Virus record (IMG/VR): IMGVR_UViG_3300028797_000145
Location: 1 to 64,000 of that record
Source of the DNA: a virus
Taxonomy: Duplodnaviria; Caudoviricetes
Direction: 5' to 3' (one strand)
Length of the DNA stretch: 64,000 nt
Shown here: one piece after another, positions 1 through 64,000 of the stretch
Numbering within the stretch: the stretch's first letter is position 1
Layout of the letters: each line of letters starts with the position of its first letter
The notes under the pieces: model-generated
What the model was told of the DNA's origin: nothing
Seen by the model: the letters and a program-made list of their open reading frames with translations, nothing else
The model's database searches: none
Translations under genes and position numbers: made by a program

Positions 1-558
1 ATAAGGGGAGGGGGTGGTTTTTGCGAGACCCCCCTATACCCTCCTTTATAAATCTCCATAGGGGGCCAAATTGCTAAAAATTGATAATTTAGCAAAAATT
101 GAAAAATTCTAAAAATTGGCAAAAAATTCAAAAATTTTACAAAATTGGCCATTTTCTAAAAAAGCTACTTTTTGTAGAAGTAGTCCATAAGTCCAAAATA
201 GTGTTATTGCATAATTTTCTATCATTTTAGAGATTTTTATTAAATGAGTATTGATGTTATTCAAATGAAGTTGAATCAAAGCTATCCGAAACAGCTTGTG
301 GTAGCAATAGCAAACTAATCCAACTGGTTCAAAAGCTATTTGCACTCAATTTCTTGAACATTGAAAGAGAACTCTTTATTAGTTTTATTGTTTAATCAGA
401 CTAGTTAATAGCAACAAAAGAAGTAAAGCACTTAGCAGGAATGGTAACTGGGAGTCTGTCCCAAATGCATGGTATCCTTGATGCTCTTAAAGTCATGTGG
501 TATACAAATCTATTCATTCCCACTAGGTGCTTACTATTCATGTTAAAGTTACTATTGA

Positions 559-1223
559 AAATATCAATACCGAAATTCTTTCTTTTTAGCTAAAGGAGGT
601 GTATACCTCCAATAAGGCCTGTATTGGAAAGGTCATATGAAAATATCAATGCGGGTAAAACCGCCATATGTGAGCCCTATATAAGGCCCTATATAGCCAA
701 AAATATCAATGGCTCTATTGATGTTTTTACTGTCGAGGATCTATAGAGACTATTAATGAGCGAAAATATCAATTTGGGTTTGCTCATAGCCTCCATAGAC
801 CCTTATAAGTATGACAGAAAGGGGTTGCAAATATCAATGCACCACAATTAGGAAAGCACTAAGAGGCCTTGTTAGGCCTCCGAGTACTGTAAATATCAAT
901 TAGCGCTTGCTTGTACATAAGAATTGTGCCTATAAGGGCTACTATTCAATGAAAATATCAATACTGTCCAAGCTGCTTCTAATACTATTGTGTAGTAAGT
1001 AATGTTTAAGCGCTAAAAATATCAATGTGTCAAATCTGAAACCCAATTATTCCACTATTGGATACTATACAAAAGCCTTTCAGAGAAAAATATCAATGCT
1101 CTAATTAGCTCTTTTAAACGTATAGCATCTATAGCGGAGAAGTAATTGATAATCTTAAAAATATCAATGCTATTTAGTGTAGTCAGACGGCCGAACCTTC
1201 TTATACAGGTTGAAAATATCATT
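559..1223. repeat. Array of AAATATCAAT repeats with unique spacers (10 exact copies plus 1 variant)
   Basis: AAATATCAAT starts at 559, 641, 701, 764, 829, 891, 953, 1017, 1088, 1159; AAATATCATT at 1214. Spacings 82, 60, 63, 65, 62, 62, 64, 71, 71, 55 bp. The region is non-coding apart from the last copy. Confidence 0.9.
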
Positions 1224-1418
1224 GTCGATGATCTCGTCAATCCCTCTTTCAACTTCAGCATCCTGTTCTTCGTCTGTCATGTCATCTGTGATGTCACAAA
1301 CTCTGTCAAGATACGAACAACTGTTGTAACCTTTCTGGGAATCAAAAAGTAACCAGGAAGTGAAATCGTTGAACGGATTATACGGATTGTCAACCGTAGT
1401 AATTGCTACATTTGCCAT
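1170..1418 (-). CDS. Small phage hypothetical protein (acidic, DNPYNPF motif) downstream of the RNA polymerase gene
   Basis: 82-aa ORF with a good RBS, directly following the 956-aa ORF on the same strand. Confidence 0.75.
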   Translation of the reverse strand: MANVAITTVDNPYNPFNDFTSWLLFDSQKGYNSCSYLDRVCDITDDMTDEEQDAEVERGIDEIIDNDIFNLYKKVRPSDYTK

Positions 1419-1436
1419 TCTTATTCACTTCCTTTC

Positions 1437-4307
1437 TTAGTTTCCACCAGTAAGATACTTCGAAACTGTCGAAGTACTAAGTCCAAGAGCTTTCGCAATC
1501 TCAGAATTTGTCTTTCCCATTGCAGCCATCGAATTGATTCTCTGTTGTTTAGCAGGAGTAACTTCTTTGAACGATCTAGGAGTTGCTCTTTCTCTAAGTT
1601 TGTCAGTATCTGTATACTGGAGAATCTGTGATAGCTTGTTTTCGGAAATTGCTCCAGACTGAATAGCTTCCCATTCTTTGTCATCAATATCAATAGGGTT
1701 TCTTTTAGCTCCTGTCTGGATTCTAGCCTTTGTTAAAGCTTGTTGACTTAACTTCTGGTATTCTTTCTTGTTGTTCTTGACAGTAGGCTCCATAGCAACT
1801 CGTCTTGCTAACTCTCTGTTTGCTATTAATTGAGCCTGTGTTTCTTTTTGCTTATTAGACTGAGCAAATTTCAGTTTCTCATCTAGAGACTTTACCTGAT
1901 CCTGGTAAACTTTAGCTGCTTCTTTCTTATACTCAAGACGATTTGTGTAAACCATCTCTTTTCTTGCCTCATTAGCCAATGACTTCAATTTATTGGCATA
2001 ATCGGCATAAGCTAGCTCTATAGGATGCCTCTTTTCAGATATCAATTTATAGGCATCGTCTACTTCTGCCATTTGCTTACTTCCCTGGGTCTTTTGTTTG
2101 ATCTTCCCAGTTTCGTAATACTTGGTACGCTCCTTACCATTCTCATCAATATAAGTCTCATTGATGAATTTTCCATTCTTATCCTTCAAATATCTACCAG
2201 TCTCAGGATCTACTTTTCTGACCGGTTTTCTATCAGGATACTCGAGGTCATATGCATTCTTAAATATCAATGCCCCTTCAGGCTTCGACGGGTCATACCA
2301 CTTTTTACCCTTCTGATTGATATTTGCATCTCCTCTTCTTCGCAAAACTGTTTCCGGAGCAGACGCTCTAGATATAATAGTACTTGCTCCCATGCTATCT
2401 TTTCCGTTCTTTCCTTCATGGAGCATGTACTTCTTTCTCAAAAGGGAAATATCATTGTCTGCTTCGGACTGTTTGTAGTCCAAATGATGCTTTTCGGCAT
2501 CGATGACAACCATAGAATGCCTAACCGCTTTTTCGATTTCATCATCGCTTGCACCTTTGATGGTCATATCAGTTATCAAGTTAGAAACCCTGCCCATTTC
2601 CTGCTGGGTATTCTTCATCTCTTTCATTCCAGGACGATATGCATATTCCATCTTTGCATCGAAATCTTTAAGTCTTTCGAAAGGTGGTCTGGAATCGATC
2701 TTTATTTTATCATTTGTGGGAATAACCATAACCGTATCCCCATCAAAGTCGGCACCAGAAAGCTGATCTGCAACTTCTTTTCGAATTCCAACCGCATCTT
2801 TGGGGTTGGTTCCAAATATCCTTTTACCTTCAGCATTCTTATTGTTAACTGTCAAGATTGGAATCTCGAAAGTGCCTCCATGAGGAAATCTCACAAGTGC
2901 AACTTTTTCACCATCTTGATAGTTTGGTGCATAGATCTCATTCTGCTTCAAAGAAGTCAATGGTAATATAACTTGATACTGTTGTCTTGGTAAAGCAGCA
3001 GCTTTCAAATGAACAGAAGCGGAATCACAATTGTTAGCAAACTCTTTTAAAAGTTTCTTCTTAATTGTTGGGTTTTCAAGATTGTTAATCTCTGCAAACT
3101 CCGTTTCTTTATCCGCAATTGCTAGATCAAGCTGTCGGTTAACCAATTTTCTGTTCTGCTTTGCCAAAAACTGAGAAGGGAGGTCATGACTCCATTCGCC
3201 CCAATCACCTTCGTCGCCTCTTTTGTTAATTAGAGACATCTTTTCTTCACCGGTCTTGGGATCAATATAATCGTACTGGCCACCTTTCTCTTTTATCAAC
3301 GATCCAAATGGATTTTCCGGATCATTTTTGATCTTCTTAAGAACTGTGTTGTTCTTGTCATCTCCTAATATCGGAGTTCCTTGCTTCTTGTTAGTATTAA
3401 ATCTCACATCAATACCATCTGGAAGGTCATCAGCATATACAGCCATACCTTTCAAATAGTGAGTTCCATCAACAAGAATTCTAACCTGAGCATAGTTAGA
3501 CTCACCCAACGAAATATCAGGCACTCCTCGTCTAAGCTCAATCACACCGTCTTTGTCAACACCGCCTTCTTCAGCGTACTTGACTTCGAGTCTTTTAGGA
3601 TCCAAACTCTGAGGATATCTAAAAGGCTTAGTGATCTTTTCTCCATCCTTGGTCAAGATTTCATCGTTGGTGTGATCCTTCAATGTATGAAGCTTCGAGA
3701 AATCGTAAATATCTTTGTACTCTGTTCCAGGAGGGCACACAACACTAACTGTTGTATACTTTCCAGGATTTGTTACCTGAGGGATTCTACGATTATAAAC
3801 TTCATAGCCTTGCTGTTGTAAAAGCAATACAGCTTCGTCAAGTTTCTCTTTAGAAACCTGAATTCCTTCTTCTCGCTCTACACCGGGCGATAATATAATT
3901 GGTCCTTTACTGTCTACAGCATTCTTCAAAAACTGGGATGCAGTTTTAGCTTTGTTTGCCCGCTCAACTGCGTTCTCGTTGAGCAACGACCTTACAGAAC
4001 TCTCTCCAGCAAGACCAAGCTCTTTCGCAATTGCTTCTTTACTCCATCCATCATTTAGTAGCTTCTTAGCTTGAGCTCGCTGATCGTTCTTAACCTCATC
4101 CTTAGCCATACGATATATCTTTCTAAGCTGTGTGGTTGTTGTATTAAACTTCTCAGCGATTTCTTTTTCGCTCAATCCTTCTGACCTGTACTTGTTGTAT
4201 CTGGTGTAAACATCAGTCATGTGCTGAAACGGATTCTCACCAGAACCCCAAGGATATCTACCAGATCTGCGAGGCATGCCATAGTGCTCAAGTTCCATAA
4301 ATATCAA
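1437..4307 (-). CDS. Putative single-subunit two-barrel (YonO/RdRP-like) DNA-dependent RNA polymerase with three HTH motifs
   Basis: Catalytic-type LSGADFDGDTV motif (DxDGD), upstream RFPHGG and YLKGMAV motifs; HTH-like segments GLSEKEIAEKFNTT and GWSKEAIAKELGLAGESSVRSLL at the N-terminus and GKTNSEIAKALGLSTSTVSKYL at the C-terminus. The start may be Met at 4298. Confidence 0.75.
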   Translation of the reverse strand: MIFMELEHYGMPRRSGRYPWGSGENPFQHMTDVYTRYNKYRSEGLSEKEIAEKFNTTTTQLRKIYRMAKDEVKNDQRAQAKKLLNDGWSKEAIAKELGLAGESSVRSLLNENAVERANKAKTASQFLKNAVDSKGPIILSPGVEREEGIQVSKEKLDEAVLLLQQQGYEVYNRRIPQVTNPGKYTTVSVVCPPGTEYKDIYDFSKLHTLKDHTNDEILTKDGEKITKPFRYPQSLDPKRLEVKYAEEGGVDKDGVIELRRGVPDISLGESNYAQVRILVDGTHYLKGMAVYADDLPDGIDVRFNTNKKQGTPILGDDKNNTVLKKIKNDPENPFGSLIKEKGGQYDYIDPKTGEEKMSLINKRGDEGDWGEWSHDLPSQFLAKQNRKLVNRQLDLAIADKETEFAEINNLENPTIKKKLLKEFANNCDSASVHLKAAALPRQQYQVILPLTSLKQNEIYAPNYQDGEKVALVRFPHGGTFEIPILTVNNKNAEGKRIFGTNPKDAVGIRKEVADQLSGADFDGDTVMVIPTNDKIKIDSRPPFERLKDFDAKMEYAYRPGMKEMKNTQQEMGRVSNLITDMTIKGASDDEIEKAVRHSMVVIDAEKHHLDYKQSEADNDISLLRKKYMLHEGKNGKDSMGASTIISRASAPETVLRRRGDANINQKGKKWYDPSKPEGALIFKNAYDLEYPDRKPVRKVDPETGRYLKDKNGKFINETYIDENGKERTKYYETGKIKQKTQGSKQMAEVDDAYKLISEKRHPIELAYADYANKLKSLANEARKEMVYTNRLEYKKEAAKVYQDQVKSLDEKLKFAQSNKQKETQAQLIANRELARRVAMEPTVKNNKKEYQKLSQQALTKARIQTGAKRNPIDIDDKEWEAIQSGAISENKLSQILQYTDTDKLRERATPRSFKEVTPAKQQRINSMAAMGKTNSEIAKALGLSTSTVSKYLTGGN

Positions 4308-4864
4308 TCCTCCTCGCTCTTAATCTTGGTGATGATCTTGTCAAAAGTAATGATCTTGTCCATGATCGGTGCAATGTCTTCCACCGTAGGATTGCATACT
4401 AAAATATCATCGTTCTGGTAGATACGCAGTTCCATTCCCAAGTCTGCTGGCTTGTACTTGTACTCCAAACAGAACAGAGCTGCATAAATCATTAACTGTT
4501 CCATGTGTGCTGGTATCAGACCAGTCTTCAAATCGTGAATTCTCAAAAGACCTTTCTTGTCCAATACAATTGCATCAGCTGTGCCGAAACAGTTGTCTGA
4601 AAAATATAAAACCTGCTCCGGTTTCATTCCGAAACCAATAGCATCATTCACGTACATGTTCAAAGTTTTCTGAGATCTTGGTAATCTCTGGTCCAACTTG
4701 ATACAAGTAGCCGCAAACTCATGAAGTTCAGTACCTCTTAAAGTTGCGAGGTGTTTAGAATATACCTCACCAATCTTTTCCGGATCGTAATTGATCCAGT
4801 GGTACTTACTTGCTCCGAGGAATGCGTGCTGTCCTACTAGGTTTGAATGCTTGTTCCAAATCAT
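4304..4864 (-). CDS. PD-(D/E)XK exonuclease (Cas4/DUF2800-like)
   Basis: CFGTADAI ... IHDLKTG ... QLMIYA motifs typical of phage RecB/Cas4-like nucleases. Confidence 0.7.
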   Translation of the reverse strand: MIWNKHSNLVGQHAFLGASKYHWINYDPEKIGEVYSKHLATLRGTELHEFAATCIKLDQRLPRSQKTLNMYVNDAIGFGMKPEQVLYFSDNCFGTADAIVLDKKGLLRIHDLKTGLIPAHMEQLMIYAALFCLEYKYKPADLGMELRIYQNDDILVCNPTVEDIAPIMDKIITFDKIITKIKSEED

Positions 4865-5126
4865 CGAGAACCTCCTCCTTGTTCTCAGGACTAATAAATC
4901 TTGAGAACGACATCTTGTTCATCAACTCAACATAGTATGGTTGATTAGGTCTCTTTTTGGCATTCTTCTCCTTTTTGCATTCCAGGGTTGCCCACTTCTT
5001 CTTGTACAATATCAATAGGTCGGGTACTCCTTGTTTGTACCTGGGATCCAGTTTCATTACCAAGCAACCTTCAAACCTTTCTTTTAGCTCTTTAATGAGC
5101 TTGGATTGAAAATCACTTTCCTTCAT
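4806..5126 (-). CDS. VRR-NUC domain nuclease (Holliday junction resolvase-like)
   Basis: MKESDFQSKL...GVPDLLIL...LECKK...RPNQ pattern; start moved to MKESDF at 5126. Confidence 0.75.
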   Translation of the reverse strand: MKESDFQSKLIKELKERFEGCLVMKLDPRYKQGVPDLLILYKKKWATLECKKEKNAKKRPNQPYYVELMNKMSFSRFISPENKEEVLDDLEQAFKPSRTARIPRSK

Positions 5127-5201
5127 AAGCAACGTCCTTTCAAAAGCAAAGAGAGAAAGAAATTTTTGTGCGTACAAAAAGTGCGCATAAAACGTCTCTC
5201 T

Positions 5202-5230
5202 CTCATAAAAGGGCATGATTTTTCTGCGAA
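5202..5230 (-). promoter_or_regulatory. Phage-specific promoter-like element (TTCGCA-N14-TTTTATGAG) upstream of the nuclease/RNAP operon
   Basis: Same 29-bp architecture as 17 other copies (see findings). Confidence 0.65.
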
Positions 5231-5282
5231 TGCCAAAAATATAAATTTTGTTAGTAGTCGGAACTTCTATACTCTGTTCTAC

Positions 5283-5621
5283 TCAGCTGTAAATATCCTC
5301 GTAGTCTAGAAATGCTCTGCTATTCTGTTCCAACTGCTCGAATACTACTTTCTCCTTTACTTCATCTTCACATTTCTTGCAAACAAACTTGCCTTCCATC
5401 CATCCGTCTGATGACTCATAGTCGAGATACTCATTACACTTCTCACAGAAGACTGCTATCTGCAAAATATCATTAGGGCTTTTGTCTGTCTTGTTGGTCT
5501 TTCCTCTAAGTTCATCTTCACCAACTTTAACACACTCGCTCTTAGCCACCAACTTCCCATTAATCTCTTTAAAGACAATTACAAAGTCTTGTCCGTAAAT
5601 ATCATTGTACTCATCTCTCAT
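5283..5621 (-). CDS. Hypothetical protein with C-terminal Zn ribbon (CEKC...CKKC)
   Basis: 112-aa ORF with two CxxC pairs. Confidence 0.65.
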   Translation of the reverse strand: MRDEYNDIYGQDFVIVFKEINGKLVAKSECVKVGEDELRGKTNKTDKSPNDILQIAVFCEKCNEYLDYESSDGWMEGKFVCKKCEDEVKEKVVFEQLEQNSRAFLDYEDIYS

Positions 5622-5734
5622 TCACTCACCGACTTTCTCAACCAGATCTCAAAAATATCAACAACCGCAAAACTAAAAGTTATTGCAATTGTACCTATAC
5701 CTCTGTTGAAAGTCAACAAGCTTCAAAGAAAATA

Positions 5735-6079
5735 TCATTCCGCGTACGGACACTCTCCAACAAACTCCGGATCTTTCTCTTTATCCTTCTTCTTATCTCT
5801 GCGATCTTTCACGAAAGCAATCACAACATCTTTTCGACAGAGTAACATTCCTCCGGTCTTAATCCCGTTGCATGCTTTCTCAACTTTGAACAAGTTGTAT
5901 CCTTCGTCAGAGAGTTCACCAAGAATATCAATAAACTCATTGTACGTAATTGAGCCGCACTCCTCAGAGCTCATCAATTCCGTGGTGATGTTAACTCCAC
6001 CTTCCTTGTCCGCTTTCTCCCTTAACCACTCTTTAACTTTTTTGTAGTCAGGAGATCTCTTGATCAACTTATTACTCAT
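5735..6079 (-). CDS. Hypothetical protein
   Basis: 114-aa ORF on the coding strand, composition like its neighbours. Confidence 0.6.
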   Translation of the reverse strand: MSNKLIKRSPDYKKVKEWLREKADKEGGVNITTELMSSEECGSITYNEFIDILGELSDEGYNLFKVEKACNGIKTGGMLLCRKDVVIAFVKDRRDKKKDKEKDPEFVGECPYAE

Positions 6080-6084
6080 AAGTC

Positions 6085-6550
6085 ACAAATCCGTCCTTTC
6101 TCCAAAAATATCATTTACAGCAACCTCAACACTAAAAATCACAATTACACATTTTTGTCCGTACATTAATCACAATTTGTTCACAATTTCTACATCACCG
6201 ATTATTGTCCGTACATTAATCACAAAAATCCTCAATTTTTACCTCGTGGCCAAAAACCCAAAAATTTTCGCTAAAACTTTTTATTTTTAGGTCTAGAATT
6301 TAAAAAGTCTTAAAAAAAAAATGGGTTTTTGGGCTTTTTCTGTACGTACAAAAACGTCTAGCCCAGTGTTTATCGGGGTTTGCGGGGTATGAGTCCGTGG
6401 CCAAACTATCAAAAAAAAATGGGCGAAAAGCCCAAATATTTGGGCGAAATCGACATTTTTTGCAAATTTTCATTTTTGTGCACACAACAATTTTCACGAT
6501 TTTTTGCAAAAACCCAAATTTTCCAAAAATATTTGGCCACAAAATTCACA
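6085..6550. repeat. AT-rich, A/T-tract non-coding region with direct repeats (origin-like)
   Basis: TGTCCGTACATTAATCACAA exact at 6156-6175 and 6206-6225; recurrent (C/G)TGGCCAAA/TTGGCCAC and AAAACCCAAA; long A/T runs. The ORFs here translate to low-complexity K/F-rich shadows. Confidence 0.55.
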
Positions 6551-6554
6551 CTTT

Positions 6555-6791
6555 TTACCCAACTTTTTCTGTTTTTGTCCGTACAAATTCGACCAGTTTT
6601 TGGCTACATTTTCGACAAAAATGCTGAATTTTACCATTATTTGAGTACAAATTCACCTGAATTTTATCCCGATTTGCCTTCGAATTACCCATATGTTCCT
6701 TCGGAATAGCCTCTCCGCACATGTCACAATGGTAAAATATCACCTGAATTGGGCCAAATTCACCCCTAAAATCCTCTCTAAAGACCTCCAT
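6555..6791 (-). CDS. Small Zn-binding hypothetical protein (CDMC...CRKC)
   Basis: RBS GGAGG, two CxxC pairs. Confidence 0.6.
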   Translation of the reverse strand: MEVFREDFRGEFGPIQVIFYHCDMCGEAIPKEHMGNSKANRDKIQVNLYSNNGKIQHFCRKCSQKLVEFVRTKTEKVG

Positions 6792-6808
6792 TTGACCTAA
6801 ATTACCTC

Positions 6809-6994
6809 CTATCTAGTCAAAAATATATAGGCCAGAACTGCAAAAAAGTACAAAATTACTGTGAAATCAGCGAAATTTGCGCCATTTGCATCCTCTTTAC
6901 CTACATTCGCAGCCAGCGTTATAGAGTATGTAATTAGGAATAGAAGGCTTAAGAACACCAAAAAGCATCTTAAAAATATCATTATTACCTCCAT
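6809..6994 (-). CDS. Small two-TM membrane protein
   Basis: 61 aa with two hydrophobic stretches; RBS GGAGG before the internal Met. Confidence 0.6.
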   Translation of the reverse strand: MEVIMIFLRCFLVFLSLLFLITYSITLAANVGKEDANGANFADFTVILYFFAVLAYIFLTR

Positions 6995-7162
6995 TTATCG
7001 ATAAAGCGTCCGTACACGGTCTTCAAAGTCATCCAAAATCTTTACTTTTTACATTTCCGGCCGAAAATATCACTTCAGAATACCTCTGTAAGGCCCAAAA
7101 TGGCCCATATAGAGCCTCCAAAAACCGCGTACAAACGCTATCGATCAACCTTTTAAAGCCTC

Positions 7163-7366
7163 TTAAATATAATTGTACGAGGCACAGGCCTTACAATCTG
7201 AGCATTGACGCTCAATACGTTCAGCCTTTATCAACTCATCAATACGCTCTTTTGACGTATTAGAAGCTACTTTCATTACACATTCCGGCATTTGATTCTT
7301 GCGAATATCCGAATCTGTGTAGCGAAGACCGGTAATTACACCGACATACTCAATTCCATTGCTCAT
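7163..7366 (-). CDS. Small hypothetical protein
   Basis: Adjacent to the upstream ORF, C-terminal CxxC pairs. Confidence 0.55.
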   Translation of the reverse strand: MSNGIEYVGVITGLRYTDSDIRKNQMPECVMKVASNTSKERIDELIKAERIERQCSDCKACASYNYI

Positions 7367-7603
7367 CTAGCAACCTCCTTTGCAACCAATATCAAGTTCT
7401 GTTCTTGGAAGGTTGTTTTCGTCTCCGCTTTTAGGTGGATTATCATGATAGTACTCAGATACGAGTTTTACCATCATGTGTTCCTTTGCTTCTTTTCGAC
7501 TACACCCTTCCTTTCTGCAGTATCGATCAATGTAACCATCGATAAGTTCCTGGATCTGTTCCTCTGTAGATTTTTTGTTATCTGCCAATGTCCTTTCCTC
7601 CAT
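7367..7603 (-). CDS. Small phage hypothetical protein
   Basis: 78 aa, good RBS, operonic spacing. Confidence 0.6.
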   Translation of the reverse strand: MEERTLADNKKSTEEQIQELIDGYIDRYCRKEGCSRKEAKEHMMVKLVSEYYHDNPPKSGDENNLPRTELDIGCKGGC

Positions 7604-7612
7604 TTACAAATA

Positions 7613-7852
7613 TCACCCGCGAACAATACCTTCTGATCCGGTATTACGAATGTTTACACGCGCAACCCCATTGTTCCAGTTCACAATAGCCAATGTCTCT
7701 GTCGGTGCTGTAAACTCCTGGTTAAACTTACAATCCAGTGACCCACATTTCAGAGAATATCTTTTTACCATTTCTGAAGGATCAGGGTGTCTCTTCACTT
7801 TAGGAGTATTTCCGCACTTAGGACAGGGGAGAATGTGAAAATTTGACTGCAT
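7613..7852 (-). CDS. Lar-family restriction alleviation-like Zn-finger protein
   Basis: LPCPKCG...CGSLDC...LAIVNWNN matches the Lar-like pattern (LxPCPFCG...C..C...A...WN). Confidence 0.55.
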   Translation of the reverse strand: MQSNFHILPCPKCGNTPKVKRHPDPSEMVKRYSLKCGSLDCKFNQEFTAPTETLAIVNWNNGVARVNIRNTGSEGIVRG

Positions 7853-8156
7853 TTCTTCTATACCTCTCTTTCAACTCAAGTAATTCTTCCAGCGTTTCGC
7901 TGTCCCTCTTAAGTAATTCTTGATGCTCACGTCTCAAACTCAGATAGTTAGACAAGAGATTTGCATACTTGTATACGAGAAGATTGTACTCTGCGTGAAT
8001 ATCATTGTCTTCCCATTCAGAAGCCTCGTCTAAGTAATCACTAAGCCCAGCCTCATCGAGATCTCCACACGTGTCTTCATCGTAGAGAATATCCTCCTCT
8101 ACCTCATCTTCTAAGTATTGGTGCTCAGGTTCGAACACTTTCTTTATACTGATCAT
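7818..8156 (-). CDS. Acidic coiled-coil hypothetical protein
   Basis: 112 aa, D/E-rich N-half and heptad-like C-half. Confidence 0.6.
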   Translation of the reverse strand: MISIKKVFEPEHQYLEDEVEEDILYDEDTCGDLDEAGLSDYLDEASEWEDNDIHAEYNLLVYKYANLLSNYLSLRREHQELLKRDSETLEELLELKERYRRNAVKFSHSPLS

Positions 8157-8167
8157 TTATTACCTCC

Positions 8168-8419
8168 TCATTCATCTTCTCTAAGCGAATCAATCATGGC
8201 TTCAATGTGATCACGGATGAAGTCCAGTTTGCATCGTTCAAGTTCTTTAGGTGCAACCACCCAGGTAATTTTTGCATCTGTGTCTTTGTCAAGAACCACG
8301 ATACGAATATAACCAGACTTTCCAAGTCGTCCTTTATTAAATGTAAAAGAGACTTCGAAGTTTTCCGGAATGAACACATTGTCCAATTCAGAATATAACT
8401 TGTATAAACAGCTGCTCAA
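8168..8419 (-). CDS. Hypothetical protein
   Basis: 83 aa, 4-bp overlap with the upstream gene. Confidence 0.6.
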   Translation of the reverse strand: MSSCLYKLYSELDNVFIPENFEVSFTFNKGRLGKSGYIRIVVLDKDTDAKITWVVAPKELERCKLDFIRDHIEAMIDSLREDE

Positions 8420-8775
8420 TTAATCACTTCCTTTTTTAAATTGTATTTGAAGAACGCTTTACGATTCTCGAAATTCTTTGGATCGTACGTACCATTCTTC
8501 AAAGCTTCGTAAATATCATGCTCCATGCTCTTAAGGAACTCCCACTCAAACCAGAATCGGCCATACCTTTCGGACTCATATAGAATGATTACCCAGCCTT
8601 CATCTAGTTCCGAGTTAAATATCCCGGTGATAGCAAATGATAGAGAGCAAGGATCGACTACTTCCATGTATTTCTTGAGAGCGTCATTACACTCACCAAA
8701 ATATAAGAAGTTAGCTTTACTTCCGATCTTGACTTTTTCTCCTTTGTACGCGTCAATAGCTTCTTCAAGAGTCAT
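8416..8775 (-). CDS. Hypothetical protein
   Basis: Start moved to MTLEE (RBS GGAG upstream). Confidence 0.55.
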   Translation of the reverse strand: MTLEEAIDAYKGEKVKIGSKANFLYFGECNDALKKYMEVVDPCSLSFAITGIFNSELDEGWVIILYESERYGRFWFEWEFLKSMEHDIYEALKNGTYDPKNFENRKAFFKYNLKKEVIN

Positions 8776-9029
8776 ATTCCAAACTCCTCCAGTTCCGAGT
8801 AAAATATCAACAAGGCTTAAGTTTGTCCGTACTGATCCAAGCACCTGCGGGACTACCACTGCTTAGTTTTACATCATCCGACCAGTACTTCTGTTCGTAA
8901 GGGTGCCGGTGAGTGAACAAGTACTTTTTGCCGTTATACAAGAAATATCTTCCTGCGAAAGGCGGTTTCTTTACGGACAGGTTAGCCTCAATCACCATGT
9001 CGTAATCCTTCATCTCAAGTTCTTTCTCT

Positions 9030-9450
9030 CTACTCATGTGTTTCCTCCTCGTTAATAGTGGGTTCGTACTTGGCAAGCTTCTCTCTTAGCTTCTGTATCG
9101 TACGCTGCTGAGCATCAATGATCTTGCGATCGAGAATCAGCAAGTTTTTCAATGCCTCAGCAAATTCATCCAGTTCATTTTTTTCTGCTTCCGAAATATC
9201 TTTATTTTCGTCTTCCAACTTACTTAACCTCCTTCTTATACTTTGGATTTGTGGTGTGCTTGCATTCCTTTTGGCACGAAGTCTTCTTGCACTCGGTGTT
9301 TTTCTCAGGATCGCACAAGTACATAGGCTCAAAACCGTAGAACGTGAATACACCTTCTTTGTCGCATGCCTTAAATACCGGTGGTTTCCTAAGAATATAA
9401 GTAGTCCCCTCGTACGTAAGACACCCGTAACCTCCTGCCTTTCCAGCCAT
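9030..9450 (-). other. Two overlapping small ORFs (9030-9353 coiled-coil; 9220-9450 Cys-rich); true starts uncertain
   Basis: ORF track; located between the helicase and the downstream small genes. Confidence 0.4.
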
Positions 9451-10745
9451 TACTTCACCTCCCCATAGTTTTTAGTAACCTGAAATGGTTGTTTGAAAAT
9501 ATCATTGCTGATGAATTTCGTTTCATTAAACTTCTTCTTTTCGCTCAGAGCCTTCTCGATGGATAAGTCAATGTGAGATCTGGTCTTGAGATGGTAATAC
9601 CAGAGATCTACATACTTGGTGTTCATTCGATCAATACGACCCGCTGCCTGCTCCATAATTCGATAGGAGTAGTTCGGTGAGAAGAATATAATAGTGTCGG
9701 TTGTGATGCAGTTCCAACCCTCAGCACCTGATGAGTACTGCACTAAATATACCCACTTGTCTCCTTCTGGTATTGGATCGTGTCTCTGGCCGTTGCACTC
9801 TGCTATTTGGTAGCCTTGATCTTCCAAGCAAGACAAGTTTTCTTTGAGCATCTCTAGTTCGGCAATCAGGTTGTAAAATATAATTGTCTTAGGATGCTTG
9901 TCTACCAGCTCAAGCACTTTAACCATTCGTGATACATCGGTGTTTACTAATCGTCGTAGGCAATAGCAATACTCGGATGCATTCTCGATTGGTTGGCCTT
10001 TGAATATGTTCCATCGCTCTTTGGTGATCTGCTTGTACAAGTTGCGGTCGTAGTCTACGTAAATATCCTCATGGTGGACTACCGTTGGCTTCTTTACAGG
10101 AATATCCACAAGTAGAGAGTCTCTGTATCGTGCCAGCTTCTTTGTTCCAAGATAGCGATCAATCTTAGGGAAGTTTGTGAATGGTGAAAATATCACATGC
10201 TCGTTGTTGAACGCTGTTCGGTTCGGATAGAATCCATTTGCGATGAAGACTGGTATGTAATCTTCCCATTTGTCTCCAGGAGTTGCAGAGAGTAGAATCC
10301 ATTTGTTTCCACGGGCAATTTTCAAGAATGACTTAACCCAAGATCCTCGACCTACAACTCTTTGCTCGTCAAATATAAAGAAGGCACCTTTTACACCGGC
10401 ATACTTTCCTATGTTGTTCCAGCTGTCAACTACTACTTTGTTTTGGTAATAGTTGAGCTCGGGAATCGTACTTAGATGGAACGGAATCATCTCGTCTTCC
10501 CATTCCTGCGAGTCTCTCTTTTTTGCTGTGGTGATGATGTATAGATCTACAGGTTGACACATCTCTTGTGGTTCGTAGTTGTTTTTTACTTTTTCCCATT
10601 CACTAAATACTTCTCCACCTTGAGAAATATAATAGTAGGCTAGAGAGGTCCGGCTTTTACCAGACCCCACTCCACCACAAAGTATGCAACCGTTGTGCAT
10701 CTTGCTTACAGCTTTCCTCTGAGCTTCATTAAGTAACTCAGCCAT
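9450..10745 (-). CDS. SNF2/DEAD-like superfamily 2 helicase
   Basis: Walker A GGVGSGKS, motif II FDEQ, LLSATPG, QYSSGAEGWN, motif VI QAAGRIDR. Confidence 0.9.
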   Translation of the reverse strand: MAELLNEAQRKAVSKMHNGCILCGGVGSGKSRTSLAYYYISQGGEVFSEWEKVKNNYEPQEMCQPVDLYIITTAKKRDSQEWEDEMIPFHLSTIPELNYYQNKVVVDSWNNIGKYAGVKGAFFIFDEQRVVGRGSWVKSFLKIARGNKWILLSATPGDKWEDYIPVFIANGFYPNRTAFNNEHVIFSPFTNFPKIDRYLGTKKLARYRDSLLVDIPVKKPTVVHHEDIYVDYDRNLYKQITKERWNIFKGQPIENASEYCYCLRRLVNTDVSRMVKVLELVDKHPKTIIFYNLIAELEMLKENLSCLEDQGYQIAECNGQRHDPIPEGDKWVYLVQYSSGAEGWNCITTDTIIFFSPNYSYRIMEQAAGRIDRMNTKYVDLWYYHLKTRSHIDLSIEKALSEKKKFNETKFISNDIFKQPFQVTKNYGEVK

Positions 10746-10772
10746 ACTTTTGTCCTTTCTTTTTTTTAAATA

Positions 10773-11498
10773 TCAACGATACAGTCTTCTGCAAGGACCG
10801 CCACGAGTTCCTTTATGCTCATTTTTCTTGAGATCTGGAAGGAGCTGCTCCATAGCTTCGAATGTCTTGCATTCCATTCGGAATGAAAGTACCCACATGT
10901 ATCCTCGCTTAAAAAGTTCGTTGTCTGTTGTATTCCTGGTAATTCTGTATTTGGAAATGGATCCGCTCTTCTTCTCATGAGCTTCGAAATCATCTTCCCA
11001 CTCAGTAGCGAACTCCTTAGCCGTCTCCTGCGATTTGAAATATATATAACGCTTTGTCGGTCTTTTCTTAGGAGTAATGTAAACGGATTCAGAAATATCA
11101 TTCTCTTTAGTTTCTTTCGAGAGCGGTTTGAGACTGCAATTTTCGGATACCAACGTAGCACCCTTGAACTGCGAAAGGTATGACCCAAGAGTCTGCGGTT
11201 CTTTAGTCTCTTTTCTTTCCTCTCTCTTTTTTCTGGCTTGTTCTTCTTTGTTCACAAAATATGAATTGTACTTGGAACGGTCCTCAAACCAGTTTTTGCT
11301 TATCTCGGAATCGTCGAGTTCTGGAACATCAGAAACCGCCTTCTCCTTAGGCTGCTCGAGACAAATATCCAGGTGGACAATCCCGGTTCCACCGGTTCCG
11401 AAGTTGTATTTACTAACTTCATACTGCCCGAGACCCATGTGATTCATGTTCATCAAATCGTTAATAAGTTCTCCAAATGTCATAATTTTTTCCTCCAT
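10773..11498 (-). CDS. Hypothetical protein
   Basis: 241-aa ORF with RBS GGAGG. Confidence 0.7.
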   Translation of the reverse strand: MEEKIMTFGELINDLMNMNHMGLGQYEVSKYNFGTGGTGIVHLDICLEQPKEKAVSDVPELDDSEISKNWFEDRSKYNSYFVNKEEQARKKREERKETKEPQTLGSYLSQFKGATLVSENCSLKPLSKETKENDISESVYITPKKRPTKRYIYFKSQETAKEFATEWEDDFEAHEKKSGSISKYRITRNTTDNELFKRGYMWVLSFRMECKTFEAMEQLLPDLKKNEHKGTRGGPCRRLYR

Positions 11499-11525
11499 TG
11501 AATTAAGCTGAACTAAATTACAACC

Positions 11526-11566
11526 AAGAAGAAAGAGCCCTGGTAAATATAACCCAGAGCTCCTTC
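11526..11566 (-). terminator. Intrinsic terminator-like hairpin with UUAUAUUU in the loop
   Basis: Minus-strand GAGCUCUGG-GUUAUAUUUA-CCAGGGCUC-UUUCUUCUU; a G-U pair indicates the minus-strand RNA. Confidence 0.7.
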
Positions 11567-11745
11567 TCCATAATGGAATGTGTTAATATTGCGATCATCT
11601 AAATAGCCTACCATTACGACCTACAGTTTTCGAATAATACTGCTGCCAAAAACCATCGATCGAACAGTAATGCATAGCTAAAAATAGATCAGGCTTGTCA
11701 TTGTCATCTTCTTCATCATCCAAATCATCTGAATCAGAAATATCA

Positions 11746-12243
11746 TCATTCATTCTCAGGTGACCTCCAGTTGTATCTGCTTGCCCAAGGATCGTCAGCT
11801 ACATCCTGCTCGACATACATCGTCTGTACGTACAAGGTCCAGGTGTCTCTTTCCGGATTATAGTTAGGATGAAGAGTAGCGTTTACGTTAAGCACATAAA
11901 CCTCATCAAGCATATGAACCCGCTCCTCATCAAGTTCGTTAGGAACTCCGTTGGTTACCAGGAAGATTCGAGGTTTACGCTTGGGATGTGCATAACCGAT
12001 GATGATCGGTACAAAATATGTAGGAACAAAGCCCTCTTCCTCACCTTCACGAGGAATGGTCGTCTTTACACGGTACCCGGCTTCCTGCATCTCGATAGCC
12101 TGCTCCTCAGTAGGGATGATCAGGTTACCACGTCTGGTTGTGGACTTGTACTTATCCTTGTTCGGATCGCCTGCAAAATTAGTTCTGTAAATGAAGTTAG
12201 TGTTCTCAATGAAGATTGGATCTCTGTAGACTCTTTCAGCCAT
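11746..12243 (-). CDS. Putative single-stranded DNA-binding protein
   Basis: Next to the polymerase gene; IENTNFIYRTNFAG N-terminus and acidic/aromatic DDPWASRY tail resemble phage SSB-like proteins. Confidence 0.55.
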   Translation of the reverse strand: MAERVYRDPIFIENTNFIYRTNFAGDPNKDKYKSTTRRGNLIIPTEEQAIEMQEAGYRVKTTIPREGEEEGFVPTYFVPIIIGYAHPKRKPRIFLVTNGVPNELDEERVHMLDEVYVLNVNATLHPNYNPERDTWTLYVQTMYVEQDVADDPWASRYNWRSPENE

Positions 12244-12281
12244 TTTAAAATTCCTCCTAAATATAAGTTTTTTGTAGTTGT

Positions 12282-15200
12282 TTATTCTTCAAGAGCCCAA
12301 GGAAGTTGTTCATCCTCAGGCTCATTCATGAAGTTCTCAGCGAAGTTTACGTCGCCTTTGTAAAACTCAGGGTTCGGATAGGACATGTCTTCTCCAGGAA
12401 TATAATCCGGTCCGACATAAGGATCCTCAGACACAAACCATGTGTAATCACCAAATTGCATGATGTCACCCATAGCATTGTGCGCTTGAGTTTCGAAATA
12501 TGACATGTCGATCTCTTTCTCTAACCCGAGACCTTTGATCAATTCCGATTCCTTCCATCTTGTGCCCTTTGTTCCACTTACTGAATAGTACTTTCCGTCC
12601 TTTTCTCTCATCAGAAGTCCTCCGCCGCTGCCCTCAATTACCGGACAGAACTGGCCAACCTTCCCGATGAAAATATAATTGTGACCCTTTTCGATTTCCT
12701 TTACCAGACGTGAACCCTCGCTCTCCCAAGTTGTATCAGACAACTCACCTTTCTTATACTTCGATTGAAGCTTCTTATACTCCTTCTCGAACAAAGAAAC
12801 ATCGGGATAGCCTTCGTTCATGTCTAAATATAACGCTGAAGTCACACTGTTTGTCACACAAAGATCCCTGAATGATACCGGATCCTTGCTAAACAATGTC
12901 TTGAAAATATAAGGTACCTGGAATTCAGTACCAGTTGCTGTCCAAGGTGTTTCTACAACTTCACCCGTGGGCAATTCGAACTTATGCGGTCCATCTGCAT
13001 ACTTAGCAATATAAACCGCATCATTGATCAGACACATTCTCTCATACGTAGCCTCATGCTCAAATGTGTAACCGTACAGTTTACCATACTCCATAACAAA
13101 CTCAATGATCTCAGGAGTTGCATCCGGGATCTTAATAGAGTCTGTCTTAATATGAGCAACTTTGTATCCCATACGTTGAACTTCGTGCTTGAGGTTGATC
13201 ATGAACAACGCTCCACGCTTTGCCACGATGTTGTCCACGTTCCGATCATCCTTAAACGGATTCGAGAATGATGCTGATGTCAAACCATACACCGAGTTAA
13301 TCGGAATCTTAATAGCATTTGCTAACTGCTTGGAAGTCATTTCTCCGTCTTTGACTTTCTGAATATACTTCTCAAGCTTTCCACCAAACATTCCAGACAG
13401 TTCTTCCCAGTTCTGGTGTTTGATGTTAAGTCTTCCTGTTACAAGATCTTCATAGTTCTCGGTGTACTTACCAAACAATTCCTCTGCAATAATACTTGAC
13501 GGATGCATTGAAGCAATATCAAGAAGTGCCACATTACCATACATTCCAGGTTCTGCGTAGACATACCCACCTTCTGAAGGATTCTCTCCTCTGTATGAGC
13601 TCTTACCAAGTTCATACTTGTACCCAGGAAATATAGGTCTACCATCTGCGTCAAACACTGTCCACTCTTTGTCATAGATCTCAGGAAGATCACTGTCTAC
13701 AGCTTTAGACATATCTCCAAGATCTCTCCAGTTTAATTCGGATTGTGTATTCCTTTCTTTTCCAAATATCAGTCTGGTGGTTAACGAGTTGGATGTGTCA
13801 TTCACAGTCATTCCTGTGATGTCGGCAAGGATCTGTCTTGCTGTCCAGTCAGCATTTAGGTAATTGAATGCTTCTTCAGTTGCATTTACATCGTTACAGC
13901 AGTACTCAGCAACTCGATCCCATAAGTTGACAGGAATGTTACCGTTTTCGTCAGCTTGCGGTGCATGAGACTCTTTTGACTCAACTTCCGGATCCGATGC
14001 GGGAACCCAATGATCACCAAGAATATAAGCCCATTCCGGAACCGGTTTGTCCCAAGGAATACCAAGCTCATCATGGTGGATTCCCATCTTGATCTCAAGT
14101 TTCTTAAGCGAAGTTTTGTTGTCCCCATTCGCGAAGTCATAAATATCAGTGTATGACAAGTTGTATGCTTCACTAAAGAAGCTCTTCTTGTCTCCACTAA
14201 TGATCTTCTGCGACAAGTTGTACAGTTGCTTATTGTTGTAACCCATTAATCGGGCATACAGGATGTGGTTATCATACCTCCTGCAATTGAAACCTACGAG
14301 TTTGAACTGAAGAAGACCTTCGATCTGTTCGGATGTAGGATTGATCATTCTGTTTACATCTTTTGCTCCAATCTTTTTCCAACATAGAACAAACAGATTC
14401 GGGAACACCTCAACGTCGAAGAATATAATTTCTCCGTCCGTACCCTTCTTAGAATCTCCTCTAACGTCGATTGAAGGATACACCATCTCTCCTACTTCTT
14501 TTAAAGCTTCTTCGTTAGGTTTTCCAAGCAGATGAATATCATCCACTACCATCAAGCATCTTTTAGACTGATGTGTACTTGACTGAGCAAACGCGATCAA
14601 TGCGTTCTTCATGTCACGAATATCATAAGCCATACCAGACTCGTATGAGTCATCCGTAAGCTTCTTAATGAAGTTGATGCTGGATGAAGTGTCTCCATGA
14701 AATTCCTTTTCGAAGTTTTTCTCGATCATGCTTCTTAAGTTCTTTTCATCCTTAATTGCGTTTTGATTAGTTGCCACTTTTCGCTCCTTTCTAAGAGGAA
14801 GTCCCGAACTAATCGTAGCGATCGCTAAATTCGTACAAAGCGTTAATTTTCTTCTTAACGACGCATTACCTTTGGCAACTTTCACCTCGACATGCTCAGA
14901 CACATGATCCGCCAACCTGCTTACATCTCCCTGGTAAATATAATGTAGATGAATACCAGCACCGGATTTGCTTAACTCCGCATAAGTTGGTGGCCACTTT
15001 GCTGCCTCTGCCAAGTTCTTTTCCAAAGACTTGTTACCGTCGTCTCCCGGAATATCAAAGTCAATAATGATGTGATTCTCCGGAACTTTCACATAGTGAA
15101 GTTTAGAAGTGTCAATATCACGAAGAGTTGTCTTGCAGTTCGACCATTTGTACATCGGTCTATTCTCTTCTGCTGAAGACAATTGCGCAGGACAGTCACC

Positions 15201-16586
15201 ATACTCCGCATCAAATCGTGAGGGCTGCTGTTGCATGACGATCCAGTTTTTTTCTTCTTCTTTCACTTCAACCTTCCTTTTGTTCTTTTCGAACTTGTCT
15301 ACACGGAAACCCGAGTACCAACTACGAACTCTACTTCCGTCTTCAAATTGTTTCCTTTCTTCGTACTCTTCCCAATACGCTTTGAACTCCTCTCTAAATA
15401 TCCTGTACTGCAGCGGATACGGTGTCTTTGTGTCATCACAGAATGTCTTGTACCGTTCCCAAGCAGCCTTAAGGGTTATGCCATCCGCCTTCTTAAACTC
15501 ATAGTAACCATCTACCATGAAGTTATAAAAGTCGTTAGTCACTTCGAGCATGTTGATCGGAATATAATCGTCGAACATTCCAGGATCTGACAAATATATA
15601 TCCAGACAATGACTAGCGATGGCACCCAGTTCGAACTTCACGTTTTTTACAAGCTGGGCATACTCACGACGACCGATGAGGTTCCCACTAGGAGTTACAT
15701 CGATCAATCTTCTGAGCAAACCTGACTTTGCGTCCGTGATCTTAACTGGTTTGTTCGTACCTAAAAATAAAAATGCCTTGAATCTGTTGGCATAAGTGGA
15801 TTTGTATTTCTCGTTTACAGTCATCGTTTCGTGAGAAACTAAACTGTTGAGTCTTGTGTTATCTTCAATTCTTGACAAGTCACCATCGTGTTGGATTGCG
15901 ACCAGAGGATTTGTCTTGAACGCTTCCAACGCAAATACGTTCGTACTCGATCCTAAAGCTTTCGCATCGAATGCCGACCAATATCCGTCGAAGAGCTGTT
16001 CAATAATGTTAAGAATTGTAGACTTACCTGTTCCTGCCTCACCATAGAATACTAAGAACTTCTGTATCTTCTTTGAGTCACCTGCTACCACACTTCCAAT
16101 AGCCCATTCGATCTTTTTTCTCTCTTCCGGAGAATATAACGTGCCGATGAGCTTGTCGTATGATGAATAGTCGCCGGGTTCCAGAGGATACGAGAGCATC
16201 TTGCTGGCATAATCTGTCTTCTTAACTTCGAAGTTCGAAAATATAAGATTCTCGTCAAGCATGTGAAAACTATCTCTACATTGCTTTTGACAATACTTAT
16301 GCCACTTGTCTATCGAACCCGAGTCTGCATCCCACATATGTAACACTCTTGCGGTTGGCATCTCAGCTTTTCTAGACTGATAGTATGCATCAAGTTCTCT
16401 GTCTATAAGTTGAATGACATCATCTTCTTCGGTAGACCACAATCCTTTGTCTTCCAACCAGATCGCATAGAAATCCCCACCTCGAATCATTAAGTCTTTT
16501 GACTTATTGTTAATAATGAATTTCGGGAAGATCTCTATTCCACCATTCTTGGTGGATCTTGTAGAAACCATGAAAAAATCCACCAT
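12282..16586 (-). CDS. Fused SF3 helicase / primase / family B DNA polymerase with 3'-5' exonuclease
   Basis: GEAGTGKST Walker A; IIDFD...SKSGAGIHLHY primase (AEP/Prim-Pol-like) motifs; exonuclease FFDVEV, GFNCRRYD, YCCNDV; PolB motifs DIASMHPS, KIPINSVYG, KTDS. Start set at MVDFF with RBS AGGAG. Confidence 0.9.
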   Translation of the reverse strand: MVDFFMVSTRSTKNGGIEIFPKFIINNKSKDLMIRGGDFYAIWLEDKGLWSTEEDDVIQLIDRELDAYYQSRKAEMPTARVLHMWDADSGSIDKWHKYCQKQCRDSFHMLDENLIFSNFEVKKTDYASKMLSYPLEPGDYSSYDKLIGTLYSPEERKKIEWAIGSVVAGDSKKIQKFLVFYGEAGTGKSTILNIIEQLFDGYWSAFDAKALGSSTNVFALEAFKTNPLVAIQHDGDLSRIEDNTRLNSLVSHETMTVNEKYKSTYANRFKAFLFLGTNKPVKITDAKSGLLRRLIDVTPSGNLIGRREYAQLVKNVKFELGAIASHCLDIYLSDPGMFDDYIPINMLEVTNDFYNFMVDGYYEFKKADGITLKAAWERYKTFCDDTKTPYPLQYRIFREEFKAYWEEYEERKQFEDGSRVRSWYSGFRVDKFEKNKRKVEVKEEEKNWIVMQQQPSRFDAEYGDCPAQLSSAEENRPMYKWSNCKTTLRDIDTSKLHYVKVPENHIIIDFDIPGDDGNKSLEKNLAEAAKWPPTYAELSKSGAGIHLHYIYQGDVSRLADHVSEHVEVKVAKGNASLRRKLTLCTNLAIATISSGLPLRKERKVATNQNAIKDEKNLRSMIEKNFEKEFHGDTSSSINFIKKLTDDSYESGMAYDIRDMKNALIAFAQSSTHQSKRCLMVVDDIHLLGKPNEEALKEVGEMVYPSIDVRGDSKKGTDGEIIFFDVEVFPNLFVLCWKKIGAKDVNRMINPTSEQIEGLLQFKLVGFNCRRYDNHILYARLMGYNNKQLYNLSQKIISGDKKSFFSEAYNLSYTDIYDFANGDNKTSLKKLEIKMGIHHDELGIPWDKPVPEWAYILGDHWVPASDPEVESKESHAPQADENGNIPVNLWDRVAEYCCNDVNATEEAFNYLNADWTARQILADITGMTVNDTSNSLTTRLIFGKERNTQSELNWRDLGDMSKAVDSDLPEIYDKEWTVFDADGRPIFPGYKYELGKSSYRGENPSEGGYVYAEPGMYGNVALLDIASMHPSSIIAEELFGKYTENYEDLVTGRLNIKHQNWEELSGMFGGKLEKYIQKVKDGEMTSKQLANAIKIPINSVYGLTSASFSNPFKDDRNVDNIVAKRGALFMINLKHEVQRMGYKVAHIKTDSIKIPDATPEIIEFVMEYGKLYGYTFEHEATYERMCLINDAVYIAKYADGPHKFELPTGEVVETPWTATGTEFQVPYIFKTLFSKDPVSFRDLCVTNSVTSALYLDMNEGYPDVSLFEKEYKKLQSKYKKGELSDTTWESEGSRLVKEIEKGHNYIFIGKVGQFCPVIEGSGGGLLMREKDGKYYSVSGTKGTRWKESELIKGLGLEKEIDMSYFETQAHNAMGDIMQFGDYTWFVSEDPYVGPDYIPGEDMSYPNPEFYKGDVNFAENFMNEPEDEQLPWALEE

Positions 16587-16636
16587 TTTTAAACTCCTAT
16601 TCTTTTTTAATTTAGACAAATTAAGAAAAATATAAC

Positions 16637-16939
16637 TCAGCTTAAGTCATCATCAAAGAAACTGTCCGCCTGACTTACGCCGGCCAACCTATCCGAAAAG
16701 TCATTAACAAATTTGTTGTGTTTTTCTCCAAGCTTGTCGAGATCTGCATCTAACTGATGTAACTTGTAGCCAAGCAGACCAACAAGCACGGTAAGCAAAT
16801 ATAACCCTAACGTCTTCCGGTTAGATTCCTTTCTTAACTGGTCGATTCTCTGGGATGCCCAAATCGCATTGTGGTTCACAACCGATTCGAGATCCTCAGT
16901 TACTTTTGCCGACTCATATAACTTTGTTCTTCCTTTCAT
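16637..16939 (-). CDS. Single-TM small protein
   Basis: Central hydrophobic segment LGLYLLTVLVGLLGY; preceded by a promoter-like element at 16986-17014. Confidence 0.65.
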   Translation of the reverse strand: MKGRTKLYESAKVTEDLESVVNHNAIWASQRIDQLRKESNRKTLGLYLLTVLVGLLGYKLHQLDADLDKLGEKHNKFVNDFSDRLAGVSQADSFFDDDLS

Positions 16940-17013
16940 GTTTTTCTCCTTTCATAGTCAAAAATATAAGTGGATGATGTCATCCCTCATACTAGACCGT
17001 GTAATTTTTGCGC

Positions 17014-17523
17014 TTAGTAGTTTTCATTAAGCCACCACAAAACCTGATCCCAAAGTTCGACTCCCCTCAGGTCTCTAGGAGGCTCAATTAGTGTGACAAT
17101 GCCACCTTTGCCATCTGGTAGGTAATCTCGTTTTAGAAAAGCTTCAATCCTAGCCATACAATATAATTCGTTGAACCGGGAATTAACTTGACCTGCTAAT
17201 CCGAGGCTTCTGATCATAGCTCCAAATATGTTTCCCATTTCCTCATTCGAGTCATCTATGATCTGGCATACCCTAAGCGTCAAGGCAGCCATCATTTCAA
17301 GCACCGAGCATTCTTTGTTGTCCAACTCGGACGCGATGAGAGACGAAGGAATGTTCTCGTCATACCCAAAACGGTATCTAAGTTCAATTCCGTCAGCCTC
17401 TCGATTCGCATCCATAGGGATGGTATACGTGAACGGTCGTCCGTACAAAAACTTTAACAAAGAATCGTACTCATCAGGTGCATCTACCAATTGGCAAATA
17501 TAATAGAAGTACTCCTCTCTCAT
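17014..17523 (-). CDS. Conserved-looking phage hypothetical protein
   Basis: 169 aa, DANREADGIELRYRF and CSVLEMM segments; operonic. Confidence 0.7.
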   Translation of the reverse strand: MREEYFYYICQLVDAPDEYDSLLKFLYGRPFTYTIPMDANREADGIELRYRFGYDENIPSSLIASELDNKECSVLEMMAALTLRVCQIIDDSNEEMGNIFGAMIRSLGLAGQVNSRFNELYCMARIEAFLKRDYLPDGKGGIVTLIEPPRDLRGVELWDQVLWWLNENY

Positions 17524-17529
17524 AACTCA

Positions 17530-18102
17530 TTACTGCTGAGCTTCTTCATATGTCCGGGAGTCAAGGGTAATTTCGTAGTATCTGTTCCTTTCACTGTTGA
17601 ACACATACACAAGGTCCGGATTCTCATCTCTGCCAAATGCATCGAGTGCAGCAAAGCCACAAGTGTTACGGATCTCTCGGTCTGTAAGTACATCATCGTC
17701 GGAATCTACCAAAATATCATCCTGGTAATACCGGTACCTGACGATTTCGTCTTCAATACCCATGGGGATCTCATCCTCAGATACAATTACCGGACCGATC
17801 TTCTCGTTTTCAGAGTCAGAGTAGTTAACATACTGATGCTCCTCAGCTTTCTGCTTGCAGAACTCCATGAGATCAGGCTTCTCTACGAATGCCGCTTTCT
17901 CTTCCGGAGTGAGTTCGCGCTCAGGTTTTTCCTCAGCTTCCTTCTTTTTCTTTTCATACTCTTTGTATGCAGCGATCTCGGAGTTAACCCTTTGATCGAC
18001 TTCTGTATTCAGTTTTTTTTCGTAAGTTTTCTTGGTTACGAGGTAGGCTGCAACCGAACCTACCGCACCTCCAAGAATGAAAAATATAACTTTATCCTTC
18101 AT
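17530..18102 (-). CDS. N-terminally membrane-anchored hypothetical protein
   Basis: IFFILGGAVGSVAAYLV anchor followed by a K/E-rich coil and an acidic C-terminal domain. Confidence 0.7.
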   Translation of the reverse strand: MKDKVIFFILGGAVGSVAAYLVTKKTYEKKLNTEVDQRVNSEIAAYKEYEKKKKEAEEKPERELTPEEKAAFVEKPDLMEFCKQKAEEHQYVNYSDSENEKIGPVIVSEDEIPMGIEDEIVRYRYYQDDILVDSDDDVLTDREIRNTCGFAALDAFGRDENPDLVYVFNSERNRYYEITLDSRTYEEAQQ

Positions 18103-18673
18103 TCGGAGCCTCCTCTCCTTTATTCTGGATCAGCTCAGTTGCACCCCGGTAGATCTTACCGAGTGTATATGCGTCAGGTTTGAATACCTCAACAGTTTTA
18201 CGAACTGCATTCAGCATATCGATCTCATGCCTGTAATGGCGATCCATAATGTTCTTCTGAGATTCCTGCATCCGATTGAATGCCGCATTCTTCTCAGCAT
18301 CCTCAAGCTCTTTCTTGCGATAGATGATGTTAGCCTTGATCTTATCGCGGGATCCCTTGGTCAGATCAGAATATAACTCAAGGAACTTGTCGCAGTTCTC
18401 CTGGTACTCGGAGATAGTTGTGGAATTGTCCATATCAGATCTTGCCTGGACCATAAGCTTCTTAGCAAATGCCTTGTCCTCAGCGTCAGAGATCAGCTCG
18501 TTCTCAACAGAAGCCTCATCCACCATCTCACCTATCTTATGGTTCGATCTGAAGTTAGCTTTAGCCTCGTCGAACTTCTTGGCGTTCTTACGATCAAATA
18601 TAATCTTAACAACGCTCACTGCCGCAAGAGCAGTTAAACCTACGCAAGCAACGATTGCATCATTCTTTGTCAT
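18092..18673 (-). CDS. N-terminally membrane-anchored coiled-coil protein
   Basis: AIVACVGLTALAAVSVV anchor. Confidence 0.7.
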   Translation of the reverse strand: MTKNDAIVACVGLTALAAVSVVKIIFDRKNAKKFDEAKANFRSNHKIGEMVDEASVENELISDAEDKAFAKKLMVQARSDMDNSTTISEYQENCDKFLELYSDLTKGSRDKIKANIIYRKKELEDAEKNAAFNRMQESQKNIMDRHYRHEIDMLNAVRKTVEVFKPDAYTLGKIYRGATELIQNKGEEAPNEG

Positions 18674-18718
18674 TGTTTATTCCTCCCTTTTCGTTTAAGT
18701 TTGATAAATATAAGTAAG

Positions 18719-19219
18719 TTACCTTCCACTGAAGTAATGGGCACCTTCCTTGAACATGGGTGTCCCGTTGTGATACCCTCCACAAGAAAAATACATTACC
18801 GAATAATTACTTCTAGCTGCCATTTCCTCTCTTACTAGTTCTCGTATAGAGTCAGTAATTTTCACTCTATTGCATCTCCCATTGTGCAAGCATGCAAACT
18901 GTCCTGATTGATAGCACACTCCGCTCACTGTGTCCGGCCAAATATCACTATCAACCCTGTTGAGAATGGTACTGGCAACAAGCCGCTTACCTAACTCAGA
19001 CTCTCCCTCAGCTTCACCAAGCACAACTTTTGCTATGAGCTCGACCTCATCCTCATCGAACTCTGGTTCCGGTTTTTCCTCCTGAATATCACCAACGTAA
19101 CTTATGGTAACAATCTCATCCGGAGTTGCGTATTCTACATTCATAGCGGATACATTTAAGCTCATAACCAAACTAGAAAATATAACACCTACAATAAAGC
19201 CCACTGACTTTTTAACCAT
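18719..19219 (-). CDS. Cell wall hydrolase, SleB/Hydrolase_2 family, with N-terminal signal or anchor
   Basis: LIAKVVLGEAEGE...VASTILNRV...GVCYQSGQF...HYF pattern. Confidence 0.85.
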   Translation of the reverse strand: MVKKSVGFIVGVIFSSLVMSLNVSAMNVEYATPDEIVTISYVGDIQEEKPEPEFDEDEVELIAKVVLGEAEGESELGKRLVASTILNRVDSDIWPDTVSGVCYQSGQFACLHNGRCNRVKITDSIRELVREEMAARSNYSVMYFSCGGYHNGTPMFKEGAHYFSGR

Positions 19220-19286
19220 AAAATGACCTCCAATTAGAAAAGACCGTCACCGACTAAATATAAGTCGGGACGATCCTTCGCGCATG

Positions 19287-20228
19287 TTACTCTTCCAAAA
19301 GTTCCCAAATGTTGTCTTCCGGCATCGGGTTGATGAGACAATCCGTGACTTCCTTGTTGACGAATGCTTTGTTCACAGGTTCAAAGATTCCCAAATCGAT
19401 CTGATGATCGGAACCTTCCGGATCGTAAATCCAACCCATGACCTGACCAGCCTTAGTCTTAAGCGGCTGATCGAATTCGTCTTTAATACCGCACATCTCA
19501 TAAATATCATTTACGCTAAGCTTACCATCACGCTTGAGGATCTCGTTTGCGCGTTCCTCGATACACTGCAGAGTGTATTTGTTCATCTCCGCGTTGTTCT
19601 CCCAAGGATCGCATCCTTTCTTAAACCACTTAGCATAAACACCGTAACCGGGAAGACCTGCATTATCGAGGTTCTGGACTGTCTTCTTAACCGTCTTGGT
19701 CTTGCCTTTGCTGTCCGTTACCTCTTCTTCGACAACTTCTGTCTGAATATCATACAGGAGCTCATTATCGACTTCTTCACCGAACCTGGCTCGCGTTCGT
19801 TCACGATAACCATTGAAGTCTGCGATCGTACTTGCCAACGCTGCACTAGCAGCCATGAACTTATCATGTTCTTCCAAATATCTTGTATGCTCACACTTGT
19901 AAGCCAACCAGATCAGTGCTGAACCAGCTACTGCCATACCAATCGCCGGTGCAAACTGCTTAAACAACTCCCACGCAGTTCTACCATACTGGCGAGTAAT
20001 TTCTTTCTTTTCAGTCTTCTCATCGATCGATCCAGCCTTACGAGCTTCCTTAATATCTTCGATCTCGTACTTGTGTGCTGTTAAAACCTTATCTGACTTA
20101 CGAGCAGACATTGCTGCTACAACACCAGATCCGATAAGAGTTCCAATACCGAATATAATTCCGATAACAGGAGCGTCTTTTCGTAATGTGTTTGCTACTT
20201 CCAGAGTAGCTTCATTGAACGTACTCAT
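19287..20228 (-). CDS. DUF6353-like membrane-anchored phage protein
   Basis: N-terminal TM, second TM, C-terminal LSVNDIY...GW domain; paralogous to 21570-22325. Family assignment from recall, not a search. Confidence 0.6.
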   Translation of the reverse strand: MSTFNEATLEVANTLRKDAPVIGIIFGIGTLIGSGVVAAMSARKSDKVLTAHKYEIEDIKEARKAGSIDEKTEKKEITRQYGRTAWELFKQFAPAIGMAVAGSALIWLAYKCEHTRYLEEHDKFMAASAALASTIADFNGYRERTRARFGEEVDNELLYDIQTEVVEEEVTDSKGKTKTVKKTVQNLDNAGLPGYGVYAKWFKKGCDPWENNAEMNKYTLQCIEERANEILKRDGKLSVNDIYEMCGIKDEFDQPLKTKAGQVMGWIYDPEGSDHQIDLGIFEPVNKAFVNKEVTDCLINPMPEDNIWELLEE

Positions 20229-20245
20229 AAATATAACTCCTTCTC

Positions 20246-20890
20246 TTAGCTTAAAGGTACCGGCTTAGGCAAGTACAAACCAAACTTACCACCCGGTAAA
20301 GTTACAGTTTCAGCTCCATCCAACTTATACCAACCGAACTTGTTAGCAGTATGCGGTGGAGTTACTCCAGCAAAGTCATAGAATCTCGCAACTGAGATCT
20401 GACCATAATGCTGAATATAATCGACCATCTCATCCAACACATCCTGTGCATACTCCCTACGATCAAAAGTCACGGATGCGAAGTCAACGGCCGACTTAGG
20501 CATGTATACATTTCGTGTGTTGCTTGATCCAGCAGGTCTGAAAGGAACGCCTTCGTCATAACGTTTGTCATACGAATAATATCCGCCAAACCCTCTACGG
20601 GCACTTCTTCCACCCCCGCTCGGATAGAAGAACACACGAATACCTTCAAATATAAGATCCTTGATGCCTTTGATGATCACCTCTTTGTAAATGTAGTCCT
20701 TCACCGATGAAATATCTTCTTCGAAGAACGCAGAAGCGAACTCCTGCCATTTACTTTTCTTGATCTCCGCTTTATGCACTACCTTCACACTATCAGGTTC
20801 TTTTTCTCTTTCCGGAGCTTCAGGTCTTGCATTGTCAGTTGGCACTAAGGAGTTTTTTGAAGATGGATAATCAGGAATTGTTGCCATCAA
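20246..20890 (-). CDS. Phage hypothetical protein
   Basis: 214 aa, C-terminal YGQISVARFYD...GW domain similar to that of the DUF6353-like neighbours. Confidence 0.7.
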   Translation of the reverse strand: MMATIPDYPSSKNSLVPTDNARPEAPEREKEPDSVKVVHKAEIKKSKWQEFASAFFEEDISSVKDYIYKEVIIKGIKDLIFEGIRVFFYPSGGGRSARRGFGGYYSYDKRYDEGVPFRPAGSSNTRNVYMPKSAVDFASVTFDRREYAQDVLDEMVDYIQHYGQISVARFYDFAGVTPPHTANKFGWYKLDGAETVTLPGGKFGLYLPKPVPLS

Positions 20891-21087
20891 TTACTACCTC
20901 CTACTAAATATACTTTTCCAGGAAGCCAGATCTGACTTCTTCCTACACGACCGCACGCTTTTTTCGCTTGATACGTTAAATTATTACGTGCCTTCGCTTC
21001 AGATTCGGCCATTGTCTCTCCGCTCCACTTGTTTTGGATACAACTTTCGAACAACATTATTGGTCCTTCGTAACGATACTTGTTCAA
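20887..21087 (-). CDS. Small hypothetical protein
   Basis: 66 aa, RBS GGAGG, TTG start, 4-bp overlap. Confidence 0.6.
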   Translation of the reverse strand: MNKYRYEGPIMLFESCIQNKWSGETMAESEAKARNNLTYQAKKACGRVGRSQIWLPGKVYLVGGSN

Positions 21088-21167
21088 ATATAATCACCTC
21101 CGTTAAGAAAGACAAAAGGAAGAGTGCCTGCTTTCGCAAGCATCTCTCCCGCCGGATCAAATATAAC

Positions 21168-21446
21168 TTACTTCTTTTTCTTGTCGGTTTCTTCCTCCTC
21201 TAATACAATGTCCTCGTCCGTGAGATCATCGTCGAAGTCGTCCTCGGATTCATCCAGGTAAGCGTCCTTCTTGAAGAACTTGTTGTAGAGCTTCTTCCCA
21301 CCTACAGCAATGCCAGCTACCAAGCTAACACCACCTACGATGCAAAGACCCACTACACCAGCCTGCATAAAGTCCACCTTCTTGGCTGCTTCCTTTGCTA
21401 CCTCTGCTGCTGCCTCATTTGCTACTTCATTGATCATTTCGTTCAT
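21168..21446 (-). CDS. Single-TM small protein with very acidic tail
   Basis: GVVGLCIVGGVSLVAGIAVGG then KK and a D/E-rich C-terminus; own promoter-like element (21489-21517) and terminator (about 21113-21150). Confidence 0.7.
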   Translation of the reverse strand: MNEMINEVANEAAAEVAKEAAKKVDFMQAGVVGLCIVGGVSLVAGIAVGGKKLYNKFFKKDAYLDESEDDFDDDLTDEDIVLEEEETDKKKK

Positions 21447-21569
21447 GTTGATACCATCCTTTCTTTAAAAAGTAGTGTTTTTGTGTTATCCATATAGGAC
21501 CATGTTTTTTCTGCGAATTGCAGAATATGAAAAAGGCCCATGCATTTCTGCACAGGCCCTCACATATGA

Positions 21570-22325
21570 TCATCGTGACATCTTCCAGTATCCGTTGTCT
21601 GGAGGACTGTCTAACATTATTACATTGCACGTTCGTCCGTCTGGCATCTGCTTCGGAACGAACCTTGGTTCAAGCTCGCCATCGATTTCGTAGATCCATC
21701 CGAGATGATCATATACTCCGATGGTTGTCAATCCGAGTTCGTAGAAGTACTCGTCGCATCCTAAATATCCTTGAGATCGATTTTCCTTATTCATCCGGTT
21801 GAATGCTTCGAGTACCTCCTGCATGGAGCTAACAAAATATCTTCCTGTTAACTCATCCTGGAAGATCTGTTCCATTCGTCCGGTTACCACAAGCTCTCTG
21901 TTAGAGATCGGAGCTTTCTCGATCGACTTCTCTGCAACTTTGCTGTTGATCTTATCAACCGTTTTCTCGTCCGTACACTCTTTAGTAGCTTCGATCCGTC
22001 TCTGAAGAGCCTCATTCGCGATTGCTGCCGACAATGTTGCTGCGCTTGCTTCCGCCAGAGCTTCTTTCTCACCAGATATAATTAGAGCAACGGATGCTAC
22101 TTCAGCCAATGCTGCAGGACCGATGTTCTTTGCGATAATAAGCGCTTTCTGTTTCTTGGTTTTGGGTTTCTTACGTTCGAACTCTTTGCACGTCCGTACA
22201 GCTCCCCAAATTCCCAGACCAAACGCAAGAGCTCCTGCTATAAGTCCACTAGCGACTTTAAGTTCAGAGCTGTGTTCCGTAAGGTTCTGAGCAATTTCTT
22301 TTGTTACCTCGTTAAAACTACTCAT
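21570..22325 (-). CDS. DUF6353-like membrane-anchored phage protein (paralog of 19287-20228)
   Basis: MSSFNEVTKEIAQNL resembles MSTFNEATLEVANTL; two TM segments; C-terminal F.DE..GR.F...YFYELGL...LGW domain. Confidence 0.6.
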   Translation of the reverse strand: MSSFNEVTKEIAQNLTEHSSELKVASGLIAGALAFGLGIWGAVRTCKEFERKKPKTKKQKALIIAKNIGPAALAEVASVALIISGEKEALAEASAATLSAAIANEALQRRIEATKECTDEKTVDKINSKVAEKSIEKAPISNRELVVTGRMEQIFQDELTGRYFVSSMQEVLEAFNRMNKENRSQGYLGCDEYFYELGLTTIGVYDHLGWIYEIDGELEPRFVPKQMPDGRTCNVIMLDSPPDNGYWKMSR

Positions 22326-22366
22326 GTCATTCTCCTTTCATGAATATAATTTTGCAAGCTAAAGAG

Positions 22367-22439
22367 AAGATGCTCCGGGATTCGAACCCGGGACCAACTG
22401 TTTGTTTGACAGATGCTCTACCATCTGAGCTAAGTATCT
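22367..22439 (-). tRNA. tRNA-like RNA with non-canonical anticodon loop (CAAACAA; nominal anticodon AAC)
   Basis: Minus strand AGATACT-TA-GCTC-AGATGGTA-GAGC-A-TCTGT-CAAACAA-ACAGT-TGGTC-CCGGG-TTCGAAT-CCCGG-AGCATCT-T: canonical D and T arms, one acceptor mismatch, T27-T43 mismatch, A33 instead of U33, no encoded CCA. Confidence 0.75.
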
Positions 22440-22472
22440 TCTCCATATAGGGGTATGTTTTTTCTGCGAATA

Positions 22473-22604
22473 TCACATATGCTCCATTCGATACTCCTGA
22501 TAATATTGCTTATCCGCAGCAACCTTACCAGCATACCTTCCGATCAAATATATCGTTAAACCGATAACAAGTACCTTTCCGAATCCGTTAATCTCAATGT
22601 TCAT
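22473..22604 (-). CDS. 43-aa single-TM peptide (below the ORF-track cutoff)
   Basis: MNIEINGFGKVLVIGLTIYLIGRYAGKVAADKQYYQEYRMEHM with RBS GGAGG. Confidence 0.6.
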   Translation of the reverse strand: MNIEINGFGKVLVIGLTIYLIGRYAGKVAADKQYYQEYRMEHM

Positions 22605-22622
22605 AGTGTTACCTCCTTTTCT

Positions 22623-23018
22623 TTAAACCAACTTGGAAATATAATCCATCAATGTGTCCTTGGTACTTCCACGAAGTGCGTTAGAAGAGATCTTCGAGAG
22701 ACTCTTCATCGCTTTGTCCTTAGTGCTAGGATCCGCATCCTTCGCGATGTTAAATATCTTTTCAGCGAACTCCAGACGAGTGCTATCGTAAAACGTTTCC
22801 ATAGCCTTGTCGGTCATGATGGAGATCGCAGTCATCTTGTTCTCATTTGGAGTGACCTTGGTGTCGTTCGTACACGGATCCATATCCAGCACACGATCGA
22901 TTACGGACTCCACATCGTCAAGCTTCATGTTGCTGAGTCCTCCGATGAACTCCTTATAAATATAATAGCCGGCGAGTGTAACCACCGTCGCTACTAAGTA
23001 GTCTTTCACCTTACTCAT
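22623..23018 (-). CDS. N-terminally anchored hypothetical protein
   Basis: YLVATVVTLAGYYIY anchor; RBS GGAGG. Confidence 0.65.
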   Translation of the reverse strand: MSKVKDYLVATVVTLAGYYIYKEFIGGLSNMKLDDVESVIDRVLDMDPCTNDTKVTPNENKMTAISIMTDKAMETFYDSTRLEFAEKIFNIAKDADPSTKDKAMKSLSKISSNALRGSTKDTLMDYISKLV

Positions 23019-23245
23019 TGCCTTCCTCCTTTAAAGTCTTATGAAAGTCCTCAGAAACTGCTTCAATAATATCAGCAGCCAATTCGTAAGTCGCCTCACA
23101 AGGAACCATACACAATCTGTCGCACATGATCTTCTCAACATTCTCACACATCTCCATGTGTAATTCGTTCATTCTGCCCATAGTACCATTCTCCTATTCT
23201 AAATATAAAAGCAAAGAGCCCAAGTTTCCTTAGGCTCTAATTTGC

Positions 23246-23431
23246 TCATTCTTCATCCTGGTCAATTCCACCGAGTCCAAATGTCTCGTTGAACAGATCT
23301 TCCATCTCGCTCATTCTTGTGTCGAACTCTTCTTGCTGTTTCTTCTGCTGGTACACCTTGCTTGCTACACCTGCTGCTGCACCTACTACTGTTCCACCAA
23401 TGCTAAGTCCTGTTAAGATTGCTTCTACCAT
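23246..23431 (-). CDS. Single-TM small protein
   Basis: AILTGLSIGGTVVGAAAGVA then KKQQEE; flanked by a promoter-like element (23466-23494) and a terminator (about 23214-23238). Confidence 0.65.
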   Translation of the reverse strand: MVEAILTGLSIGGTVVGAAAGVASKVYQQKKQQEEFDTRMSEMEDLFNETFGLGGIDQDEE

Positions 23432-23469
23432 AATCGTTCTCCTTTCTGGGATTTGGTTTCATTGTTCCA

Positions 23470-23670
23470 TTAAAGGTTGTGCAAAAATTGCGATACCTGC
23501 TGATCACTCACATAAATATCACCGTTAACGTGGAGACGATACCCACCGTCTTTTCTCCGATCGATCTGAATGTTCTCTATCTTAATGTCCTCTACGTACT
23601 TGGACAGTTTTTTCGTAACGAATTTTGCTATAAGCCCCTTCATAAAATCACTGCAAATTCTCAATTGATC
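23470..23670 (-). CDS. Small hypothetical protein
   Basis: Likely start at MDQLRI (RBS GGAGGAGG). Confidence 0.5.
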   Translation of the reverse strand, partial: DQLRICSDFMKGLIAKFVTKKLSKYVEDIKIENIQIDRRKDGGYRLHVNGDIYVSDQQVSQFLHNL

Positions 23671-23748
23671 CATGTCCTCCTCCTTTACTGACAAATATAA
23701 AACGGAAGAGCCCAAGTTTCCTCAGGCTCTTTCCTTATGGTTCGTTGT

Positions 23749-24310
23749 TTACTGTTTAAAGATCTTCTTCGTTATCTCCTTCGCTGCCGTATAGCTGAAA
23801 GAATTGTTTACTTCAAACTCCATCAACTTCGGAATCCAATCGTTCTCGTGATTGATCTTCAGCGCTACACACACAATGCCTCCAACTGCAGTTATTGATG
23901 CTGCTGCAAGAATCTGAAGGTTCTTCTTTCGCTCGAGAGCCTTTCTAGCCTCAAGTTCAGCTTCAAACTGCTCCTGTCTTTGTCTCATTTCAGCTTCCTT
24001 CAACTCGATTTCCCTTTCGAACTGCTTGATCTTCTCTTCGTTCTCCTCAGCACGAATTGAAATCTCGTCGTCGAGCTGCTTCCATTTGAACTTCATTTCT
24101 TCGTCTTTCTGCTGCTTTTCCTGCTTGATCTTCTCTTCTGCGATTTGATGATCCATCAAAGCCTTCTCAGCCTTAATCAATTCCTCGCAGTTAGATGCTA
24201 TCATCTGCGTAAGCAGTGAAAATTCATCACTATTAACGTCTACGGATTCTCGTTGCTTGATTCTGTTTTGTAAATCTTCTTCCAACAATTTTCTTGTAGT
24301 TTCGTTCATA
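23749..24310 (-). CDS. Coiled-coil protein with C-terminal TM
   Basis: Start likely MNETTRK (RBS GGAGG); long E/K/Q coil, then ILAAASITAVGGIVCVAL. Confidence 0.7.
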
Positions 24311-24437
24311 ACTAAATTCCTCCTTAAAAATTTGTTGTCAACGTGTTCCATATAAGGACAGGTTTTTATTGCGAAAGGAAAGAGGAAAAGACCTAAATAT
24401 AACTTTAAGTCTCATCCTCTTGTTTAACTCGGTCACT

Positions 24438-24494
24438 TTAACCTAAACCGAAGATTCGTACTAACATCTCCATAATCTCTTCATCCGTATACAT
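24438..24494 (-). CDS. 18-aa micro-ORF in its own transcription unit
   Basis: MYTDEEIMEMLVRIFGLG, RBS GGAGG, promoter-like element 24531-24559, terminator about 24380-24420. Confidence 0.5.
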   Translation of the reverse strand: MYTDEEIMEMLVRIFGLG

Positions 24495-24611
24495 ACTGTC
24501 ACCTCCTTTAATGTTTTAGTTTCCGTGTTTCTCATTAAAGAATGTGCAAAATGTGCGAACAAAAATCACTGTATAAATATAACTCGGTTTTTTGTCACCT
24601 GCGTACGGTTT

Positions 24612-24905
24612 TTATGAAGAGCAAGGTAAATCATACTCTTTCGCAAAATATGGCATGATCATGTTAGTATACTTTACCAACTTCATAACTGCTGTGTTTC
24701 TGGATCTCTTTGCCATGAGATCATTAACTTGGATGCCATTCTTACAAATATCGTAAACCACATCCGAGTAATTTTTGGAAAACGCGTAGATCTTTTCGTT
24801 AGGCAGGAGAATATAGTAATCTATAAGCTTATCCTTTCCCTTGAAGTTTTTAACCCCTTGGATCTTAACCGAGTTTGCTAATCTGATAATTTTACCCATA
24901 GTCAC
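24612..24905 (-). CDS. Hypothetical protein
   Basis: 97 aa, RBS GGAGG. Confidence 0.6.
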   Translation of the reverse strand: MTMGKIIRLANSVKIQGVKNFKGKDKLIDYYILLPNEKIYAFSKNYSDVVYDICKNGIQVNDLMAKRSRNTAVMKLVKYTNMIMPYFAKEYDLPCSS

Positions 24906-24921
24906 ACCTCCTAAAATATAA

Positions 24922-25086
24922 TTACGCTTCTGTCTTGTAACGCTTTATAGCCTTTAACACGATCTCCGCAATAGGCCTTTTCTCAGCAACTGACAGTGAC
25001 CGTAAGTAATTGAGATCGTTTTCTGTGATCCGCATTGTAAATCGCTTAGACTTGGCGAGTTCTGGATCTTTTTTTCGTCGCGCCAT
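24922..25086 (-). CDS. Ribbon-helix-helix (CopG/Arc-like) DNA-binding protein, 54 aa (below the ORF-track cutoff)
   Basis: MARRKKDPELAKSKRFTMRITENDLNYLRSLSVAEKRPIAEIVLKAIKRYKTEA: alternating beta strand FTMRI then two helices; RBS GGAGG. Confidence 0.6.
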   Translation of the reverse strand: MARRKKDPELAKSKRFTMRITENDLNYLRSLSVAEKRPIAEIVLKAIKRYKTEA

Positions 25087-25322
25087 TAATTCACCTCCTT
25101 AATAAAAAGAGCCCCGGAAATATAACTTCCGAAGCTCTGTGATCAGTCCTCAAGGTCGTCTTCTATCGACGGGTTGTTTCTGAGGAAGTGCTCTTTCGCT
25201 TTCTGCTTGTTAGCAGCGAATGTTGTGTCTAAAATATGACCGGCACTATCTTTTAAACAGAACAGATCATACATCTCGTCGTTTACACTTTCGTCTTTTA
25301 CTATGCTATACATAACTACCTC

Positions 25323-25739
25323 CTAATGCCTCTGGCTTAATAAATAGAAGAACTTCCTATACAGCTTATAGTAGCTGTCCTTGCAGCAAGGAATATCCTT
25401 TGACGATGTCTCGTAGCTTTCTCCGTTTACCACGTTACGGAGAATTATTGGTCCTATTATAGGATCAACCTCTTCGGCTACACTTGATATTTGATCGATG
25501 TATCCAGTAAGCTTCTCGATCACCAGAGCAGTATCTCCAGTAGGGTCCGAATACTCGTTCGTACGCGATACGTAAATATAATCAGTAGGCGTTGGATTCT
25601 GATAGCCGTACTGATAATTCATCCGCATCTTTAGGAAGTCACGATACTGCGTCACAAAGTGCTTAAGCTCATAGTACCTATGTTTTGGAATATAATACTC
25701 GTTTTTCTTACTGGTTTCCGGTCGAATGTTCGTTCCCAC
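25323..25739 (-). CDS. ArpU/RinA-like phage transcriptional regulator
   Basis: YYELKHF..QY...DPTGDTAL...ESYE...C.KDSYYKLYRKFFYLL; GTG start with RBS GGAGG. Confidence 0.55.
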   Translation of the reverse strand: MGTNIRPETSKKNEYYIPKHRYYELKHFVTQYRDFLKMRMNYQYGYQNPTPTDYIYVSRTNEYSDPTGDTALVIEKLTGYIDQISSVAEEVDPIIGPIILRNVVNGESYETSSKDIPCCKDSYYKLYRKFFYLLSQRH

Positions 25740-25942
25740 TTCTAATCCTCCTTGCTCTAGTTCCAAAGAGCTCTTGCAGCGAAACACAATCACCCCTATC
25801 GATAGTTGCTACACAGAAGTCTCTATTAAGCGCACAAGAAGCGTTCTCAACAAGACCCTTCTGTACTCTGTACTGACATCCTGCAATCGCCGCATCGATC
25901 ATATGATCAGTTATGTTCTTCATGATTATACCTCCGTTCGTA

Positions 25943-27306
25943 CTAGTCCATAGAATTGCTAGAACCGCATTTTGGACAATAAAGCATATCCTCAACCACA
26001 TTTCGAGCATACTTCCCAATGCTGCAATGACTGCAATACCACCAGCCGGTGTCTCCTTGAATCCAACGTCCCGTTTTCTTCGTAGGTATTACATACTGCA
26101 TATGTTTTATCTTTTCGACTAAGTGCAGTTTGGAATCAGCGACTGGGTCTGACATTATCATTTCGATAACCTCTTCGCGACTTATCGCATCATCAGTAAC
26201 TTGACATTTTGTGAGTTTAAGTTGGCCACTTTCCTCTCCGTACTCGAGCAGCCACTTGTCTCCTTTTTTCGCCCTTTCTAGCTTTTGACCCATTTGCACA
26301 CCCTGATTATAGGCATGCCTTAGACGATTCTCGATACTCATGAGATCATCTTTTATAGATCTTTCTTTTTCCTGTAAATATTCCTCTTCTCTCATTCTTC
26401 TACCTCACATTCCTTTTTATTAGCAACTCGATCCTTTTTATGGAACATCACAAACCGTTTTTTCTTGTCACCACAGAAGGGGCAATACTTATACTTTACA
26501 ATGTTACCAAAATATGACAGCTCCTCTGAGCATACCGAACAACGATAATTACCCGATTCTGTCTCTATCCATTTACCATACACTGATCGACCATTGTTGA
26601 TTTCAAGAGTCTCTTCAATTACACAAATTCGATCTTGAAGATTAAGTATTCTTGAATAAACATCAGATTCAAACATCGTTATTCACCTCCTTATGAAGAT
26701 ATCCTGCATATCTATAACTCTTTCACAGATATCACTCGCTAATTCCATTGCTTCTCTATCGGAACCGCTCATTTGATACCAATCAGCAATAGACTTAAGT
26801 TGATCTGGTAATGGATCATGTGTCTCTTTTACCGTTTCAAACACAAATTTACTTTTCATCGGCTTTCCACAATTGGGGCAATATTTACCCGGCATTTTTC
26901 CCCTTATACTAGTTGTGTATTCCCATTGGAAATCACAATTTTCACAATGTACCAAATATTCGTGCAATTCAATGCCTGAATCACTAGTGATAACTGTAGA
27001 TCTATCTACTATCCAATACGACATTTAATCATCTCCTTTCAAATTCTTCGAACCACACGTCGGACAATATACCGTTTTTTCTTCTGTCTCCATAGGTAAA
27101 TCACAATTAGAGCAGAAATATCCGATAATCTCCATATCTTCGTTTTCTATTGGAATCCAGCTTCCAACCTTCTGCTGTGACGTTGCGGGCGGCAATTTAT
27201 CAATAGTTATGTGCATCCTTGCAATCATGTCATCATCTATGTAACCCCTCCATCTTGAAATATCTTTTTTTACAAGGTTTCGATCTACAGCGTCACAAGT
27301 ATTCAT
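25943..27306 (-). other. Four tandem small ORFs with W-I...CxxC...YCPxCG Zn ribbons (25943-26395, 26392-26676, 26683-27024, 27025-27306)
   Basis: Shared GxWI...C(S/E)xC...YCP(K/F/N/T)CG motif, overlapping start/stop codons. Confidence 0.7.
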
Positions 27307-27683
27307 TCATCTTCACCTTCTTCCTGTTCGTCTTGGTTTTCGTTTTCAAACGGTATTTTGATCCCGTCTAATGCATTCATAAAACCCTCAATGATTTTAT
27401 TTGAAATCATTTTCAGGTTCTTGTTAAACTTCCAAAGTGAATAGTCAACTCCCAATATTTCCGGCATTTTTTCTTTTACATATTCCGCGATGTAATCATT
27501 TTCACTACCTTCTTCCGACTGTTCAAGCAGTCTTTTATAATCTTTCAACCACTCTGCTAGTTGTTTGTGTTCTTCTACACATACTTTTCTTGTTACTGTA
27601 ATATTCTTAAACGCCGTTCCATATGTGGCCTCACTATTTGATACCTTCTCGCAATACTGTATCATATCATCCAATGTCATCAT
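27303..27683 (-). CDS. Hypothetical protein
   Basis: MTLDDMIQYCE...EEHKQLAEWLKDY, a pattern common in Firmicute phages. Confidence 0.65.
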   Translation of the reverse strand: MMTLDDMIQYCEKVSNSEATYGTAFKNITVTRKVCVEEHKQLAEWLKDYKRLLEQSEEGSENDYIAEYVKEKMPEILGVDYSLWKFNKNLKMISNKIIEGFMNALDGIKIPFENENQDEQEEGEDE

Positions 27684-27826
27684 TCGCTCACCTCCCGGGG
27701 TTTATAACAAGGATACAGGCAGCAATAATAATGAGCCACTCAACAAAGTTGCTAGGGACTCTCTTCTGAGCAATGCACTCAAATATAATAATTAGTGCAA
27801 GAATCACCATTACAATAGTCAGAAGA

Positions 27827-28210
27827 CTACTCATTGCGACCACCTCCCTGCATGGTTTCTTTGAAGGTTTTCTTGAATTCCCTAGATCGCTTCTCTGCCT
27901 CTTCCGAAGATTCGGGGATTACGGAGATTTCGTCCTCCCTGTCTTTCTTAAATTCATTAAGCTCTACGGGAACCACGTAAATATAACGTTTAGCCGTGTC
28001 CCGAACCATATCGGAATAGTCAATTTGGTCACTCTCAAATTCTTTTGGTTCCCACTTTTTACATGCGTTAGAATAGTAGTAATCTATGAATCCGTTTGCC
28101 ATGTTTTTAGCAAACTCCATGTTGTACGCAACACCGATCAGCTCTTCATGAGGTTCAGGAAATTTAAATGCGGTCTCCAAAATAACATTAAAAAGCACAT
28201 ATACATTCAT
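27827..28210 (-). CDS. Hypothetical protein
   Basis: 127 aa, RBS GGAGG. Confidence 0.65.
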   Translation of the reverse strand: MNVYVLFNVILETAFKFPEPHEELIGVAYNMEFAKNMANGFIDYYYSNACKKWEPKEFESDQIDYSDMVRDTAKRYIYVVPVELNEFKKDREDEISVIPESSEEAEKRSREFKKTFKETMQGGGRNE

Positions 28211-28402
28211 GCTTAATCCTCCTTTTTTCTTTTAAGCCAGTTAATATAACAAGGCCATCCGAGTTTACAATCTATACAAGACCATACATCGCATGCATAC
28301 TTTTTAGGGACTGTATGACCCTCATCAATATACATTAGAAACTTGGCAAGCTCTTCTGTGCTTGCGGACTTAATCATTTCTTCATTCGTCATAACTGCCT
28401 CC

Positions 28403-28989
28403 TTACGGTGTAGACTCGATCACGCAGAATCTATTTTCACCCGATTTGCTTATGTACAAATATAACTGTGAAACAGGAACGGTATCGCCAACATGAGACG
28501 ATTCAAATCCTACATCTGAAACATAAACAGGCACATCACCCCATCTAGATTTTGCCATTTTAAGCAGTTCGATAAGCTCCGAAATGGTGTAGTGTCCTTC
28601 ATTGTCCGTAAACAAGCATTCGGTTGGAACACCACTCCAGTAAGCATCGTATCCTTCTGTTATTTTAATTTTTCCGTATTCCATATTTATTCTCCTCTCT
28701 TAAGTAAATGCAAGCATCCATATAATACATGCATACCCCTTTCCGGATTGTAATGGGTGCTATAGTCTACAAACTCCAGGAGATGTTCAGCAAGATAGTC
28801 AGAAATATCACGCTTAACTATCTCGTCGAATACCTCATCGGTATACAAGCATACGGCGTAGGCAGGATACTCCCTCTTGAACTTCAGAGGTACAACTTCA
28901 CGATTTACCTCAACAACTTTTGGAAGTGGAGTATTTACAAGCTGCTGATACCTCTTTTTCCAATACTTTGCTTTCTGTCGTGCGTTCAT
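28403..28989 (-). other. Two small hypothetical ORFs (28403-28684, 28687-28989)
   Basis: Operonic spacing, RBSs present. Confidence 0.6.
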
Positions 28990-29465
28990 TCTTTATCCTC
29001 CTTTCCGCTTTATTCAAAGTTCTAATGGTTTTCCATTTTGCTAAAAAACTGTAAACATATTTGTTTTCAAAATATACATCCACCTTCCTTTGTTTAATTT
29101 TCTTAGATTGTCTTTTGTTCATTCCTTATCCTCGCTTTCTCCATTATCAACTATCACGACACCATATCCTGCATGTGTTTCACTCCATACCAACCCGTCA
29201 TCTGTTTCAAGCAAAGTCATAACTGCTTTTGCTACTTTTACTTTAACTGGATAAATCTTTACTGTTTCACCATCATCAACATATATAGTCATTCCTTCTC
29301 GCTCCTTTTCTGTGGATCAAAACTCATTCATCCTTTGATAAACGATTTCGTTTTCTGTGTATAATAAATACTTTGGATAATCATTCCTTATTCCTTTGAT
29401 GTAAAATATCGGCTTACCATACTTTTTATATTTGATATGGCATAACCACATTATGATTTTATCTA

Positions 29466-29648
29466 TCATCCCTCATCCTCACTTTCTGCCTTACGACATT
29501 TTATCCACTCATTTAATGCTTCACGGCACTCGTTACACACATCCCATACTTTGCCATGACTTGATATACAAAAATTATAATTGCGTATAGGTTCAATAAT
29601 TGATGCAGGCATTTCCTTACCGCATATATCACATATTGTTTTTGTCAT
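29466..29648 (-). CDS. Small Zn-finger protein (paralog of 30818-31006)
   Basis: KTICDICGKEM...FCISSHGKVWDVCNEC. Confidence 0.7.
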   Translation of the reverse strand: MTKTICDICGKEMPASIIEPIRNYNFCISSHGKVWDVCNECREALNEWIKCRKAESEDEG

Positions 29649-29674
29649 TCCTTATCCTCACTTTCTGCAATCTA

Positions 29675-30219
29675 TCATGTAAGACACCACTGTTTTGCAG
29701 GACATTCTTCACAATAACTTTCAATCTGTTCTACACAAGACCATCCAAAATCTCTTACAAGTCTTACTCTGTGCTCGTCACTGTACCAAAAATCCACTAT
29801 TTCACTACCGTCATAGTATTTATCATACTCTGGAAATCTATATACCCTTAAATCTGTCCATTCACAATCCTCAAACGTAACATCATTGCGTAATGCTATT
29901 GCTTTTGCTTTTCCTCTCGTTGGTGCAAATACAATTACTGTACCGTATTCAGCATTTCTATCATCCACTTTCCATGCTTTCATTTCGCATCCTCTCTTTC
30001 CTGTTGATCAACCATTCTCACTCCGCAGTTAGGGCAAAATTTTTCAGTACCGTCTAATTTAGGATGACCCCATTTGCAACAATCACACATATATGAACCA
30101 CAATCATCTTCTTGTAGCGGATGTACTAATATCCAATGTGCTGTCTTTTGCTCTTGTTCTAATGCCCTAATTCGCTTCTCTAATTCTTTCAATTTAATTT
30201 CCATGTATTGATGTGTCAT
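29675..30219 (-). other. Two small hypothetical ORFs (29675-29983; 29980-30219 with Zn ribbon)
   Basis: 4-bp overlaps; CDCC...CPNCG in the second. Confidence 0.6.
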
Positions 30220-30837
30220 ACTTCCTCACCTTCCTGTGGATCAAAAATATCATTACTAGAATCCATGAAGTTCACCTCCACATCTTTCGGGCATAGGGCT
30301 ACGATGAATCCTGCAGGTAGCATTACAATCCCGGATTCCATTTGTTTGATAAGCGTATCATATGTCCTTTTCATATTTTCTTTTTTCATAAGAAATGGAG
30401 CCCGAATTACCAAAATATCATTCTTCCTATTATGTTTACTTGGCTTTTCTTTCCACGACATCTGCTTTCTCCTCCTTTTCATCAGGAACCCATTTTCCTT
30501 CATATTGAGGTAACCATCCAGGTAGACCAAATATGCTAGGCATATTGACTCTTGCATTTTTGACAAAAGTCTTGTCTGTAACAACATAACATTTCTCTTC
30601 CTCAGCAAAAGGACTCCAAACGATTGGGATGGCTAAACCTGCTTTATACCACAACTCGGGAATAATATCCTTATGCTTCGGGTTAAGGATCAGAGCGAAG
30701 TCTTCTTTGATGTCACCGGATTCTTTTCGCTCTTCAAATATCTTTTTTTCAGTGGATTCTATTATAGCCTGCATTATCTTTTCTACGTCCTGTTCGAAAG
30801 GACTACTCGTTAAAAAATCATTCATCTTTTTCCTCAC
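30216..30837 (-). other. Two small hypothetical ORFs (about 30216-30469 and about 30436-30825)
   Basis: ORF track; starts uncertain. Confidence 0.45.
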
Positions 30838-31006
30838 TTTCCTGTCTGCGTTCAGTCATCCACGTATTGAGACTTTCTCGACATTCAGTACATACATCCC
30901 ATATTCTTCCGTGACTTGAAATGCAAAAGTTCAAATCTTTGATATGATCTACAAATATTGCGGGTTCCATTTCCTTACCGCAAATATCACATACTGTTTT
31001 TTTCAT
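30818..31006 (-). CDS. Small Zn-finger protein (paralog of 29466-29648)
   Basis: KTVCDICGKEM...FCISSHGRIWDVCTEC. Confidence 0.7.
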   Translation of the reverse strand: MKKTVCDICGKEMEPAIFVDHIKDLNFCISSHGRIWDVCTECRESLNTWMTERRQESEEKDE

Positions 31007-31783
31007 TCGCTTACCTCACCTTTCTTTGGCTCGAACAAGAAGCAATATCCATCTTCCCTTGTTTTGCAGCCATCACCCCATTTTGAACAGATTTCGTGTG
31101 CTACTATAAGCGGTATTCCATCTACATTTGCAACACTATCATATTCGAAGTATTTGCAATCCTTACAATGTCCTAATATTCCTTCTGAATAAACCTTCTC
31201 TATGTCAATTCCGTGTTGACCGTAGAAAATTTTTTCATCTATTGCCATACCACAACCCTCCTAATCAAAGAAATACCTTTTATAGACGTATTCCTTATAA
31301 TTATCTAAAACCTTATTAACAATTTCCGATATTAACTTTGAAGTTTCTTCTTCATCATCAAATGAATTCTTGATGGTAAAATCATCCAATGTACCGCGGT
31401 GACACCATCTTGAATCTTTATTAGAAGGGTCATCGATCGCAATCATTATGGCAGTACCAAATATGTAAGGATCGAAGCTGCATTCAACATGCACATCTCC
31501 AATCACTTTTTCGTTAAGGGCCTCTTTAATTTGGTTACAAAGCAGTTTGTATTGTAAAATATCACTCATCCTCTTTCTCCTTTCATTCGTTAGCATTGGA
31601 CAGTATAACTTCCCCGCAAGTCTCACAAATATCACACTCAAACGGGTAAATAGTTTGTCCTTTTTTCTTTTTCATCTTTATGCCGTATCCAATAGGCAAT
31701 TCGCACCTGCAAAGCGCATATACATAATTGTCATTGTCGATAGGATATACATATTCAGGTTTCATCCTTTCTCTCCTTTCCAT
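31003..31783 (-). other. Three small hypothetical ORFs (31003-31248 Cys-rich, 31261-about 31569, about 31583-31765 Zn ribbon)
   Basis: ORF track with RBSs. Confidence 0.55.
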
Positions 31784-32004
31784 TCATACCCCGTTTCCTC
31801 AAACAGTTTCTTCGGAGAAATATAATAGTTGATCCTGCCATACCTACTATTGCACTCCTCCAAATCCTCAATAACTCTCCCTTTCCTGGTCGCCACACCG
31901 ATCGGAAGCCATCCAGATATAATCCCAGCTCTGACCCAGCACGGATCCTTCCCATAGACGCGAGCTGCCACGGCTACGGGTACGGACCCTTGAGGGAAAG
32001 TCAT
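31762..32004 (-). CDS. Excisionase-like / winged-HTH DNA-binding protein
   Basis: VPVAVAARVYGKDPCWVRAGIISGWLPIG...YYISPKKL: MerR/Xis-like wHTH pattern. Confidence 0.5.
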   Translation of the reverse strand: MTFPQGSVPVAVAARVYGKDPCWVRAGIISGWLPIGVATRKGRVIEDLEECNSRYGRINYYISPKKLFEETGYEWKGEKG

Positions 32005-32204
32005 TCTGAATACATGTATACAGTAAGACCAGTATCTTTATATACACTATTCATATTTGAAGGTTGATTACACCAATCTATTACTACATTTGCTGTTTCC
32101 TCATCAAAATCTTCCTTCACGTGTTTATACACATCATTTAAGGCGTTATAAACTATTACCATGCCTCCAGATCCCCAATTTTCCTCAACTTGATAATAAA
32201 TCAT
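32001..32204 (-). CDS. Small hypothetical protein
   Basis: 67 aa, RBS GGAGG, 4-bp overlap. Confidence 0.6.
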   Translation of the reverse strand: MIYYQVEENWGSGGMVIVYNALNDVYKHVKEDFDEETANVVIDWCNQPSNMNSVYKDTGLTVYMYSE

Positions 32205-32224
32205 AAGCTACCTCCTAAATATAA

Positions 32225-33337
32225 TTAATCAATCTGAATTACAGTTTGTGCTGGTTCGTCCGTACAAGTCCCTTGCAGTGCTTTACGGTGATGCACGCTA
32301 GGCTTAACATAAACCACACGTCCGCTTTTAAGTTTTCTTTCATGACCTCTGGTATTCCATGAAGCTACTTTATAGCGAATAATCCTCTCATAGTTTGCTT
32401 CTCTTGGAATATCCACAGATTTGATTGAGATTCCTGACTCACCGACATTTCTTATTAACTGCTTCTTTCTTTTCTCATCAGTTACCTCAGCGACGCCATT
32501 TGCCTTTCCGTTTGCTGATGATCTCTTTGTGTGCAGTTTGTTTTTGGAAAGTTCCATATTAGTTTTAACAACACACCAAATATAATTGTTTACTACATGC
32601 GGCTTACCTTCATCCTCATCCATCTGATCGATAAGCATGACGTCCGGAATAACAACTTTGTTCCAAAAGAGTTTCTCATCTTCGGTGAAATCCATATTCA
32701 ATGGAGATATCACACTAAACAGCTCTGATAATGGAGCATAAATTTCATCTATTATTGAGATGGTTCCATCTTTCCACATGAGCTCAACCACTGAAGAGCT
32801 ATTCATTGCCCAAACTGATTTGTCTTTGCCATAGTCTTCCAAATATAATTTGTATTTGTGTTCATCGACATTAAGATCAACGACATCAAATATCAAATAT
32901 CTGCCGCTGTTAACCTTAATCACTCCACGAGTCATTGGCGGAACAAAGCAATATGGATGGGTTTTAATATACTCTTCTTCGTCATCCGATCGATGATAAG
33001 ATGGCAGATCTCCTCCGGATTTTATACCATCTTTATTAATTAAACCAGTTATATCAATAGTATCTTGCTCTTTTACTTCTTTTCTTGTAAGCATATGACC
33101 TTTTTCGATAAGTGTTCTAAAATATCTATTGATAAGATCCATTTCTCTTTGTTCAAAAACCTGTCGGCCATTAGCTGGATCCTTTTCCTCGGGCGTTAGA
33201 AATAACTTATTTTCATATTTTTTAGATGCTGCAATGTACGATGCATACATCCTAGATTTTATTGTGTCATAGTTGATTTCTTTCCGCCCATTTCCTTTTG
33301 TAACGCTCGAGACATCCATCACACGTTTACGACTCAT
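32225..33337 (-). CDS. Phage hypothetical protein with C-terminal RGHxR...G..VYVKP motif
   Basis: 370 aa, RBS GGAGG. Confidence 0.75.
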   Translation of the reverse strand: MSRKRVMDVSSVTKGNGRKEINYDTIKSRMYASYIAASKKYENKLFLTPEEKDPANGRQVFEQREMDLINRYFRTLIEKGHMLTRKEVKEQDTIDITGLINKDGIKSGGDLPSYHRSDDEEEYIKTHPYCFVPPMTRGVIKVNSGRYLIFDVVDLNVDEHKYKLYLEDYGKDKSVWAMNSSSVVELMWKDGTISIIDEIYAPLSELFSVISPLNMDFTEDEKLFWNKVVIPDVMLIDQMDEDEGKPHVVNNYIWCVVKTNMELSKNKLHTKRSSANGKANGVAEVTDEKRKKQLIRNVGESGISIKSVDIPREANYERIIRYKVASWNTRGHERKLKSGRVVYVKPSVHHRKALQGTCTDEPAQTVIQID

Positions 33338-33427
33338 ACCACTACCTCCTTAAAATATCATAAATTGTCTGTTTACATAAGCCTTGTATTATCGTTAACC
33401 AAAATGAGACGATTAAAGGTTAGACTT

Positions 33428-33628
33428 TTACCAAAGCCCATAATTCTTTTCATACATCTCTTCGAACTTGGATCCAAATATAAGTTCCCGGATCAGATTG
33501 GCTTCGTATTCGTAATCGCCGTTCGCCTCTTCGATGATCTTATATCCAAAATCTTTGAGTCTGACAGGAGTTCCACCAGCAGCCCAATATCCTGCATCCA
33601 CGTTAACCCATGAATCTGTGAAAGCCAT
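33428..33628 (-). CDS. Small hypothetical protein
   Basis: 66 aa, RBS present. Confidence 0.55.
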   Translation of the reverse strand: MAFTDSWVNVDAGYWAAGGTPVRLKDFGYKIIEEANGDYEYEANLIRELIFGSKFEEMYEKNYGLW

Positions 33629-33753
33629 CTAATCATCTCCTTCCTCATCCGAAATATAATCGAGATACTCCCTTTCTGTCGGAAATGCCATGTATCGCTG
33701 CTCCTCTTCGATCCATCCCCAGTAAATTGCTCCTGTGTAGTATCCCTTAACAA

Positions 33754-34548
33754 TCATCCGAACACCTCCTTAAATATCTCGTAGTTGTCTGGATCTGCGC
33801 CTTTGTATACAGCAAATTCGATCTTGTCAAATACTTTAGGGAATACTTTGATTGCATTGAACCATGCCCCCGCAACAGTAACCGGATCATTCATGAAAGC
33901 TCCACATCCAAATGCTCCAAGGACCAAAATATCAGAACCTTCACTTGCAGCACAGGTAAGCATGTGCATAGCTCTTTTGAAATGAATAGAATATAACTCC
34001 AAAGGATTCTTATCTTCGTAACCTAAATCCGGAGCCGCCATAGTTATTACATCTACCTTGTACCAGTCAGACTTTGGAAGTAATTCCGGTCTTTCCGTAT
34101 CAGACTTGAATACCACAATATCCTTGCTGTAGATCAAAGAGTCGGTACTATCGAGTGGATCTATGTCCTCATTATTCCGATAAAAGCAATCGAGTTTTTC
34201 ATCAAGAATTACGGGATATAACGTAGAAATCCTACACAATGATTCCTCTTGAGCTGAAGCACCATTAAGAACCCCACCTCCAGGTACAACACCATTTGCA
34301 AAGTTAAGAACAGCAATCCTTGAATCCGGATTCTCGAGTCTCAATATTCTTGCTGCCTCAAAGCTACGATCACCGGATACAGAAATATCAGCTTCTTTGC
34401 TTCTAATCGGACGATTAACAATGGGCCATTCGTCTTCAAAATATACTCTGCTGTTATCAACAGAATCCTGAACGCATTTGTCTAAATGGCCAGAGTTAAA
34501 AATATAATTCAAAGTGTCAGCGAATATTTTTACGTTTTCCTCTCCCAT
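33754..34548 (-). CDS. Macrodomain, microbial PARG-like (TIGR02452/DUF2263 family) ADP-ribose glycohydrolase
   Basis: VLNFANGVVPGGGVLNGASAQEESLCRISTLY contains the GGG-x7-QEE PARG signature; LVLGAFGCGAF phosphate-binding loop. Confidence 0.9.
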   Translation of the reverse strand: MGEENVKIFADTLNYIFNSGHLDKCVQDSVDNSRVYFEDEWPIVNRPIRSKEADISVSGDRSFEAARILRLENPDSRIAVLNFANGVVPGGGVLNGASAQEESLCRISTLYPVILDEKLDCFYRNNEDIDPLDSTDSLIYSKDIVVFKSDTERPELLPKSDWYKVDVITMAAPDLGYEDKNPLELYSIHFKRAMHMLTCAASEGSDILVLGAFGCGAFMNDPVTVAGAWFNAIKVFPKVFDKIEFAVYKGADPDNYEIFKEVFG

Positions 34549-34608
34549 AAACTACCTCCTTTGCATAAAGAAAAGACCCTCAGCCGTTAAGCCAAGGGTC
34601 TCTAGTTA

Positions 34609-34926
34609 TTAGTGCATTACGAATATGATTTCGTCAAACTTTTGATCTTTTGTGAATCCGGTTATCTCTGGGATCATTGCCTCAGACATCTCTGAAAGGT
34701 CATCGAGTGATACGCTCTCAAATCCCCAGATACCATTGGGCCAGGCCTTTCCTTCAAAAGTGTTCTTTCCGGTGTCGATGAGGATCTCTGCCGCCTCATC
34801 ATTTCCTCTAAGTACCAAATATAACGCTGTGCCTCCTGCCAGGGCTAAGGTGGTTCCTACTGCGATCTTCTTCCAGTTTCTCTTGATGAATTCGTTTACC
34901 TTCTGCTTCTTTGTTACAACTTTCAT
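34609..34926 (-). CDS. Single-TM small protein
   Basis: WKKIAVGTTLALAGGTALYLVL anchor; terminator at about 34572-34603. Confidence 0.65.
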   Translation of the reverse strand: MKVVTKKQKVNEFIKRNWKKIAVGTTLALAGGTALYLVLRGNDEAAEILIDTGKNTFEGKAWPNGIWGFESVSLDDLSEMSEAMIPEITGFTKDQKFDEIIFVMH

Positions 34927-35132
34927 TTTTCTACCTCCTCTTTAACGATCTGCTTCTGAGTAATTACACCAATAATCCGTCCACGTCCAAGATCTTCTAC
35001 TTTCACTTCGTAAGCTCTTACTAATTCCGGGCAAGGCTCGAAGTTTGCAAGGAGTTCGTCAATCAAATTCCTAGCGTTGGATTTCTCATTGATCTCCATC
35101 TTGAAAGATACGTTGTAAGTTCTCGTTACCAT
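34923..35132 (-). CDS. Small hypothetical protein
   Basis: Likely start MVTRTY (RBS AGGAG), downstream of promoter-like element 35228-35256. Confidence 0.55.
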   Translation of the reverse strand: MVTRTYNVSFKMEINEKSNARNLIDELLANFEPCPELVRAYEVKVEDLGRGRIIGVITQKQIVKEEVEK

Positions 35133-35270
35133 GTTTTCGTGCTCCTTTCGTAAATATGATTTAGTTAACTGAAACAAAAGGAGAGTGTGCCACCAATTAT
35201 GGCGAGCGCATACAAGCGCTTTCACTCTCCATTAAAGAACGTGTAAAATGTGCGAACAAAAAAGAAGAGC

Positions 35271-35474
35271 CTATTTACGGCCCTTCCTAATTTCTGCTTC
35301 CTCAATAAATATTACTGCCATGAATAGCAATGTATACAATAGAAACAAAATTACTGATGGAACCAATGTTTCTTTGATACTATATCCATCCCATCTCAGG
35401 AATATGATACTTATCATCATTATGGCTCCTATCAAATATCTGATTCCATTAAGCATAACTTTTACTACTTTCAT
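35271..35474 (-). CDS. Small two-TM membrane protein
   Basis: Two hydrophobic helices; own promoter-like element 35502-35530. Confidence 0.65.
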   Translation of the reverse strand: MKVVKVMLNGIRYLIGAIMMISIIFLRWDGYSIKETLVPSVILFLLYTLLFMAVIFIEEAEIRKGRK

Positions 35475-35557
35475 TTCACAGTTCTCCTTTCTATTTTATT
35501 CTGCATAATAGCAGGTGTTATTTGTGCGAACAAAAAATAGGAAAAGCCCAAGCGGGC

Positions 35558-35767
35558 TCATCCTACTACTTCTACATCTCTATAAATCTCTACGACATCA
35601 CACGCGTTAATCGTGTAAACTACGTTTTCTCTTTTGTTCTCTTCTCTAAGTTGCTTAAGTTCTTTAGCTTTCTTACATGCCTTACTTGAGGCTTTAATTG
35701 TAGCCGTTGTAAGTTCCGTTACTGCTATGTTTATAAGTGCCTTTTGAATAAAGTTAAGTTCCTTCAT
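35558..35767 (-). CDS. Small hypothetical protein
   Basis: Likely start MKELNF (RBS GGAGG); promoter-like element 35802-35830. Confidence 0.6.
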   Translation of the reverse strand: MKELNFIQKALINIAVTELTTATIKASSKACKKAKELKQLREENKRENVVYTINACDVVEIYRDVEVVG

Positions 35768-35895
35768 AGTGTTTTCCTCCTTTTCTAAAGCGTGCTTCTG
35801 TCTCATATAAGGGTGTGTTATTTGTGCGTACAAAAATGAAAAAGAAAGAGACCTGGTTAAAACTGCTGCCAAGTCTCTTTCATTGGAAAGGAGGT

Positions 35896-36207
35896 TTAGA
35901 TTGTTCCGTTAATGACTTTTAAATATTGTTTTCTTTCTTCGGGTGTTAATTTCTGAAAGTTCTCATAAAACTCTTCTAAAACCGAAGTCCTTTTTTCTAC
36001 TGAATTTACATAATCATGAATCAACCGTTGTGCTTCATTAACATTTGTTTCTAATACTGCCATATTAACAGCATCTTTCTTAAGCCTTTCGATTTCTTCT
36101 TCCGTGTCTTTCAAAGACTTTCGATCATAGACTTTAAGTAATACTAATCCTGCTCCAGTTAAAACTACACTAACTGTTAAAGCTACAATAAGTTTGTTAT
36201 TCATATC
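35896..36207 (-). CDS. Single-TM coiled-coil protein (paralog of 36802-37113)
   Basis: MNNKLIVALTVSVVLTGAGLVLL...EEFYENFQKL...KVINGTI. Confidence 0.7.
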   Translation of the reverse strand, partial: DMNNKLIVALTVSVVLTGAGLVLLKVYDRKSLKDTEEEIERLKKDAVNMAVLETNVNEAQRLIHDYVNSVEKRTSVLEEFYENFQKLTPEERKQYLKVINGTI

Positions 36208-36483
36208 GAATACCTCCTTTACTATCCTTTCCATAATAGAAGAAGTTAATATTGCAAAAAAAAAAAATAGAACGTGGGTTTCTCGTTAATGTCGATTCTG
36301 TATACTATATCAACAGCCATACTCCCCGCTTGTGTATGTTCCTACGTATTACCTTTGAGTATATTCGACTAACCTCAATGTAATCCATGTATACCTCTTT
36401 TTCCATTAAAGGATATGCAAATTTTGCGAAAAAGAATAGGGAGTGCAAATATCACACTCCCATAATCTTTTATCCTTCTAATT

Positions 36484-36678
36484 TTACTCCGATTTCTCCT
36501 TTCCGAATGCTTTACGAATAGATTCGAAATAAGCCTCAATCGCTTCGTGTTCCTTATCCCATTCTTTTTGTTTCTTTTCATACTTTTTTATTTCATTTTT
36601 CGTTACTACTATACTAATACCACTTCCAATAATAATTGGTGCACATACTAAAGCTACTATTTTTTCCACTGCGTTCAT
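36484..36678 (-). CDS. Single-TM coiled-coil small protein
   Basis: IVALVCAPIIIGSGISIVV then K/E-rich; own promoter-like element and terminator. Confidence 0.7.
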   Translation of the reverse strand: MNAVEKIVALVCAPIIIGSGISIVVTKNEIKKYEKKQKEWDKEHEAIEAYFESIRKAFGKEKSE

Positions 36679-36801
36679 ACTGTTACCTCCTTTTTAAATA
36701 TAGATTTGCATGTGTCCATAAAGGAATATGTTATTATTGCGAAAAGAAAAGGAACAGACCTAGTAAATATCACTAGGCCTGCACCTTATTGGAAAGGAGG
36801 T

Positions 36802-37080
36802 TTAGATAAATCCGTTAATCTGCTTTAAAACTGCTTTCTTTTCTCCCTTATCTAATTGTTGAAATTGCTTGTAAAACTCATCAATTAATAAATCGTGGTC
36901 GATCCATGTACTCGAAATGTTGTCTTCAGTATCTTTTATGCTATCCCTAAGTCTTTCCTTAAGTTCTTGTAACTCTTTTTCGGTTTCTTGTTCGACCCGC
37001 TTATTAAACTTTCTGATCGTAATATAAGCTGCTCCAGTTGCCAATAAAAGGCTTGTTAAAATAATCGCATTTTTGTTCAT
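36802..37080 (-). CDS. Single-TM coiled-coil protein (paralog of 35896-36234)
   Basis: MNKNAIILTSLLLATGAAYITI...DEFYKQFQQL...KQINGFI. Confidence 0.7.
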   Translation of the reverse strand: MNKNAIILTSLLLATGAAYITIRKFNKRVEQETEKELQELKERLRDSIKDTEDNISSTWIDHDLLIDEFYKQFQQLDKGEKKAVLKQINGFI

Positions 37081-37170
37081 ATTATTACCTCCTTTTCTTA
37101 ACTTCCTTTCCATTAAAGGACATGTATTTTATGCGTACAAAAATAAAAAAAATAAAAGAGAAAGGTGCTG

Positions 37171-37440
37171 TTACGCACCAATCTCTATTGCCTTATCTAA
37201 AACCTTATTTACTTCCATGTACTGTGTCCATCCGTTCTCTCTGGTATACCACTTAGGTTCATCAAAATGGGATACACGAATATAAGGTACATACAGGTCT
37301 TTATACTTCCTAGGGTTCTTTTTCTTCTTCTCATACTCTTCTCTAGAAAGTACATACACCTGATCCAAACCATTATCCGTATATTCCGTATAATGAATAT
37401 TGTGTTCCTCCAAAAAGTTAATAAATTCTTCTTTAGTCAT
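37171..37440 (-). CDS. Small hypothetical protein
   Basis: 89 aa, RBS GGAGG, promoter-like element 37468-37496. Confidence 0.7.
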   Translation of the reverse strand: MTKEEFINFLEEHNIHYTEYTDNGLDQVYVLSREEYEKKKKNPRKYKDLYVPYIRVSHFDEPKWYTRENGWTQYMEVNKVLDKAIEIGA

Positions 37441-37533
37441 AGTCCTTTCCTCCTTTTGGTTTTTTGTTGCATAATAGACTATGCTTTTTATGCGAAAAAG
37501 AAGAGACTATGTAAGCCCTCTTCTTGCTGGTTC

Positions 37534-37866
37534 TTAGTAATGTCTCTTGATGATAAATGACTGGGTAATCTTCGGAAGCGTGAAGAGATACAATGCGGTG
37601 TCGTTCAGACCTGTTGCCAGTTCGGTTCTGCATTTTCTCTCAACTTCTTCGAAGGGAAATGCTCCTTCTTCAAAGCCGGGTTTTGATCCCCAATACTGGT
37701 TACATAATCTGATCCACCTAAGTACATCTTCAATGTTCCGATAAACGTTCCAGACAAGCTGATCGTCAAGTCCTTCTTCAGTTACCGCGCAAGAAACGGA
37801 ATATAATTCCTCTTCTCCCTGGTTCCTAAGCCGTTCTACAGCCTCGTTTAAAGTTTCAGTGTTCAT
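37534..37866 (-). CDS. Small hypothetical protein
   Basis: 110 aa, RBS GGAGG, promoter-like element 37905-37933. Confidence 0.7.
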   Translation of the reverse strand: MNTETLNEAVERLRNQGEEELYSVSCAVTEEGLDDQLVWNVYRNIEDVLRWIRLCNQYWGSKPGFEEGAFPFEEVERKCRTELATGLNDTALYLFTLPKITQSFIIKRHY

Positions 37867-37941
37867 ACTGTTACCTCCTTCTCTGGGTTGTTTAACTACT
37901 TTGTTCCATTAAAGGACGTGCCAAATATGCGAGTATAGGAC

Positions 37942-37971
37942 TTGACAATTCCTACAACAAAAATATAAAAT
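37942..37971 (+). promoter_or_regulatory. Sigma70/SigA-type promoter for the integrase
   Basis: TTGACA at 37942-37947, TATAAA/TAAAAT 16-18 bp downstream, RBS AAGGAG before ATG 38007. Confidence 0.6.
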
Positions 37972-38006
37972 AAAGGAAGTTCTAACTATGCGAAAGGAGA
38001 AATACC

Positions 38007-39200
38007 ATGTTAATCAAATGCCCCGAATGTAGTTTGCAAATATCGGATAAAGCGGTGTCTTGTCCGCACTGTGGTTACCCTCTTAAACCGGAAGCCGTCC
38101 GTACACGGTCTTCAACTAGACGTAAAAGACTTCCAAATGGTTTTGGACAAATATCGAAAATCCGAAACAAATCACTCAGGAAACCTTACAGAGCTATGGT
38201 CTCTGTTGGAAAGGATCCGGAGACAGGAAGGCCAATATGTAAATTGCTTCAACCAGTTGCTTACTTTGCAACATACAATGAAGCTTACGAGGCTCTACTT
38301 AAATATAATAGAGATCCGTCCGTACAAGGCTCTAGCATGACCGTAGAAGAGCTTTTCAATGAATGGTCCGAATGGTACTTCCCAGCTCTAAGTAAATCCG
38401 CAATAGAGACTCATATGGTTGCGTGGAAATACTCAAAACTATTACATCATGTGAGAGTTTCTGAGTTAAGAACAAAAAATATAAGAGACTGTATCGATCA
38501 ATGTGAATCTCTTACTACAAAACCTAGAATTAAGACTCTATTTAGTTTAATGCTTGACTATGCAGTAGAACATGAATATATTGATCAGAACTATGCCAAG
38601 ATTATTAAACTAAACCCTACCATTGCAAAAGAGTTAGGCGTGGTTAAGAACAAACACATAGCATTTACTGAAGAAGAGATAAATATAATGTGGAGGAATG
38701 TTGACGAAGTGCCATTCGTTGATTGGATGTTAATACAATGTTACACTGGTATGCGTCCCAGAGAACTTCTCAATGTACAAGTAGAGAATGTGGATCTAAA
38801 CCAAAATATAATCATAGCTGGAATGAAAACGGATGCCGGTAAGGATCGAGTAATTCCTATCCATGCAAAAATAAGAGGACTTGTTAAAAGTAAGATACGA
38901 GTAGCTGAGTATTTAGATAGTCCCTATCTGTTTAATCAGCCAAATAGCATTGGTATGAGCTATACAACCTATAACAAATACTTCACAGAAATCGTGTTAC
39001 AGTTAGGGTTGAACGAGAAGCACCGACCTCATGATCCTCGTAAGACTTTTGTCACTATGGCCAAAAAATATAACGTAGACGAGTACGCAATCAAAAGAAT
39101 AATAGGCCATGCGACTGGTGACTTAACTGAGGATCGATACACCGAAAGAAATATAGAATGGTTAAAAGAAGAGGTAGAGAAGATAGGGAGCCCGGTTTAG
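38007..39200 (+). CDS. int: Tyrosine recombinase (phage integrase) with N-terminal Zn ribbon and arm-binding domain
   Basis: Catalytic residues: TGMRPRE (R), GMKT (K), HDPR (HxxR), IGH (H), DRY (Y); CPEC/CPHC Zn ribbon. Confidence 0.95.
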   Translation: MLIKCPECSLQISDKAVSCPHCGYPLKPEAVRTRSSTRRKRLPNGFGQISKIRNKSLRKPYRAMVSVGKDPETGRPICKLLQPVAYFATYNEAYEALLKYNRDPSVQGSSMTVEELFNEWSEWYFPALSKSAIETHMVAWKYSKLLHHVRVSELRTKNIRDCIDQCESLTTKPRIKTLFSLMLDYAVEHEYIDQNYAKIIKLNPTIAKELGVVKNKHIAFTEEEINIMWRNVDEVPFVDWMLIQCYTGMRPRELLNVQVENVDLNQNIIIAGMKTDAGKDRVIPIHAKIRGLVKSKIRVAEYLDSPYLFNQPNSIGMSYTTYNKYFTEIVLQLGLNEKHRPHDPRKTFVTMAKKYNVDEYAIKRIIGHATGDLTEDRYTERNIEWLKEEVEKIGSPV

Positions 39201-39373
39201 GACTCCCTTCCAAGTGATTCAAGAGTTTTTATTGATTCTAAGTATAGCCTGTCTTTCTCATCTTTCTTTCTGCCAGATTTCTTTATCTTGTAGATAGAGA
39301 GCGCCAGATCTGCAACAATTGCTAAACCAGATAAAAGTAAGATTTTGTTTTTCATTTTGATTACCTCCTTTAA
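39197..39373 (-). CDS. Single-TM small protein
   Basis: Likely start in MKNKILLLSGLAIVADLAL (RBS GGAGG); exact start approximate. Confidence 0.5.
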   Translation of the reverse strand, partial: LKEVIKMKNKILLLSGLAIVADLALSIYKIKKSGRKKDEKDRLYLESIKTLESLGRES

Positions 39374-39400
39374 GAAAAAATAAGAAGAGGAAGAGACCAT

Positions 39401-39586
39401 TTAGGCCTCCTCTTCCTTTGCTTCCTCATTAAACTTCTCAGCTTGCTCATCCGCTTTCATTGCCAAGGAATCCATTGCTTGTACAAACAGTACATTTGTT
39501 GCTTTCTTTTTCATATACATACCAATTGCTACACATCCTGCTACTGCTACTACAACTACGGTTCCTAATACAACTTCTTTGTTCAT
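39401..39586 (-). CDS. Single-TM small protein
   Basis: MNKEVVLGTVVVVAVAGCVAIGMYMKKK; RBS GGAGG; promoter-like element 39617-39645. Confidence 0.65.
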   Translation of the reverse strand: MNKEVVLGTVVVVAVAGCVAIGMYMKKKATNVLFVQAMDSLAMKADEQAEKFNEEAKEEEA

Positions 39587-39680
39587 ATCGCTACCTCCTA
39601 AAAGTTTTATTGTTGTTGCATAATAGAAGGTGTTAAATTTGCGAACTGTAAAAATAAAAGGGAATGTTAAACTCACGCTC

Positions 39681-39868
39681 AGTGTAGGAATAATGTAGGA
39701 ATAAACCAAAATATAATACTATTTATTAAATTTAACCGCATCTAAAAGCCCTTATAGTAAGGACAATCCTACATAGATACGGTAGCATTAATTCTCTGAA
39801 TAAGAGAATAATGTTTGCCTAAATATAAGGCTTTGTAGCACCTCTAGTGTAGGAATAATGTAGGATTA
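39681..39868. mobile_element. Putative attP with integrase arm-type repeats
   Basis: AGTGTAGGAATAATGTAGGA direct repeat at 39681-39700 and 39846-39865 (each two TGTAGGA(A/T)TA units), inverted unit at 39765-39773, intergenic and close to the 3' end of int. Confidence 0.6.
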
Positions 39869-39936
39869 CTCACACCCGGACTGCTACGAAAAGATACTAT
39901 CCCATTCTAAATAGAATGTCAAGGATCCTTTTCAAA

Positions 39937-39976
39937 TAGTGGACCGACCTGCTTGAGGGATACAAGCCAGCCCACT
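39937..39976 (-). terminator. Hairpin terminating the late (tail) operon
   Basis: GTGGACCGACCTGCTTG...CAAGCCAGCCCAC inverted repeat with G-U pairs on the minus strand. Confidence 0.5.
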
Positions 39977-40139
39977 ATTAACGAAAAGGAAAAAATATAT
40001 AAATTAAGACAAACCAATCCTGTGGATATGCACATGAGAGTAAAGGCAACAAATTTGTATTCAAATATCTGCTTAGGAGGGTCTTCCCCGTATGGGCTAC
40101 AAGGAGACTTTCAGGAAAGGCTGTCTTAACTCCGAAATA

Positions 40140-40553
40140 TCACTCCTCCACCATGAATTTAATAGTGGCGAAGTCCCCGGGAACCATGTCGAGGTTCTCG
40201 ATCTCGGTAATACTGATGGTATCAATCTCGACGTCATTCTCAACTAGGCCAAGCTCTTTGAGTTCATTTTGCCAGTCTTCGAGATACTCTGATTTAACCT
40301 TGCGGATTACTTCACCGGATTCCAGCGTTTCCTCAACAGACTTCTCATCCGTCGAGTACGATGCAATGATGCTGTCTCGCATTGTGTGCATCTGCTCAGA
40401 AATGGTTGCGAGACGTTTCCTGTTCGTCTCGATCTTCCACAGAAGTTTGATCGAAAGCTTCTTGGAAGGATCTTTTGTATTGCAGATGCTATCCGGCGCG
40501 TCGAGTTTTGAAATAATTTCTTCAACTTCAATATTAGTAAATTTCTTTGTCAT
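40140..40553 (-). CDS. Hypothetical protein at the end of the tail operon
   Basis: 137 aa, helical/acidic. Confidence 0.7.
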   Translation of the reverse strand: MTKKFTNIEVEEIISKLDAPDSICNTKDPSKKLSIKLLWKIETNRKRLATISEQMHTMRDSIIASYSTDEKSVEETLESGEVIRKVKSEYLEDWQNELKELGLVENDVEIDTISITEIENLDMVPGDFATIKFMVEE

Positions 40554-40658
40554 TATTGTTTTTTCCTTTCTTTTGATTTAAAATAGCTTAAATTATGAAT
40601 ATCACCAGGCACGATTTACCCCACCCCGCTGTTCTGAGGTGGGGGTTGCGGTGGTTAG

Positions 40659-41432
40659 TCAAAGGTCAAGGCATACAAGGTGCATGTAAATGTTGTACTG
40701 ATGTGCCGATTCTGCTTGTGCCGTAGTCAAAAAGAAACTGATTGCTGAATCGGTAACATTGTTTAATGATATAAAATTTAACCCCGTGCTGTATTTCTGT
40801 ATTGCCGACACAACAAAACCGTTACTCCCTACCCAACCTAGCCCTGTAGGAATGTTTATACTACAACTTGCGTATTTCAAATTACCATACGCTGATGATA
40901 CAGCAATGCTGCTTGTTTGAGCAGAAATATATATATCTATAAATCCGCTACGTTGCTGAGAATAAAATACAGCTCTAGACATATTGGTACCAGCATTACT
41001 CGTTACTGTTTTGGTTGTCATATCGTCAGTGCTTTGTACCCAACTTCTAGTAGCGATCGTACTCGTTTCATTTGGAAGTGTTAAGATTCTATTGGCGGTC
41101 ATAGAAGTACTTGGTTTAATATCGCAAGTATAGGCACCACCATTATAAAATCTTAATACACCCACATTAGTTGAAGCTTTGCCAACATATAACGTATTGT
41201 AGGCATAAACATAATTTGAATAAACTGTATTTATATATCCTTCATAAAACTTTTTATCACTAGTTCCTATCCGACTATAATTTGTATATCCTGGAACTAT
41301 GGCATATGAATCACTATAATTGTTGGAATCACCAAGGGATATTTCTCCATAAACAGTAATTCCAGAGTCGGATTTTATACCGCCAATGGCCCTAATTACT
41401 CCAGTCGTTATCAATTCATTTAACTGTGCCAT
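40659..41432 (-). CDS. Tail fiber / receptor-binding-like protein
   Basis: S/T/G-rich beta-type sequence, LTLPNETSTIATRSWV knot-like segment. Confidence 0.55.
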   Translation of the reverse strand: MAQLNELITTGVIRAIGGIKSDSGITVYGEISLGDSNNYSDSYAIVPGYTNYSRIGTSDKKFYEGYINTVYSNYVYAYNTLYVGKASTNVGVLRFYNGGAYTCDIKPSTSMTANRILTLPNETSTIATRSWVQSTDDMTTKTVTSNAGTNMSRAVFYSQQRSGFIDIYISAQTSSIAVSSAYGNLKYASCSINIPTGLGWVGSNGFVVSAIQKYSTGLNFISLNNVTDSAISFFLTTAQAESAHQYNIYMHLVCLDL

Positions 41433-41446
41433 ATCAGAGCTCCTTT

Positions 41447-42160
41447 CTACATTTCGTAAAGATTGTTGCTGTACAAGTCGCCATCTCTTTTTATAGATAT
41501 ATTTCCAGTATTCTCAATAAAGCATCCCGCTTTCCAAATTCCTGGCTTTAGTACAGTAACTAAATTAGTAGATGATGTGATATCGTACAGTTTAAAATCT
41601 CTTAAATATATGTCTGTTCCTAAAGATCCTGTATCCCAATATTCATAACCAAATTTAAAATCTCTATAGCTCAAATATGTTTCACCAGCTACGAATGATG
41701 AATACGAAGAAGTACATACTTTGTAAATATCATCATTTATAGTAAAACTGTACTGAAATGGAACCCAAACAGAGGATTGAAAATTTGAAGTAACAGGATT
41801 CGATTGAACTACGTCTGTTGGCGAAGGAGATAATCCTCCTCCTCCCCATCCAGCATTATTGGACCAGTATGTGCTAGATGCGGCGTTGCTTGATTGCCCT
41901 TTAACTTCAAACTTTATCACATATCTGTGTGACTTAACCATGGCATTCGAATCTGCACTGAATGGATTTATTATCAAACCACCCCACATTGTATTTCCAT
42001 CATTTGTTGGATTTTTGTTTGGTGGTCTATAAATTCTGTAGCCATCATCCGTAAGGGTTACTTGACAATTGCTTTGTGTATATTTGTTTAGTCCGTTTGA
42101 AAATGATTTATTCCATAAGGCATCATTACATTTTGCTATGATATTATCCATATAAATCAC
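41447..42160 (-). CDS. Tail-associated carbohydrate-binding-like protein
   Basis: N/S/G/W-rich; jelly-roll-like YLRDFKLYDI strand. Confidence 0.5.
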   Translation of the reverse strand: MIYMDNIIAKCNDALWNKSFSNGLNKYTQSNCQVTLTDDGYRIYRPPNKNPTNDGNTMWGGLIINPFSADSNAMVKSHRYVIKFEVKGQSSNAASSTYWSNNAGWGGGGLSPSPTDVVQSNPVTSNFQSSVWVPFQYSFTINDDIYKVCTSSYSSFVAGETYLSYRDFKFGYEYWDTGSLGTDIYLRDFKLYDITSSTNLVTVLKPGIWKAGCFIENTGNISIKRDGDLYSNNLYEM

Positions 42161-42161
42161 C

Positions 42162-44006
42162 TCATACTTCTATAAACTCATACGCGTAACAATTGCCTTT
42201 ATTATCAATAGACGCCGAATTATTATACAGATCTTTAACATCATTTTCGGATAGTGCTGTTACATAAATCCGAAAGTCAGATATATGACTATCTTCCAAA
42301 TATGAACTAGACGAAAATCCATGTCCTACACTAACATAAGTTAATGTCATAGTTCCAGTAGTTTCTTTACTACCTTCATTTACTCCGTTTCTGTATATTG
42401 TTATGTTAGACCCATTATAAACAGCTACAAAATGAGTCCATTTATTTAAAAGACTTTCTGCGGATCCTGCATTGTGTTGATAATAGTATTCCCCTCCAGG
42501 ATACTTAAAGCTATTATCTCCATACCAATACCAATCGCTATTTGTTGAACTTGTTGAACGGTTACTCCCGAATACCATTTTTCCAATAGCAGAGTGTTTT
42601 GCCCAAAATGATATAGTATACTCTGAAAATGTTATGCTTGGATTACCAAAAATTCCAGACGATTTAATAAAAAATGTGCAATTAGAATATTTTATAGAAT
42701 CTGAATATGTTCTAATACCATTTACTTCTCCATCTTTATTTGCATTATATCCATATCCAGAAGTATCATAAACTGTACTTTCATTTCTAGTACCTAAAAC
42801 ATATGGCGTTATATGATCTTTTCCTTCTTCTAAAGACCAACATCCAACCCAATAATTTACATTAGAATTGGGATAGGCATAAAAATATAACTGAACAGAA
42901 TTCGTTGTTGAAGAGGACGTAAATACACCCCAACATCTGTACCATCCATTTCCAAGATATTGCCTCCTATCTGCACTATATACACCGGCTTCTGTTATTT
43001 TAGTACCAGGACTACTAGGAGTTCCAGTATACTCATACCTATACAAAAAATTAGCGGTTTGTGTGGAAAAATTATCGCTAGTTTTAATATATGCAGAATA
43101 ACAATATGTCGTGGATGGTTTAATTGTTCTATTATCAAACCTGATGCCAAATCCACCTCCACCGGAAGTGTAAGTACACTGAATTTCACCAAGTGAGTCT
43201 GTTGGTATTGGATCATTAGTGCTGTCATAATCAACCACTATTGCGGAATGACCACCCCATCCAGAAGGGGACGATTGAGAAGGAAATCTTGTTACAGGAA
43301 CTACATTAGACGTATTTTCAATGTATTGATCATTAAGAGGATAATGTATTAATAAACCTTTTGATAATTCTTTAATCTCCCTAGGAGAAAGCTCATTATC
43401 ATAAAGTCTTACATCATTTAATTTGCAGACTGGCCTATAATTGCTATTATCACTCCATGTAGTTGACCAATTAAATAGATCGAATGGGCTACTTGCCGAT
43501 GCATTTTCATATCCGGTCAAAGTATACTCGACTAACCCATTAACCCATAACTTCAATACCTTTGACAATTTGTTATATGTAAGAGCTAAATGACACCATT
43601 TATCTTTAATATTAGTAGTACCATAATAAGACATAAAAGTTCTAGAAGAACCATTTCCGGTGTTACAACTTATTCTATAATCTGAATCTGAAACTTGCTT
43701 TACAGTTATACCAACCCCGGTATTATTAGAATGATTGTGGTTTGTTATAAGCCCATTTGCTGTATCACCTATTGTTGCTGATACATAAGCCCAACAAGCC
43801 ATTGTTATATCACCAGATAAAGTGAAGTTTATAGAACTTCTAAATAAATCAGAATATGCCGATGCTGTTCTTTCATAGCATTTTCCAATCTTTCCATTAT
43901 TATTTGCTGATAACTTTCCATTATTATTTACATACGAAAAAGATACATCTGATATTCCTTGATTATTTAAATTCCCTAAAAGAGGAAGCCATACTAATAA
44001 ACTCAT
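42162..44006 (-). CDS. LamG/concanavalin A-like jellyroll tail protein (two LamG-like domains flanking a CBM-like domain)
   Basis: WCHLALTY...LNDVRLYDNELS and WTHFVAVY...ISDFRIYVTALS. Confidence 0.75.
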   Translation of the reverse strand: MSLLVWLPLLGNLNNQGISDVSFSYVNNNGKLSANNNGKIGKCYERTASAYSDLFRSSINFTLSGDITMACWAYVSATIGDTANGLITNHNHSNNTGVGITVKQVSDSDYRISCNTGNGSSRTFMSYYGTTNIKDKWCHLALTYNKLSKVLKLWVNGLVEYTLTGYENASASSPFDLFNWSTTWSDNSNYRPVCKLNDVRLYDNELSPREIKELSKGLLIHYPLNDQYIENTSNVVPVTRFPSQSSPSGWGGHSAIVVDYDSTNDPIPTDSLGEIQCTYTSGGGGFGIRFDNRTIKPSTTYCYSAYIKTSDNFSTQTANFLYRYEYTGTPSSPGTKITEAGVYSADRRQYLGNGWYRCWGVFTSSSTTNSVQLYFYAYPNSNVNYWVGCWSLEEGKDHITPYVLGTRNESTVYDTSGYGYNANKDGEVNGIRTYSDSIKYSNCTFFIKSSGIFGNPSITFSEYTISFWAKHSAIGKMVFGSNRSTSSTNSDWYWYGDNSFKYPGGEYYYQHNAGSAESLLNKWTHFVAVYNGSNITIYRNGVNEGSKETTGTMTLTYVSVGHGFSSSSYLEDSHISDFRIYVTALSENDVKDLYNNSASIDNKGNCYAYEFIEV

Positions 44007-44026
44007 TAATATAACCTCCTTCTTTC

Positions 44027-45724
44027 CTAAGATACAAACTGAAAATCAACAGAATTCGTTGTCGAATTAAACACCATTCGTGCTCCGGATGTGTTTGCGG
44101 TATTTCCTCCGATAGTTACGGAGCCGCTTAATACTAAGTCGCCGTTAGTAGCATACACCCCGCTATTTGAATACGTCTGAGGATTAGCTGATTGCCCAGT
44201 AGCACCGATCAAAAATAATTTACTTGTTGAATTAGTTGAACCGGCCGTGTTTTTGGTATCAGATGGTGTTGCCCAGGTTCCATCTTTTTTAAGAAACGTC
44301 GAACCACTACTAGCAATACCAAGTTTTCCCTTAATATAATTGTATAATTTACTAACAGGCCTTCTATGATAAGTAACTGTTGTGGTACCGCCATTAGCAT
44401 ATTGCGAAACATAGTAATCACCATCGACTGGATCTGCATCTCCGGTTGTCAAACCATTAATCAAATCGGAGAGTGTGAATGACTGAGCAGTTCCACTAGA
44501 AGGTGTTAAGGTTACTGTCTGGGAATTACGAGTCATAGAATACGTAGTATTTGTCCACGGCACATTAACGCTCAAATATCCGCTCTTATCCAAAGCTACG
44601 GGATAAATTCGTCCGCTAGTCTCCGTAGCAGCTGCAGAATCATTAGTCAACTTTGTGAATGAGCGAAGATTCGTTTTGATTGTGCCTGATGTAGTTATAG
44701 CTGATCCGGAAGCCGTGATAAGGCCATCACCAGCCGCAACATTTGTGACGGTTCCACTTGGCTCATCACCAGAAGGAATCATTTCCCAAGTATTGGCGGA
44801 CGAAGTCTTACCATTGCATATGAATGTATCACCGACTTTTGCTGCAGTCCCTGCATAAGTACCAGCAGTAATGACTTTGTATGTGTCACCAATAGTTGCT
44901 GTGCCATCCACGGGAAGAGCAGTAACAGTACCACCAGTTCCAACAGTACCTTTAAATACCATCGGTTTTGGAAGGTTCTCGATCCATGTAGCATGATCAG
45001 AGATTGCGGATTGGAGAATGGTATCAATACGACCTACCCAAGTTGCTAACCCAATTGTCGATGGGATTGTCTCCGCGACAACGATCTCATGATCAACCAT
45101 TGAATAGGTACGGTCATGAATATTAGAAGGACTGACTATATTACCAATCCACGTTTTATGATCGTAAATGGCTGAACTAAGTATTGTTTCAATCTCGCCA
45201 ACCCAAGTTGGAACCGATATCAGATTACTTTTAGTGATATAGGTGATACTATGATCATCCATTGAATAGGTACGATCATATACGGTAGTTCCATCAACAA
45301 TGCCTTGAAAAGCACTACCGTCATACAAATAGCATGCTTTTGAATTCTTATCAAAATATACGCAATCCTTCTTACCAATAATCTCGCCAGTACCAGAAGT
45401 TACTAAATAGTATTTTGAACCATCCCACATATACCATAAACTATCGTCCGTTGCATAATACAGAGTATCAGCTGCTGGAGTAGCGACAGAATAAGGAATC
45501 ATTTTGGTGACAAAAGTAGTGTCATCTGCCAGAAACAACCCTACAACAACCGGATATTCATAAAACTTTCCGTCGTAATAATATCCTTCTGTTACTTTAT
45601 TACCTACCTCGTATATTGTTCCATCAATTCCAACCTTTTCAAGTTGGCCGGTAGCCGAACTTTGCGGGTTAGGTGTTACTGCGGATCCAGTATATGAGTT
45701 TCCGCCGTGCATTATTACACCCAT
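44027..45724 (-). CDS. Minor tail/fiber protein with internal duplication
   Basis: Two copies of (Y/H)DRTYSM.DH...TWVG.I.TIL.SAI.DH.TWI; G/T/S-rich. Confidence 0.6.
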   Translation of the reverse strand: MGVIMHGGNSYTGSAVTPNPQSSATGQLEKVGIDGTIYEVGNKVTEGYYYDGKFYEYPVVVGLFLADDTTFVTKMIPYSVATPAADTLYYATDDSLWYMWDGSKYYLVTSGTGEIIGKKDCVYFDKNSKACYLYDGSAFQGIVDGTTVYDRTYSMDDHSITYITKSNLISVPTWVGEIETILSSAIYDHKTWIGNIVSPSNIHDRTYSMVDHEIVVAETIPSTIGLATWVGRIDTILQSAISDHATWIENLPKPMVFKGTVGTGGTVTALPVDGTATIGDTYKVITAGTYAGTAAKVGDTFICNGKTSSANTWEMIPSGDEPSGTVTNVAAGDGLITASGSAITTSGTIKTNLRSFTKLTNDSAAATETSGRIYPVALDKSGYLSVNVPWTNTTYSMTRNSQTVTLTPSSGTAQSFTLSDLINGLTTGDADPVDGDYYVSQYANGGTTTVTYHRRPVSKLYNYIKGKLGIASSGSTFLKKDGTWATPSDTKNTAGSTNSTSKLFLIGATGQSANPQTYSNSGVYATNGDLVLSGSVTIGGNTANTSGARMVFNSTTNSVDFQFVS

Positions 45725-45753
45725 AAATATAACCTCCTCTTAATAGAACAATA

Positions 45754-46779
45754 TTAGATCAGAGTGTATAGTTTCATGCCGAAGAAAGTCGCGTTATTGC
45801 CAGAAGTTTTATCTGGAGATTTATAGTGATACCATCTAACTCCATAAACTTCTTGATGTACGGCTACCTCAAATACATTTATTGGGTATGGTAGACTTCT
45901 AGTAATCAGCAAATCCTCTACATCAATCCATTGACCACCTTGAGATGTTTGAATTTGTAATGTAAACGTCAGTAATTCATTTTGATACTCATACCGACCA
46001 ATCCACAACTTAACCTTACTAAGATTAATAGGATTTGCCAATTCATAACCGCCATAGGCATATCGCTGATCTTCGTATTCGTAATAGCTAGCGTAATTAC
46101 TACTCCAACCCTCGATCATATACTGAGTGTAATCGTTGGTTAAAGCGTCATAGATCTTCGTTCCGTCATTACCGAAATGATGTTCTGTATCATAGATTGG
46201 AGTGTCATTGGAAGTGTTGTACTCCTGAGTCGGCTTATCAACCGTATTAAATACGTACCAGTTTCCTCCAGATTTGGTATATATCTTTATGTCATACTCA
46301 GCATCTTGGGTATAAATATTACCATTATCACCAAGGCTACTATCTGGAACCGTGGTACCATAGAATGTTCCACCACCTCCTCCACCAGTTCCGCCCCCAC
46401 CAGAGGCATTGCTGATGAAGTAAAATGTGTTTGGATCGTTTTTCTCATTTTGAGACAAAGCATCATACTCGTCTTGAGTAACGGTTTTGTAGATCTTAAG
46501 ATCTTCAGTACTCTTATCACCTTTCAAATCAACGCCGTTAACCGAAGCAGGTGTACCAACTTCCTCCCAATTGGCAAGGACAGTATAGTCCAATGCTGTG
46601 AGACGGTATTTCTTATTCTCTGCCACAACGTATGTTTCCATACCGACATAAGCATAAGGAAATGCGCCGCTCGTAGTCAGATCGGACTTAGCAGGTACTA
46701 TGGATCTTGCATCCATGGGTGCCCCAGCAAGCATCTCAATGTTAGCTGACAGGCTGTATGTTCCTTTTGTCCTTGCCAT
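45754..46779 (-). CDS. Modular tail/adhesin protein
   Basis: N-terminal MARTKG..SL...P.DAR domain shared with 46803-48257; C-terminal discoidin-like beta sandwich. Confidence 0.6.
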   Translation of the reverse strand: MARTKGTYSLSANIEMLAGAPMDARSIVPAKSDLTTSGAFPYAYVGMETYVVAENKKYRLTALDYTVLANWEEVGTPASVNGVDLKGDKSTEDLKIYKTVTQDEYDALSQNEKNDPNTFYFISNASGGGGTGGGGGGTFYGTTVPDSSLGDNGNIYTQDAEYDIKIYTKSGGNWYVFNTVDKPTQEYNTSNDTPIYDTEHHFGNDGTKIYDALTNDYTQYMIEGWSSNYASYYEYEDQRYAYGGYELANPINLSKVKLWIGRYEYQNELLTFTLQIQTSQGGQWIDVEDLLITRSLPYPINVFEVAVHQEVYGVRWYHYKSPDKTSGNNATFFGMKLYTLI

Positions 46780-46802
46780 GGTTTCTCTCCTTTAAAATAT
46801 CA

Positions 46803-48257
46803 TCAGGACCACTTGATCCTAATCTCTCTGCTACCCATAGCATAGCCAAGGTTGCAGGTGTAACGATCGTAAGACGTAGAATTGCCGCCAGCATCATCAT
46901 GGGTTACCGTAGTCTTTGTAAACTCGGTAGAGCAATTCTCCCACTGATTGCTGAGCGTATTCTTAACATCGATATTGGTTACAGTCCAACTGGACGGTAC
47001 GTCAAACACTTCCGGATACGTAACAGTGGTAGGCGGAAATACGAAAATATACTCTTTTGCCGAAGCAGAAACAAGACTATTCTTCGCAATTGTTCCAACT
47101 GCTGCAGTGTTACTCCACAAAGCATTAACAAACTCGTACTCGAATGCAGAAGAAGTAACAGATCCAGCACTCAAAGGTGAACTGTAGTCATTTCCAACAC
47201 TGTCCTTAGGCTGCTCACCCTGGGAATAGTTGATTTCAACAGTAAAGCTGTTATTCTGCTCGGTTACGGTCTCAGTAAAGGTATTACCAGCCTGAGCGGA
47301 ACCGCCATTCAATGCATAATCGGTAGCCGGGCCAGATCTATATCCGCTTGTGCCATATGCAGGGGTGATACCACCTCTGTTGAGTGTTGCAGTCAGAGTA
47401 ACGCTGACACTATCACCCTTCTCCAGAAGCTGATCACCGGTTCCGGTAAGCTGAGCAGAAGGATTTGTAAGTACAGGATACTCAATCGGATTAAGCATGT
47501 CTCTGAACAGAGTCTCGAAAGGTGTTCCCTGTGCATAAGTAGCACCAGCACTAATGCCACCGGTTGTCTTTGTTACGTTCAGCTGAGCATCCAGCTTATC
47601 GTCAGCATCGGCCTGGGTGTTCTTTGCAACCCAATGGTACGTTCCAGGAGTCTGAGTATCCTCCATACACTCATACCAATAGCCATTGATAAGAGTGGGC
47701 GGATTGTCCTGACCAACATACATCAAGATCTGGCCAGCATGATCGACATCTGCTGTCGGAAGGGTGTCTACCTGCAAAAGAGGCTGATAGCCTTCGAGAT
47801 TACCGGTGTATACATCGTGCTGGTATACTGGTGTAACATTATCTCCGGTATTAACGATTGCTACATCGGTACCGGCCGGATAGTTATGGCCGCTGCCTTC
47901 TACGAATGTGTTATCGGTCGTAAATGCGTCGGTAACGTTATACACAAAGCCAACTCTAGCAGCAGCCGCTGCCGGTAAGTTAGCAAATGCCACATTACCT
48001 GCAAACTGGAAGATCTGAGAATCGGTAGCTGTGCCATCTTCTCTCCAGTTAGCTAATACGGTGGGATCAGATCCGATCAGGGTGTATCGCTTAAGCTCGT
48101 CCTCGCAGAAAACCTGCATACCGATGTAGTAATACTGGAAAGTACCTACTGCGGTAAGATCTGTTTTGAGCTTTACGGTTTGTCTAGCGTCAAGAGGAGC
48201 ACTCACCAATGGCTCCAGTGTGCCTGCTAATGAAAAACTACCTTTTGTTCTTGCCAT
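46803..48257 (-). CDS. Modular tail/adhesin protein
   Basis: Shares its N-domain with 45754-46779 and its C-domain with 48273-49286. Confidence 0.6.
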   Translation of the reverse strand: MARTKGSFSLAGTLEPLVSAPLDARQTVKLKTDLTAVGTFQYYYIGMQVFCEDELKRYTLIGSDPTVLANWREDGTATDSQIFQFAGNVAFANLPAAAAARVGFVYNVTDAFTTDNTFVEGSGHNYPAGTDVAIVNTGDNVTPVYQHDVYTGNLEGYQPLLQVDTLPTADVDHAGQILMYVGQDNPPTLINGYWYECMEDTQTPGTYHWVAKNTQADADDKLDAQLNVTKTTGGISAGATYAQGTPFETLFRDMLNPIEYPVLTNPSAQLTGTGDQLLEKGDSVSVTLTATLNRGGITPAYGTSGYRSGPATDYALNGGSAQAGNTFTETVTEQNNSFTVEINYSQGEQPKDSVGNDYSSPLSAGSVTSSAFEYEFVNALWSNTAAVGTIAKNSLVSASAKEYIFVFPPTTVTYPEVFDVPSSWTVTNIDVKNTLSNQWENCSTEFTKTTVTHDDAGGNSTSYDRYTCNLGYAMGSREIRIKWS

Positions 48258-48272
48258 TTTGAATTCTCCTCC

Positions 48273-49286
48273 TTAACTCCAAGTGATTCGAATAGTTCTC
48301 GAACCTGCAGAGTAACCTCTGTTGTCTGTGTATCTCTTGTAGGCGGTAGAAGTTCCGCCAGCGTCATCGTGTGCTGTATTTGAAATATCAAACTCTCCAG
48401 CGACATCTTCCCAAGCCCCGCTCAGAGTATTTAGTACCTCAATAGTACTTACATTCCAAGTAGCAGGAACGTCAAAGACTTCGGGATTCGAAACGGTCTG
48501 TTCCGGGAATACAAATTCCTTAACTCCTGCCGACTTGCTCACAAGCGGAAGCTTAGCAATTGTCTGAATATTGCCAGTGTTAGCCCACAAAGCATTAACA
48601 AACTCGTATGTTACGATTGGCGAATTGACTGTACCAGCCGGAAGAGGCGAGTCATAGTCTTCTCCAATACTGTTCTTGGGTTGCTCACCTGCAGAGTAAT
48701 CGACAGTTCCCTGAAGAGTATTATCTTGTTCCGTTATTGTATAGAAAAACGAGTTGTTAGCCTGACCAGGACCGCCATTCAGATAATACATTGTTGCGGG
48801 ACCAGATCTGTAACCACTCGTTCCGTATGCCGGATTAATTAATCCTCTGTTGAAAGAAATAGACACTACTGTACTGAGAGTGCTACCCTTTTCGAGGAGC
48901 TTATCCCCAGTAGCGACCACAACAGCGCTCGGGTTGATGAGTCTCGGGTAATCGATGGGATTTAGCATATCTCGAATAATAGTTTCGAGCATCGTGCCTT
49001 GTTCGTATTCGTCACCGGAGTTAACACCACCAACCGTCCGAGTAGCTGTTAGGTCGTCTTTAAGGACTTCAATGTCCAACTCTGGGGAAAGCATATCGCC
49101 TTTCAACTCATGACCGTTAATAGTCATTTTGTTGTAATAGGCTTTTGCAATCTCCACATCACCTTCAACCTGGCCGTCAGCTTCGATGTCACCTTCAACT
49201 TCTCCTTGAGAAGAAATATCTCCGTCAAGTTCGTTGATAGGTGTAACATCGCCAGATAAGGAGTCGAGCATATCATTACGATCCAT
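48273..49286 (-). CDS. Modular tail/adhesin protein
   Basis: Start moved to MDRNDML; RDMLNPI.YP.L.NPSA...YEFVNALW.NT domain. Confidence 0.6.
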   Translation of the reverse strand: MDRNDMLDSLSGDVTPINELDGDISSQGEVEGDIEADGQVEGDVEIAKAYYNKMTINGHELKGDMLSPELDIEVLKDDLTATRTVGGVNSGDEYEQGTMLETIIRDMLNPIDYPRLINPSAVVVATGDKLLEKGSTLSTVVSISFNRGLINPAYGTSGYRSGPATMYYLNGGPGQANNSFFYTITEQDNTLQGTVDYSAGEQPKNSIGEDYDSPLPAGTVNSPIVTYEFVNALWANTGNIQTIAKLPLVSKSAGVKEFVFPEQTVSNPEVFDVPATWNVSTIEVLNTLSGAWEDVAGEFDISNTAHDDAGGTSTAYKRYTDNRGYSAGSRTIRITWS

Positions 49287-49647
49287 GTGTCTCCAACTCC
49301 TTTCCCATGCTGAACGGCTGGTTCTCAATAAATGTCGAATGGAAGTCGTCCGAGGTAATCAACTCAAACTCGTACCGGTATTCCTTGAATTCACAAGTCT
49401 CCGTGTCAACGGGTTCGAGGAAGAGAATGGCTTTGTTGTTCTCGAGATCGATACTTGCTTCTTTCTCGCAATGTACAGTGATCGAATCTTCAGCTTTTCT
49501 CTTAAGACGGAAGACAATCCTATCTCCATCTTGGAGTTCATACGGAACCTTCTCTCCGGTTGTCTCATCTTTTACCTTGGGCACCACCTGAATCCTAGCG
49601 GAGTCGCCTCTTGTCATATAAATTTTCAAACCGTCTATTGTTAACAT
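49276..49647 (-). CDS. BppU N-terminal-like baseplate/adaptor protein
   Basis: IYMTRGDS...YELQDGDRIVF...L...DT...Y.YEFEL pattern. Confidence 0.55.
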   Translation of the reverse strand: MLTIDGLKIYMTRGDSARIQVVPKVKDETTGEKVPYELQDGDRIVFRLKRKAEDSITVHCEKEASIDLENNKAILFLEPVDTETCEFKEYRYEFELITSDDFHSTFIENQPFSMGKELETHGS

Positions 49648-49671
49648 GATGTACCTCCGCTTTTATTTTGA

Positions 49672-49932
49672 TCAGTCTTTGTCTTCCGGGAAAATTTCCT
49701 CAAGTTCCTTCTCCGGATCCTCGAGAGTTTTGTTGAATTTGTTGTATTGCGCAGTGCTGATGCCAAGCAAAGCACCAAGGAAGCAATCGATAGCTGTAAT
49801 GGTGCCTACGATCTGTTCTGCATAAGGCAATCCCCAAATGGATGCCAAAGCAAAATATAACGTACCAATTGCCGGTAACAGGATCTGAGCGATCCATTTA
49901 AGAACGTCATATGTTTTGTTTGTGAATTTCAT
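49672..49932 (-). CDS. Holin, Dp-1 family
   Basis: NKTYDVLKWIAQILLPAIGTLYFALASIWGLPYAEQIVGTITAIDCFLGALLGIS. Confidence 0.85.
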   Translation of the reverse strand: MKFTNKTYDVLKWIAQILLPAIGTLYFALASIWGLPYAEQIVGTITAIDCFLGALLGISTAQYNKFNKTLEDPEKELEEIFPEDKD

Positions 49933-49949
49933 TTTGAGTACCTCCTTTG

Positions 49950-52865
49950 TTAGGTCTCCAAGGCTATTACTCTAGCCTCTAAATCGATCAACTTTGTTCT
50001 GAGATCGGTAAAATATACATTGCTCATCCATTCTGGAAGGTCAATGTATTTTGAAGCATTACCAACAGGAACTGGACAATCACGAGAGTCTTCGTATTCC
50101 TCTTTGCCTCCTTTATAAACAACTTGAGGCGACATATACGTTGTAGACTGCTGTGTGGTCGGAGTGGTAAGCTTGTATACCGTATTTGTTCCATCAGTAA
50201 TGGCATCTATAAGGTTCTCATCGCCGGCTTGATAAGCTCGGTAACCATACTTACGAGTTATTGAGCCATCGGGATTCTTAACATCGCCATCGTACACGAT
50301 TTTTCCATCAACTAGCTTAGCTAATCCTCTCAAATCATCCGATCCGAGATTACAAGTGTACATCAACTGGTTATCGCTGTTAAAGTACTTTTTGTTTCCA
50401 AGCTTCGCACTAATTAAACCAGACGTTACTGACTGATAGTATTCTTTAGTGAAAAGTCCAAAAGATTGAAGCCATTTCATTCCGTCGTACCCATCAAATT
50501 GGTATGAGTCTACAACATTCAATCCGTATGCGTAAGATGCTATATCGTCATTCAACATTTGAGTTAAGTCTGTGACATACACATTTTTTATTTGCCAAGT
50601 GTCCCCTGCAGCATATGATTGTTCTTCATCGCACATGGGACCGATATGTAAATATGTGTGTTCAGATCTTTCAACTTCTTGTATAATATTGAACGTGTAC
50701 CAAGTATTAGGTTCAGTGGCTGCGTAATAAAAACGATCTCCAGTGTCGATATATTGATCAGATAAATTGATATGGAACTGTGTATTGGCATGAGGCATGT
50801 TAACTGAACACGAAATCAGATATTTATGTCCTTCAACCAATGTAAGGTCACTTCTATATAGCTCATGAGTATGAGCGGCGCTCATCGGCCAAGCATATTG
50901 GATAGTTAATGTAGCAACATTATTGCTAACCGACATGGTGGAATTTTCTACGGTCCATCCAGAATCACTAGAAAAATTTCCATTTTGAATTAACTGATTC
51001 CAGTTGAATGTTACTCCAACAGGTCGCTCGTACACCGCATCATGAACAGAAATCTTTGATAGACAAGGACAATTATCTGACGTATTAAATATAACTTCGA
51101 CATCTTCTTCCTTGGCCGATCCAATGTCTGAAGGGATCAACGGCATCGCTCGTTTAATTCCGTCAGTAATGTCTTCGGATGCTTGAAGAACATCGCCAAA
51201 TGCGTCGTCGATCCAATATGAAAGGCTCATTGCTCCACCGGCACTATTAGATACTTTACAATAATCTTTAATAAGTCTAATTGGAGCTGCTTTGATGTCA
51301 TATGTTACCGGTATATTAACCTCATAAGCAATTTCATATCCAGTTAAAGCAGCTTTTAAGTCTGATGCCGTTGTGAACCTTGAATCCTTGATCCAAATAT
51401 ACTGATCGCCAATGGAAAAAGATATTGACCCGTCAGTCATCGAAGTAACTGATGTAGAAGTGGTATCAACTTTATAGCAATCGCAGTATCCGTAAGTGGC
51501 GCCACTTTTCTTAGATTCAAGTTCAACAAAGAAACAGTTGCTATAGTCCTGACTCAACTCCCAGTCGAGACTGCCAATATCTGAAACATCATAACTATCA
51601 AGTACTTTACCGTTAACTAAATCGGCAGTGCCACCATAAATAGTTACTGGAAATGATGAATTTGAAACTTCATTTTGAAAAAATTCAGCATCCCAATCGA
51701 ATGTTAACATGGGAGAACAAACCACATTGTCAAATGTAGTCCCTTCATAAATGCTGAATCCAATATCTGTAACTTTTGTCCCTTGTAAAAACGGCAAATA
51801 CTCAGAGACATTCGGTTCTAGTATATTATTGTAAGAAACTCTATCATTTCCGTTGTAATATCTAAGGAGACCTATTGGAGCGTTGTTAAAGCACTTTAAA
51901 TACAACGTGCGTCCGCTTTCCTCTGGTACATGATAGTTATAAACTGGAAGTCTAAACTTAAGCTCTATATTCTTAGTCGCTGTACCATTGAAAATATAAA
52001 CGCCATTTTCAGTCTTTACGGTAACTCCATCTTTAGTAATCGTCTGCTTAGGAACTGCTGGAAGATAGTTAACATTACTAAGCGAACTAACTAAAATATC
52101 ATTATAACCTTTAATTTTAGAAATGTTAGTATATGGTTCAAAGGTACTGCTAGAAACATCAGATCTTCGAATCATTGGGGTAACAACATAATCGCTGGAA
52201 TACGGATACTCGTAAGTCGGTATCTCTAGTATCATCTCAGCTGTTGTGGTGTTGGATCTGCTAAAAGAAACGTCATTACCAGACGTTTGAACAGACATAC
52301 CTTCTCCGTCCGCATTTCTCAAAACTAAAGTTAAACTATGAGTCATTGAGGGACCATTTAAAATATAGCTACCAGATAAATTGAATTCCCCAATTTTCAG
52401 ATAGATATACTTATCCGGCTTCCCATATGCTTTTAAACCAACAACATTATCACTATCATCGGTTAATATAGCGATTGTTACACCATATGTAGTAATTGTG
52501 TTGTCAATCCATCCAGTTAATCCAGTCGCAGATTTAATGCTTTCAACTGTCATTGGAAATAGGTTCTTGCCAAAACCGCCATACCAAGAATGCTCATAAC
52601 CATTAAGATTTTGAGCAGGTTTAAGATTAATCGACAATGCGCTGGAATATGTTTTCGAGGCGTCATTAATCTCAATGTTTCGACCTGTAACGGTTTTGGC
52701 TCCGCCTATGTTTAGCTTATCCGTATTCACCCACTTTTGGAGTTCATCATCCCAAGCAATAAACTGACCATCCGCAAGATTTGTAAGACCAACATCGGTT
52801 AACGAATTAAGAGCTGCTGATCTCATACCAGAGTAGCACTCACCCTTATACATCATCATTCCCAT
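49950..52865 (-). CDS. Large tail fiber / baseplate-associated protein
   Basis: 971 aa, GKNLF and NQLIQNGNF segments typical of Firmicute phage tail proteins with carbohydrate-binding modules. Confidence 0.65.
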   Translation of the reverse strand: MGMMMYKGECYSGMRSAALNSLTDVGLTNLADGQFIAWDDELQKWVNTDKLNIGGAKTVTGRNIEINDASKTYSSALSINLKPAQNLNGYEHSWYGGFGKNLFPMTVESIKSATGLTGWIDNTITTYGVTIAILTDDSDNVVGLKAYGKPDKYIYLKIGEFNLSGSYILNGPSMTHSLTLVLRNADGEGMSVQTSGNDVSFSRSNTTTAEMILEIPTYEYPYSSDYVVTPMIRRSDVSSSTFEPYTNISKIKGYNDILVSSLSNVNYLPAVPKQTITKDGVTVKTENGVYIFNGTATKNIELKFRLPVYNYHVPEESGRTLYLKCFNNAPIGLLRYYNGNDRVSYNNILEPNVSEYLPFLQGTKVTDIGFSIYEGTTFDNVVCSPMLTFDWDAEFFQNEVSNSSFPVTIYGGTADLVNGKVLDSYDVSDIGSLDWELSQDYSNCFFVELESKKSGATYGYCDCYKVDTTSTSVTSMTDGSISFSIGDQYIWIKDSRFTTASDLKAALTGYEIAYEVNIPVTYDIKAAPIRLIKDYCKVSNSAGGAMSLSYWIDDAFGDVLQASEDITDGIKRAMPLIPSDIGSAKEEDVEVIFNTSDNCPCLSKISVHDAVYERPVGVTFNWNQLIQNGNFSSDSGWTVENSTMSVSNNVATLTIQYAWPMSAAHTHELYRSDLTLVEGHKYLISCSVNMPHANTQFHINLSDQYIDTGDRFYYAATEPNTWYTFNIIQEVERSEHTYLHIGPMCDEEQSYAAGDTWQIKNVYVTDLTQMLNDDIASYAYGLNVVDSYQFDGYDGMKWLQSFGLFTKEYYQSVTSGLISAKLGNKKYFNSDNQLMYTCNLGSDDLRGLAKLVDGKIVYDGDVKNPDGSITRKYGYRAYQAGDENLIDAITDGTNTVYKLTTPTTQQSTTYMSPQVVYKGGKEEYEDSRDCPVPVGNASKYIDLPEWMSNVYFTDLRTKLIDLEARVIALET

Positions 52866-52883
52866 ATTGTCACCTCTTGGAAG

Positions 52884-55193
52884 TTAGTTTCTGGTATAAC
52901 ATTGAACTTTACTTAAAGTACAAGCTTTACCCCAAAGTTCAAACCAATTCGCAGTTCCTCGAATACGTATTGCTGTATACTGATGTTCGTTCAAGTAAAT
53001 GTCGTATGTCTTCCATTCATTTTGAACAAACCGAATGTTTGTTGATTCTTGCTGTTCATCTATCAGGCAGTTTTCATAAACCCCGTCAGATGTAAGACCT
53101 TCAACATAGATCGTCTGTGAAGTACTAGGGCCATTGTTTGCTGTCTCAATTCTAAGCAAATATAATTGATTAAGAGTGCCCCAATCATAAACTATCCAAG
53201 GAGCCGTATCGTCGGTATCTGGTAACCAACCACCAGACATATCGGATGCAGCAGACTGTCCATTGAATGCCATGTAAGCGGCATACGCTGAACCATACTG
53301 ACTAGAATATGTTACTTCACCGCTCGGTGTTGTATCGCTAGTCATGGTCGGTATAAGTTCTCTTAAGGTGGGATCTTCTCCACTGATCAAAACCCATTCT
53401 CCAGACATGTTAAGATACTTAGCAAGCTCTTTATGAGATCTTGGATCCAGATAATAATATACTTCCCCGTCAAGTCCTCTGTATGGAGGAGGTGCTATAG
53501 AACCATACTTATTAGTTATAGCTCCAGCGCCATTTTTTACTCCATAAATCTCATAAAGAACCCAGTTAGATCCTTGATCGACAAATGTTAATTCATCCTC
53601 ATCTGTAATTTGATATGTCCAATAATTACTACTGCTAGACCAACCGAAACCTTGAATATAATCATTCACATTAAGATTTTTAGTATCGTATGTGACATCG
53701 ACCTTATAGGTTTTATTGTCGGCTGACCTTAGATTTCTAAATATAAGCAAATCGTATGCTGTGTATTGGTCATTCAATTCGATCAACTGGGGATTAGATG
53801 TGCCGTTGCCTCTGAAGAGTAACGTATTGGATCCTACTTCAGCTATCTCATAAACTAGATCGCCAATTTGTAATTTCTGAAGAGAATAATCAGCATCCGC
53901 TAGGGGATTTCCTATAACTACAGTTCCTGGTCCACCAGATCCAGTACCGTAATTAATACCAATAACTTCTGAAATATACATTTCGTATTGGTAATCACCC
54001 TTGGAAAGTTGATTAACATCATCAACTTTGAAATAAAAATAGAACGAGTCCGAGCATATACCAATTTGCTCATTGTCGTTCATTGCTTCTATCAATTTGC
54101 TTGTAGGAAATATGTTTGGAAATCTTAATTCAAATCCACCATATGTCATAGCCGTTGTGACACAAATAGCATCAAACTCCGTAATGTCATCAGATAATGG
54201 CATTACATTTTGAACATATGTCCCGGAATACAAAGAAGTCTCGCAATATGAAGACTTGCTTGTTCCTTTACCAGAACTACCATATCTAAGACCTACTATT
54301 TTGAAACACGATAGCCCAGAATAGTCACCTCTTGTAAAGGTTTTAGAGTTTGTTACTTTAAAATACCAGTATTTCTCATCGCTGGTTATTCCGAATTGAT
54401 CATTAGATCCTGTAAACTGTAAAAGCTCACTAACGGAAAACGTCGAAACTATGTTATTACCAGCGCTATGACAATAAACCATTATAGAATCGAAGTTCAA
54501 TATTGATTGCGACAGATTCAAAGTAGAAACTTCGTCATCCGAGTCATATATCGTAATCTCGGCGTACTTATCATCTCCTCCAGGAGTTTCTAAACTTGTA
54601 TCTTTTTCAACCAAATATAGCATCCGACCAGATCCGCCGTTAATGTTACACATATAACCGGCATCATTACCGCTAAGTGTTAGAGTCTTAAAATCTTCAC
54701 TATAAGTCGCAATACAATGTATAGAACCTGAAGATCCAGGACTAGTAGGAGGCTTCGCTGATCCTCCCCCATAATGGCCATAGCATACTGGAGATCCATA
54801 CCTAAACGGTCCCATCTGGACATAGTTGTTTACACCATCGCCATCAATAGACATAATGTAAACTGGTATCTCATCAAATTCCCAGGATCTGCTAGTTTGA
54901 CCATCGCCAATCCAAGATCGGGTTTTGATCTCATAAAACTTGCCAGCAATTTTTACTCCAGAACCATCAGCCGGATCAGCATCTTTAATGTAATAAAGAA
55001 TATCAGGATCGTTCCTAAGATCAGGAGTGAGAGCATTGTATTCTTCTAATGTGACTTCTTTAACAATCCCAAGATCAGTAGTTGACTTGTCTCCTATTAG
55101 AGTCACACCGTTTACTTTTGGCTTGTACGAAAGTCTCTCGTACTCGGCGAAGCCACCAAACTGAACACCGCCATGCATGATCTTACCGGCCAT
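52884..55193 (-). CDS. Tail adhesin-like protein with three internal repeats and a C-terminal discoidin-like domain
   Basis: Three roughly 100-aa repeats (L....FDSI.V / L.DD...FDAI.V / L.D....YDLL.F); IPTMTS.TTPSG...AYMAFNG C-domain. Confidence 0.6.
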   Translation of the reverse strand: MAGKIMHGGVQFGGFAEYERLSYKPKVNGVTLIGDKSTTDLGIVKEVTLEEYNALTPDLRNDPDILYYIKDADPADGSGVKIAGKFYEIKTRSWIGDGQTSRSWEFDEIPVYIMSIDGDGVNNYVQMGPFRYGSPVCYGHYGGGSAKPPTSPGSSGSIHCIATYSEDFKTLTLSGNDAGYMCNINGGSGRMLYLVEKDTSLETPGGDDKYAEITIYDSDDEVSTLNLSQSILNFDSIMVYCHSAGNNIVSTFSVSELLQFTGSNDQFGITSDEKYWYFKVTNSKTFTRGDYSGLSCFKIVGLRYGSSGKGTSKSSYCETSLYSGTYVQNVMPLSDDITEFDAICVTTAMTYGGFELRFPNIFPTSKLIEAMNDNEQIGICSDSFYFYFKVDDVNQLSKGDYQYEMYISEVIGINYGTGSGGPGTVVIGNPLADADYSLQKLQIGDLVYEIAEVGSNTLLFRGNGTSNPQLIELNDQYTAYDLLIFRNLRSADNKTYKVDVTYDTKNLNVNDYIQGFGWSSSSNYWTYQITDEDELTFVDQGSNWVLYEIYGVKNGAGAITNKYGSIAPPPYRGLDGEVYYYLDPRSHKELAKYLNMSGEWVLISGEDPTLRELIPTMTSDTTPSGEVTYSSQYGSAYAAYMAFNGQSAASDMSGGWLPDTDDTAPWIVYDWGTLNQLYLLRIETANNGPSTSQTIYVEGLTSDGVYENCLIDEQQESTNIRFVQNEWKTYDIYLNEHQYTAIRIRGTANWFELWGKACTLSKVQCYTRN

Positions 55194-55218
55194 GGTAACT
55201 CCTCCTTGCCATTTTGAA

Positions 55219-55644
55219 TTAGATTCTGTGTTCTACATACAATTTGTGGTATGTGTCTTTAATCACTTTTGTTGTAAGGACCGTCCTGTTGTTTTCAAAC
55301 TTTGGATGATCCTTACAATACTGTTCGTAGCTGGTTATGTCATCCAGCACCTGATCAAATGATTCCTTGCTGTGTTCGATGTGGCCAACTCTGACCTCGT
55401 CACCGAACTTTAATATGTCCTTTCTTATCCTAATTGCATCATTCTCGTCTACTTTCTTCTCCAAAGCGTCAATCTTATCGGAGAGATCTTTAACCCCCAT
55501 CATCTTGCCTGCCCATTTGCCAAGCCATGACCAAGGGTTAATTTTTATTGGTGCAATCTGGATAAGAGATAGTCCTGCAATAAGCAACAGCCAATTACGC
55601 TGTACACTTACTCCTATTAATTGGAGAATCTCTTGTACATTCAT
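55219..55644 (-). CDS. Membrane protein of the lysis region (holin-associated)
   Basis: N-terminal TM, IKINPWSWLGKW, RIRKDILKF...YEQYC pattern common beside phage holins. Confidence 0.6.
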   Translation of the reverse strand: MNVQEILQLIGVSVQRNWLLLIAGLSLIQIAPIKINPWSWLGKWAGKMMGVKDLSDKIDALEKKVDENDAIRIRKDILKFGDEVRVGHIEHSKESFDQVLDDITSYEQYCKDHPKFENNRTVLTTKVIKDTYHKLYVEHRI

Positions 55645-55648
55645 TGGT

Positions 55649-56014
55649 TTACTCCTTCTTTGAATGCTTGGTTACATCAAGCTCTGTGAAAGCCATCGGA
55701 TCTATAGTGAACCGCATAGGCTCGTTGTTTGCGAACTTCTTTCTATTTGTAATCTCAAGGCGACACTGCTGCGTGTCAGGATCAAACGTAATAATACCGT
55801 CTTCCTTGGATTCAGGAAGTCCCGCTATAATTGACGTTAGCATAGAAAGTAAGCTTGCAGTCAAAGAAACCAATATAATGTGTATCCAATCAATTTCATT
55901 TATAGCAACATCGACAGTTACCATGCCTGCCATAGCTTGAAATAACGTACGAACAGCTCTTAACACAGCTGCCTTCCAAAGCTCAGTGTTTCCTAAATCA
56001 CGCAATAGTGTCAT
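55649..56014 (-). CDS. Holin, r1t family
   Basis: WKAAVLRAVRTLFQAMAG...DW...L.A.LLS.LTSI.AGLPE; start moved to MTLLRD (RBS AGGAG). Confidence 0.75.
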   Translation of the reverse strand: MTLLRDLGNTELWKAAVLRAVRTLFQAMAGMVTVDVAINEIDWIHIILVSLTASLLSMLTSIIAGLPESKEDGIITFDPDTQQCRLEITNRKKFANNEPMRFTIDPMAFTELDVTKHSKKE

Positions 56015-56033
56015 CTCCTTTCCATTTTGAATA

Positions 56034-58052
56034 TTAGAATGCAAAGCAAATCGGATACCAGTCTCCACCACCTGAGAAGTCACCATTTTCGCTAATGCCC
56101 CAATACCCATGAATATTGGATCCACCACCGTTTGGATAACCATAGTTTTTAATAGTTCTAAGAGTATATCCGGTGTATGTACTTGTGTTTGTACATTGAA
56201 CCTTCTTATACTTTTCAGGTGTGTTTGGAGTTAAAATCGGATATCGTTCCTCACCATCTACTGAAATAGTAACTCCACCATATGCAGAAGACATATCCAG
56301 GATCTTTTCATGCTGTTCGTAACCATAAATATTCGGTAAGAATGGCTCACTCCAACTATTAATTCCCATCGGACCGTACTCCATACTTCCAGCATTTCGG
56401 TCATTCAAATGGTGATGAATCAAAGTTTTGTAAGTCTCAGTAAGATTTGCCCCACTCATCTCATATAACGACGGAATCCAAATCTCGTCAACTGTTTGCA
56501 TCTCGCATCTTGTTTCAAACAAATGAGAAATTTGAACATCTTCCCACTCGCACCATGGTGCGCTGGTATAGATTGTTGTCGGAACTAAAGCATTAACAAT
56601 CGTAGCCCCATCAGAAAGTGTAGAAAGAACTTCTAGGAATTCACCATTAAGGAATTTCCTAACACCACTAGTAGGCCACGAAGCAATGGTTCCGATCATT
56701 GTATTTCGGAAAAGTGTTTTTGAACACCACAAACTGTTGGAGTGTCCAGATCCTACCTTTTCCATAATCAAAGTTCCGTACTGTTTGTCGCTAACGGAAC
56801 CAATTGTAAGAGATTTGTAGTCGCCGACATTATACTTTGTACCGGCACAAGCGACAATGTCGTCCCAACTATCAGATATCTCACCAGCTGTTCCTTCTAC
56901 CGGTTCTCCAAATTGAGCATATACATCCATATCAGATGTGACACGAACTGGAACCGGAGACCAACCCTTAAATTCAAGTGCTGCGTCTTCATGATTTAAA
57001 GGTATACTACCACTATATTGAGCAGAGCTGTATGCTCTTACTTCTTGCTCTTCAAGTGGATCATTTCCATTGTAAAAGGTAACTTTGAATGTTCCTGATA
57101 CTTTAGGCTCCTTGACATGAACACTAACCATCTTGTATCCATCACAAGCATCTGTCTCAGAAGCTACAAATGTGCCGTTGGCATCAATGTCCTTCATTTC
57201 AAGGAGACCATTTTCATCAACTTTCTTAATCTCTTCTTCATTCTCTTCGGGATTTTCAGACTTACCAGACTGGGTCGGTTTAGTTGTGCTACCACCTGTA
57301 CGTCCACTAGTACTTGTAGTCTTAGCCGCTGTAGAATTCGGAAGATTAATGCTTACTGAAGAAAATAACTTTCCTTCAGGAGGATAGTGGGTTACGTGGT
57401 TGTCGTCAAACTTGCCTTCAACCTTCAGCTCACTATCCGGAACGTTTACTTTGATACTAGAATATGCACGATAATATGTATAATTCTCGCCAGCATCGTA
57501 AACCTTATTCTTATCAAAATTACCAGCTTCGAGCTCCGGAATATCATCAGCTATGTGATTAATGATCTCTGCAAGTCCACGGAAGTCGAAATTCATGTCA
57601 GCAATCTTCTTCTTTGCTTTTACAGCATCGATCATCTTCTTTTTAGTATCTGTAAGAGTCTTCAAATAGCTCTCACAAGCAGCCAATGTTTCCATATTGG
57701 TCTTCGGATCGATTTCGTAATGCATAATAGTTCCGAAAGCTGGACGTAAATATGTACCAATAATGGTATAAAGGTTACCACTTGTCATTACGTTTTCGCT
57801 TCGCAATGCATACTCGTCATCTTCCAAAGCTTCGGCAAGATCAAACGCCAACTTTGCCCAAATATCTTCCATTGCTCTTTCATACTCAGTACGAATAGCA
57901 AATTCGCTTGCTGGAACGCCATTAAGCGAACCGGCGTTGGCTGCTGACGTCTTCAACGTCTTTGCAGCATCTATGATGGCATCTCTAACGGCTTCTCCGC
58001 TGGATGCTGATTCAATAATTTTGAAAAAACTTCGCAAATCTGAAGAAGCCAT
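56034..58052 (-). CDS. Virion-associated protein with C-terminal DUF6273-like domain
   Basis: WPTSGVRKFLNGEFL...DEIWIPSLYE; InlB-like F.GWSPVP segment. Confidence 0.55.
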   Translation of the reverse strand: MASSDLRSFFKIIESASSGEAVRDAIIDAAKTLKTSAANAGSLNGVPASEFAIRTEYERAMEDIWAKLAFDLAEALEDDEYALRSENVMTSGNLYTIIGTYLRPAFGTIMHYEIDPKTNMETLAACESYLKTLTDTKKKMIDAVKAKKKIADMNFDFRGLAEIINHIADDIPELEAGNFDKNKVYDAGENYTYYRAYSSIKVNVPDSELKVEGKFDDNHVTHYPPEGKLFSSVSINLPNSTAAKTTSTSGRTGGSTTKPTQSGKSENPEENEEEIKKVDENGLLEMKDIDANGTFVASETDACDGYKMVSVHVKEPKVSGTFKVTFYNGNDPLEEQEVRAYSSAQYSGSIPLNHEDAALEFKGWSPVPVRVTSDMDVYAQFGEPVEGTAGEISDSWDDIVACAGTKYNVGDYKSLTIGSVSDKQYGTLIMEKVGSGHSNSLWCSKTLFRNTMIGTIASWPTSGVRKFLNGEFLEVLSTLSDGATIVNALVPTTIYTSAPWCEWEDVQISHLFETRCEMQTVDEIWIPSLYEMSGANLTETYKTLIHHHLNDRNAGSMEYGPMGINSWSEPFLPNIYGYEQHEKILDMSSAYGGVTISVDGEERYPILTPNTPEKYKKVQCTNTSTYTGYTLRTIKNYGYPNGGGSNIHGYWGISENGDFSGGGDWYPICFAF

Positions 58053-58076
58053 TAAAGTATACCTCCATCATTTTGA

Positions 58077-60404
58077 TCAAATAGCAAATCCCCAGTACGC
58101 TTGTCCAGATCCGGGTGTTATAAAACCAAGACCGTCAACGCATGCTCTAGAATATACAGCGGTGCAGTGATCTGTGCCACCTTGGTAATCGGCTGGCGCC
58201 ACAGGACTTGTGTAAATTGTTTGATCACTATATGTATCGTTAATTCTTGAATCGTTAAGTGTACAACTCCTGGTCATAACATCTCTTAATATAGGACCAT
58301 AACTGTTTACCGATTGCGCGTCATACCATTCCAGAAATCTTTGGTCATTATGATCAGTCATGTTCGTTCCGTCATAGTACAGACCTTTTGAACCGTTGTA
58401 TACCAAGGTAAATCTGTCATAATTATTGCCATCGTGGGGCAGTGTCATGCCTACAACCTGTCTACCGGATTGTCCATCATGAAGACCACTCTTATAATAA
58501 CCTTTCATCGTACTAAGGTTATATGTGACAAACGGAGATTTGTAAATATCACCATCATATACCGAATCTCTAAGGATTAATCCTCTCTGGAAATCTCTAG
58601 GAATCTTAGTGGCTTTTCGGCCTGCAGCTTTGTAGTAAACCATTTTAGATATACCAGTTCTAGTATATCTTGTAATCTGCTGTCCGGTACTAGGATCAAT
58701 GTAGGGACCGGAAGTCCAAATATCTTTGTAATCAACATTATTAGAAGTGTAGATACCTTCTAAGAAATCCCCTTCTTTGTCCTGAGATGTATAAATCTGT
58801 AGCTCATCAGCGCTTGGTAACCAGATCTTTTCATCGGTATGATCATACTTCGTTCCTGCAGCAACAACATCGTTGTTCACCTGTGTGGGACTAAAATCGC
58901 CATTAGGAAGTTGAGCGCCATTAACCCCTCGGAACTCTCCTATTCTCTTGATACCACTTCGAACAGCGTGGCATTTGCTTACCGTAGCAATCTTAGACGC
59001 TAGCCAATCAGGAATGTACGTCGAAATGAAGTTTCCGTTAAGGTACGTTCTAACCGGCTCCTCATCCCAGTTTTGATCACCGATCTCATACTGCTGAGGT
59101 ATAGTTATAGGGTTCATGCAAAGAAAACATGTTCTACCAGAACCATCCTTAACCTTACCAAGCTTGATTACTCGAACAATTGAATTGTCATTGAGTCTGA
59201 GAAGCTTCATTTGATTGTCGCCAATACATCTCGGATTCTCAAGGATCTCTTCCCAACTCACAGAAGCCCAGTTGATAGCGGCACCCATTGCTGTAGGTCC
59301 AGGAGTCCACAACTCATACTGAGCGTACACATCCATATCGGTTATGACGTTCTTTGGAATAGGATCCCAACCTTTGAAATACCAGAAGTCCTTGTTGCTG
59401 TATTCGGGTATGTCTCCATCAAACACGGCTCTTTCTCCGGAATTAACCTGTTTGGTTCCAATGGTTTCGGCAGCTCCCCCATAAGGTTCATAAATGAAGT
59501 TGACAGTATATGTTCCTTCATCATCCGGCTCGAAATTTTTAACATTAACAATTACATCCGAGAATCCATCATAACCATTCGGAGGCGAATACTCTCCATT
59601 TTGAAGAATTTCTTGCGAAGTGAGTTTAACTTCGCCATTTTCTCCGCTGCCGCTTCCACCACCAGCTCCTCCGCCACTACCATTTCCAGATACATCTATC
59701 TTTGCAGATGAGAAACCATCGTATCCGGTAGGCGGTGTGTGATTACCAGTAGTTGTAAACACACCAGGGTATCCTTTCAACTGAACATTAACGGTAACCG
59801 GGTTATATGCCGTGCCTGAAATAATATGTCCTTCCCTATCCCGGACAATGTCTTCAGGTATCTCTTTACCGTTCTCTGTAATCGTAATGGGCTTAACTAA
59901 TAAGTTAGCCAACTTAATCTCCGAAATTCTAGTCGGGAGATCTTCAACACTGTCGGTGTCCTGAATTGTTACACCCTTGTTCTCAATAGCACTTTCAATA
60001 AGTCCTATAGAATTCTTAAGGATCGTTAAACAGTCGTGAATGTTGTTCCCGATCTCATCCGCCGGGTAATCATCGTATCTACCTTTGTAGTCACCGTTGA
60101 TCTGCTTAAGTTTCTTTAGAACCCCGTCCCTGAAGTATGCTGTAATGTCTTTGTTCTGCATAACCTTAAGACTATTGAGTGTCGGAACTGTATCATACTT
60201 GAGACAGTCATTGACATCTCTTTCAACCTTCTCAATCTCTTTAACAAGGACGTAATAATCAGAACCGTGGCCGTCGAGATTTTGAACATCCCCGCCAACT
60301 TCATTAAGGGTTTCAATAAGGTCGATCAAAGCCTGACGCATGGTTATACCGTCGCAAGCGGCTTCCAATTCCTCAATGGCTTCTTTGTTTGTGTCCAAAA
60401 CCAT
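58077..60404 (-). CDS. Virion-associated protein with C-terminal DUF6273-like domain (paralog of 56034-58052)
   Basis: WDEEPVRTYLNGNF...EKIWLPSADE; FKGWDPIP segment. Confidence 0.55.
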   Translation of the reverse strand: MVLDTNKEAIEELEAACDGITMRQALIDLIETLNEVGGDVQNLDGHGSDYYVLVKEIEKVERDVNDCLKYDTVPTLNSLKVMQNKDITAYFRDGVLKKLKQINGDYKGRYDDYPADEIGNNIHDCLTILKNSIGLIESAIENKGVTIQDTDSVEDLPTRISEIKLANLLVKPITITENGKEIPEDIVRDREGHIISGTAYNPVTVNVQLKGYPGVFTTTGNHTPPTGYDGFSSAKIDVSGNGSGGGAGGGSGSGENGEVKLTSQEILQNGEYSPPNGYDGFSDVIVNVKNFEPDDEGTYTVNFIYEPYGGAAETIGTKQVNSGERAVFDGDIPEYSNKDFWYFKGWDPIPKNVITDMDVYAQYELWTPGPTAMGAAINWASVSWEEILENPRCIGDNQMKLLRLNDNSIVRVIKLGKVKDGSGRTCFLCMNPITIPQQYEIGDQNWDEEPVRTYLNGNFISTYIPDWLASKIATVSKCHAVRSGIKRIGEFRGVNGAQLPNGDFSPTQVNNDVVAAGTKYDHTDEKIWLPSADELQIYTSQDKEGDFLEGIYTSNNVDYKDIWTSGPYIDPSTGQQITRYTRTGISKMVYYKAAGRKATKIPRDFQRGLILRDSVYDGDIYKSPFVTYNLSTMKGYYKSGLHDGQSGRQVVGMTLPHDGNNYDRFTLVYNGSKGLYYDGTNMTDHNDQRFLEWYDAQSVNSYGPILRDVMTRSCTLNDSRINDTYSDQTIYTSPVAPADYQGGTDHCTAVYSRACVDGLGFITPGSGQAYWGFAI

Positions 60405-60418
60405 TATCCTTACCTCCC

Positions 60419-60721
60419 TTAATTATCGAGAAAAGGGATCGGGCCAAGAATGGACCGAATACCTTTAGTCATTAGCAAATTCTCGCTTTCGGCGTTAGGT
60501 TTGCTATCCTTTTTAATACGATCTGAAAGAATCTTCGTTCTTGATATCATTTCAACAGTTTTTAAGTATTCCTCTTCGCGCCTTCCATCGAAGGATGTAG
60601 CGTTGCAATCGCCGTAGTTAAGAACGGTAAGAGCATCTATCATTACTTTTCTTGCGCCACGACCATCGGTAGTCTGTAGCTGTTGCACATACTTATTCAT
60701 GGTTGTAGCCATTTTGAGCAC
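60419..60721 (-). CDS. Small protein homologous to the N-termini of the two downstream genes
   Basis: GRGARKVMIDAL..L...NATSFDG vs MRQALIDLI..L...VQNLDG vs GEAVRDAIIDAA..L...AGSLNG. Confidence 0.6.
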   Translation of the reverse strand: MLKMATTMNKYVQQLQTTDGRGARKVMIDALTVLNYGDCNATSFDGRREEEYLKTVEMISRTKILSDRIKKDSKPNAESENLLMTKGIRSILGPIPFLDN

Positions 60722-60736
60722 CTCCGATTAGCTTCA

Positions 60737-62932
60737 TTAATTAGGGTATACTTTGAATTGCGTTACTGTCATGTTGTAACAAGAGTAGTTGTTAAGAGTT
60801 GTTCCAATAGCGGCGTAAGAAAGATTCAAAGATACAACTTTTGTTGTTTCAAAAATAAGTTCGTCGTCTTTGTATATCTTCCACAAACCTTGATTGTCAA
60901 TCCTTATTTTGAGCACGCTATTATCGAATAAGTTTGGATCTGTCAAATCACTATCTTGCCATAAATTGATAGGATCCCAAACTCCCCAGCAGTGTTCATT
61001 TCCATGCCATATGAAACCGCTATTTTGACCATTTCCTTCAATTCGGAAACTCAATACGCAGTTGTTCAAACCGCTATCCTGTACATCCATGCTTGCTATA
61101 TGCATTTCATAGGTGTATCCGGTCTGGAATATCTCAACTGGCAATCTTCCATATCGATTATTGCCAAGTATTTTGAGACCTTCACTATCCCTTACTGCGC
61201 CATTATACAGCGTTACCGCAGCACCATTATTGATGGCAACTAATGATTTTGTGAAGTCCCAAATATACTCTCCATATGGAGACCAAGGTAACCATGAACC
61301 ATTCATCTTAGCATATACGGAACATACACATATGTTGGGAATATACTTCATGTAAATATCGCCATCGTTTCCTTGTATACTAGTCGGAAACGTCGTTCCA
61401 TAAATAATAGTGTTCCCTTCAACCGGCTGAACGGTCTCATCGTTCCTGATGTAATACGCCTTACGCGCATCGTTTTTCTCTTCAGTAGTTAAAGCATCAT
61501 ACTCTTCTTGTGTTACATCAATAATGATTCCAAGATCTGAAGAAGTTTTGTTTGTGTTCAATTGAACGCTATTAATTGAAGGCATTACTGCCGATAAGCG
61601 ACCATTTTGAACTTCCATGTGATCTCCGACTGTGATTCCGCCCAATGTTTGGTCAGTCGCTTTTGGAAGATCGTATCTAATGGTATTAATACGCCCATCA
61701 ACTGTAATAGTAGCCAAATCTTCTCCGGTCTCGACTATCGGATGAACGATGACTGTGGAACCACCTCCACCACCGCCTCCTCCACTAGAGCTTGGAGATC
61801 CGCTTATAGAAGTGGCACTAGTACTTCCACTAGCTCCTGTAACTTCAGTAAGATCCTGCTTAGCAGGAGTACCGATAGTTACTTGCTTGGACGCCGAAGT
61901 AATGTCAAAGCTCATCTTTGAAATGGCTAATGTTGTATCAATAACATGAGGTGTTGAGTAGACATGGATGTTTTGGCCAAGTTCAAACGCTTCCGTTTCG
62001 GGATTCAAATATTGTAACTCCGCAACGCTGCATTCTATAGTTAAAGCGTTAAATTGCTTCTTTTCAAGGTAATCTTGTGCTTCGGATAGGAGTTTAGTCG
62101 AGTCCGATATGTCGTTGAACTCAACAACTTCTAAGATCTTACCATATAAAGCAGCAGCTTCCTGGTTAACAATATAATCCCCAGTTCCTTGCGGATTAAC
62201 GGCACTAATAGTAACCTTACCGCCATTGCCATCATCACCAAGCGGTATGATTCCGGTTATAAGATTTCCACCAGAAAATGCCTGGTTCAAATCCAGTAAG
62301 TTTAAAGCAAATTGAACAGGCTGAGAACCATTCCAAGGAATTTCCTTGTACCACGAAATATAGTTCGTGTATTTCTCGGTTACCTCGCTGTACTCTCTTT
62401 CAAGAATTATGTAGCCGCCAAGCGCTTTAAGAATCTGTTCCTGAAGTACATCAAAAGTCTTCTGGTAAGAAACAGTTCTTGTAACAATTTTATCCCCAAC
62501 TCGGCTATCGATATACCTGACAGTAAACTGTCTGCTCAAACCGACACAACTATTATGAGCAGTGATAATATCGTTAAAGAACTGGGCGGCTGTAACGTCT
62601 TGCCAAATTCCATTATTAGATAAAGGACTTGGCGCTCTTAAAATTGAATCGTTAAAATATGCTAAACCTCCCTCAGCAGAGATTTGTTTGTTGTTATTCC
62701 AATCTATTTTGATATCGGTTACTCGACCGAACCAAATGAGTTTATCATCCTCGTAAATATCGATCTCCGAGGTCATAAGCTGAGGCAAATCGTAATATAG
62801 ATGGTTGTATGGCATCGTTATGTCACAACTTCCGGCGCCATTTAATTCAGTCGAGATTGATCCTTTAATAAGTTCCAATCCTTCGGACATGTTGTGAATA
62901 CTGACGCCATCCAAATACACTTTGTAGATCAT
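60737..62932 (-). CDS. Tail-associated (Tal / prophage tail endopeptidase-like) protein with C-terminal jellyroll extension
   Basis: Position after Dit; WFGRV...EGGLAYFNDS, LITGIIPLG, LGQNIHV.S.PH motifs. Confidence 0.75.
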   Translation of the reverse strand: MIYKVYLDGVSIHNMSEGLELIKGSISTELNGAGSCDITMPYNHLYYDLPQLMTSEIDIYEDDKLIWFGRVTDIKIDWNNNKQISAEGGLAYFNDSILRAPSPLSNNGIWQDVTAAQFFNDIITAHNSCVGLSRQFTVRYIDSRVGDKIVTRTVSYQKTFDVLQEQILKALGGYIILEREYSEVTEKYTNYISWYKEIPWNGSQPVQFALNLLDLNQAFSGGNLITGIIPLGDDGNGGKVTISAVNPQGTGDYIVNQEAAALYGKILEVVEFNDISDSTKLLSEAQDYLEKKQFNALTIECSVAELQYLNPETEAFELGQNIHVYSTPHVIDTTLAISKMSFDITSASKQVTIGTPAKQDLTEVTGASGSTSATSISGSPSSSGGGGGGGGSTVIVHPIVETGEDLATITVDGRINTIRYDLPKATDQTLGGITVGDHMEVQNGRLSAVMPSINSVQLNTNKTSSDLGIIIDVTQEEYDALTTEEKNDARKAYYIRNDETVQPVEGNTIIYGTTFPTSIQGNDGDIYMKYIPNICVCSVYAKMNGSWLPWSPYGEYIWDFTKSLVAINNGAAVTLYNGAVRDSEGLKILGNNRYGRLPVEIFQTGYTYEMHIASMDVQDSGLNNCVLSFRIEGNGQNSGFIWHGNEHCWGVWDPINLWQDSDLTDPNLFDNSVLKIRIDNQGLWKIYKDDELIFETTKVVSLNLSYAAIGTTLNNYSCYNMTVTQFKVYPN

Positions 62933-63714
62933 AACGACATCATACTCCCATCATAAGAAAGAGTAACCGTACCGTTACCCTTAAACACCATGTAATTCGG
63001 ACCAGGTCCGAGTACAAATGCATTTTCAGTTTCGCCTGCTGGAAGAGTAATTGTAGGTTTACCCATCCTTTCCAAAGTCATAGGTGTAGAACAATATGTC
63101 GTTACTGGAACCTGCGAATTGTCATCCAGATCTCCATTAACAACTATACGGACCTTAGACTTTGAAACTGTAAATGTTCCATACTTAATAAATGGATCTA
63201 CAGTTCCTGAAGCAAACAAATCATTCCACAGCCATTCAGTAGAAGATCCTGCTTCTCTCCTCTTATAAGGTTCAAGAGTGTAATCAAGAACCACTTTTGA
63301 AAACTGAGGATCAGACTTCCATTCATTAACTGAAATTCTTCCCTGGTAATACCAACTTCGAGTGAATGTTCCATCACTCTTCTTAACACCTTCATCCTCC
63401 AGCCAAATACGATCGAAATATTGGCCATGGAGTTTCTTCATCAAATCTTTCCATCTAACAGCCCAAGCCTGATCACTCTTACCGTAATCATTTAGAACAT
63501 AGAACTCCCATGATCCAGTTCGATTCTGGTAAGTGAGACCATTTAATGCTTCGGTATAATCTAGCGACCCGTTTGTTCCAGGAATATCGACATAATTTGT
63601 CTTTACTCCTGGAGAAGCAACATCGGGTCGACCATCCGGTATGAGATGGAAAGAAGTATATGTATCGTATCTCTTTGAACCATCGCTCAAATCGAAGTGT
63701 ACTGAATGATACAT
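62929..63714 (-). CDS. Distal tail protein (Dit)-like
   Basis: VDIPGTNGSLDYTEAL...Y..R.G.WEF, located between tape measure and Tal. Confidence 0.7.
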   Translation of the reverse strand: MYHSVHFDLSDGSKRYDTYTSFHLIPDGRPDVASPGVKTNYVDIPGTNGSLDYTEALNGLTYQNRTGSWEFYVLNDYGKSDQAWAVRWKDLMKKLHGQYFDRIWLEDEGVKKSDGTFTRSWYYQGRISVNEWKSDPQFSKVVLDYTLEPYKRREAGSSTEWLWNDLFASGTVDPFIKYGTFTVSKSKVRIVVNGDLDDNSQVPVTTYCSTPMTLERMGKPTITLPAGETENAFVLGPGPNYMVFKGNGTVTLSYDGSMMSL

Positions 63715-63716
63715 CT

Positions 63717-64000
63717 TTACCTCCTTCCACCTCTCTGGGCTCTAATCATTTTGATCCCTAATGCACGATCCATAGGATCTGCAAGACCTCCAACAACTTC
63801 ACCACTGTCAAGTACGATTTGTTTGTTAAGAATCGCATCTCCTAACCTATCAAGCTTGTTTCCAAGTGCATTAATACCATTGTTAGTGGTATCATTGTTT
63901 TTATTTTGAAGTTCCATAGACAAACGTCTACCAGCATCCTGCATATAAGCAGCTTCGCCAGCAAGTGCCAAGGAACGCTGAGATGAAAACATGCTATTAA
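63717..64000 (-). CDS. C-terminal end of tape measure protein (partial; continues beyond window)
   Basis: IVLDSGEVVGGLADPMDRALG C-terminal motif; position upstream of Dit. Confidence 0.7.
   Translation of the reverse strand, partial: NSMFSSQRSLALAGEAAYMQDAGRRLSMELQNKNNDTTNNGINALGNKLDRLGDAILNKQIVLDSGEVVGGLADPMDRALGIKMIRAQRGGRR

Follow-up and report, generated by a model that had tools for sequence, protein, structure and literature searches.

Bacterial chromosomes and one group of mycobacteriophages are known to carry short polar words that steer DNA-tracking enzymes (KOPS, Chi, Ter and stoperators), and the known Chi sequences are G-rich. At phage genome ends, cosQ, which precedes the terminal cos, works on the incoming motor in a single orientation; we know of no cosB, cosQ or pac element that is echoed some 190 times through a genome. 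The primary origin of T7 and phiOR consist of tandem phage promoters, followed by AT-rich DNA or by a concatemer junction. In phage SPbeta, the polymerase YonO starts the late operon just downstream of its own gene and upstream of a non-coding RNA (PMC5467207). Replication origins may combine iterons with an AT-rich region, and the P4 alpha architecture comprises primase, SF3 helicase and winged-helix domains (PMC2777425). Here we describe a repeat array from an 86.9-kb temperate gut phage, analysed in a stretch of 64,000 nucleotides (the window), together with the genome-wide word to which the array belongs.

Results

Repeat array near the right end of the genome

Ten exact copies of AAATATCAAT start at plus-strand positions 559, 641, 701, 764, 829, 891, 953, 1017, 1088 and 1159, with start-to-start spacings of 82, 60, 63, 65, 62, 62, 64, 71 and 71 bp, which bears out the ten exact repeats at 60–82 bp described in the sequence-only reading; the window holds 13 copies against 0.49 expected, a count reached in 0 of 100 shuffles. 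On the gene (minus) strand the array copies share a 14-nt consensus, cATTGATATTTT(c/t)a, and a degenerate eleventh copy, AAATATCATT, lies at 1214–1223 within the end of the last ORF (Table 1). The array site, 11–14 bp in length, may also be written out as cATTGATATTTTCA.

Table 1. Features in and around the array (window coordinates; strand as + or −, a dot where none applies)
Feature	Position	Strand	Remark
Block of G-run, A5 and C-run beside the right cohesive end	1..60	.	
Phased A/T tracts (AAAAATTG-like, ~10 bp period)	66..160	.	Intrinsically bent AT-rich zone
Array, ten exact ATTGATATTT (gene-strand reading) and a degenerate eleventh	553..1223	−	Spacers unique, 50–72 bp
Long imperfect inverted repeat, ~22 bp stem, around copy 764	734..803	−	z −5.4
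Spacer hairpin GGAGGCCU/AGGCCUC within a longer stem; word outside	839..900	−	z −3.6
Second hairpin with the word (copy 1088) in its loop	1058..1127	−	z −2.7
Last gene, 82 aa, PHROG 4303	1170..1418	−	Kept after the polymerase gene across the family
RNA polymerase, 953 aa, single-chain two-barrel (YonO/RdRP-like), PHROG 4291	1437..4298	−	
Dispersed word copies	2262..63999	−	TGATATTT 46 times outside the array
Integrase, the only clear opposite-strand gene	38007..39200	+	8 word copies in genome polarity (AAATATM on +)

The array stretch is 1.17 kb of non-coding DNA, bounded by the probable physical cos end and by the last genes, those of the YonO-like RNA polymerase, with HTH domains at both its N- and C-terminus, and then of the 82-aa ORF. 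Its non-coding character, proposed from the outset, was upheld: gene calls end at 1170, and the array region contained no credible ORF, no tRNA and only sub-threshold chance matches to Rfam families. No DNA match to the 1.5-kb array region was found among 50,697 phage records, and a variant contig about 94% identical spans the entire array, differing in length by 1-nt insertions only. The spacers are unique, as first stated, and elsewhere in the genome they find no closer matches than shuffled array controls do; the sub-motifs that they were said to share are weak or marginal, AATAGT being present in 5 of the 10 units where the 95th percentile of shuffles is 4. An exclusion of CRISPR had been made on repeat length and absence of cas, and it stands, with repeats of 10–14 bp and no cas gene among the proteins annotated in the window.

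Three contigs stop at base 1: the record's own, one of 9,345 bp from a second sample, and one of 26 kb from Logan, whose run, X1, is possibly the source of the record. The adjacent G-run/C-run block is conserved at the right end of Lactococcus phage 1706 and in relatives whose assemblies read through the junction, and the latter have an extra GC-rich segment of ~13 nt that is absent here. From these sequence ends, base 1 of the window appears to be the physical cos end. The array is placed 0.55–1.2 kb inside the right cohesive end, and on the circular map the order runs array, 550 bp, cos, 190 bp, PHROG 4259, HNH endonuclease, TerL. Between array and cos stands AT-rich bent DNA, the phased A/T tracts lying ~390 bp from the array; a far larger AT-rich zone occupies the matching position in the related phage L021.

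A polar word dispersed through the genome

The core KATATTT occurs about 178 times genome-wide, and the word as such is present in about 190 copies on the gene strand against about 10 on the other. The connection previously drawn between the array and a dispersed octamer was correct: the same word recurs genome-wide, and, judging by sequence, the array represents the clustered, strongest copies of this word (core T-K-ATATTT), with a putatively high affinity. The dispersed copies carry no information content beyond 8 nt. Word density climbs toward the array: outside it, TGATATTT occurs 21 times at 1.3–12 kb, 18 times at 12–40 kb and 7 times at 40–65.5 kb (the last copy counted, at 65484, is just past the window end), and with the array included there are 32 copies in the first 12 kb, 18 at 12–40 kb and 7 beyond. 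On the opposite strand there are 3 copies.

The word is selected at the DNA level. Measured against synonymous-codon shuffling, the word is 3–4 fold in excess within genes. KATATTT occurs there 128 times against 35.2 ± 5.1 expected, and TGATATTT 33 times against 6.3. Early genes show the excess (89 copies against 21.3) as late genes do (39 against 13.2). No other of 2215 hexamers is as enriched as ATATTT (z +19), and the reverse complements ATATAA, AAATAT and AATATA rank first, second and fourth among the most depleted; this counter-selection of the reverse complement indicates that the word is read on DNA. Its polarity is that of the genome, without regard to gene direction: the integrase gene contains 8 copies in genome polarity against 0.93 expected and 0 in its own sense. 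The word therefore combines a strong strand skew, independence of gene orientation and counter-selection of the inverse orientation, as expected of a KOPS-like word. Intergenic DNA is about 4-fold denser in the word, with several copies 10–30 nt ahead of a ribosome-binding site (RBS). The copy before the polymerase ATG (4299) was considered as a regulatory site; it is homologous to the codons D-I-L-M of the longer N-terminus in relatives and is therefore not an independent one.

Within the two motif-rich prophage hosts G001 and G002, the word is phage-specific and not a host word. In G001, TGATATTT occurs 24 times on one strand against 24–25 for controls, and its excess is confined to the other strand, where it would be consistent with the prophage; G002 is similar. 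In 1.66 Mb of Hungatella no strand skew of the word was found (about 100 copies on one strand, 81 on the other).

Arrays and word switching among relatives

The sequence-only reading was made to depend on related phages sharing a periodic array, and matching arrays do stand at the matching place in L061 (9 copies), L065 (8–10 copies), L049, L002, L232 and L041. Phasing at about six helical turns, also proposed there, is not conserved, as the array spacings in relatives are 30, 34–37, 49, 66–75 and 83 bp. In L061 and L065 the array abuts cos and the AT-rich zone is absent; in L021/G006 it directly follows the polymerase stop codon, and a gene and 400 bp of AT-rich DNA come before cos. Most other relatives have 1–3 copies of TGATATT within ~60 bp of the cos block, one of these cos-proximal copies sitting inside a G/C hairpin loop. 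The relatives number roughly 130, and many of them are prophages, some in cultured Lachnospiraceae isolates, among these the word-rich locus L073.

From one related phage to another the arrayed and the dispersed word change in step, as two lineages show. In L021/G006 the array word is TTCCATGGTGAA and the dispersed word CGATGG (37:3 on the two strands), with 21 of the 37 copies of this second type in G006 found in the last 6.5 kb ahead of its array; in L137 they are CAAAGTTGGAAAA and AAGTTGG (6:0). A polar word is absent from the family members Lactococcus 1706 and the R. torques and Hungatella prophages, which have the same cos architecture. Phage 1706 is virulent; its best hexamer, TTGACC, was tried and rejected as a polar word, the ratio being 25:17. 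Across 81 related loci, no gene within ±10 kb of the polymerase, terminase genes included, tracked word density, and the recognition helices of the polymerase HTH do not change among the three word types. In a metagenome pattern scan, L232 was the only family member among the matches listed, most of which were unrelated low-GC tandem repeats; the viral pattern matches L050–L060, L062–L064, L066 and L067 were discarded as unrelated tandem or coding repeats.

Folding of the array region

The whole array region is more foldable than shuffled sequence (z −7.4 on the gene strand, −4.3 on the other). Significant folding was seen in 2 of 10 motif-centred 70-nt windows, 734–803 and 1058–1127, the former being the only very strong hairpin to hold the word in its loop, and 8 of 10 spacer units folded no better than shuffles. 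The motif is thus not displayed in the loops of a hairpin series of the CsrB kind. The hairpins listed in the original annotation do exist, but the placing of repeats in their loops is not above chance, the mean flanking stem being 2.9 bp against 2.7 bp at random positions; stems of at least 5 bp flank 8 of 57 genome copies against 5% of random positions. Stem lengths and window folding together rule out hairpin-loop display as a general feature.

Discussion

Among the explanations first offered, a DNA platform for protein binding (an origin, packaging or loading zone) is the class that the evidence favors, and the array is best explained as such a platform on double-stranded DNA, with 10–11 co-oriented, putatively high-affinity sites. 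We tentatively propose, at somewhat short of even confidence, that temperate gut phages of the 1706/actinophage supercluster carry a phage-specific genome polarity code that is read by a DNA-tracking machine. The code would be an asymmetric word kept on one strand, purged from the other and ending in an array inside the right cohesive end, from which a terminase or a helicase-nuclease might sense both direction and distance to the genome end. As part of the same tentative proposal, the family would have exchanged its word at least 2 times (TGATATTT, CCATGGTGAA, AAGTTGGAAA) without changing the architecture.

A more specific possibility, to which we give distinctly less credence although it is the mechanism we prefer, is that array and word are oriented candidate binding sites for the terminase/cos machinery. 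It is suggested by the selection at the DNA level, the gene-independent polarity, the gradient toward the right end and the cos at base 1, and also by the order array–cos–PHROG 4259/HNH/TerL with bent AT-rich DNA before cos, the arrays of relatives, the word switching and the non-host nature of the word. The readers could be the small-terminase-like PHROG 4259 protein, the HNH endonuclease and TerL; oriented sites would recruit terminase and set its direction, and the rising word density would concentrate it beside cos. The ten-fold array upstream of the terminal cos may serve as an approach or braking signal for a motor coming from the left, a multi-copy functional analogue of lambda cosQ/cosB, and wrong-way copies might nucleate or stall the machine backwards and hence be purged. 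No FtsK-like gene was found among the proteins scanned, and no translocase of the phage other than the terminase is known. Against packaging, we know of no terminase that reads genome-dispersed words, the terminase genes do not track word density, and a gene and AT-rich DNA intervene between array and cos in L021/G006. The box on the left side of cos is a conserved RATTTTTG-like element with no clear switch to the type-2 word in G006, so the argument from cos-proximal copies is only partial. Furthermore, wordless members share the cos architecture, so the word would be accessory to packaging and not its core. If the packaging reading is true, it would mean that a cos terminase is able to draw on sequence signals remote from cos.

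It is unlikely, but worth weighing, that the repeats serve the YonO-like, HTH-bearing polymerase encoded next to them as tandem promoters or loading sites, a late-promoter battery that would fire through ligated cos into the 47-kb packaging/structural operon, with the dispersed copies as weaker start sites. The array always follows the polymerase gene and faces cos and the late genes, the depletion of the reverse complement would fit avoidance of antisense promoters, and the intergenic enrichment and the copies ahead of RBS point the same way. TATAG stands 19–20 nt past the word in 4 of 10 array units and TATAC 18 nt past it in 3 units of L065, and YonO of SPbeta offers a precedent (PMC5467207). 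However, the integrase gene has eight copies facing the other way and none in its own sense, 128 copies are intragenic, dispersed copies hold no information past 8 nt, and the polymerase HTH helices are the same across three word types. The units are not sigma-70-like, either: −35/−10 pairs 16–18 bp apart number 6 in positions 1–1500 against 5.7 ± 2.4 after shuffling and do not line up with the units. Ahead of RBS-led genes there is already a separate 29-bp promoter-like element (TTCGCA..TATGGA, 16 aligned copies), and some polymerase-bearing relatives are without the word. If the promoter reading is true, these would be the first promoter for the large family of single-chain two-barrel RNA polymerases.

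Two further explanations appear decidedly improbable. The first is Chi-like end protection, in which a helicase-nuclease entering the right end would be switched off by the word, met from the 3′ side on the 3′-ended strand, the right end being assumed to be the first to enter the cell; the array would then act as a ten-fold guard and the inner copies as back-ups. The orientation suits entry at base 1, the word being carried by the minus strand, which has its 3′ end at the window start, density drops steeply away from the right end, polarity is independent of genes, and unique spacers would presumably avert recombinational loss. On the other hand, host over-representation and replication skew are not found, the word being not over-represented in G001 and G002 and unskewed in Hungatella, related phages use other words, the composition is unlike that of the G-rich Chi, and purging of the inverse orientation is not predicted. 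A phage nuclease must also be postulated, and exonuclease and helicase occur in wordless relatives too.

The second, which we consider just as doubtful, is a replication origin, with the array as iterons for a phage initiator such as the 1445-aa helicase-primase-polymerase fusion, the downstream AT-rich tract as unwinding element, one-way replication co-directional with the genes, and dispersed words on the lagging-strand template as priming sites. Direct repeats do lie beside an AT-rich bent region, in the same order in L021, where that region is very large; fast-changing cis sites are typical of initiator–iteron pairs, strand polarity is independent of genes, and one word per 270–900 bp is of the order of Okazaki fragments. 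Yet the helicase-primase gene is 11 kb from the array, the site of 10–14 bp at spacings of 30–83 bp differs from classical iterons, which are of 17–22 bp, and repeats of that length in helical register at or in the initiator gene were not found. Neither the gradient toward the array nor the purging of inverse words is predicted, the array of L061/L065 abuts cos with no AT-rich zone, and a PDB sequence search with the replication protein returned no relative that would support an origin-binding domain.

We regard stoperator-like silencing as very improbable. An immunity repressor, which in the Cluster A mycobacteriophages binds its site as a monomer, would sit on the asymmetric word and block elongating RNA polymerase in the lysogen, and the array would keep read-through out of the late operon. 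The integrase marks the phage as temperate, it has many prophage relatives, the sites are asymmetric, share one orientation and are more frequent at gene boundaries, words vary between relatives as immunity specificities do, virulent phage 1706 is without a polar word, and there is the precedent of Cluster A mycobacteriophages (PMC9283540). But orientation should follow transcription and does not flip in the integrase gene, most copies are intragenic, inverse copies would be expected to be harmless and yet are purged, the right-end gradient is not predicted, and Pfam revealed no HTH repressor in 19 ORFs at 32–42 kb around the integrase. Hardly any weight can be given to a structured non-coding RNA, whether the multi-hairpin protein sponge or the array processed to ~62-nt units that had been suggested earlier: folding beyond shuffles, more so on the gene strand, two words in long-hairpin loops and the 8 of 57 copies with longer flanking stems would favor it, whereas 8 of 10 motif-centred and 8 of 10 spacer units fold no better than shuffles, the word is not consistently in loops, a common fold and an Rfam match are absent, relatives keep the word and not the spacers, the spacers have no targets in the genome, and polarity follows the DNA strand and not transcription, even in the antisense gene, with the inverse word purged.

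Comparison with known systems

With CRISPR the array shares regular identical repeats and unique spacers of ~55 bp, but the repeats there are about 21–48 bp and usually partly palindromic, with cas genes or a leader nearby, and here the spacers have no matches in the genome and the array word is also dispersed genome-wide. The T7 primary origin, phiOR and the SPbeta YonO late promoter (PMC5467207) likewise have repeated sites after the last gene, pointing into an AT-rich zone, a genome junction and late genes; they differ in that another 29-bp promoter-like element is present here, that copies oppose the integrase gene and that a promoter role of the word is putative. Chi (RecBCD/AddAB) resembles the word in being a polar 5–8-mer whose orientation suits an enzyme entering the nearby end, where clustering would be protective, and differs from it in that the phage word is A/T-only, is not host-enriched in G001 and G002, varies between phages and has its inverse purged. 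Cluster A stoperators (L5 gp71; PMC9283540) are also many co-oriented, asymmetric, phage-specific sites in a temperate genome, often at gene junctions, with a specificity that varies between relatives, but they are intergenic 13-mers that follow local transcription, whereas the phage word is mostly intragenic, unflipped in the integrase gene and provided with a terminal array.

A phage word that keeps one polarity over the whole genome, ends in an array and switches its specificity appears to be undescribed so far, and no literature precedent for a phage polar word with an array was found, the paper on this family included. The system is directly testable, with a short site, few candidate readers and cultured Lachnospiraceae hosts of related prophages. 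Lambda cosB (R sites) and cosQ, the P1 pac hexamers and the SPP1 pac boxes comprise 1–7 sites within ~200 bp of the cut, whereas the present array is 0.55–1.2 kb from the end; like it, they are clusters of short oriented sites with bent DNA, and they stand beside a cleavage site and a small-terminase gene, as the present array may also do. Compared with KOPS/SRS and other architecture imparting sequences (AIMS) of bacterial chromosomes, polar octamers read by FtsK/SpoIIIE, the phage word has a single end-to-end polarity, is specific to the phage and not to the host, and ends in a discrete array of extended sites, with no FtsK-like translocase among the proteins scanned; in common with them, it is in strong excess on one strand, is selected against when inverted, takes no account of gene direction, and grows denser toward the target site.

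Array position and genome end

The record, which derives from bovine gut metagenomes, is 86,891 bp long and complete by CheckV, its first 64 kb forming the window, and all of its genes except one lie on the minus strand. At the left of the window, beyond an 82-aa ORF, a stretch of 1.17 kb is free of genes and holds ten exact copies of AAATATCAAT at 60-82 bp spacing, with a degenerate 11th copy at 1214. The array described in the sequence-only reading proved real, the repeat occurring 13 times in the window against 0.49 expected, and on the gene strand the site reads cATTGATATTTT(c/t)a. The spacers are unique, as had been stated, with no match elsewhere in the genome; the sub-motifs that they were said to share are present but marginal only. 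All ten words are exact although the spacers have diverged.

Coordinates of features in the window (1 to 8) and in related phages (9)
No.	Feature	Position	Strand
1	Exonuclease gene	4864-4304	-
2	953-aa single-chain two-barrel RNA polymerase with HTH domains at both ends (PHROG 4291)	4298-1437	-
3	82-aa ORF	1418-1170	-
4	Array of AAATATCAAT	559-1168	
5	Phased A/T tracts, between array and cos	66-160	
6	tRNA-Val (anticodon AAC), single, among early genes	22366-22439	-
7	264-aa early-region protein with microbial-type poly(ADP-ribose) glycohydrolase catalytic domain (PF10021, E 1.4e-29)	33754-34548	-
8	29-bp promoter-like element, 16 aligned copies	5202-37496	
9	TTCCATGGTGAA array (second type)	L274 / G006 (IMGVR_UViG_3300037512_000662), last 400 bp; L021, 12001-12310	

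Window base 1 is a physical genome end, where three contigs terminate: that of the record itself, one of 9,345 bp from another sample, and a 26-kb Logan contig from run X1, which may be the source of this very record. Relatives whose contigs read through this point share a conserved block in which a G-run, A5 and a C-run precede a GC-rich piece of ~13 nt (CATCGCGSCGRYC) and then TCTCCGGGGG. The junction of the record's two ends (window 1-60 and genome 86,700-86,891, L271) lacks this piece, as expected if a cohesive overhang had been lost during library preparation. The two contig ends are the cohesive ends, and the missing piece is probably the single-stranded overhang. The same block stands at the right end of a cultured member of the family, Lactococcus phage 1706. 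At the left genome end CTTTCAATTTTCTCCGGGGG comes first and then GGATATTTTTGATATT, and a long imperfect inverted repeat separates these from the first gene. Past the cohesive-end site (cos), the circular map carries a gene for a small-terminase-like protein (PHROG 4259), an HNH endonuclease and later the large terminase (TerL), likewise in the related loci L061 and L065. The cos block at base 1, together with this gene order, places the array 0.55-1.2 kb inward from the right cohesive end.

Dispersed word and strand polarity

Genome-wide, the gene strand holds 57 copies of the octamer TGATATTT and the opposite strand 3, with ~3 expected. The density of the octamer declines away from the array, the first 12 kb containing 32 copies, the following 28 kb 18 and the remaining 47 kb 7. 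The tolerated core of the word is T-K-ATATTT; TTATATTT is split 62:1 between gene and other strand, and KATATTT sums to ~190:10. Among 2215 hexamers ATATTT is the most enriched (z +19), and the most depleted are reverse complements of the top enriched ones. Inside genes, KATATTT occurs 128 times against 35 expected under synonymous-codon shuffling, and the word is enriched in early (89 versus 21.3) and late genes (39 versus 13.2) alike. The sharpest result comes from the integrase, the only clear opposite-strand gene, which carries eight copies in genome polarity, where 0.93 would be expected, and lacks the word in its own sense. This indicates that reading takes place on DNA, unidirectionally along the chromosome, rather than on mRNA.

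A separate promoter-like element precedes RBS-led early genes, with the consensus TTCGCA-N-AAATAACA-N5-C-TTTTATGGA (TTCGCA..TATGGA; invariant GCA..C..C..ATG), mostly immediately after a T-run or terminator hairpin. KATATTT lies at most 45 nt upstream in 6-8 of its 16 sites, twice in a terminator loop (36447, 36765). At the polymerase gene (window 4290-4310), most relatives have a start ~8 codons further upstream and begin with MNPIAEDILM; the GATATTT before the ATG used here is homologous to the relatives' D-I-L codons, and the TGA of this word copy is the exonuclease stop codon. The PF10021 protein is a possible counter-defence gene.

Word switching among relatives

The polymerase is a marker of an already known supercluster, which comprises actinophages, Lactococcus 1706-like phages and Faecalibacterium phages (bioRxiv 10.1101/842583). 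It is found in 250 cultured records and in numerous Lachnospiraceae, Ruminococcus and Oscillospiraceae prophages. Arrays of the same 10-11-mer occupy the same place in L061 (nine copies, 66-75 bp spacing, polymerase only 42% identical), in L065 (8-10 copies) and, cut by contig ends, in L049, L002 and L232, while L041 has the variant TGATATTC there. Adjacent units are recent duplicates in L061 and L065. Most other relatives carry 1-3 TGATATT copies within ~60 bp of the cos block. The dispersed bias grades continuously between 5 per kb and background level, and is absent from phage 1706 and from the R. torques and Hungatella prophages.

Two lineages keep this architecture with other words. A second array type, in L021 and G006, starts 2-8 nt past the polymerase stop codon and has between 8 and at least 14 copies of TTCCATGGTGAA, spaced 30-45 bp apart; G006 is 99% complete, and its contig breaks within near-identical 30-bp units. 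In this type dispersed CGATGG is split 37:3, 21 of the 37 lying within the last 6.5 kb. The third type, CAAAGTTGGAAAA in L137, is accompanied by dispersed AAGTTGG (6:0), and at 6098-6240 at least four copies of CCAAAGTTGGAAAA each precede an ATATATA run by ~12 nt, the array being cut off by the end of the contig. Since the array words of these lineages are echoed by their own dispersed words, arrayed and dispersed words switch together.

Candidate readers of the word

These features very probably reflect a strand-polar, phage-encoded system of dsDNA recognition, with the array as its putative terminal high-affinity cluster. The host is not the reader. In two host genomes with word-rich prophages the octamer is at control level, save for a one-strand excess that fits the prophage, and in a Hungatella host genome it occurs without replication skew. 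In three Lachnospiraceae genomes (G003, G004, G005) TGATATTT is 3-4 fold above the backward control on both strands, which may be compositional; the two Oscillospiraceae genomes with word-rich prophages have no such excess. No gene tracking word density was found within 10 kb on either side of the polymerase.

The packaging/cos machinery is our preferred candidate, though a tentative one. Reading by this machinery would explain why polarity is independent of genes, why inverse copies are purged and why density climbs on approach to cos. It would likewise account for the bent DNA, the adjoining terminase genes and the copies within the relatives' cos block. Nevertheless, no terminase is known to read words scattered over a whole genome, packaging is normal in family members that lack the word, and the cos-left box of G006 has no clear switch to the type-2 word, all of which weaken this candidate.

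That the copies are promoters for the adjacent polymerase seems unlikely; its HTH recognition helices are almost identical across the three word types, making these domains poor reader candidates. Homologues of this polymerase are labelled 'structural protein' in Lactococcus phage 1706 (orf75, L070 2082-5171) and Rhodococcus phage ReqiPoco6, both cultured phages, which hints at carriage in the virion. Chi-like protection of the genome end assumed to be the first to enter is doubtful, and so is an iteron-type replication origin whose words would prime lagging-strand synthesis. Stoperator-like silencing is highly improbable, as is a structured RNA. The RNA sponge and processed RNA array also proposed earlier, whose one basis is a few strong inverted repeats, are unlikely.

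The DNA protein-binding platform offered as the other option in that reading was the right class, with a word read on DNA in a strand-polar manner. The finding is of more interest than that first description suggested: no account of the architecture was found in the literature searched, and the comparison reveals a conserved arrangement with switching specificity across a widespread phage family.

Follow-up and report, generated by a model that had tools for sequence, protein, structure and literature searches.

The stoperators of Cluster A mycobacteriophages, which are the binding sites of the L5 gp71 repressor, are asymmetric, scattered, and set in one orientation relative to transcription. 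These temperate phages carry about 30 such sites of 13 bp, often at gene boundaries, and the site sequence varies among related phages. Polar signals of another kind are found in phages LLS and MD8, where Chi lies on the top strand with a polarity of about 7:1 to 32:0 and clusters toward the right-hand end (PMC12315714). Among lambdoid phages, those rich in Chi tend to lack the Rec module (PMC12315714). The late operon of SPbeta is transcribed by the YonO polymerase, whose promoter sequence is unknown (PMC5467207). Here we describe a much denser polar word in a window consisting of the initial 64 kb of an 86.9-kb siphovirus contig from the rumen. Our best guess, with a probability of about 0.35, is that this word serves as a polar tag, specific to the phage, by which expression in the sense direction is damped or timed.

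Abundance and strand of the word

A sequence-only reading had estimated about 100 plus-strand copies of the octamer AAATAT[CA]A in 0.5 to 40.2 kb with few expected by chance, rarity on the opposite strand, and about a dozen copies to the right of 40 kb. Exact counts bore this out. The window holds 118 copies on the plus strand and 3 on the minus strand (AAATATCA, 56 and 2; AAATATAA, 62 and 1). Plus-strand copies number 37 in 559-11000, 69 in 11000-40142, and 12 in 40142-64000, so that 559-40142 holds 106 octamers compared to 3 to 9 expected (for both octamers in 1-40200, 3.4 with a first-order and 8.6 with a third-order Markov model). For the whole 86,891-bp contig the counts by strand are 119 and 4 (n = 1 past 64 kb). 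Because nearly all genes of the contig are on the minus strand, T[GT]ATATT[TC] is the sense-strand form of the octamer. This fuller word occurs 147 times versus 4 on the opposite strand, roughly once per 150 to 400 nt in the non-structural half, and its core [GT]ATATT occurs 258 times in the sense and 25 times in the opposite direction.

The excess persisted when the per-strand counts were compared with a codon-preserving null. Within the 65 sense genes of the early arm, 50 copies were observed versus 9.0 ± 2.6 after synonymous-codon shuffling (z = 15.6; 1,000 shuffles, maximum of 19 copies). All three reading frames host the word, and 40 of the 119 copies in the contig are intergenic although only roughly 9% of the sequence is. 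An artefact of base composition, codon usage, or amino acid repeats could be suspected, since purines predominate on the sense strand, words rich in AT are frequent, and the genes are all on one strand. However, the nulls already refute this explanation, to which we assign practically no probability: Markov models of orders 1 to 4 and the synonymous-codon shuffle do not reproduce the counts, copies lie between genes as well as in every frame, their flanking sequences are unrelated to each other, the strand is maintained in the reversed integrase gene, and a relative with 34% GC writes a GC-richer word instead. The word is a directional, nucleotide-level signal under selection for density, in partial support of the earlier proposal of a directional DNA-level signal.

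Distribution along the genome

The word had been described as genome polarized. It is not genome-wide, as the head and packaging genes are largely spared. A dense domain on the minus strand at 1214-40142, the non-structural (early and replication) arm, contains 95 dispersed octamers, or about 130 copies of T[GT]ATATT[TC] and about 200 of the core, essentially all on the sense strand. A sparse continuation in the tail genes (41725-58551, minus strand) contains 12 octamers and none on the opposite strand, and the remaining 23 kb, with the tape-measure, tail-tube, head, and packaging genes, contains one. Density steps sharply at the structural/non-structural module boundary at 40.1 to 40.6 kb. 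Per 5 kb, [GT]ATATT occurs 3 to 7 times in the head, 9 to 12 times in the tail, and 19 to 33 times in the early region; the last 5-kb bin, with the polymerase gene and the terminal array, has 12 copies. Confinement to one module, and a density that drops as expected protein demand increases (head < tail < early), are consistent with a tag on expression. The reported division into a CA-rich left and an AA-rich right part held only in part. The CA variant (TG in the sense strand) leads in 0 to 12 kb, as claimed, but has a second peak at 28 to 36 kb, and the TT variant leads in 12 to 28 kb and 32 to 40 kb.

The terminal array (559-1221, minus strand) consists of 11 copies of an extended word with the sense form C-ATTGATATTTT-Y and separates the polymerase operon from the contig end, the putative cos end. 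Its octamers start on the plus strand at 559, 641, 701, 764, 829, 891, 953, 1017, 1088, 1159, and 1214, with a spacing of 55 to 82 bp (mostly 60 to 65) and with unique, structured spacers. The array region has a much better fold than shuffled sequences (z = -7.4), and its copies are mostly unpaired (0.64 versus 0.42 for composition-matched 8-mers; P = 0.003). An Rfam search of the array region returned no family, and no terminator-like site was found in it. L003 and L042 have smaller arrays 3' of the polymerase gene.

The position of the array bears on whether the word could be a minimal promoter or initiation site of the phage RNA polymerase, a QDE-1/YonO-like two-barrel enzyme with three HTH domains. 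The array would then be a tandem late-promoter bank across cos; in the opposite direction, polymerase loading would pull DNA into the cell. Non-canonical polymerases of phages work from short promoters, the array falls precisely in the gap from the polymerase operon to the first late gene across cos, and its interval of about 60 bp matches a footprint in size. In the 1706 and ReqiPoco6 records, the polymerase homologue carries a structural-protein annotation, and the YonO of SPbeta is a precedent for late-operon transcription (PMC5467207). However, two thirds of the copies are intragenic at no fixed distance to gene starts, 14 to 18 other promoter-like elements are already present 5' of early genes, and the late arm, the expected target of the polymerase, lacks the word. 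The polymerase had also been suggested as the reader through its HTH domains, but all three are conserved in TGATATT, TTATATT, CRWTGGT, and word-less relatives, and their recognition helices, equally conserved in the last two groups, do not covary with the word. We regard a promoter function as quite improbable.

It is improbable, too, that the word marks the last-packaged, first-ejected arm for the terminase or portal or for a DNA-ratcheting or DNA-coating protein. Such a role would suit a dense arm distal to the terminase genes, an array adjoining the putative cos, the rightward rise in density in some genomes, and the GATATT copies that flank GC-rich palindromes at the genome junction of several relatives. 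However, the terminase and portal are 56 to 77% identical across word-rich and word-poor relatives, and the main feature is a step at a module boundary rather than a fixed genome fraction. No helical phasing of the sites was found, duplex mechanics do not need strand polarity, and the packaging direction is itself presumed.

Spacing and accessibility

Only 1.5% of neighbor distances are below 40 bp versus 17.8 ± 2.5% expected, and the coefficient of variation of the spacing is 0.84 versus 0.99 (P = 0.009); the array, at about 63 bp, represents the minimal spacing. Copies overall are slightly more often unpaired than composition-matched 8-mers (0.48 versus 0.42; P = 0.02). Coverage-type spacing with avoidance of close neighbors, an mRNA-like strand at every site, and somewhat more unpaired copies would all suit a tag on expression, but the preference for the unpaired state is weak.

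Even coverage of one strand would also be expected if the sense-strand word were the template recognition sequence of the phage primase-helicase, giving short Okazaki fragments, with the sense strand as the lagging-strand template for forks moving with transcription. In a variant, the QDE-1/YonO-like polymerase would act on single-stranded DNA at the word. The strict polarity that ignores gene direction, the even spacing of 150 to 400 nt without close pairs, the mild single-strand preference, and a word that is phage specific and swappable are in agreement with such a role. A core protein as the reader would fit with the lack of a correlated accessory gene, and the complement of the word begins with AAA, a plausible primer start. 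However, the lagging strand must be primed along the entire genome, whereas almost no copies are present on either strand of the head and packaging arm. Moreover, relatives with a 50 to 58% identical primase-helicase lack the word, as do 1706 and Circum, and the cumulative GC skew has no origin-like inflection. Priming at the word is doubtful.

Local settings of the word

Five copies lie at 38301-39073 (minus-strand sense) in the oppositely oriented integrase gene (38007-39200, plus strand), with plus-strand starts at 38301, 38477, 38681, 38804, and 39066, as had been noted. Within-gene synonymous shuffling gave 1.58 ± 1.04 expected copies (P = 0.003), and AATAT outnumbers ATATT in this gene by 10:1. 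The strand is thus kept, in line with the claim of a polarity set by the chromosome and not by the mRNA, but the evidence comes from a single gene. A sense promoter-like element at 39619 and two small sense genes point into the 3' end of the integrase gene. Antisense read-through of the integrase is possible because only a weak terminator-like hairpin (39185-39208) intervenes. For a tag on expression, a DNA-level reading accounts more readily than an RNA-level one for the full density in the integrase gene behind this hairpin, which weighs against the tag.

The word fills the spacer between the Shine-Dalgarno sequence and the start codon at 4299-4306 (minus strand) and also at 20229 and 45725, all three as the sequence-only reading had them. 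Further copies are just 5' of a Shine-Dalgarno sequence at 12259, 24914, 32217, 33353, and 46795. A terminator-like hairpin at 36439-36461 (minus strand) contains an octamer at 36447, and others are found at 36754-36782 (36765), 25108-25138 (25118), about 11530-11575 (11545), and about 19245-19275 (19256). Placement in terminator loops is clear at these roughly five hairpins but overall not significantly above the prediction from intergenic density. Such settings are consistent with an effect on expression. However, the separate family of 14 to 18 promoter-like elements 5' of early genes does not have the word at the elements or immediately 3' of them; the next downstream copy is farther from them than from random positions. 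This promoter family was also considered as tracking the word and was rejected, as it fails to do so.

Relatives and host chromosome

The same polar word is kept in many gut and rumen relatives. Its variants are TG-, TT-, or GG-ATATT, and in L022 it is replaced by C[GA][AT]TGGT with a polarity of 52:1, so the word is conserved yet swapped among relatives. Synonymous substitutions account for the turnover of individual sites, and not every relative has the trait. The sharp step at the module boundary and the near lack of the word in head and packaging genes recur in G002, G003, G004, and the G001 prophage, and density climbs rightward in G002, G003, and the present genome. The G001 prophage carries the word as densely in its distal tail genes as in its early genes, which speaks against a tag on expression, and its final 7 kb before cos is sparse. 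An integrase was found in 5 of 7 word-rich genomes, and no such word was found in the two cultured relatives examined, the virulent Lactococcus phage 1706 and Arthrobacter phage Circum; this pattern of lifestyle fits a tag on expression.

In 400 kb of the chromosome of one lysogenic host, the word was neither overrepresented nor depleted nor strand skewed, and the prophage flanks showed neither enrichment nor skew. The word is therefore not a host Chi or KOPS. The earlier analogy to these signals predicts host-chromosome enrichment and indifference to spacing, and neither was seen. The word belongs to the phage lineage, and its reader appears to be a phage factor and not a host one. A word that varies and swaps among relatives with no host enrichment favors a phage-side reader of evolvable specificity, as expected for a tag on expression.

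What remains of the Chi-like logic is the geometry, which resembles the Chi clusters of LLS and MD8 (PMC12315714). The word might attenuate or redirect a helicase-nuclease or recombination machine entering from the right cos end, being read on the strand with its 3' end there, and could thus protect first-entering or cos-cut DNA or drive recombination-dependent replication. On a map with the terminase at left, the word is on the top strand, the 11-copy array is 0.5 to 1.2 kb from the right end, and density rises rightward in the three genomes named above. Site turnover, the optional nature of the trait, and a polarity indifferent to integrase orientation agree with this role, and the phage encodes an exonuclease, a strand-annealing protein, and helicases. 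However, besides the lack of host excess or skew, sites are about fivefold denser than in the richest Chi phages, and avoidance of close neighbors is unexpected for a cumulative-probability signal. A Rec module is present here, whereas lambdoid Chi richness accompanies its absence (PMC12315714). The sparse end of the G001 prophage, the segregation of two word variants by region, and the presumed identity of the first-entering end also weigh against it. We consider a Chi-like function possible but unlikely.

Asymmetric, degenerate words of 7 to 8 nt that differ among relatives like restriction-modification specificities could also be by-products of a host or phage enzyme target, through orientation-dependent restriction evasion, of which the co-oriented EcoP15I sites of T7 are an example, or through a one-strand methylation or nicking motif. 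The near-total absence of the reverse orientation and a host chromosome that is neither enriched nor depleted are in keeping with this. However, evasion accounts for the loss of one orientation and leaves the other's 12- to 30-fold excess unexplained. The early arm yielded neither a methyltransferase nor a nickase, and a genome nicked at one to two hundred sites would have no precedent. This origin is highly improbable.

Candidate readers and proposed function

No gene family, accessory genes included, tracks the presence of the word among relatives. RHH and Xis-like proteins had been suggested as readers, but a Pfam search of about 60 early-arm proteins identified no RHH, Xis, or HTH domain beyond the polymerase HTHs. 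The same search found no repressor or nuclease candidate except the core exonuclease, which is also present in word-less relatives. The missing candidate counts against a tag on expression, as does a density that far exceeds any described roadblock or cleavage-tag system.

We nevertheless infer, tentatively, that the word acts on expression and that its effect is negative. It would be a cis-acting, strand-specific recognition site for a putative factor of this phage lineage, which would act on the non-structural arm along the direction of gene expression. Sites are kept at about one per 150 to 400 nt, avoid close pairs under about 40 to 50 nt, and are placed where change is cheap, namely, at synonymous positions, in intergenic spacers, and in hairpin loops. 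If the word is read in DNA, a bound protein may obstruct or terminate RNA polymerase moving one way. If it is read in RNA, transcripts may be cut or bound at the word, leaving early and middle messages short-lived. Highly expressed head and packaging genes would remain free of the word, and, once the genome is circular or integrated, the 11-copy array could shield the late genes on the far side of cos from read-through.

Comparison with known systems

Co-oriented EcoP15I sites of T7, KOPS, and SRS share the near-perfect single orientation of an asymmetric word. However, the T7 orientation is explained by the loss of one orientation without an excess, whereas an excess is present here, and KOPS and SRS belong to host chromosomes, where their skew follows replication, a pattern not seen for this word. 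Primase sites (T7 gp4 5'-GTC-based pentamers and the pRN1 primase GTG) are similar in using one template strand and in favoring coverage over position. However, they are 3 to 5 nt long with no reported enrichment and would be needed genome-wide, whereas the word here is 6 to 8 nt long, enriched, and absent from the head and packaging arm.

Like Chi in the Chi-rich phages (E. coli lambdoid LLS, P. aeruginosa MD8, and P1; PMC12315714), the word is the most frequent 8-mer of the genome, is strongly polar on the top strand when the terminase is drawn at left, becomes denser toward the right, is under selection for density and not for position, and is present in some close relatives but not in others. 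However, those phages carry the Chi of their host, which is abundant and skewed in the host chromosome, at about 1 per 1.9 kb, compared to 1 per 0.15 to 0.37 kb here. The present word is AT-rich, varies among relatives, and avoids close neighbors, and its phage encodes its own exonuclease and annealing protein.

The GGAG target of T4 RegB in early mRNAs is likewise a short sense-strand word in early genes, partly in translation initiation regions, and by analogy could allow class-specific inactivation of early messages. However, the RegB target is the Shine-Dalgarno tetramer itself and is not densely written into coding sequence; no endoribonuclease was found here, and reading at the RNA level is a proposal. 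Compared to the Cluster A stoperators, the word here forms 130 to 200 sites of 6 to 8 bp, mostly inside coding sequence and not at or just downstream of promoter-like elements, and no repressor was found. Both are nevertheless asymmetric, scattered sites in one orientation whose sequence varies between relatives.

Genome layout and related phages

The DNA came from a bovine gut metagenome and forms a single contig of 86,891 bp, of which the window is the first 64 kb, with nearly all genes on the minus strand. Arms were assigned from PHROG and Pfam matches. The late structural arm (40.6-86.9 kb) contains the large terminase (80087-81820), the tape measure (63717-68813), the portal, a protease-capsid fusion, the major tail protein, and tail proteins reaching down to 40.6 kb. 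The non-structural (early) arm (0.5-40 kb) carries many small genes, a PARG-domain protein, a tRNA-Val, a D5-like primase-helicase (1434 aa), a helicase (431 aa), a strand-annealing protein (phrog_4787), an exonuclease (phrog_3953), and a tyrosine integrase (38007-39200) on the strand opposite to the other genes. Its last large gene (1437-4298) encodes a two-barrel RNA polymerase with HTH domains (953 aa). The tRNA-Val (22366-22439) has the anticodon AAC, which is unusual for a bacterial system.

The polymerase ties this phage to a published supergroup comprising Lactococcus phage 1706, Faecalibacterium phages, and several actinophage clusters (bioRxiv 10.1101/842583). In all supergroup members, the polymerase gene lies at the right genome end. 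The right-end cassette (1170-5216), consisting of a small protein, an exonuclease, the HTH-bearing two-barrel polymerase, and an 82-aa protein, is kept from Firmicutes phages to actinophages, and its small protein is annotated as an endonuclease in Arthrobacter phage Circum. Records of phages 1706 and ReqiPoco6 label the polymerase homologue a structural protein, a hint that the virion carries it. We found the polymerase encoded in 47 viral contigs and 7 MAG loci at 44 to 79% identity, with related prophages in Oscillospiraceae and Ruminococcus MAGs; the search returned no near-identical phage records.

A strand-polar word in the early arm

The sequence-only reading had estimated about 100 plus-strand copies of AAATAT[CA]A between 559 and 40142 and about a dozen at 40.6-64 kb. 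Exact counting bears out both figures, with 106 copies in 559-40142, 12 in 40.1-64 kb, and 1 beyond. The plus and minus strands hold 118 and 3 copies, respectively, in the window and 119 and 4 in the whole contig, and the Markov expectation for both octamers in the left 40 kb is 3.4 (order 1) or 8.6 (order 3). The gene-sense form of the word is T[GT]ATATTT; tabulation by position and counts of near variants gave the fuller consensus TKATATTY (147 sense versus 4 antisense copies in the window) with the core KATATT (258 versus 25). The flanks of the copies are unrelated to one another, indicating that the word is not a dispersed repeat.

The enrichment also survives a codon-preserving null. When synonymous codons were shuffled within each of the 65 early-arm sense genes, 9.0 ± 2.6 copies were expected, compared to 50 observed. 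The word is present in all three reading frames, and of the 119 contig-wide copies, 40 fall in intergenic DNA, which makes up only about 9% of the contig. The earlier observation that the word keeps its genome-wide strand inside the opposed integrase gene is also upheld, with 5 copies on that strand and 0 on the other (1.6 expected; P = 0.003). An artefact of composition or codon usage is excluded by the Markov models, the synonymous-codon shuffle, and the integrase polarity. The same nulls bear on restriction: if the word were a by-product of evading orientation-dependent (Type III or Type ISP) enzymes, the kept orientation should occur at chance level, but it is 12- to 30-fold over the Markov expectation and 5.5-fold over the codon-shuffle null, and this explanation is very improbable. 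A hijacked host restriction motor drawing the DNA in was set aside on reasoning, because the sites would carry methylation in progeny DNA.

The chief feature of word density along the genome is a step at the boundary between structural and non-structural genes; gradients inside the arms are weak (rho of 0.34, P = 0.11, and rho of 0.44, P = 0.05). The TG variant (plus-strand CA), which had been thought to dominate the left end, is indeed concentrated at 0-12 kb but recurs at 28-36 kb and so is not confined to that end; TT is found elsewhere. For genes in the TG-rich stretch, the best matches are in TG-type relatives; for several genes at 11-21 kb, they are in the TT-type genome G004. This pattern suggests mosaic ancestry.

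Placement in terminator loops was rejected as a rule, as stems of 5 bp or more flank 16 of 119 copies compared to 10% of random positions, which is not significant. About 3 of 14 good sense-strand terminators contain the word, also not significant. The stretch at 5600-7800 lacks convincing sense-strand ORFs and is possibly non-coding or origin-like. Many word copies lie in it, along with a pair of 32-nt direct repeats (6144 and 6194). Its counterpart in the prophage of the lysogenic host MAG G001 (C5, 120-124 kb) is AT-rich and word-free.

The late arm (window 40200-64000 and contig 64001-86891) has a polar word of its own, with the sense form TTCAAAATGG. ATTTTGA occurs there 46 times on the plus strand versus 3 (expectation, about 7). 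In about a dozen cases, this late word forms the Shine-Dalgarno-to-ATG spacer of a late gene, and many internal copies have an ATG in frame. Lactococcus phage 1706 likewise has a 7:0 split of TCAAAATG in its late region.

The word in related phages

Polarity of the word extends to many relatives but not to all. The sense-to-antisense ratio of the core [GT]ATATT is 49:2 in L003 and 44:2 in L007, both loci encoding a related polymerase, and 91:11 in the prophage locus L051. For TKATATTY in whole genomes, it is 88:1 in G002, 64:4 in G003, and 83:4 in G005, compared to 33:28 in G007, 22:19 in G008, and 16:28 in G009. G007 is flat. In G008 and G009, the core is weakly sense biased (about 2:1) in the arm that lies upstream of the polymerase gene. 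A comparable polar word is absent from Lactococcus phage 1706 and Arthrobacter phage Circum. Core density among relatives is continuous, from about 6.5 down to 1.5 copies per kb, and the structural left 40% of word-rich genomes is likewise sparse. The IMG/VR contig L022 (13.2 kb, 34% GC) has core genes in common with these phages yet carries another polar word, C[GA][AT]TGGT, at 52:1 in 13 kb. In some relatives (L004, L017, and L018), CCCACTT occurs 6 to 7 times per 10 kb upstream of the polymerase gene, versus 0.1 expected, and may be a different regulatory element.

The closest relative, L003, has 74% DNA identity over the polymerase region, and a few sites are common to the two phages in the alignment. 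Many sites are lineage specific, gained or lost via synonymous changes such as ATT/ATC and TAT/TAC. This turnover indicates selection on density rather than on fixed positions.

Spacing, terminal array, and genome ends

Neighboring core words are rarely close. Distances below 40 bp make up 1.5% of the total, compared to 17.8 ± 2.5% under uniform placement (5000 simulations; lowest value, 9.8%), and the coefficient of variation of the spacing is 0.84 versus 0.99 expected (P = 0.009). The deficit of close neighbors is also found in a pool of seven word-rich genomes. The sites have no helical periodicity; only the 3-nt coding periodicity is present.

Recognition of the word by the primase as a primer-initiation site would account well for the polarity and spacing. 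However, the head arm is nearly empty, with a single octamer across the tape-measure, tail-tube, head, and packaging genes (23 kb) and 12 across the tail genes (24 kb). The same arm-limited pattern is found in the relatives, leaving the lagging-strand template covered only in part, and word-less relatives have similar primase-helicases. We therefore regard a role in priming as quite unlikely.

An array (559-1221) of 11 extended-consensus copies, 55 to 82 bp apart and with unique spacers, lies in the interval that separates the polymerase operon from the contig end. Folding of this region far exceeds that of shuffled sequences (z = -7.4). The only Rfam match in the window was a tRNA, indicating that the array belongs to no known RNA family, and a search for a terminator-like site in the array region found none. 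The contig ends bear GC-rich palindromic elements, which sit side by side in circularly permuted relatives and probably represent the cos region. The palindromes lie at window 1-60 and contig 86850-86891 (GGGGAGGGGGT ... ACCCCCC, and TCTCCGGGGG); in the permuted relatives, they are found at 13150-13230 of L012 and 13400-13440 of L039, each with flanking GATATT copies. Many independent contigs, as well as end-defined actinophage genomes, stop just past the polymerase gene, and the ends of this contig resemble genuine genome termini. From the palindromes and the shared stops, we infer that the array lies about 0.5 to 1.2 kb from the right cos end. The non-coding right end also has short tandem AAAAATTS units with periods of 8 to 28 bp (86-149), perhaps a bent segment or a binding region. 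A packaging or ejection signal is very unlikely to be the function of the word, as this reading covers fewer of the features.

Promoter-like elements

A separate family of 14 to 18 promoter-like elements lies upstream of early genes, with the sense form TTCGCA, 16 nt, and a TAATGG-like motif. Their geometry is fixed: a T-run, TTCGCA, about 16 nt, and then TAATGG, TATATG, or TATTATG. Plus-strand starts are at 5204, 11559, 21491, 22444, 23462, 24343, 24527, 35224, 35494, 35795, 36226, 36398, 36711, 37105, 37464, 37901, and 39609. The elements are often directly 3' of a terminator hairpin, ahead of small early genes. Word copies keep no set position with respect to these elements, and the nearest word 3' of them is farther off than from random positions. 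An operator or roadblock at promoters was rejected, given that copies are not sited downstream of the elements.

The word could itself be the promoter of the HTH-bearing phage RNA polymerase, but two-thirds of the copies are intragenic and their distance to gene starts is variable. The recognition helices of the polymerase do not covary with word type, their conservation being the same in TG-type, TT-type, CRWTGGT-type, and word-less phages. This disfavors its HTH domains as the reader, one of the candidates raised in the sequence-only reading, at least in any manner that would account for the word differences. We consider the promoter explanation highly improbable; it and the restriction explanation likewise each cover fewer features.

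Search for a reader

The sequence-only reading had likened the word to Chi or KOPS. The host test case was a 2.9-Mb Oscillospiraceae MAG with a 53-kb prophage (L051), of which 400 kb of chromosome was examined. In these 400 kb, TGATATTC occurred 17 times versus 10.7 expected and TGATATTT 5 times versus 14 expected. The plus-to-minus split was 9:13 on a contig mostly of positive GC skew. Overall, the word and its cores were at or below expectation, with no enrichment or strand skew in the 400 kb of this one lysogen, and the prophage flanks were bare of the word. A host Chi or KOPS/SRS signal is ruled out by this one lysogenic chromosome, and the comparison with Chi or KOPS as host signals does not hold there. 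Separately, AGGAGCTT/AAGCTCCT are about four-fold over-represented in the G001 host chromosome, and host contig C1 (L058-L077) has about 40 one-strand copies of k-mers, e.g., CCCCCTACGCGG and GTGGATTGAAAT, that resemble a CRISPR repeat array.

The phage might instead hoard RecBCD/AddAB hotspot sites against a nuclease entering by the cos end. The bias of the word to the sense (top) strand (118:3) would fit such a role if the right end were the entry end, as the terminase-left gene order and the way in which the contigs end would suggest. Against it are the result for the one host chromosome, a spacing that is not as expected for Chi, and the exonuclease and annealing protein encoded here, as Chi-rich phages lack a Rec module. 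A Chi-like function is thus unlikely.

No protein family confined to either word-rich or word-poor genomes was found by tblastn of the window proteins against 40 loci or by all-against-all clustering of 12 genomes. The sole partial gene correlate is the integrase, present in 5 of 7 word-rich genomes. Among about 60 early-arm proteins, Pfam and PHROG identified no repressor, methyltransferase, or nickase; only several small zinc-ribbon proteins, the exonuclease, and the annealing protein turned up. The RHH and Xis-like proteins earlier proposed as readers were not detectable by Pfam among these proteins. The zinc-ribbon proteins (26392-27306, 30818-31006, and 5283-5621) have weak Pfam matches only; they are possible nucleic-acid readers.

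Proposed role and significance

We propose, with a probability of about 0.35, that the word is a polar negative or timing tag on expression in the sense direction. The tag could work on DNA, as a roadblock or terminator, or on RNA, as a site of cleavage or decay, with the array as a putative insulator ahead of the late genes. We favor an expression-class role over genome maintenance because of the restriction to one arm, the near-absence from the late genes expected to be most highly expressed, the intermediate density in tail genes, and the coverage-type spacing. However, the distal tail genes of the G001 prophage are as word dense as the early genes, which counts against an expression tag. 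The integrase has full word density behind a terminator-like hairpin, which counts against the RNA form of the tag and argues for a DNA-level rather than an RNA-level reading. The extreme density of the word also weighs against the expression tag, and the failure of the scans to yield a reader weakens it.

In broader terms, we tentatively suggest that the word may be part of a previously undescribed phage cis-code. A lineage-specific 7- to 8-nt word, on one strand of one arm at about 1 copy per 150 to 400 nt, with minimal spacing enforced and a terminal array as its cap, would be read by a phage-encoded machine without a recognizable domain. It would mark self or class in transcription, in the fate of RNA, or in DNA processing, and relatives that retain these core genes would have re-coded T[GT]ATATT[TC] to C[GA][AT]TGGT.

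If a phage factor reads the word, it would represent a new and easily scored layer of cis-regulation or DNA processing in widespread gut and rumen phages of Oscillospiraceae and Ruminococcaceae, kin of Lactococcus phage 1706 and the Faecalibacterium phages. The signal is strong enough for overwriting synonymous sites across 40 kb, and the changed word of L022 is a natural specificity swap useful in the hunt for the reader. The word bears on how temperate phages without a recognizable repressor restrain dozens of promoter-like elements or time their early genes. It is also a compact marker with which to recognize the clade and orient its genomes in metagenomes. Chi-like geometry alone does not prove a host Chi.

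Comparison with known systems

Like stoperators, the copies are asymmetric and share one orientation with respect to transcription, here in a phage that carries an integrase, but no cognate repressor domain was found in the approximately 60 early-arm proteins and the sites are not at or downstream of the promoter-like elements. RegB-type targets would lie on the sense strand of early transcripts, where the word is found, and at translation-initiation regions; only a minority of copies are at Shine-Dalgarno-to-ATG regions, and the preference for unpaired positions is weak. No candidate for a nuclease that would cut at the word was identified. The replichore skew of KOPS/SRS is absent from the 400 kb of the one lysogenic host chromosome. 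Polar words selected for density include Chi, KOPS, uptake sequences, and stoperators. In contrast to all of these, the word described here is phage specific, evenly spaced, confined to one arm, and swappable between relatives, and it is about five times denser than Chi in the richest Chi phages.

Follow-up and report, generated by a model that had tools for sequence, protein, structure and literature searches.

Gene locus and operon

The window, a 64,000-nucleotide stretch of a tailed-phage genome (IMG/VR record IMGVR_UViG_3300028797_000145, positions 1 to 64,000), carries on its minus strand an open frame of 956 codons that runs from a TTG at 4307 to a stop codon at 1437-1439 (4307..1437). 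The first-pass annotation had described the product as a 956-aa chain; the frame has this length, but the protein most likely starts at ATG 4298 and comprises 953 aa, because GGAGG lies 10 nt upstream of this ATG and 1 nt from the TTG, and because alignments to homologues begin at residue 5-6 and the nearest relative has 953 aa. Features of the locus are collected in Table 1, with the residues of the polymerase motifs in P0001 numbering.

Two nuclease genes lie upstream and an array of AAATATCAAT repeats lies downstream at 559-1168, as noted earlier. The proposed cotranscription with the two nucleases fits the overlapping open reading frames and a promoter-like site at 5198-5233. The listed ATG of the endonuclease falls within this promoter-like motif, so that its start is probably downstream of 5216. 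The Cas4/RecB-like gene also neighbours the polymerase gene in phages Mudcat, Gravy and Camille, and the 82-aa protein encoded downstream, a possible accessory factor, has homologues in phage 1706 (orf76), Gravy (gp93) and Mudcat (gp95). Endonuclease, RecB/Cas4 exonuclease, polymerase and a small hypothetical protein stand together at the right genome end, as in the conserved block of the family; conserved terminal sequences identify the contig end as the physical genome end. The genome also encodes a 1445-aa primase-polymerase.

Table 1. Features of the polymerase locus and copies of the promoter-like motif, in positions of the window
Feature	Residues	Positions	Strand	Basis or remark
AAATATCAAT array, ten exact copies, 60-82 bp apart		559-1168	+	between operon and physical genome end
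Conserved 82-aa acidic protein		1170-1418	-	PHROG 4303; always next after polymerase gene
Single-chain two-barrel RNA polymerase gene (predicted)		1437-4298	-	ORF; PHROG 4291 full length, E=0; AF2 model pLDDT 85.5
HTH unit 3, C-terminal	914-954	1446-1568	-	HTH_23, HTH_7, Sigma70_r4_2, GerE above cut-offs
Conserved three-helix unit	876-908	1584-1682	-	DKEWEAIQ.GAIS nearly invariant
Two-barrel catalytic core (predicted)	231-789	1941-3617	-	barrels ~240-365 and ~443-531; bridge-helix-like helices 567-607
GADFDGD metal-binding loop	518-524	2736-2756	-	D520, D522, D524 invariant; Pfam RdRP match 511-612
RFPHGG, second (beta-prime-like) barrel	473-478	2874-2891	-	R473, P475 invariant
YLKGMAV, first (beta-like) barrel	284-290	3438-3458	-	K286, G287 invariant
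HTH unit 2	75-110	3978-4085	-	Pfam Terminase_5 HTH at 75-107
HTH unit 1	30-70	4098-4220	-	Pfam CENP-B_N at 41-65; model helices 30-42, 47-53, 58-85
N-terminal motif L-E-H-Y-G...SGRYPWGSG	4-28	4224-4298	-	conserved, predicted disordered
Cas4/RecB-like exonuclease, upstream, same operon		4304-4864	-	PHROG 3953, E 9.5e-79
VRR-Nuc/HNH-like endonuclease, first operon gene		4806-5216	-	PHROG 93 at residues 29-125
Motif copy before nuclease-nuclease-polymerase operon		5198-5233	-	equivalent site in nearly all related loci
Motif copy		11563-11598	-	PWM
Motif copy		16982-17017	-	PWM
Motif copy		21485-21520	-	PWM
tRNA-Val (anticodon AAC)		22366-22439	-	5' end 5 nt past purine following TATAAT-like box
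Motif copy abutting tRNA-Val		22438-22473	-	PWM
Motif copy		23462-23497	-	PWM
Motif copy		24343-24378	-	PWM
Motif copy		24527-24562	-	PWM
Ten-copy motif cluster		35224-39648	-	low ends 35224, 35498, 35798, 36226, 36398, 36711, 37105, 37464, 37901, 39613

Predicted catalytic core and DNA-binding modules

The GADFDGD, RFPHGG and YLKGMAV segments and the three HTH units that had drawn attention to the gene are all present, and each HTH unit scores above the Pfam gathering cut-off of one family or more. CENP-B_N matched residues 41-65 with 22.3 bits (gathering cut-off 21.2), Terminase_5 HTH matched residues 75-107 with 22.2 bits (cut-off 20.3), and residues 914-954 matched HTH_23 (40.3 bits), HTH_7 (30.4 bits) and Sigma70_r4_2 (28.5 bits, cut-off 25.7). 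The recognition helix of unit 2, ESSVRSLLN, is nearly invariant among relatives. The set of polymerase motifs together with the HTH units is far beyond chance. The earlier description of these modules as sigma-like applies only if the word means a generic three-helix HTH: sigma region 2 is missing, with no match across the whole genome at E <= 1, and no sigma factor gene was found either. The two sigma-4-like matches in the genome both fall in the polymerase ORF, one in the C-terminal HTH unit 3 and one in the N-terminal HTH.

The structure prediction proposed in the first-pass annotation was run, and the AF2 model (pLDDT 85.5) has a two-barrel fold around DFDGD, in agreement with the double-psi beta-barrel polymerase core suggested there. 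The best structural matches listed for the model were QDE-1, RDR2, the Thermus phage gp62/gp64 RNA polymerases (RNAPs) and Rpb1. As expected for the superfamily, the model contains a pair of barrels folded as in QDE-1 or RNAP beta/beta-prime, and the R-x-P and three aspartates of Rpb1 (R446, P448, D481/483/485) have counterparts in R473, P475, D520, D522 and D524, the R-x-P belonging to the published invariant set (PMC2919709). With respect to D837, K979 and K987 of Rpb2, the invariant K286-G287 may correspond to K987, and R276, K324, D253, D264 and D300 are candidates for the others. All 80 aligned homologues (43-80% identity) keep K286, G287, R473, P475, D520, D522, G523 and D524, and no part of the protein is better conserved or more confidently modelled than the core.

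By sequence, the Pfam RdRP family PF05183 matched residues 511-612 with 20.8 bits, below its gathering cut-off of 23.8, and PDB sequence searches with the protein or with an 80-sequence profile returned HTH-type matches only and no polymerase. Sequence homology to YonO was not detected by hhalign with the 80-sequence profile (probability 0.2%) or by BLASTP (E 0.89), and the likeness to YonO is at the level of fold and superfamily only.

The gene product is very probably a one-piece RNA polymerase that shares its catalytic core with the cellular enzymes and has DNA-binding modules of its own. DNA would be the template by analogy with YonO and gp64, both of them DNA-dependent, non-virion enzymes (PMC5467207; bioRxiv 10.1101/2022.12.01.518664). 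Taken whole, the best explanation for the protein is that it is a single-chain DNA-dependent two-barrel (double-psi beta-barrel) RNA polymerase, a prediction that we consider quite likely to be correct.

Relation to a known phage protein family

The protein is not new. It belongs to PHROG 4291, the family of Lactococcus phage 1706 ORF75, with a match over its full length (E=0, 1120.6 bits, residues 5-954 against positions 11-907 of the 909-position profile). A tblastn search revealed homologues in 250 phage records at 37-51% identity, most of them labelled 'helix-turn-helix DNA-binding domain protein', which is how the first-pass annotation had expected such a gene to be auto-annotated. Its word 'cryptic' does not apply, since PHROGs and some RefSeq records already name the family 'RNA-dependent RNA polymerase', and the family has been in print, as a computational prediction, since 2010 and 2021. 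The phage 1706 protein was listed as one YonO-like family by Ruprich-Robert & Thuriaux 2010 (PMC2919709). Koert et al. (bioRxiv 10.1101/842583) described an RdRP-like core with the DxDGD loop, flanked on either side by HTH domains, and presented an RdRP match by HHpred (probability 95.7%) with its alignment. In the same work the ORF75-family protein is the only transcription-type protein common to the whole phage group, and, under the label 'HTH domain-containing / putative RNA polymerase', the signature protein of an actinophage supercluster (clusters AM, AU, AW, BI, CC, DJ, EL) together with Lactococcus and Faecalibacterium phages. For this window the result is therefore confirmation and not discovery; what is added here beyond the known family is a likely promoter of its own and signs of travel inside the virion.

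The family comprises 856 homologue clusters (50% identity) at E <= 1e-30, or >8000 clusters at 90% identity in one search, and spans hundreds of cultured actinophages as well as dairy and gut phages. Literature searches found no enzymatic, transcript-mapping or proteomic study of any PHROG 4291 member or of the present phage, and a nucleotide search of a phage collection gave no match. The present phage shares with the 1706 ORF75 family the HTH-core-HTH order, identical invariant residues and 37-51% identity over the full length, the VRR-Nuc, Cas4/RecB and small downstream ORF as neighbours, a gene position at the physical right genome end, and the same promoter-like motif in the genome. In contrast to these relatives it is larger (86.9 kb), uncultured and gut-type, with a gap between gene and genome end of ~1.4 kb instead of 0.35-0.45 kb and a promoter box TwTwATG instead of TATAATG or TATAGTA.

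A promoter-like motif in the phage and its relatives

A motif of ~30 bp and fixed geometry, ttCGCA-N7-aCA-N5-CTwTwAT-R, occurs in 18 copies. The PWM scan returned 18 matches on the coding strand and 0 on the other, with a bimodal score distribution (none between 12 and 27 bits). All 18 are located in the non-structural half of the genome, and another polymerase or read-through must therefore serve the structural genes. A Shine-Dalgarno site and start codon follow within 6-35 nt in 15 of the 18, and terminator-like hairpins are enriched (11 vs 2.8 expected), several of them directly upstream of motif copies. Each copy in the ten-copy cluster stands before a short gene that has a Shine-Dalgarno site, with terminator-like hairpins directly ahead of several copies.

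The position of the start site was indicated by tRNA genes, whose 5' ends lie 5, 7 and 3-4 nt past the post-box purine in the present phage, ReqiPoco6 and a related locus (L034), respectively. By these positions transcription starts right beside the TATAAT-like box, at odds with sigma-70 spacing, which would put the start inside two of the three tRNAs. Sigma-70-type promoters were not enriched over shuffles near the polymerase gene or in the promoter-rich region. One fair sigma-70-type promoter, TTGACT-17-TACAAT with 10/12 matches, lies upstream of the operon at 5716-5688.

The motif recurs in relatives from Actinobacteria and Firmicutes, and its TATAAT-like downstream box is perfect in actinophages. 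Pattern matches on the gene strand and the other strand numbered 13/0 in ReqiPoco6, 10/0 in Gravy, 6/0 in Mudcat, 5/0 in Rima and 3/0 in Camille, with 1 match in total for the reversed-pattern controls. A PWM trained on the present genome only, at a threshold above the maximum of 20 shuffles, gave 13/0 in ReqiPoco6, 12/0 in Gravy, 13/0 in Rima and 5/0 in Mudcat, and 0/0 in the SPbeta control. Phage 1706 carries ~11 copies of a variant, TTTTACA-N5-CTATAGTAGA. A literature search with the motif sequences found nothing relevant.

What links polymerase and motif is their co-occurrence. An HTH1 residue (Q two after the conserved R) covaried with promoter base 9 (G or A) at a raw Fisher p of 1e-4, but this is not taken as evidence because the tree held only 4 independent pairs and the sign test was not significant. 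It seems probable that the polymerase reads the ~30-bp motif as its own promoter, including the copy before its own operon. The HTH units would then recognise the upstream boxes, and RNA would start at or beside the purine after the TATAAT-like box, in T7-type fashion.

Possible packaging in the virion

The N-terminal motif of the polymerase is modelled with pLDDT <50, yet G10, S15, G16, R17, G21, G23 and Q28 are invariant in the alignment of 80 homologues. This N-terminus aligns with the N-termini of DUF7211 (hhalign probability 87.7%, E 3.4e-6), which belong to a tandem series of proteins whose genes lie between those for terminase and portal; a 199-aa protein of that series has the polymerase-type N-terminus. 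In the capsid-protease fusion, L-x-H-(S/A/G) is found at three aligned linker positions in 3-4 of 4 phages, and the site just before the capsid domain is kept in 4/4 phages compared. L-x-H may thus be a cleavage site, and residues 4-28 of the polymerase are a candidate capsid-targeting or prohead-protease signal. The shared L-x-H-Y-G motif suggests that the polymerase is packaged in the virion. We also counted toward this reading that the operon of the polymerase itself carries the phage-type promoter and that database annotation labels orf75 and orf7 of phage 1706 'structural protein'.

Under the proposed mechanism, the N-terminal (acidic)-x-F/Y-L-x-H-Y-G signal would take the enzyme into the capsid, where the prohead protease would perhaps trim it; on reaching the cell together with the DNA, the enzyme would begin transcribing independently of host RNA polymerase. 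We give this route, as indicated by the sequence comparisons, an even chance. The complete chain of events, in which a signal common to DUF7211 proteins and capsid-protease maturation sites makes the enzyme a capsid cargo that is trimmed, ejected and guided by its HTH units to a sigma-free start at the 30-bp promoter, is put forward as a tentative reading.

Alternative explanations

That the protein is an RNA-dependent RNA polymerase making double-stranded RNA from phage or host transcripts is very improbable. The eukaryotic RdRPs QDE-1 and RDR2 are its top structural matches, there is a weak Pfam RdRP match and databases use the RdRP name; however, this name derives from homology alone, QDE-1 copies DNA too (PMC9508822), the characterised phage relatives YonO, gp64, gp96 and gp66 are DNA-dependent (PMC5467207; bioRxiv 10.1101/2022.12.01.518664; 10.1101/2020.03.07.982082), and three fused HTH units and a genome-wide promoter-like motif suit a DNA template. 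Least probable of all is a DNA-binding regulator with an inactive polymerase core: the invariance of the metal aspartates, the R-x-P and the first-barrel K-G among the 80 homologues, and a core that exceeds the rest of the protein in conservation and model confidence, argue for a working enzyme against the annotation of most records as an HTH protein only and the confinement of above-threshold Pfam matches to the HTH units.

The motif might instead be read by the host RNA polymerase, by itself or helped by a small phage factor, and the phage protein would then do something else, such as priming replication at the genome end or making regulatory or antisense RNA. Such a division of labour would agree with a downstream box that is TATAAT-like (and perfect in actinophages), with a gene placed among replication and recombination genes and adjoining a repeat array that could be an origin, and with a polymerase-motif link that is correlative only. 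We nevertheless consider it improbable: the upstream boxes lie 5 and 14 nt from the TATAAT-like box, unlike the sigma-70 -35 spacing, the -11 A is not conserved, two of the three tRNAs begin too close to the box to accommodate a start after a 7-nt gap, and the same motif occurs across hosts of two phyla with very different promoters. Additionally, the genome is without a sigma gene and already has its primase-polymerase, and the ORF75-type protein is the one transcription-type protein that the group has in common (Koert et al., bioRxiv 10.1101/842583). If the phage enzyme reads the motif, it could do so without being carried in the virion, its gene being transcribed first by host RNAP and the enzyme then running the middle genes, as T7 RNAP, YonO and P23-45 gp64 do. 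The sigma-70-type promoter upstream of the operon would let the host RNA polymerase make the first enzyme, so that virion delivery would be unneeded; YonO and gp64 are themselves non-virion (PMC5467207; bioRxiv 10.1101/2022.12.01.518664), and the gene lies within the replication module and not among the head genes. This is a serious possibility, although short of probable. Against it, sigma-70-like sites are at least as frequent in shuffled sequence, database annotation makes 1706 orf75 a structural protein, and the polymerase shares its N-terminal motif with head-module proteins and conserved capsid-linker sites. The polymerase gene is, moreover, the last in the motif-driven region, at the physical right end, so that it adjoins the head genes after cos joining.

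Comparison with characterized polymerases

YonO of the Bacillus prophage SPbeta (Forrest et al. 2017, PMC5467207) shares with the enzyme predicted here a single two-barrel RNAP chain of ~100 kDa, a DxDGD loop, and the role of a phage-encoded polymerase for a subset of the phage's own genes. It differs in that no HTH domains are reported for it (a text search of PMC5467207 for 'helix-turn-helix' was empty), compared with three here, and in that it transcribes late genes, whereas the present motif marks non-structural genes. QDE-1 of Neurospora and RDR2 of plants are, unlike the present enzyme, eukaryotic silencing enzymes without HTH modules or promoter-specific initiation. The Thermus phage enzymes, gp64 of P23-45 and gp62 of P74-26 (non-virion) and gp96 (virion), have no sequence similarity to the present enzyme and different promoter motifs, and the paper on them reports no fused HTH (text search for 'helix-turn-helix' empty). 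While gp96 reaches the virion fused to the tape measure, the route suggested here is an N-terminal capsid signal.

The gp66 protein of crAss-like phage phi14:2 is of the QDE-1-like two-barrel type (bioRxiv 10.1101/2020.03.07.982082). With gp66 and N4 vRNAP there is a functional analogy only, that of a particle-carried polymerase ejected to transcribe early genes, and both are much larger than the present enzyme, whose virion location is only predicted. gp66 was absent among the structural matches listed, which included only weakly matching segments of crAss-like proteins; a relationship is not contradicted by its absence. T7-type promoters are, like the present motif, ~25-30 bp long, of fixed geometry and present in many copies on one strand, and in both an A/T-rich box runs directly into a purine-rich start (for the present motif, CTATAGTAGA in 1706 and CTATAATGAGA in actinophages). 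T7 RNAP is a right-hand polymerase unrelated to the two-barrel type, and the apparent likeness is one of promoter layout only.

All cellular transcription is carried out by two-barrel polymerases. Minimal single-chain two-barrel RNAPs that find promoters alone have barely been studied, the examples being YonO, Thermus gp64 and gp96, and crAss-like gp66. The present family is very large, and its cultivable members, own DNA-binding modules and apparently simple, conserved promoter make three questions directly testable: how a minimal RNAP core recognises and melts a promoter, whether it needs host factors, and whether it arrives together with the genome. Orthogonal expression is a further possible use for a compact promoter-specific enzyme of unrelated fold. 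If the capsid-cargo reading is true, the family would represent a self-sufficient promoter-specific two-barrel RNAP that is widespread in soil and gut siphoviruses, with a promoter still recognisable across phages of Actinobacteria and Firmicutes.

Repeats downstream of the polymerase gene

No array comparable to that of AAATATCAAT was found downstream of the polymerase gene in 42 related loci, and the array is therefore placed outside the conserved system. Two of the related loci have other repeats: L045 carries three ATTGATATTC copies downstream of the polymerase gene, and L031 an unrelated five-copy repeat.

Gene, fold and family of the predicted polymerase

The full virus record is 86,891 bp long, of which the window is the first 64 kb, and nearly all window genes lie on the minus strand. 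The open reading frame of the predicted polymerase begins at a TTG; however, GAGGAGG-ATTGATATTT-ATG precedes the gene, so that the Shine-Dalgarno spacing suits the ATG at 4298 but not the TTG. Alignments with homologues begin at residue 5-6, and the closest homologue has 953 aa. The three motifs that the first-pass annotation had read in a single chain (GADFDGD, RFPHGG and YLKGMAV) were all located in this product, and its two N-terminal and one C-terminal helix-turn-helix (HTH) motifs were recovered as Pfam units, each of which passed the gathering threshold for one or more HTH families.

An AlphaFold2 model built with an 80-sequence alignment was confident (pLDDT 85.5, pTM 0.74). In a Foldseek search of this model against the PDB, QDE-1 ranked top (E 4e-9), followed by phage and cellular RNA polymerases in the order P74-26 gp62, plant RDR2, P23-45 gp64 and gp96, and the multisubunit RNAP large subunits, and a similar search of a viral library returned other phage 'RdRP' proteins and gp64. 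Residues K286, G287, R473, P475, D520, D522, G523 and D524 were invariant in the 80-sequence alignment. The two-barrel superfamily is defined by eight residues, five of them being R-x-P and three aspartates (PMC2919709); these five are matched in the polymerase, and for the other three, in the beta-like barrel, no one-to-one assignment was obtained. The earlier observation is confirmed by these analyses and its interpretation as an RNA polymerase is supported. By sequence alone, the comparison with Pfam RdRP stayed below the cut-off and that with YonO gave no similarity, so that it belongs to the superfamily and to the Lactococcus phage 1706 family without being a YonO orthologue.

The whole length of the polymerase matches PHROG 4291 ('RNA-dependent RNA polymerase', E = 0), and tblastn found homologues of 37-51% identity in 250 phage records, including Arthrobacter, Gordonia, Streptomyces, Rhodococcus, Microbacterium, Curtobacterium, Lactococcus (1706 group) and Faecalibacterium phages as well as human-gut contigs. 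Most of these records carry the annotation 'helix-turn-helix DNA-binding domain protein', as had been guessed from the sequence; a few RefSeq and recent records of the family are labelled 'RNA-dependent RNA polymerase'. With at least 8000 members in a 90%-identity protein collection (all 8000 scored candidates matched) and 856 clusters at 50% identity with E <= 1e-30, the family is very large.

The phage 1706 protein was described as one of five YonO-like protein families (Ruprich-Robert & Thuriaux, PMC2919709), and the polymerase-family protein as a signature of an actinophage supercluster together with Lactococcus and Faecalibacterium phages, with an HHpred match to Pfam RdRP, a DxDGD loop and HTH motifs at both ends (Koert et al., bioRxiv 10.1101/842583). 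The same authors reported that the genes for helicase, HNH, RecB exonuclease, HTH protein and a small hypothetical protein form a conserved block, and found the polymerase-family protein to be the sole transcription-type protein common to the whole group. Our literature search for the family found no experimental paper; the present protein adds one more member to a family that is known from computational description and whose activity is predicted. What is added here is a tRNA-anchored argument about the start site, the absence of any sigma gene, the conserved genome termini and an L-x-H motif that links the polymerase to the DUF7211 proteins and to the capsid linker.

Coordinates of the features discussed (window positions unless stated; G000, full-record numbering; L002, L034 and L063, genome loci of this phage or its relatives)
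Feature	Position	Strand	Remarks
Polymerase ORF	TTG 4307 to stop 1437-1439	-	956 codons
GADFDGD	residues 518-524 of polymerase
RFPHGG	residues 473-478 of polymerase
YLKGMAV	residues 284-290 of polymerase
HTH units	residues 41-65, 75-107, 914-954 of polymerase		Pfam
82-aa acidic protein	1170-1418	-	PHROG 4303
Repeat array	559-1168	+	ten exact AAATATCAAT copies, spacing 60-82 bp
Primase-polymerase fusion	12282-16619	-	1445 aa; PHROG 4210, E=0
Promoter-like sites	5198-39648	coding	18 sites
Best sigma-70-type match near operon	5688-5716	-	10/12
tRNA-Val, this phage	22366-22439	-	behind promoter copy
tRNA-Ala, ReqiPoco6	L063 2700-2775		behind promoter copy
tRNA-Phe, uncultured relative	L034 889-964		behind promoter copy
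Capsid-protease fusion	G000 about 73.2-75.3 kb	-	701 aa
Tandem five-gene series	G000 about 77.3-80.1 kb (L002 174-2341)	-	flanked by the terminase large subunit and portal genes
Conserved contig ends	1-45 and G000 86820-86891
Octamer T(G/T)ATATTT	about 0.5-57 kb	-	spread of copies

Gene neighbourhood and genome ends

In the direction of transcription, a primase-polymerase combining a D5/primase-helicase-like part (DUF5906, AAA) with a DNA polymerase is followed by an ssDNA-binding or annealing protein, a helicase and small genes, then by a VRR-Nuc/HNH-like endonuclease, a Cas4/RecB-like exonuclease, the polymerase and an 82-aa acidic protein, after which the repeat array leads to the genome end. 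The last four genes, from the endonuclease onwards, keep this order in phages 1706, ReqiPoco6, Mudcat, Gravy, Rima and Camille. In all the relatives examined, the gene for the 82-aa protein comes after that of the polymerase; the protein has nine invariant residues (T8, D10, N11, P12, P15, W22, D26, G30 and Y31) and could be an accessory subunit or regulator.

At its two ends the contig has sequences that the whole group conserves, GGGGGTCTCGCAAAA.CCACCCCC on one side and TTTTCCTCCGGGGGATATTT on the opposite side; they recur in several uncultured relatives as well as in ReqiPoco6, Mudcat, Gravy, Rima and 1706. For this reason they are the physical cos ends, and the polymerase operon thus sits at the physical right end of the genome. 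Within the right-end element is TCGCAAAA, similar to the upstream box of the promoter-like motif.

A promoter-like motif associated with the polymerase

A weight matrix built from 16 sites aligned gap-free (consensus ttCGCA-N7-aCA-N5-CTwTwATG-ga) found 18 sites, all of them on the coding strand, with scores of 27.8-41.2 bits and an empty gap from 12 to 27 bits. All 18 lie in the non-structural half; the 47 kb of structural genes held none. A Shine-Dalgarno site and start codon follow within 6-35 nt after 15 of the 18, several sites stand directly 3' of terminator-like hairpins, themselves enriched in the promoter-bearing region (11 vs 2.8 expected), and one lies upstream of the nuclease-nuclease-polymerase operon. 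Sigma-70-type promoters were no more frequent than in shuffled sequence; the best such match near the operon, TTGACT-17-TACAAT, precedes the phage-type promoter by about 480 nt and could allow host-dependent expression of the polymerase.

Relatives were scanned with the exact pattern CGCR-N7-CA-N6-WWWATR, for which reversed-pattern controls gave one match altogether. Forward/reverse counts were 13/0 in ReqiPoco6, 10/0 in Gravy, 6/0 in Mudcat, 5/0 in Rima and 3/0 in Camille, and three uncultured relatives gave 8/1, 7/0 and 4/1 (gene strand/other strand). A matrix trained on this genome alone, with a threshold above the maximum of 20 shuffles, returned 13/0 in ReqiPoco6, 12/0 in Gravy, 13/0 in Rima and 5/0 in Mudcat, and 0/0 in 50 kb of the YonO-bearing control SPbeta. 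Phage 1706 has a variant, TTTTACA-N5-CTATAGTAGA, in about eleven copies, and almost every related locus has a site about 1 kb upstream of the polymerase gene, before the nucleases.

No sigma region 2 was found in the genome, and in a genome-wide search sigma-4-like HTH signals were confined to the polymerase ORF. Taken together, these correlative observations suggest that the polymerase may read the promoter-like motif, by the same reasoning as for P23-45, in which promoter motifs follow the occurrence of each phage RNAP. One HTH1 residue seemed to covary with a promoter base, but this signal was lost after correction for relatedness.

Three tRNA genes lie directly 3' of a motif copy, and the distance from the purine after the TATAAT-like downstream box to the tRNA 5' end is 5 nt for tRNA-Val of this phage, 7 nt for tRNA-Ala of ReqiPoco6 and 3-4 nt for tRNA-Phe of the uncultured relative. 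With a sigma-70-type -10 box, transcription starts 7 nt downstream of the box; here that position would fall within the tRNA in two cases out of three. Judging from this geometry, a start at or next to the purine would suit all three, a layout resembling T7-type promoters, in which an A/T box abuts a purine-rich start. Additionally, anticodon position 34 is A in all three tRNAs (Val-AAC, Ala-AGC and Phe-AAA); bacterial A34 is normally restricted to tRNA-Arg(ACG), so its presence here may reflect inosine-type decoding or some unusual function of these tRNAs.

Possible packaging of the polymerase in the virion

Two phage 1706 products, orf75 (the polymerase) and orf7, bear the label 'structural protein' in the GenBank record, where their neighbours are 'unknown' or 'putative'. 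The first 26 residues of the polymerase have invariant key positions yet are predicted to be disordered, and their (acidic)-x-F/Y-L-x-H-Y-G motif aligns with the N-termini of DUF7211 proteins (hhalign probability 87.7%, E 3.4e-6, 16 columns). The DUF7211 motif, Y-L-(A/E)-H-H-G-(I/V)-K-G-(M/Q)-K-W-G, occurs in four of the five tandem genes, and the product of the fifth (199 aa) joins a polymerase-type N-terminus to the C-terminal part common to the series. Several of these proteins end in hydrophobic segments, relatives carry 3-7 such genes, and the series is a candidate set of internal or ejection proteins. Three motifs of this N-terminal kind were also found inside 1706 orf7.

Among four distant phages compared, L-x-H-(S/A/G) occurs at three aligned positions of the acidic linker in the capsid-protease fusion; the linker of this phage aligns at all three with Gravy gp19 and ReqiPoco6 gp26, and the site just before the capsid domain is kept in all four, while 1706 orf10 lacks or varies the other two. 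These are likely maturation cleavage sites. T4 internal proteins have L-x-E sites and capsid-targeting peptides, which the L-x-H sites recall. Taken together, these features suggest that the polymerase would be a substrate of the prohead protease and, as such, capsid cargo.

Whether the polymerase is delivered with the virion is, on these sequence comparisons, about an even bet. Delivery would fit the phage-type promoter that appears to drive the polymerase's own operon, as well as the apparently early or middle character of the genes that the motif marks; the fair host-type promoter upstream of the operon speaks against it.

Repeats near the genome end

The ten-copy array lies in the non-coding DNA that separates the last gene from the physical end of the genome. 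Read on the coding strand, its unit is cATTGATATTTT, with TATAG/TATAGG-like words following after about 25-35 nt. No comparable array was found 3' of the polymerase gene in 42 related loci, and the array is not conserved in relatives; its role could be that of an origin, of a region bound by terminase or of a stop signal ahead of the cos site. Separately, the coding strand of the whole genome has 119 copies of the octamer T(G/T)ATATTT and the other strand 4; the non-structural half holds about 24 per 10 kb, the structural module none over its first 20 kb, and two terminator-like hairpins contain the octamer in their loops.
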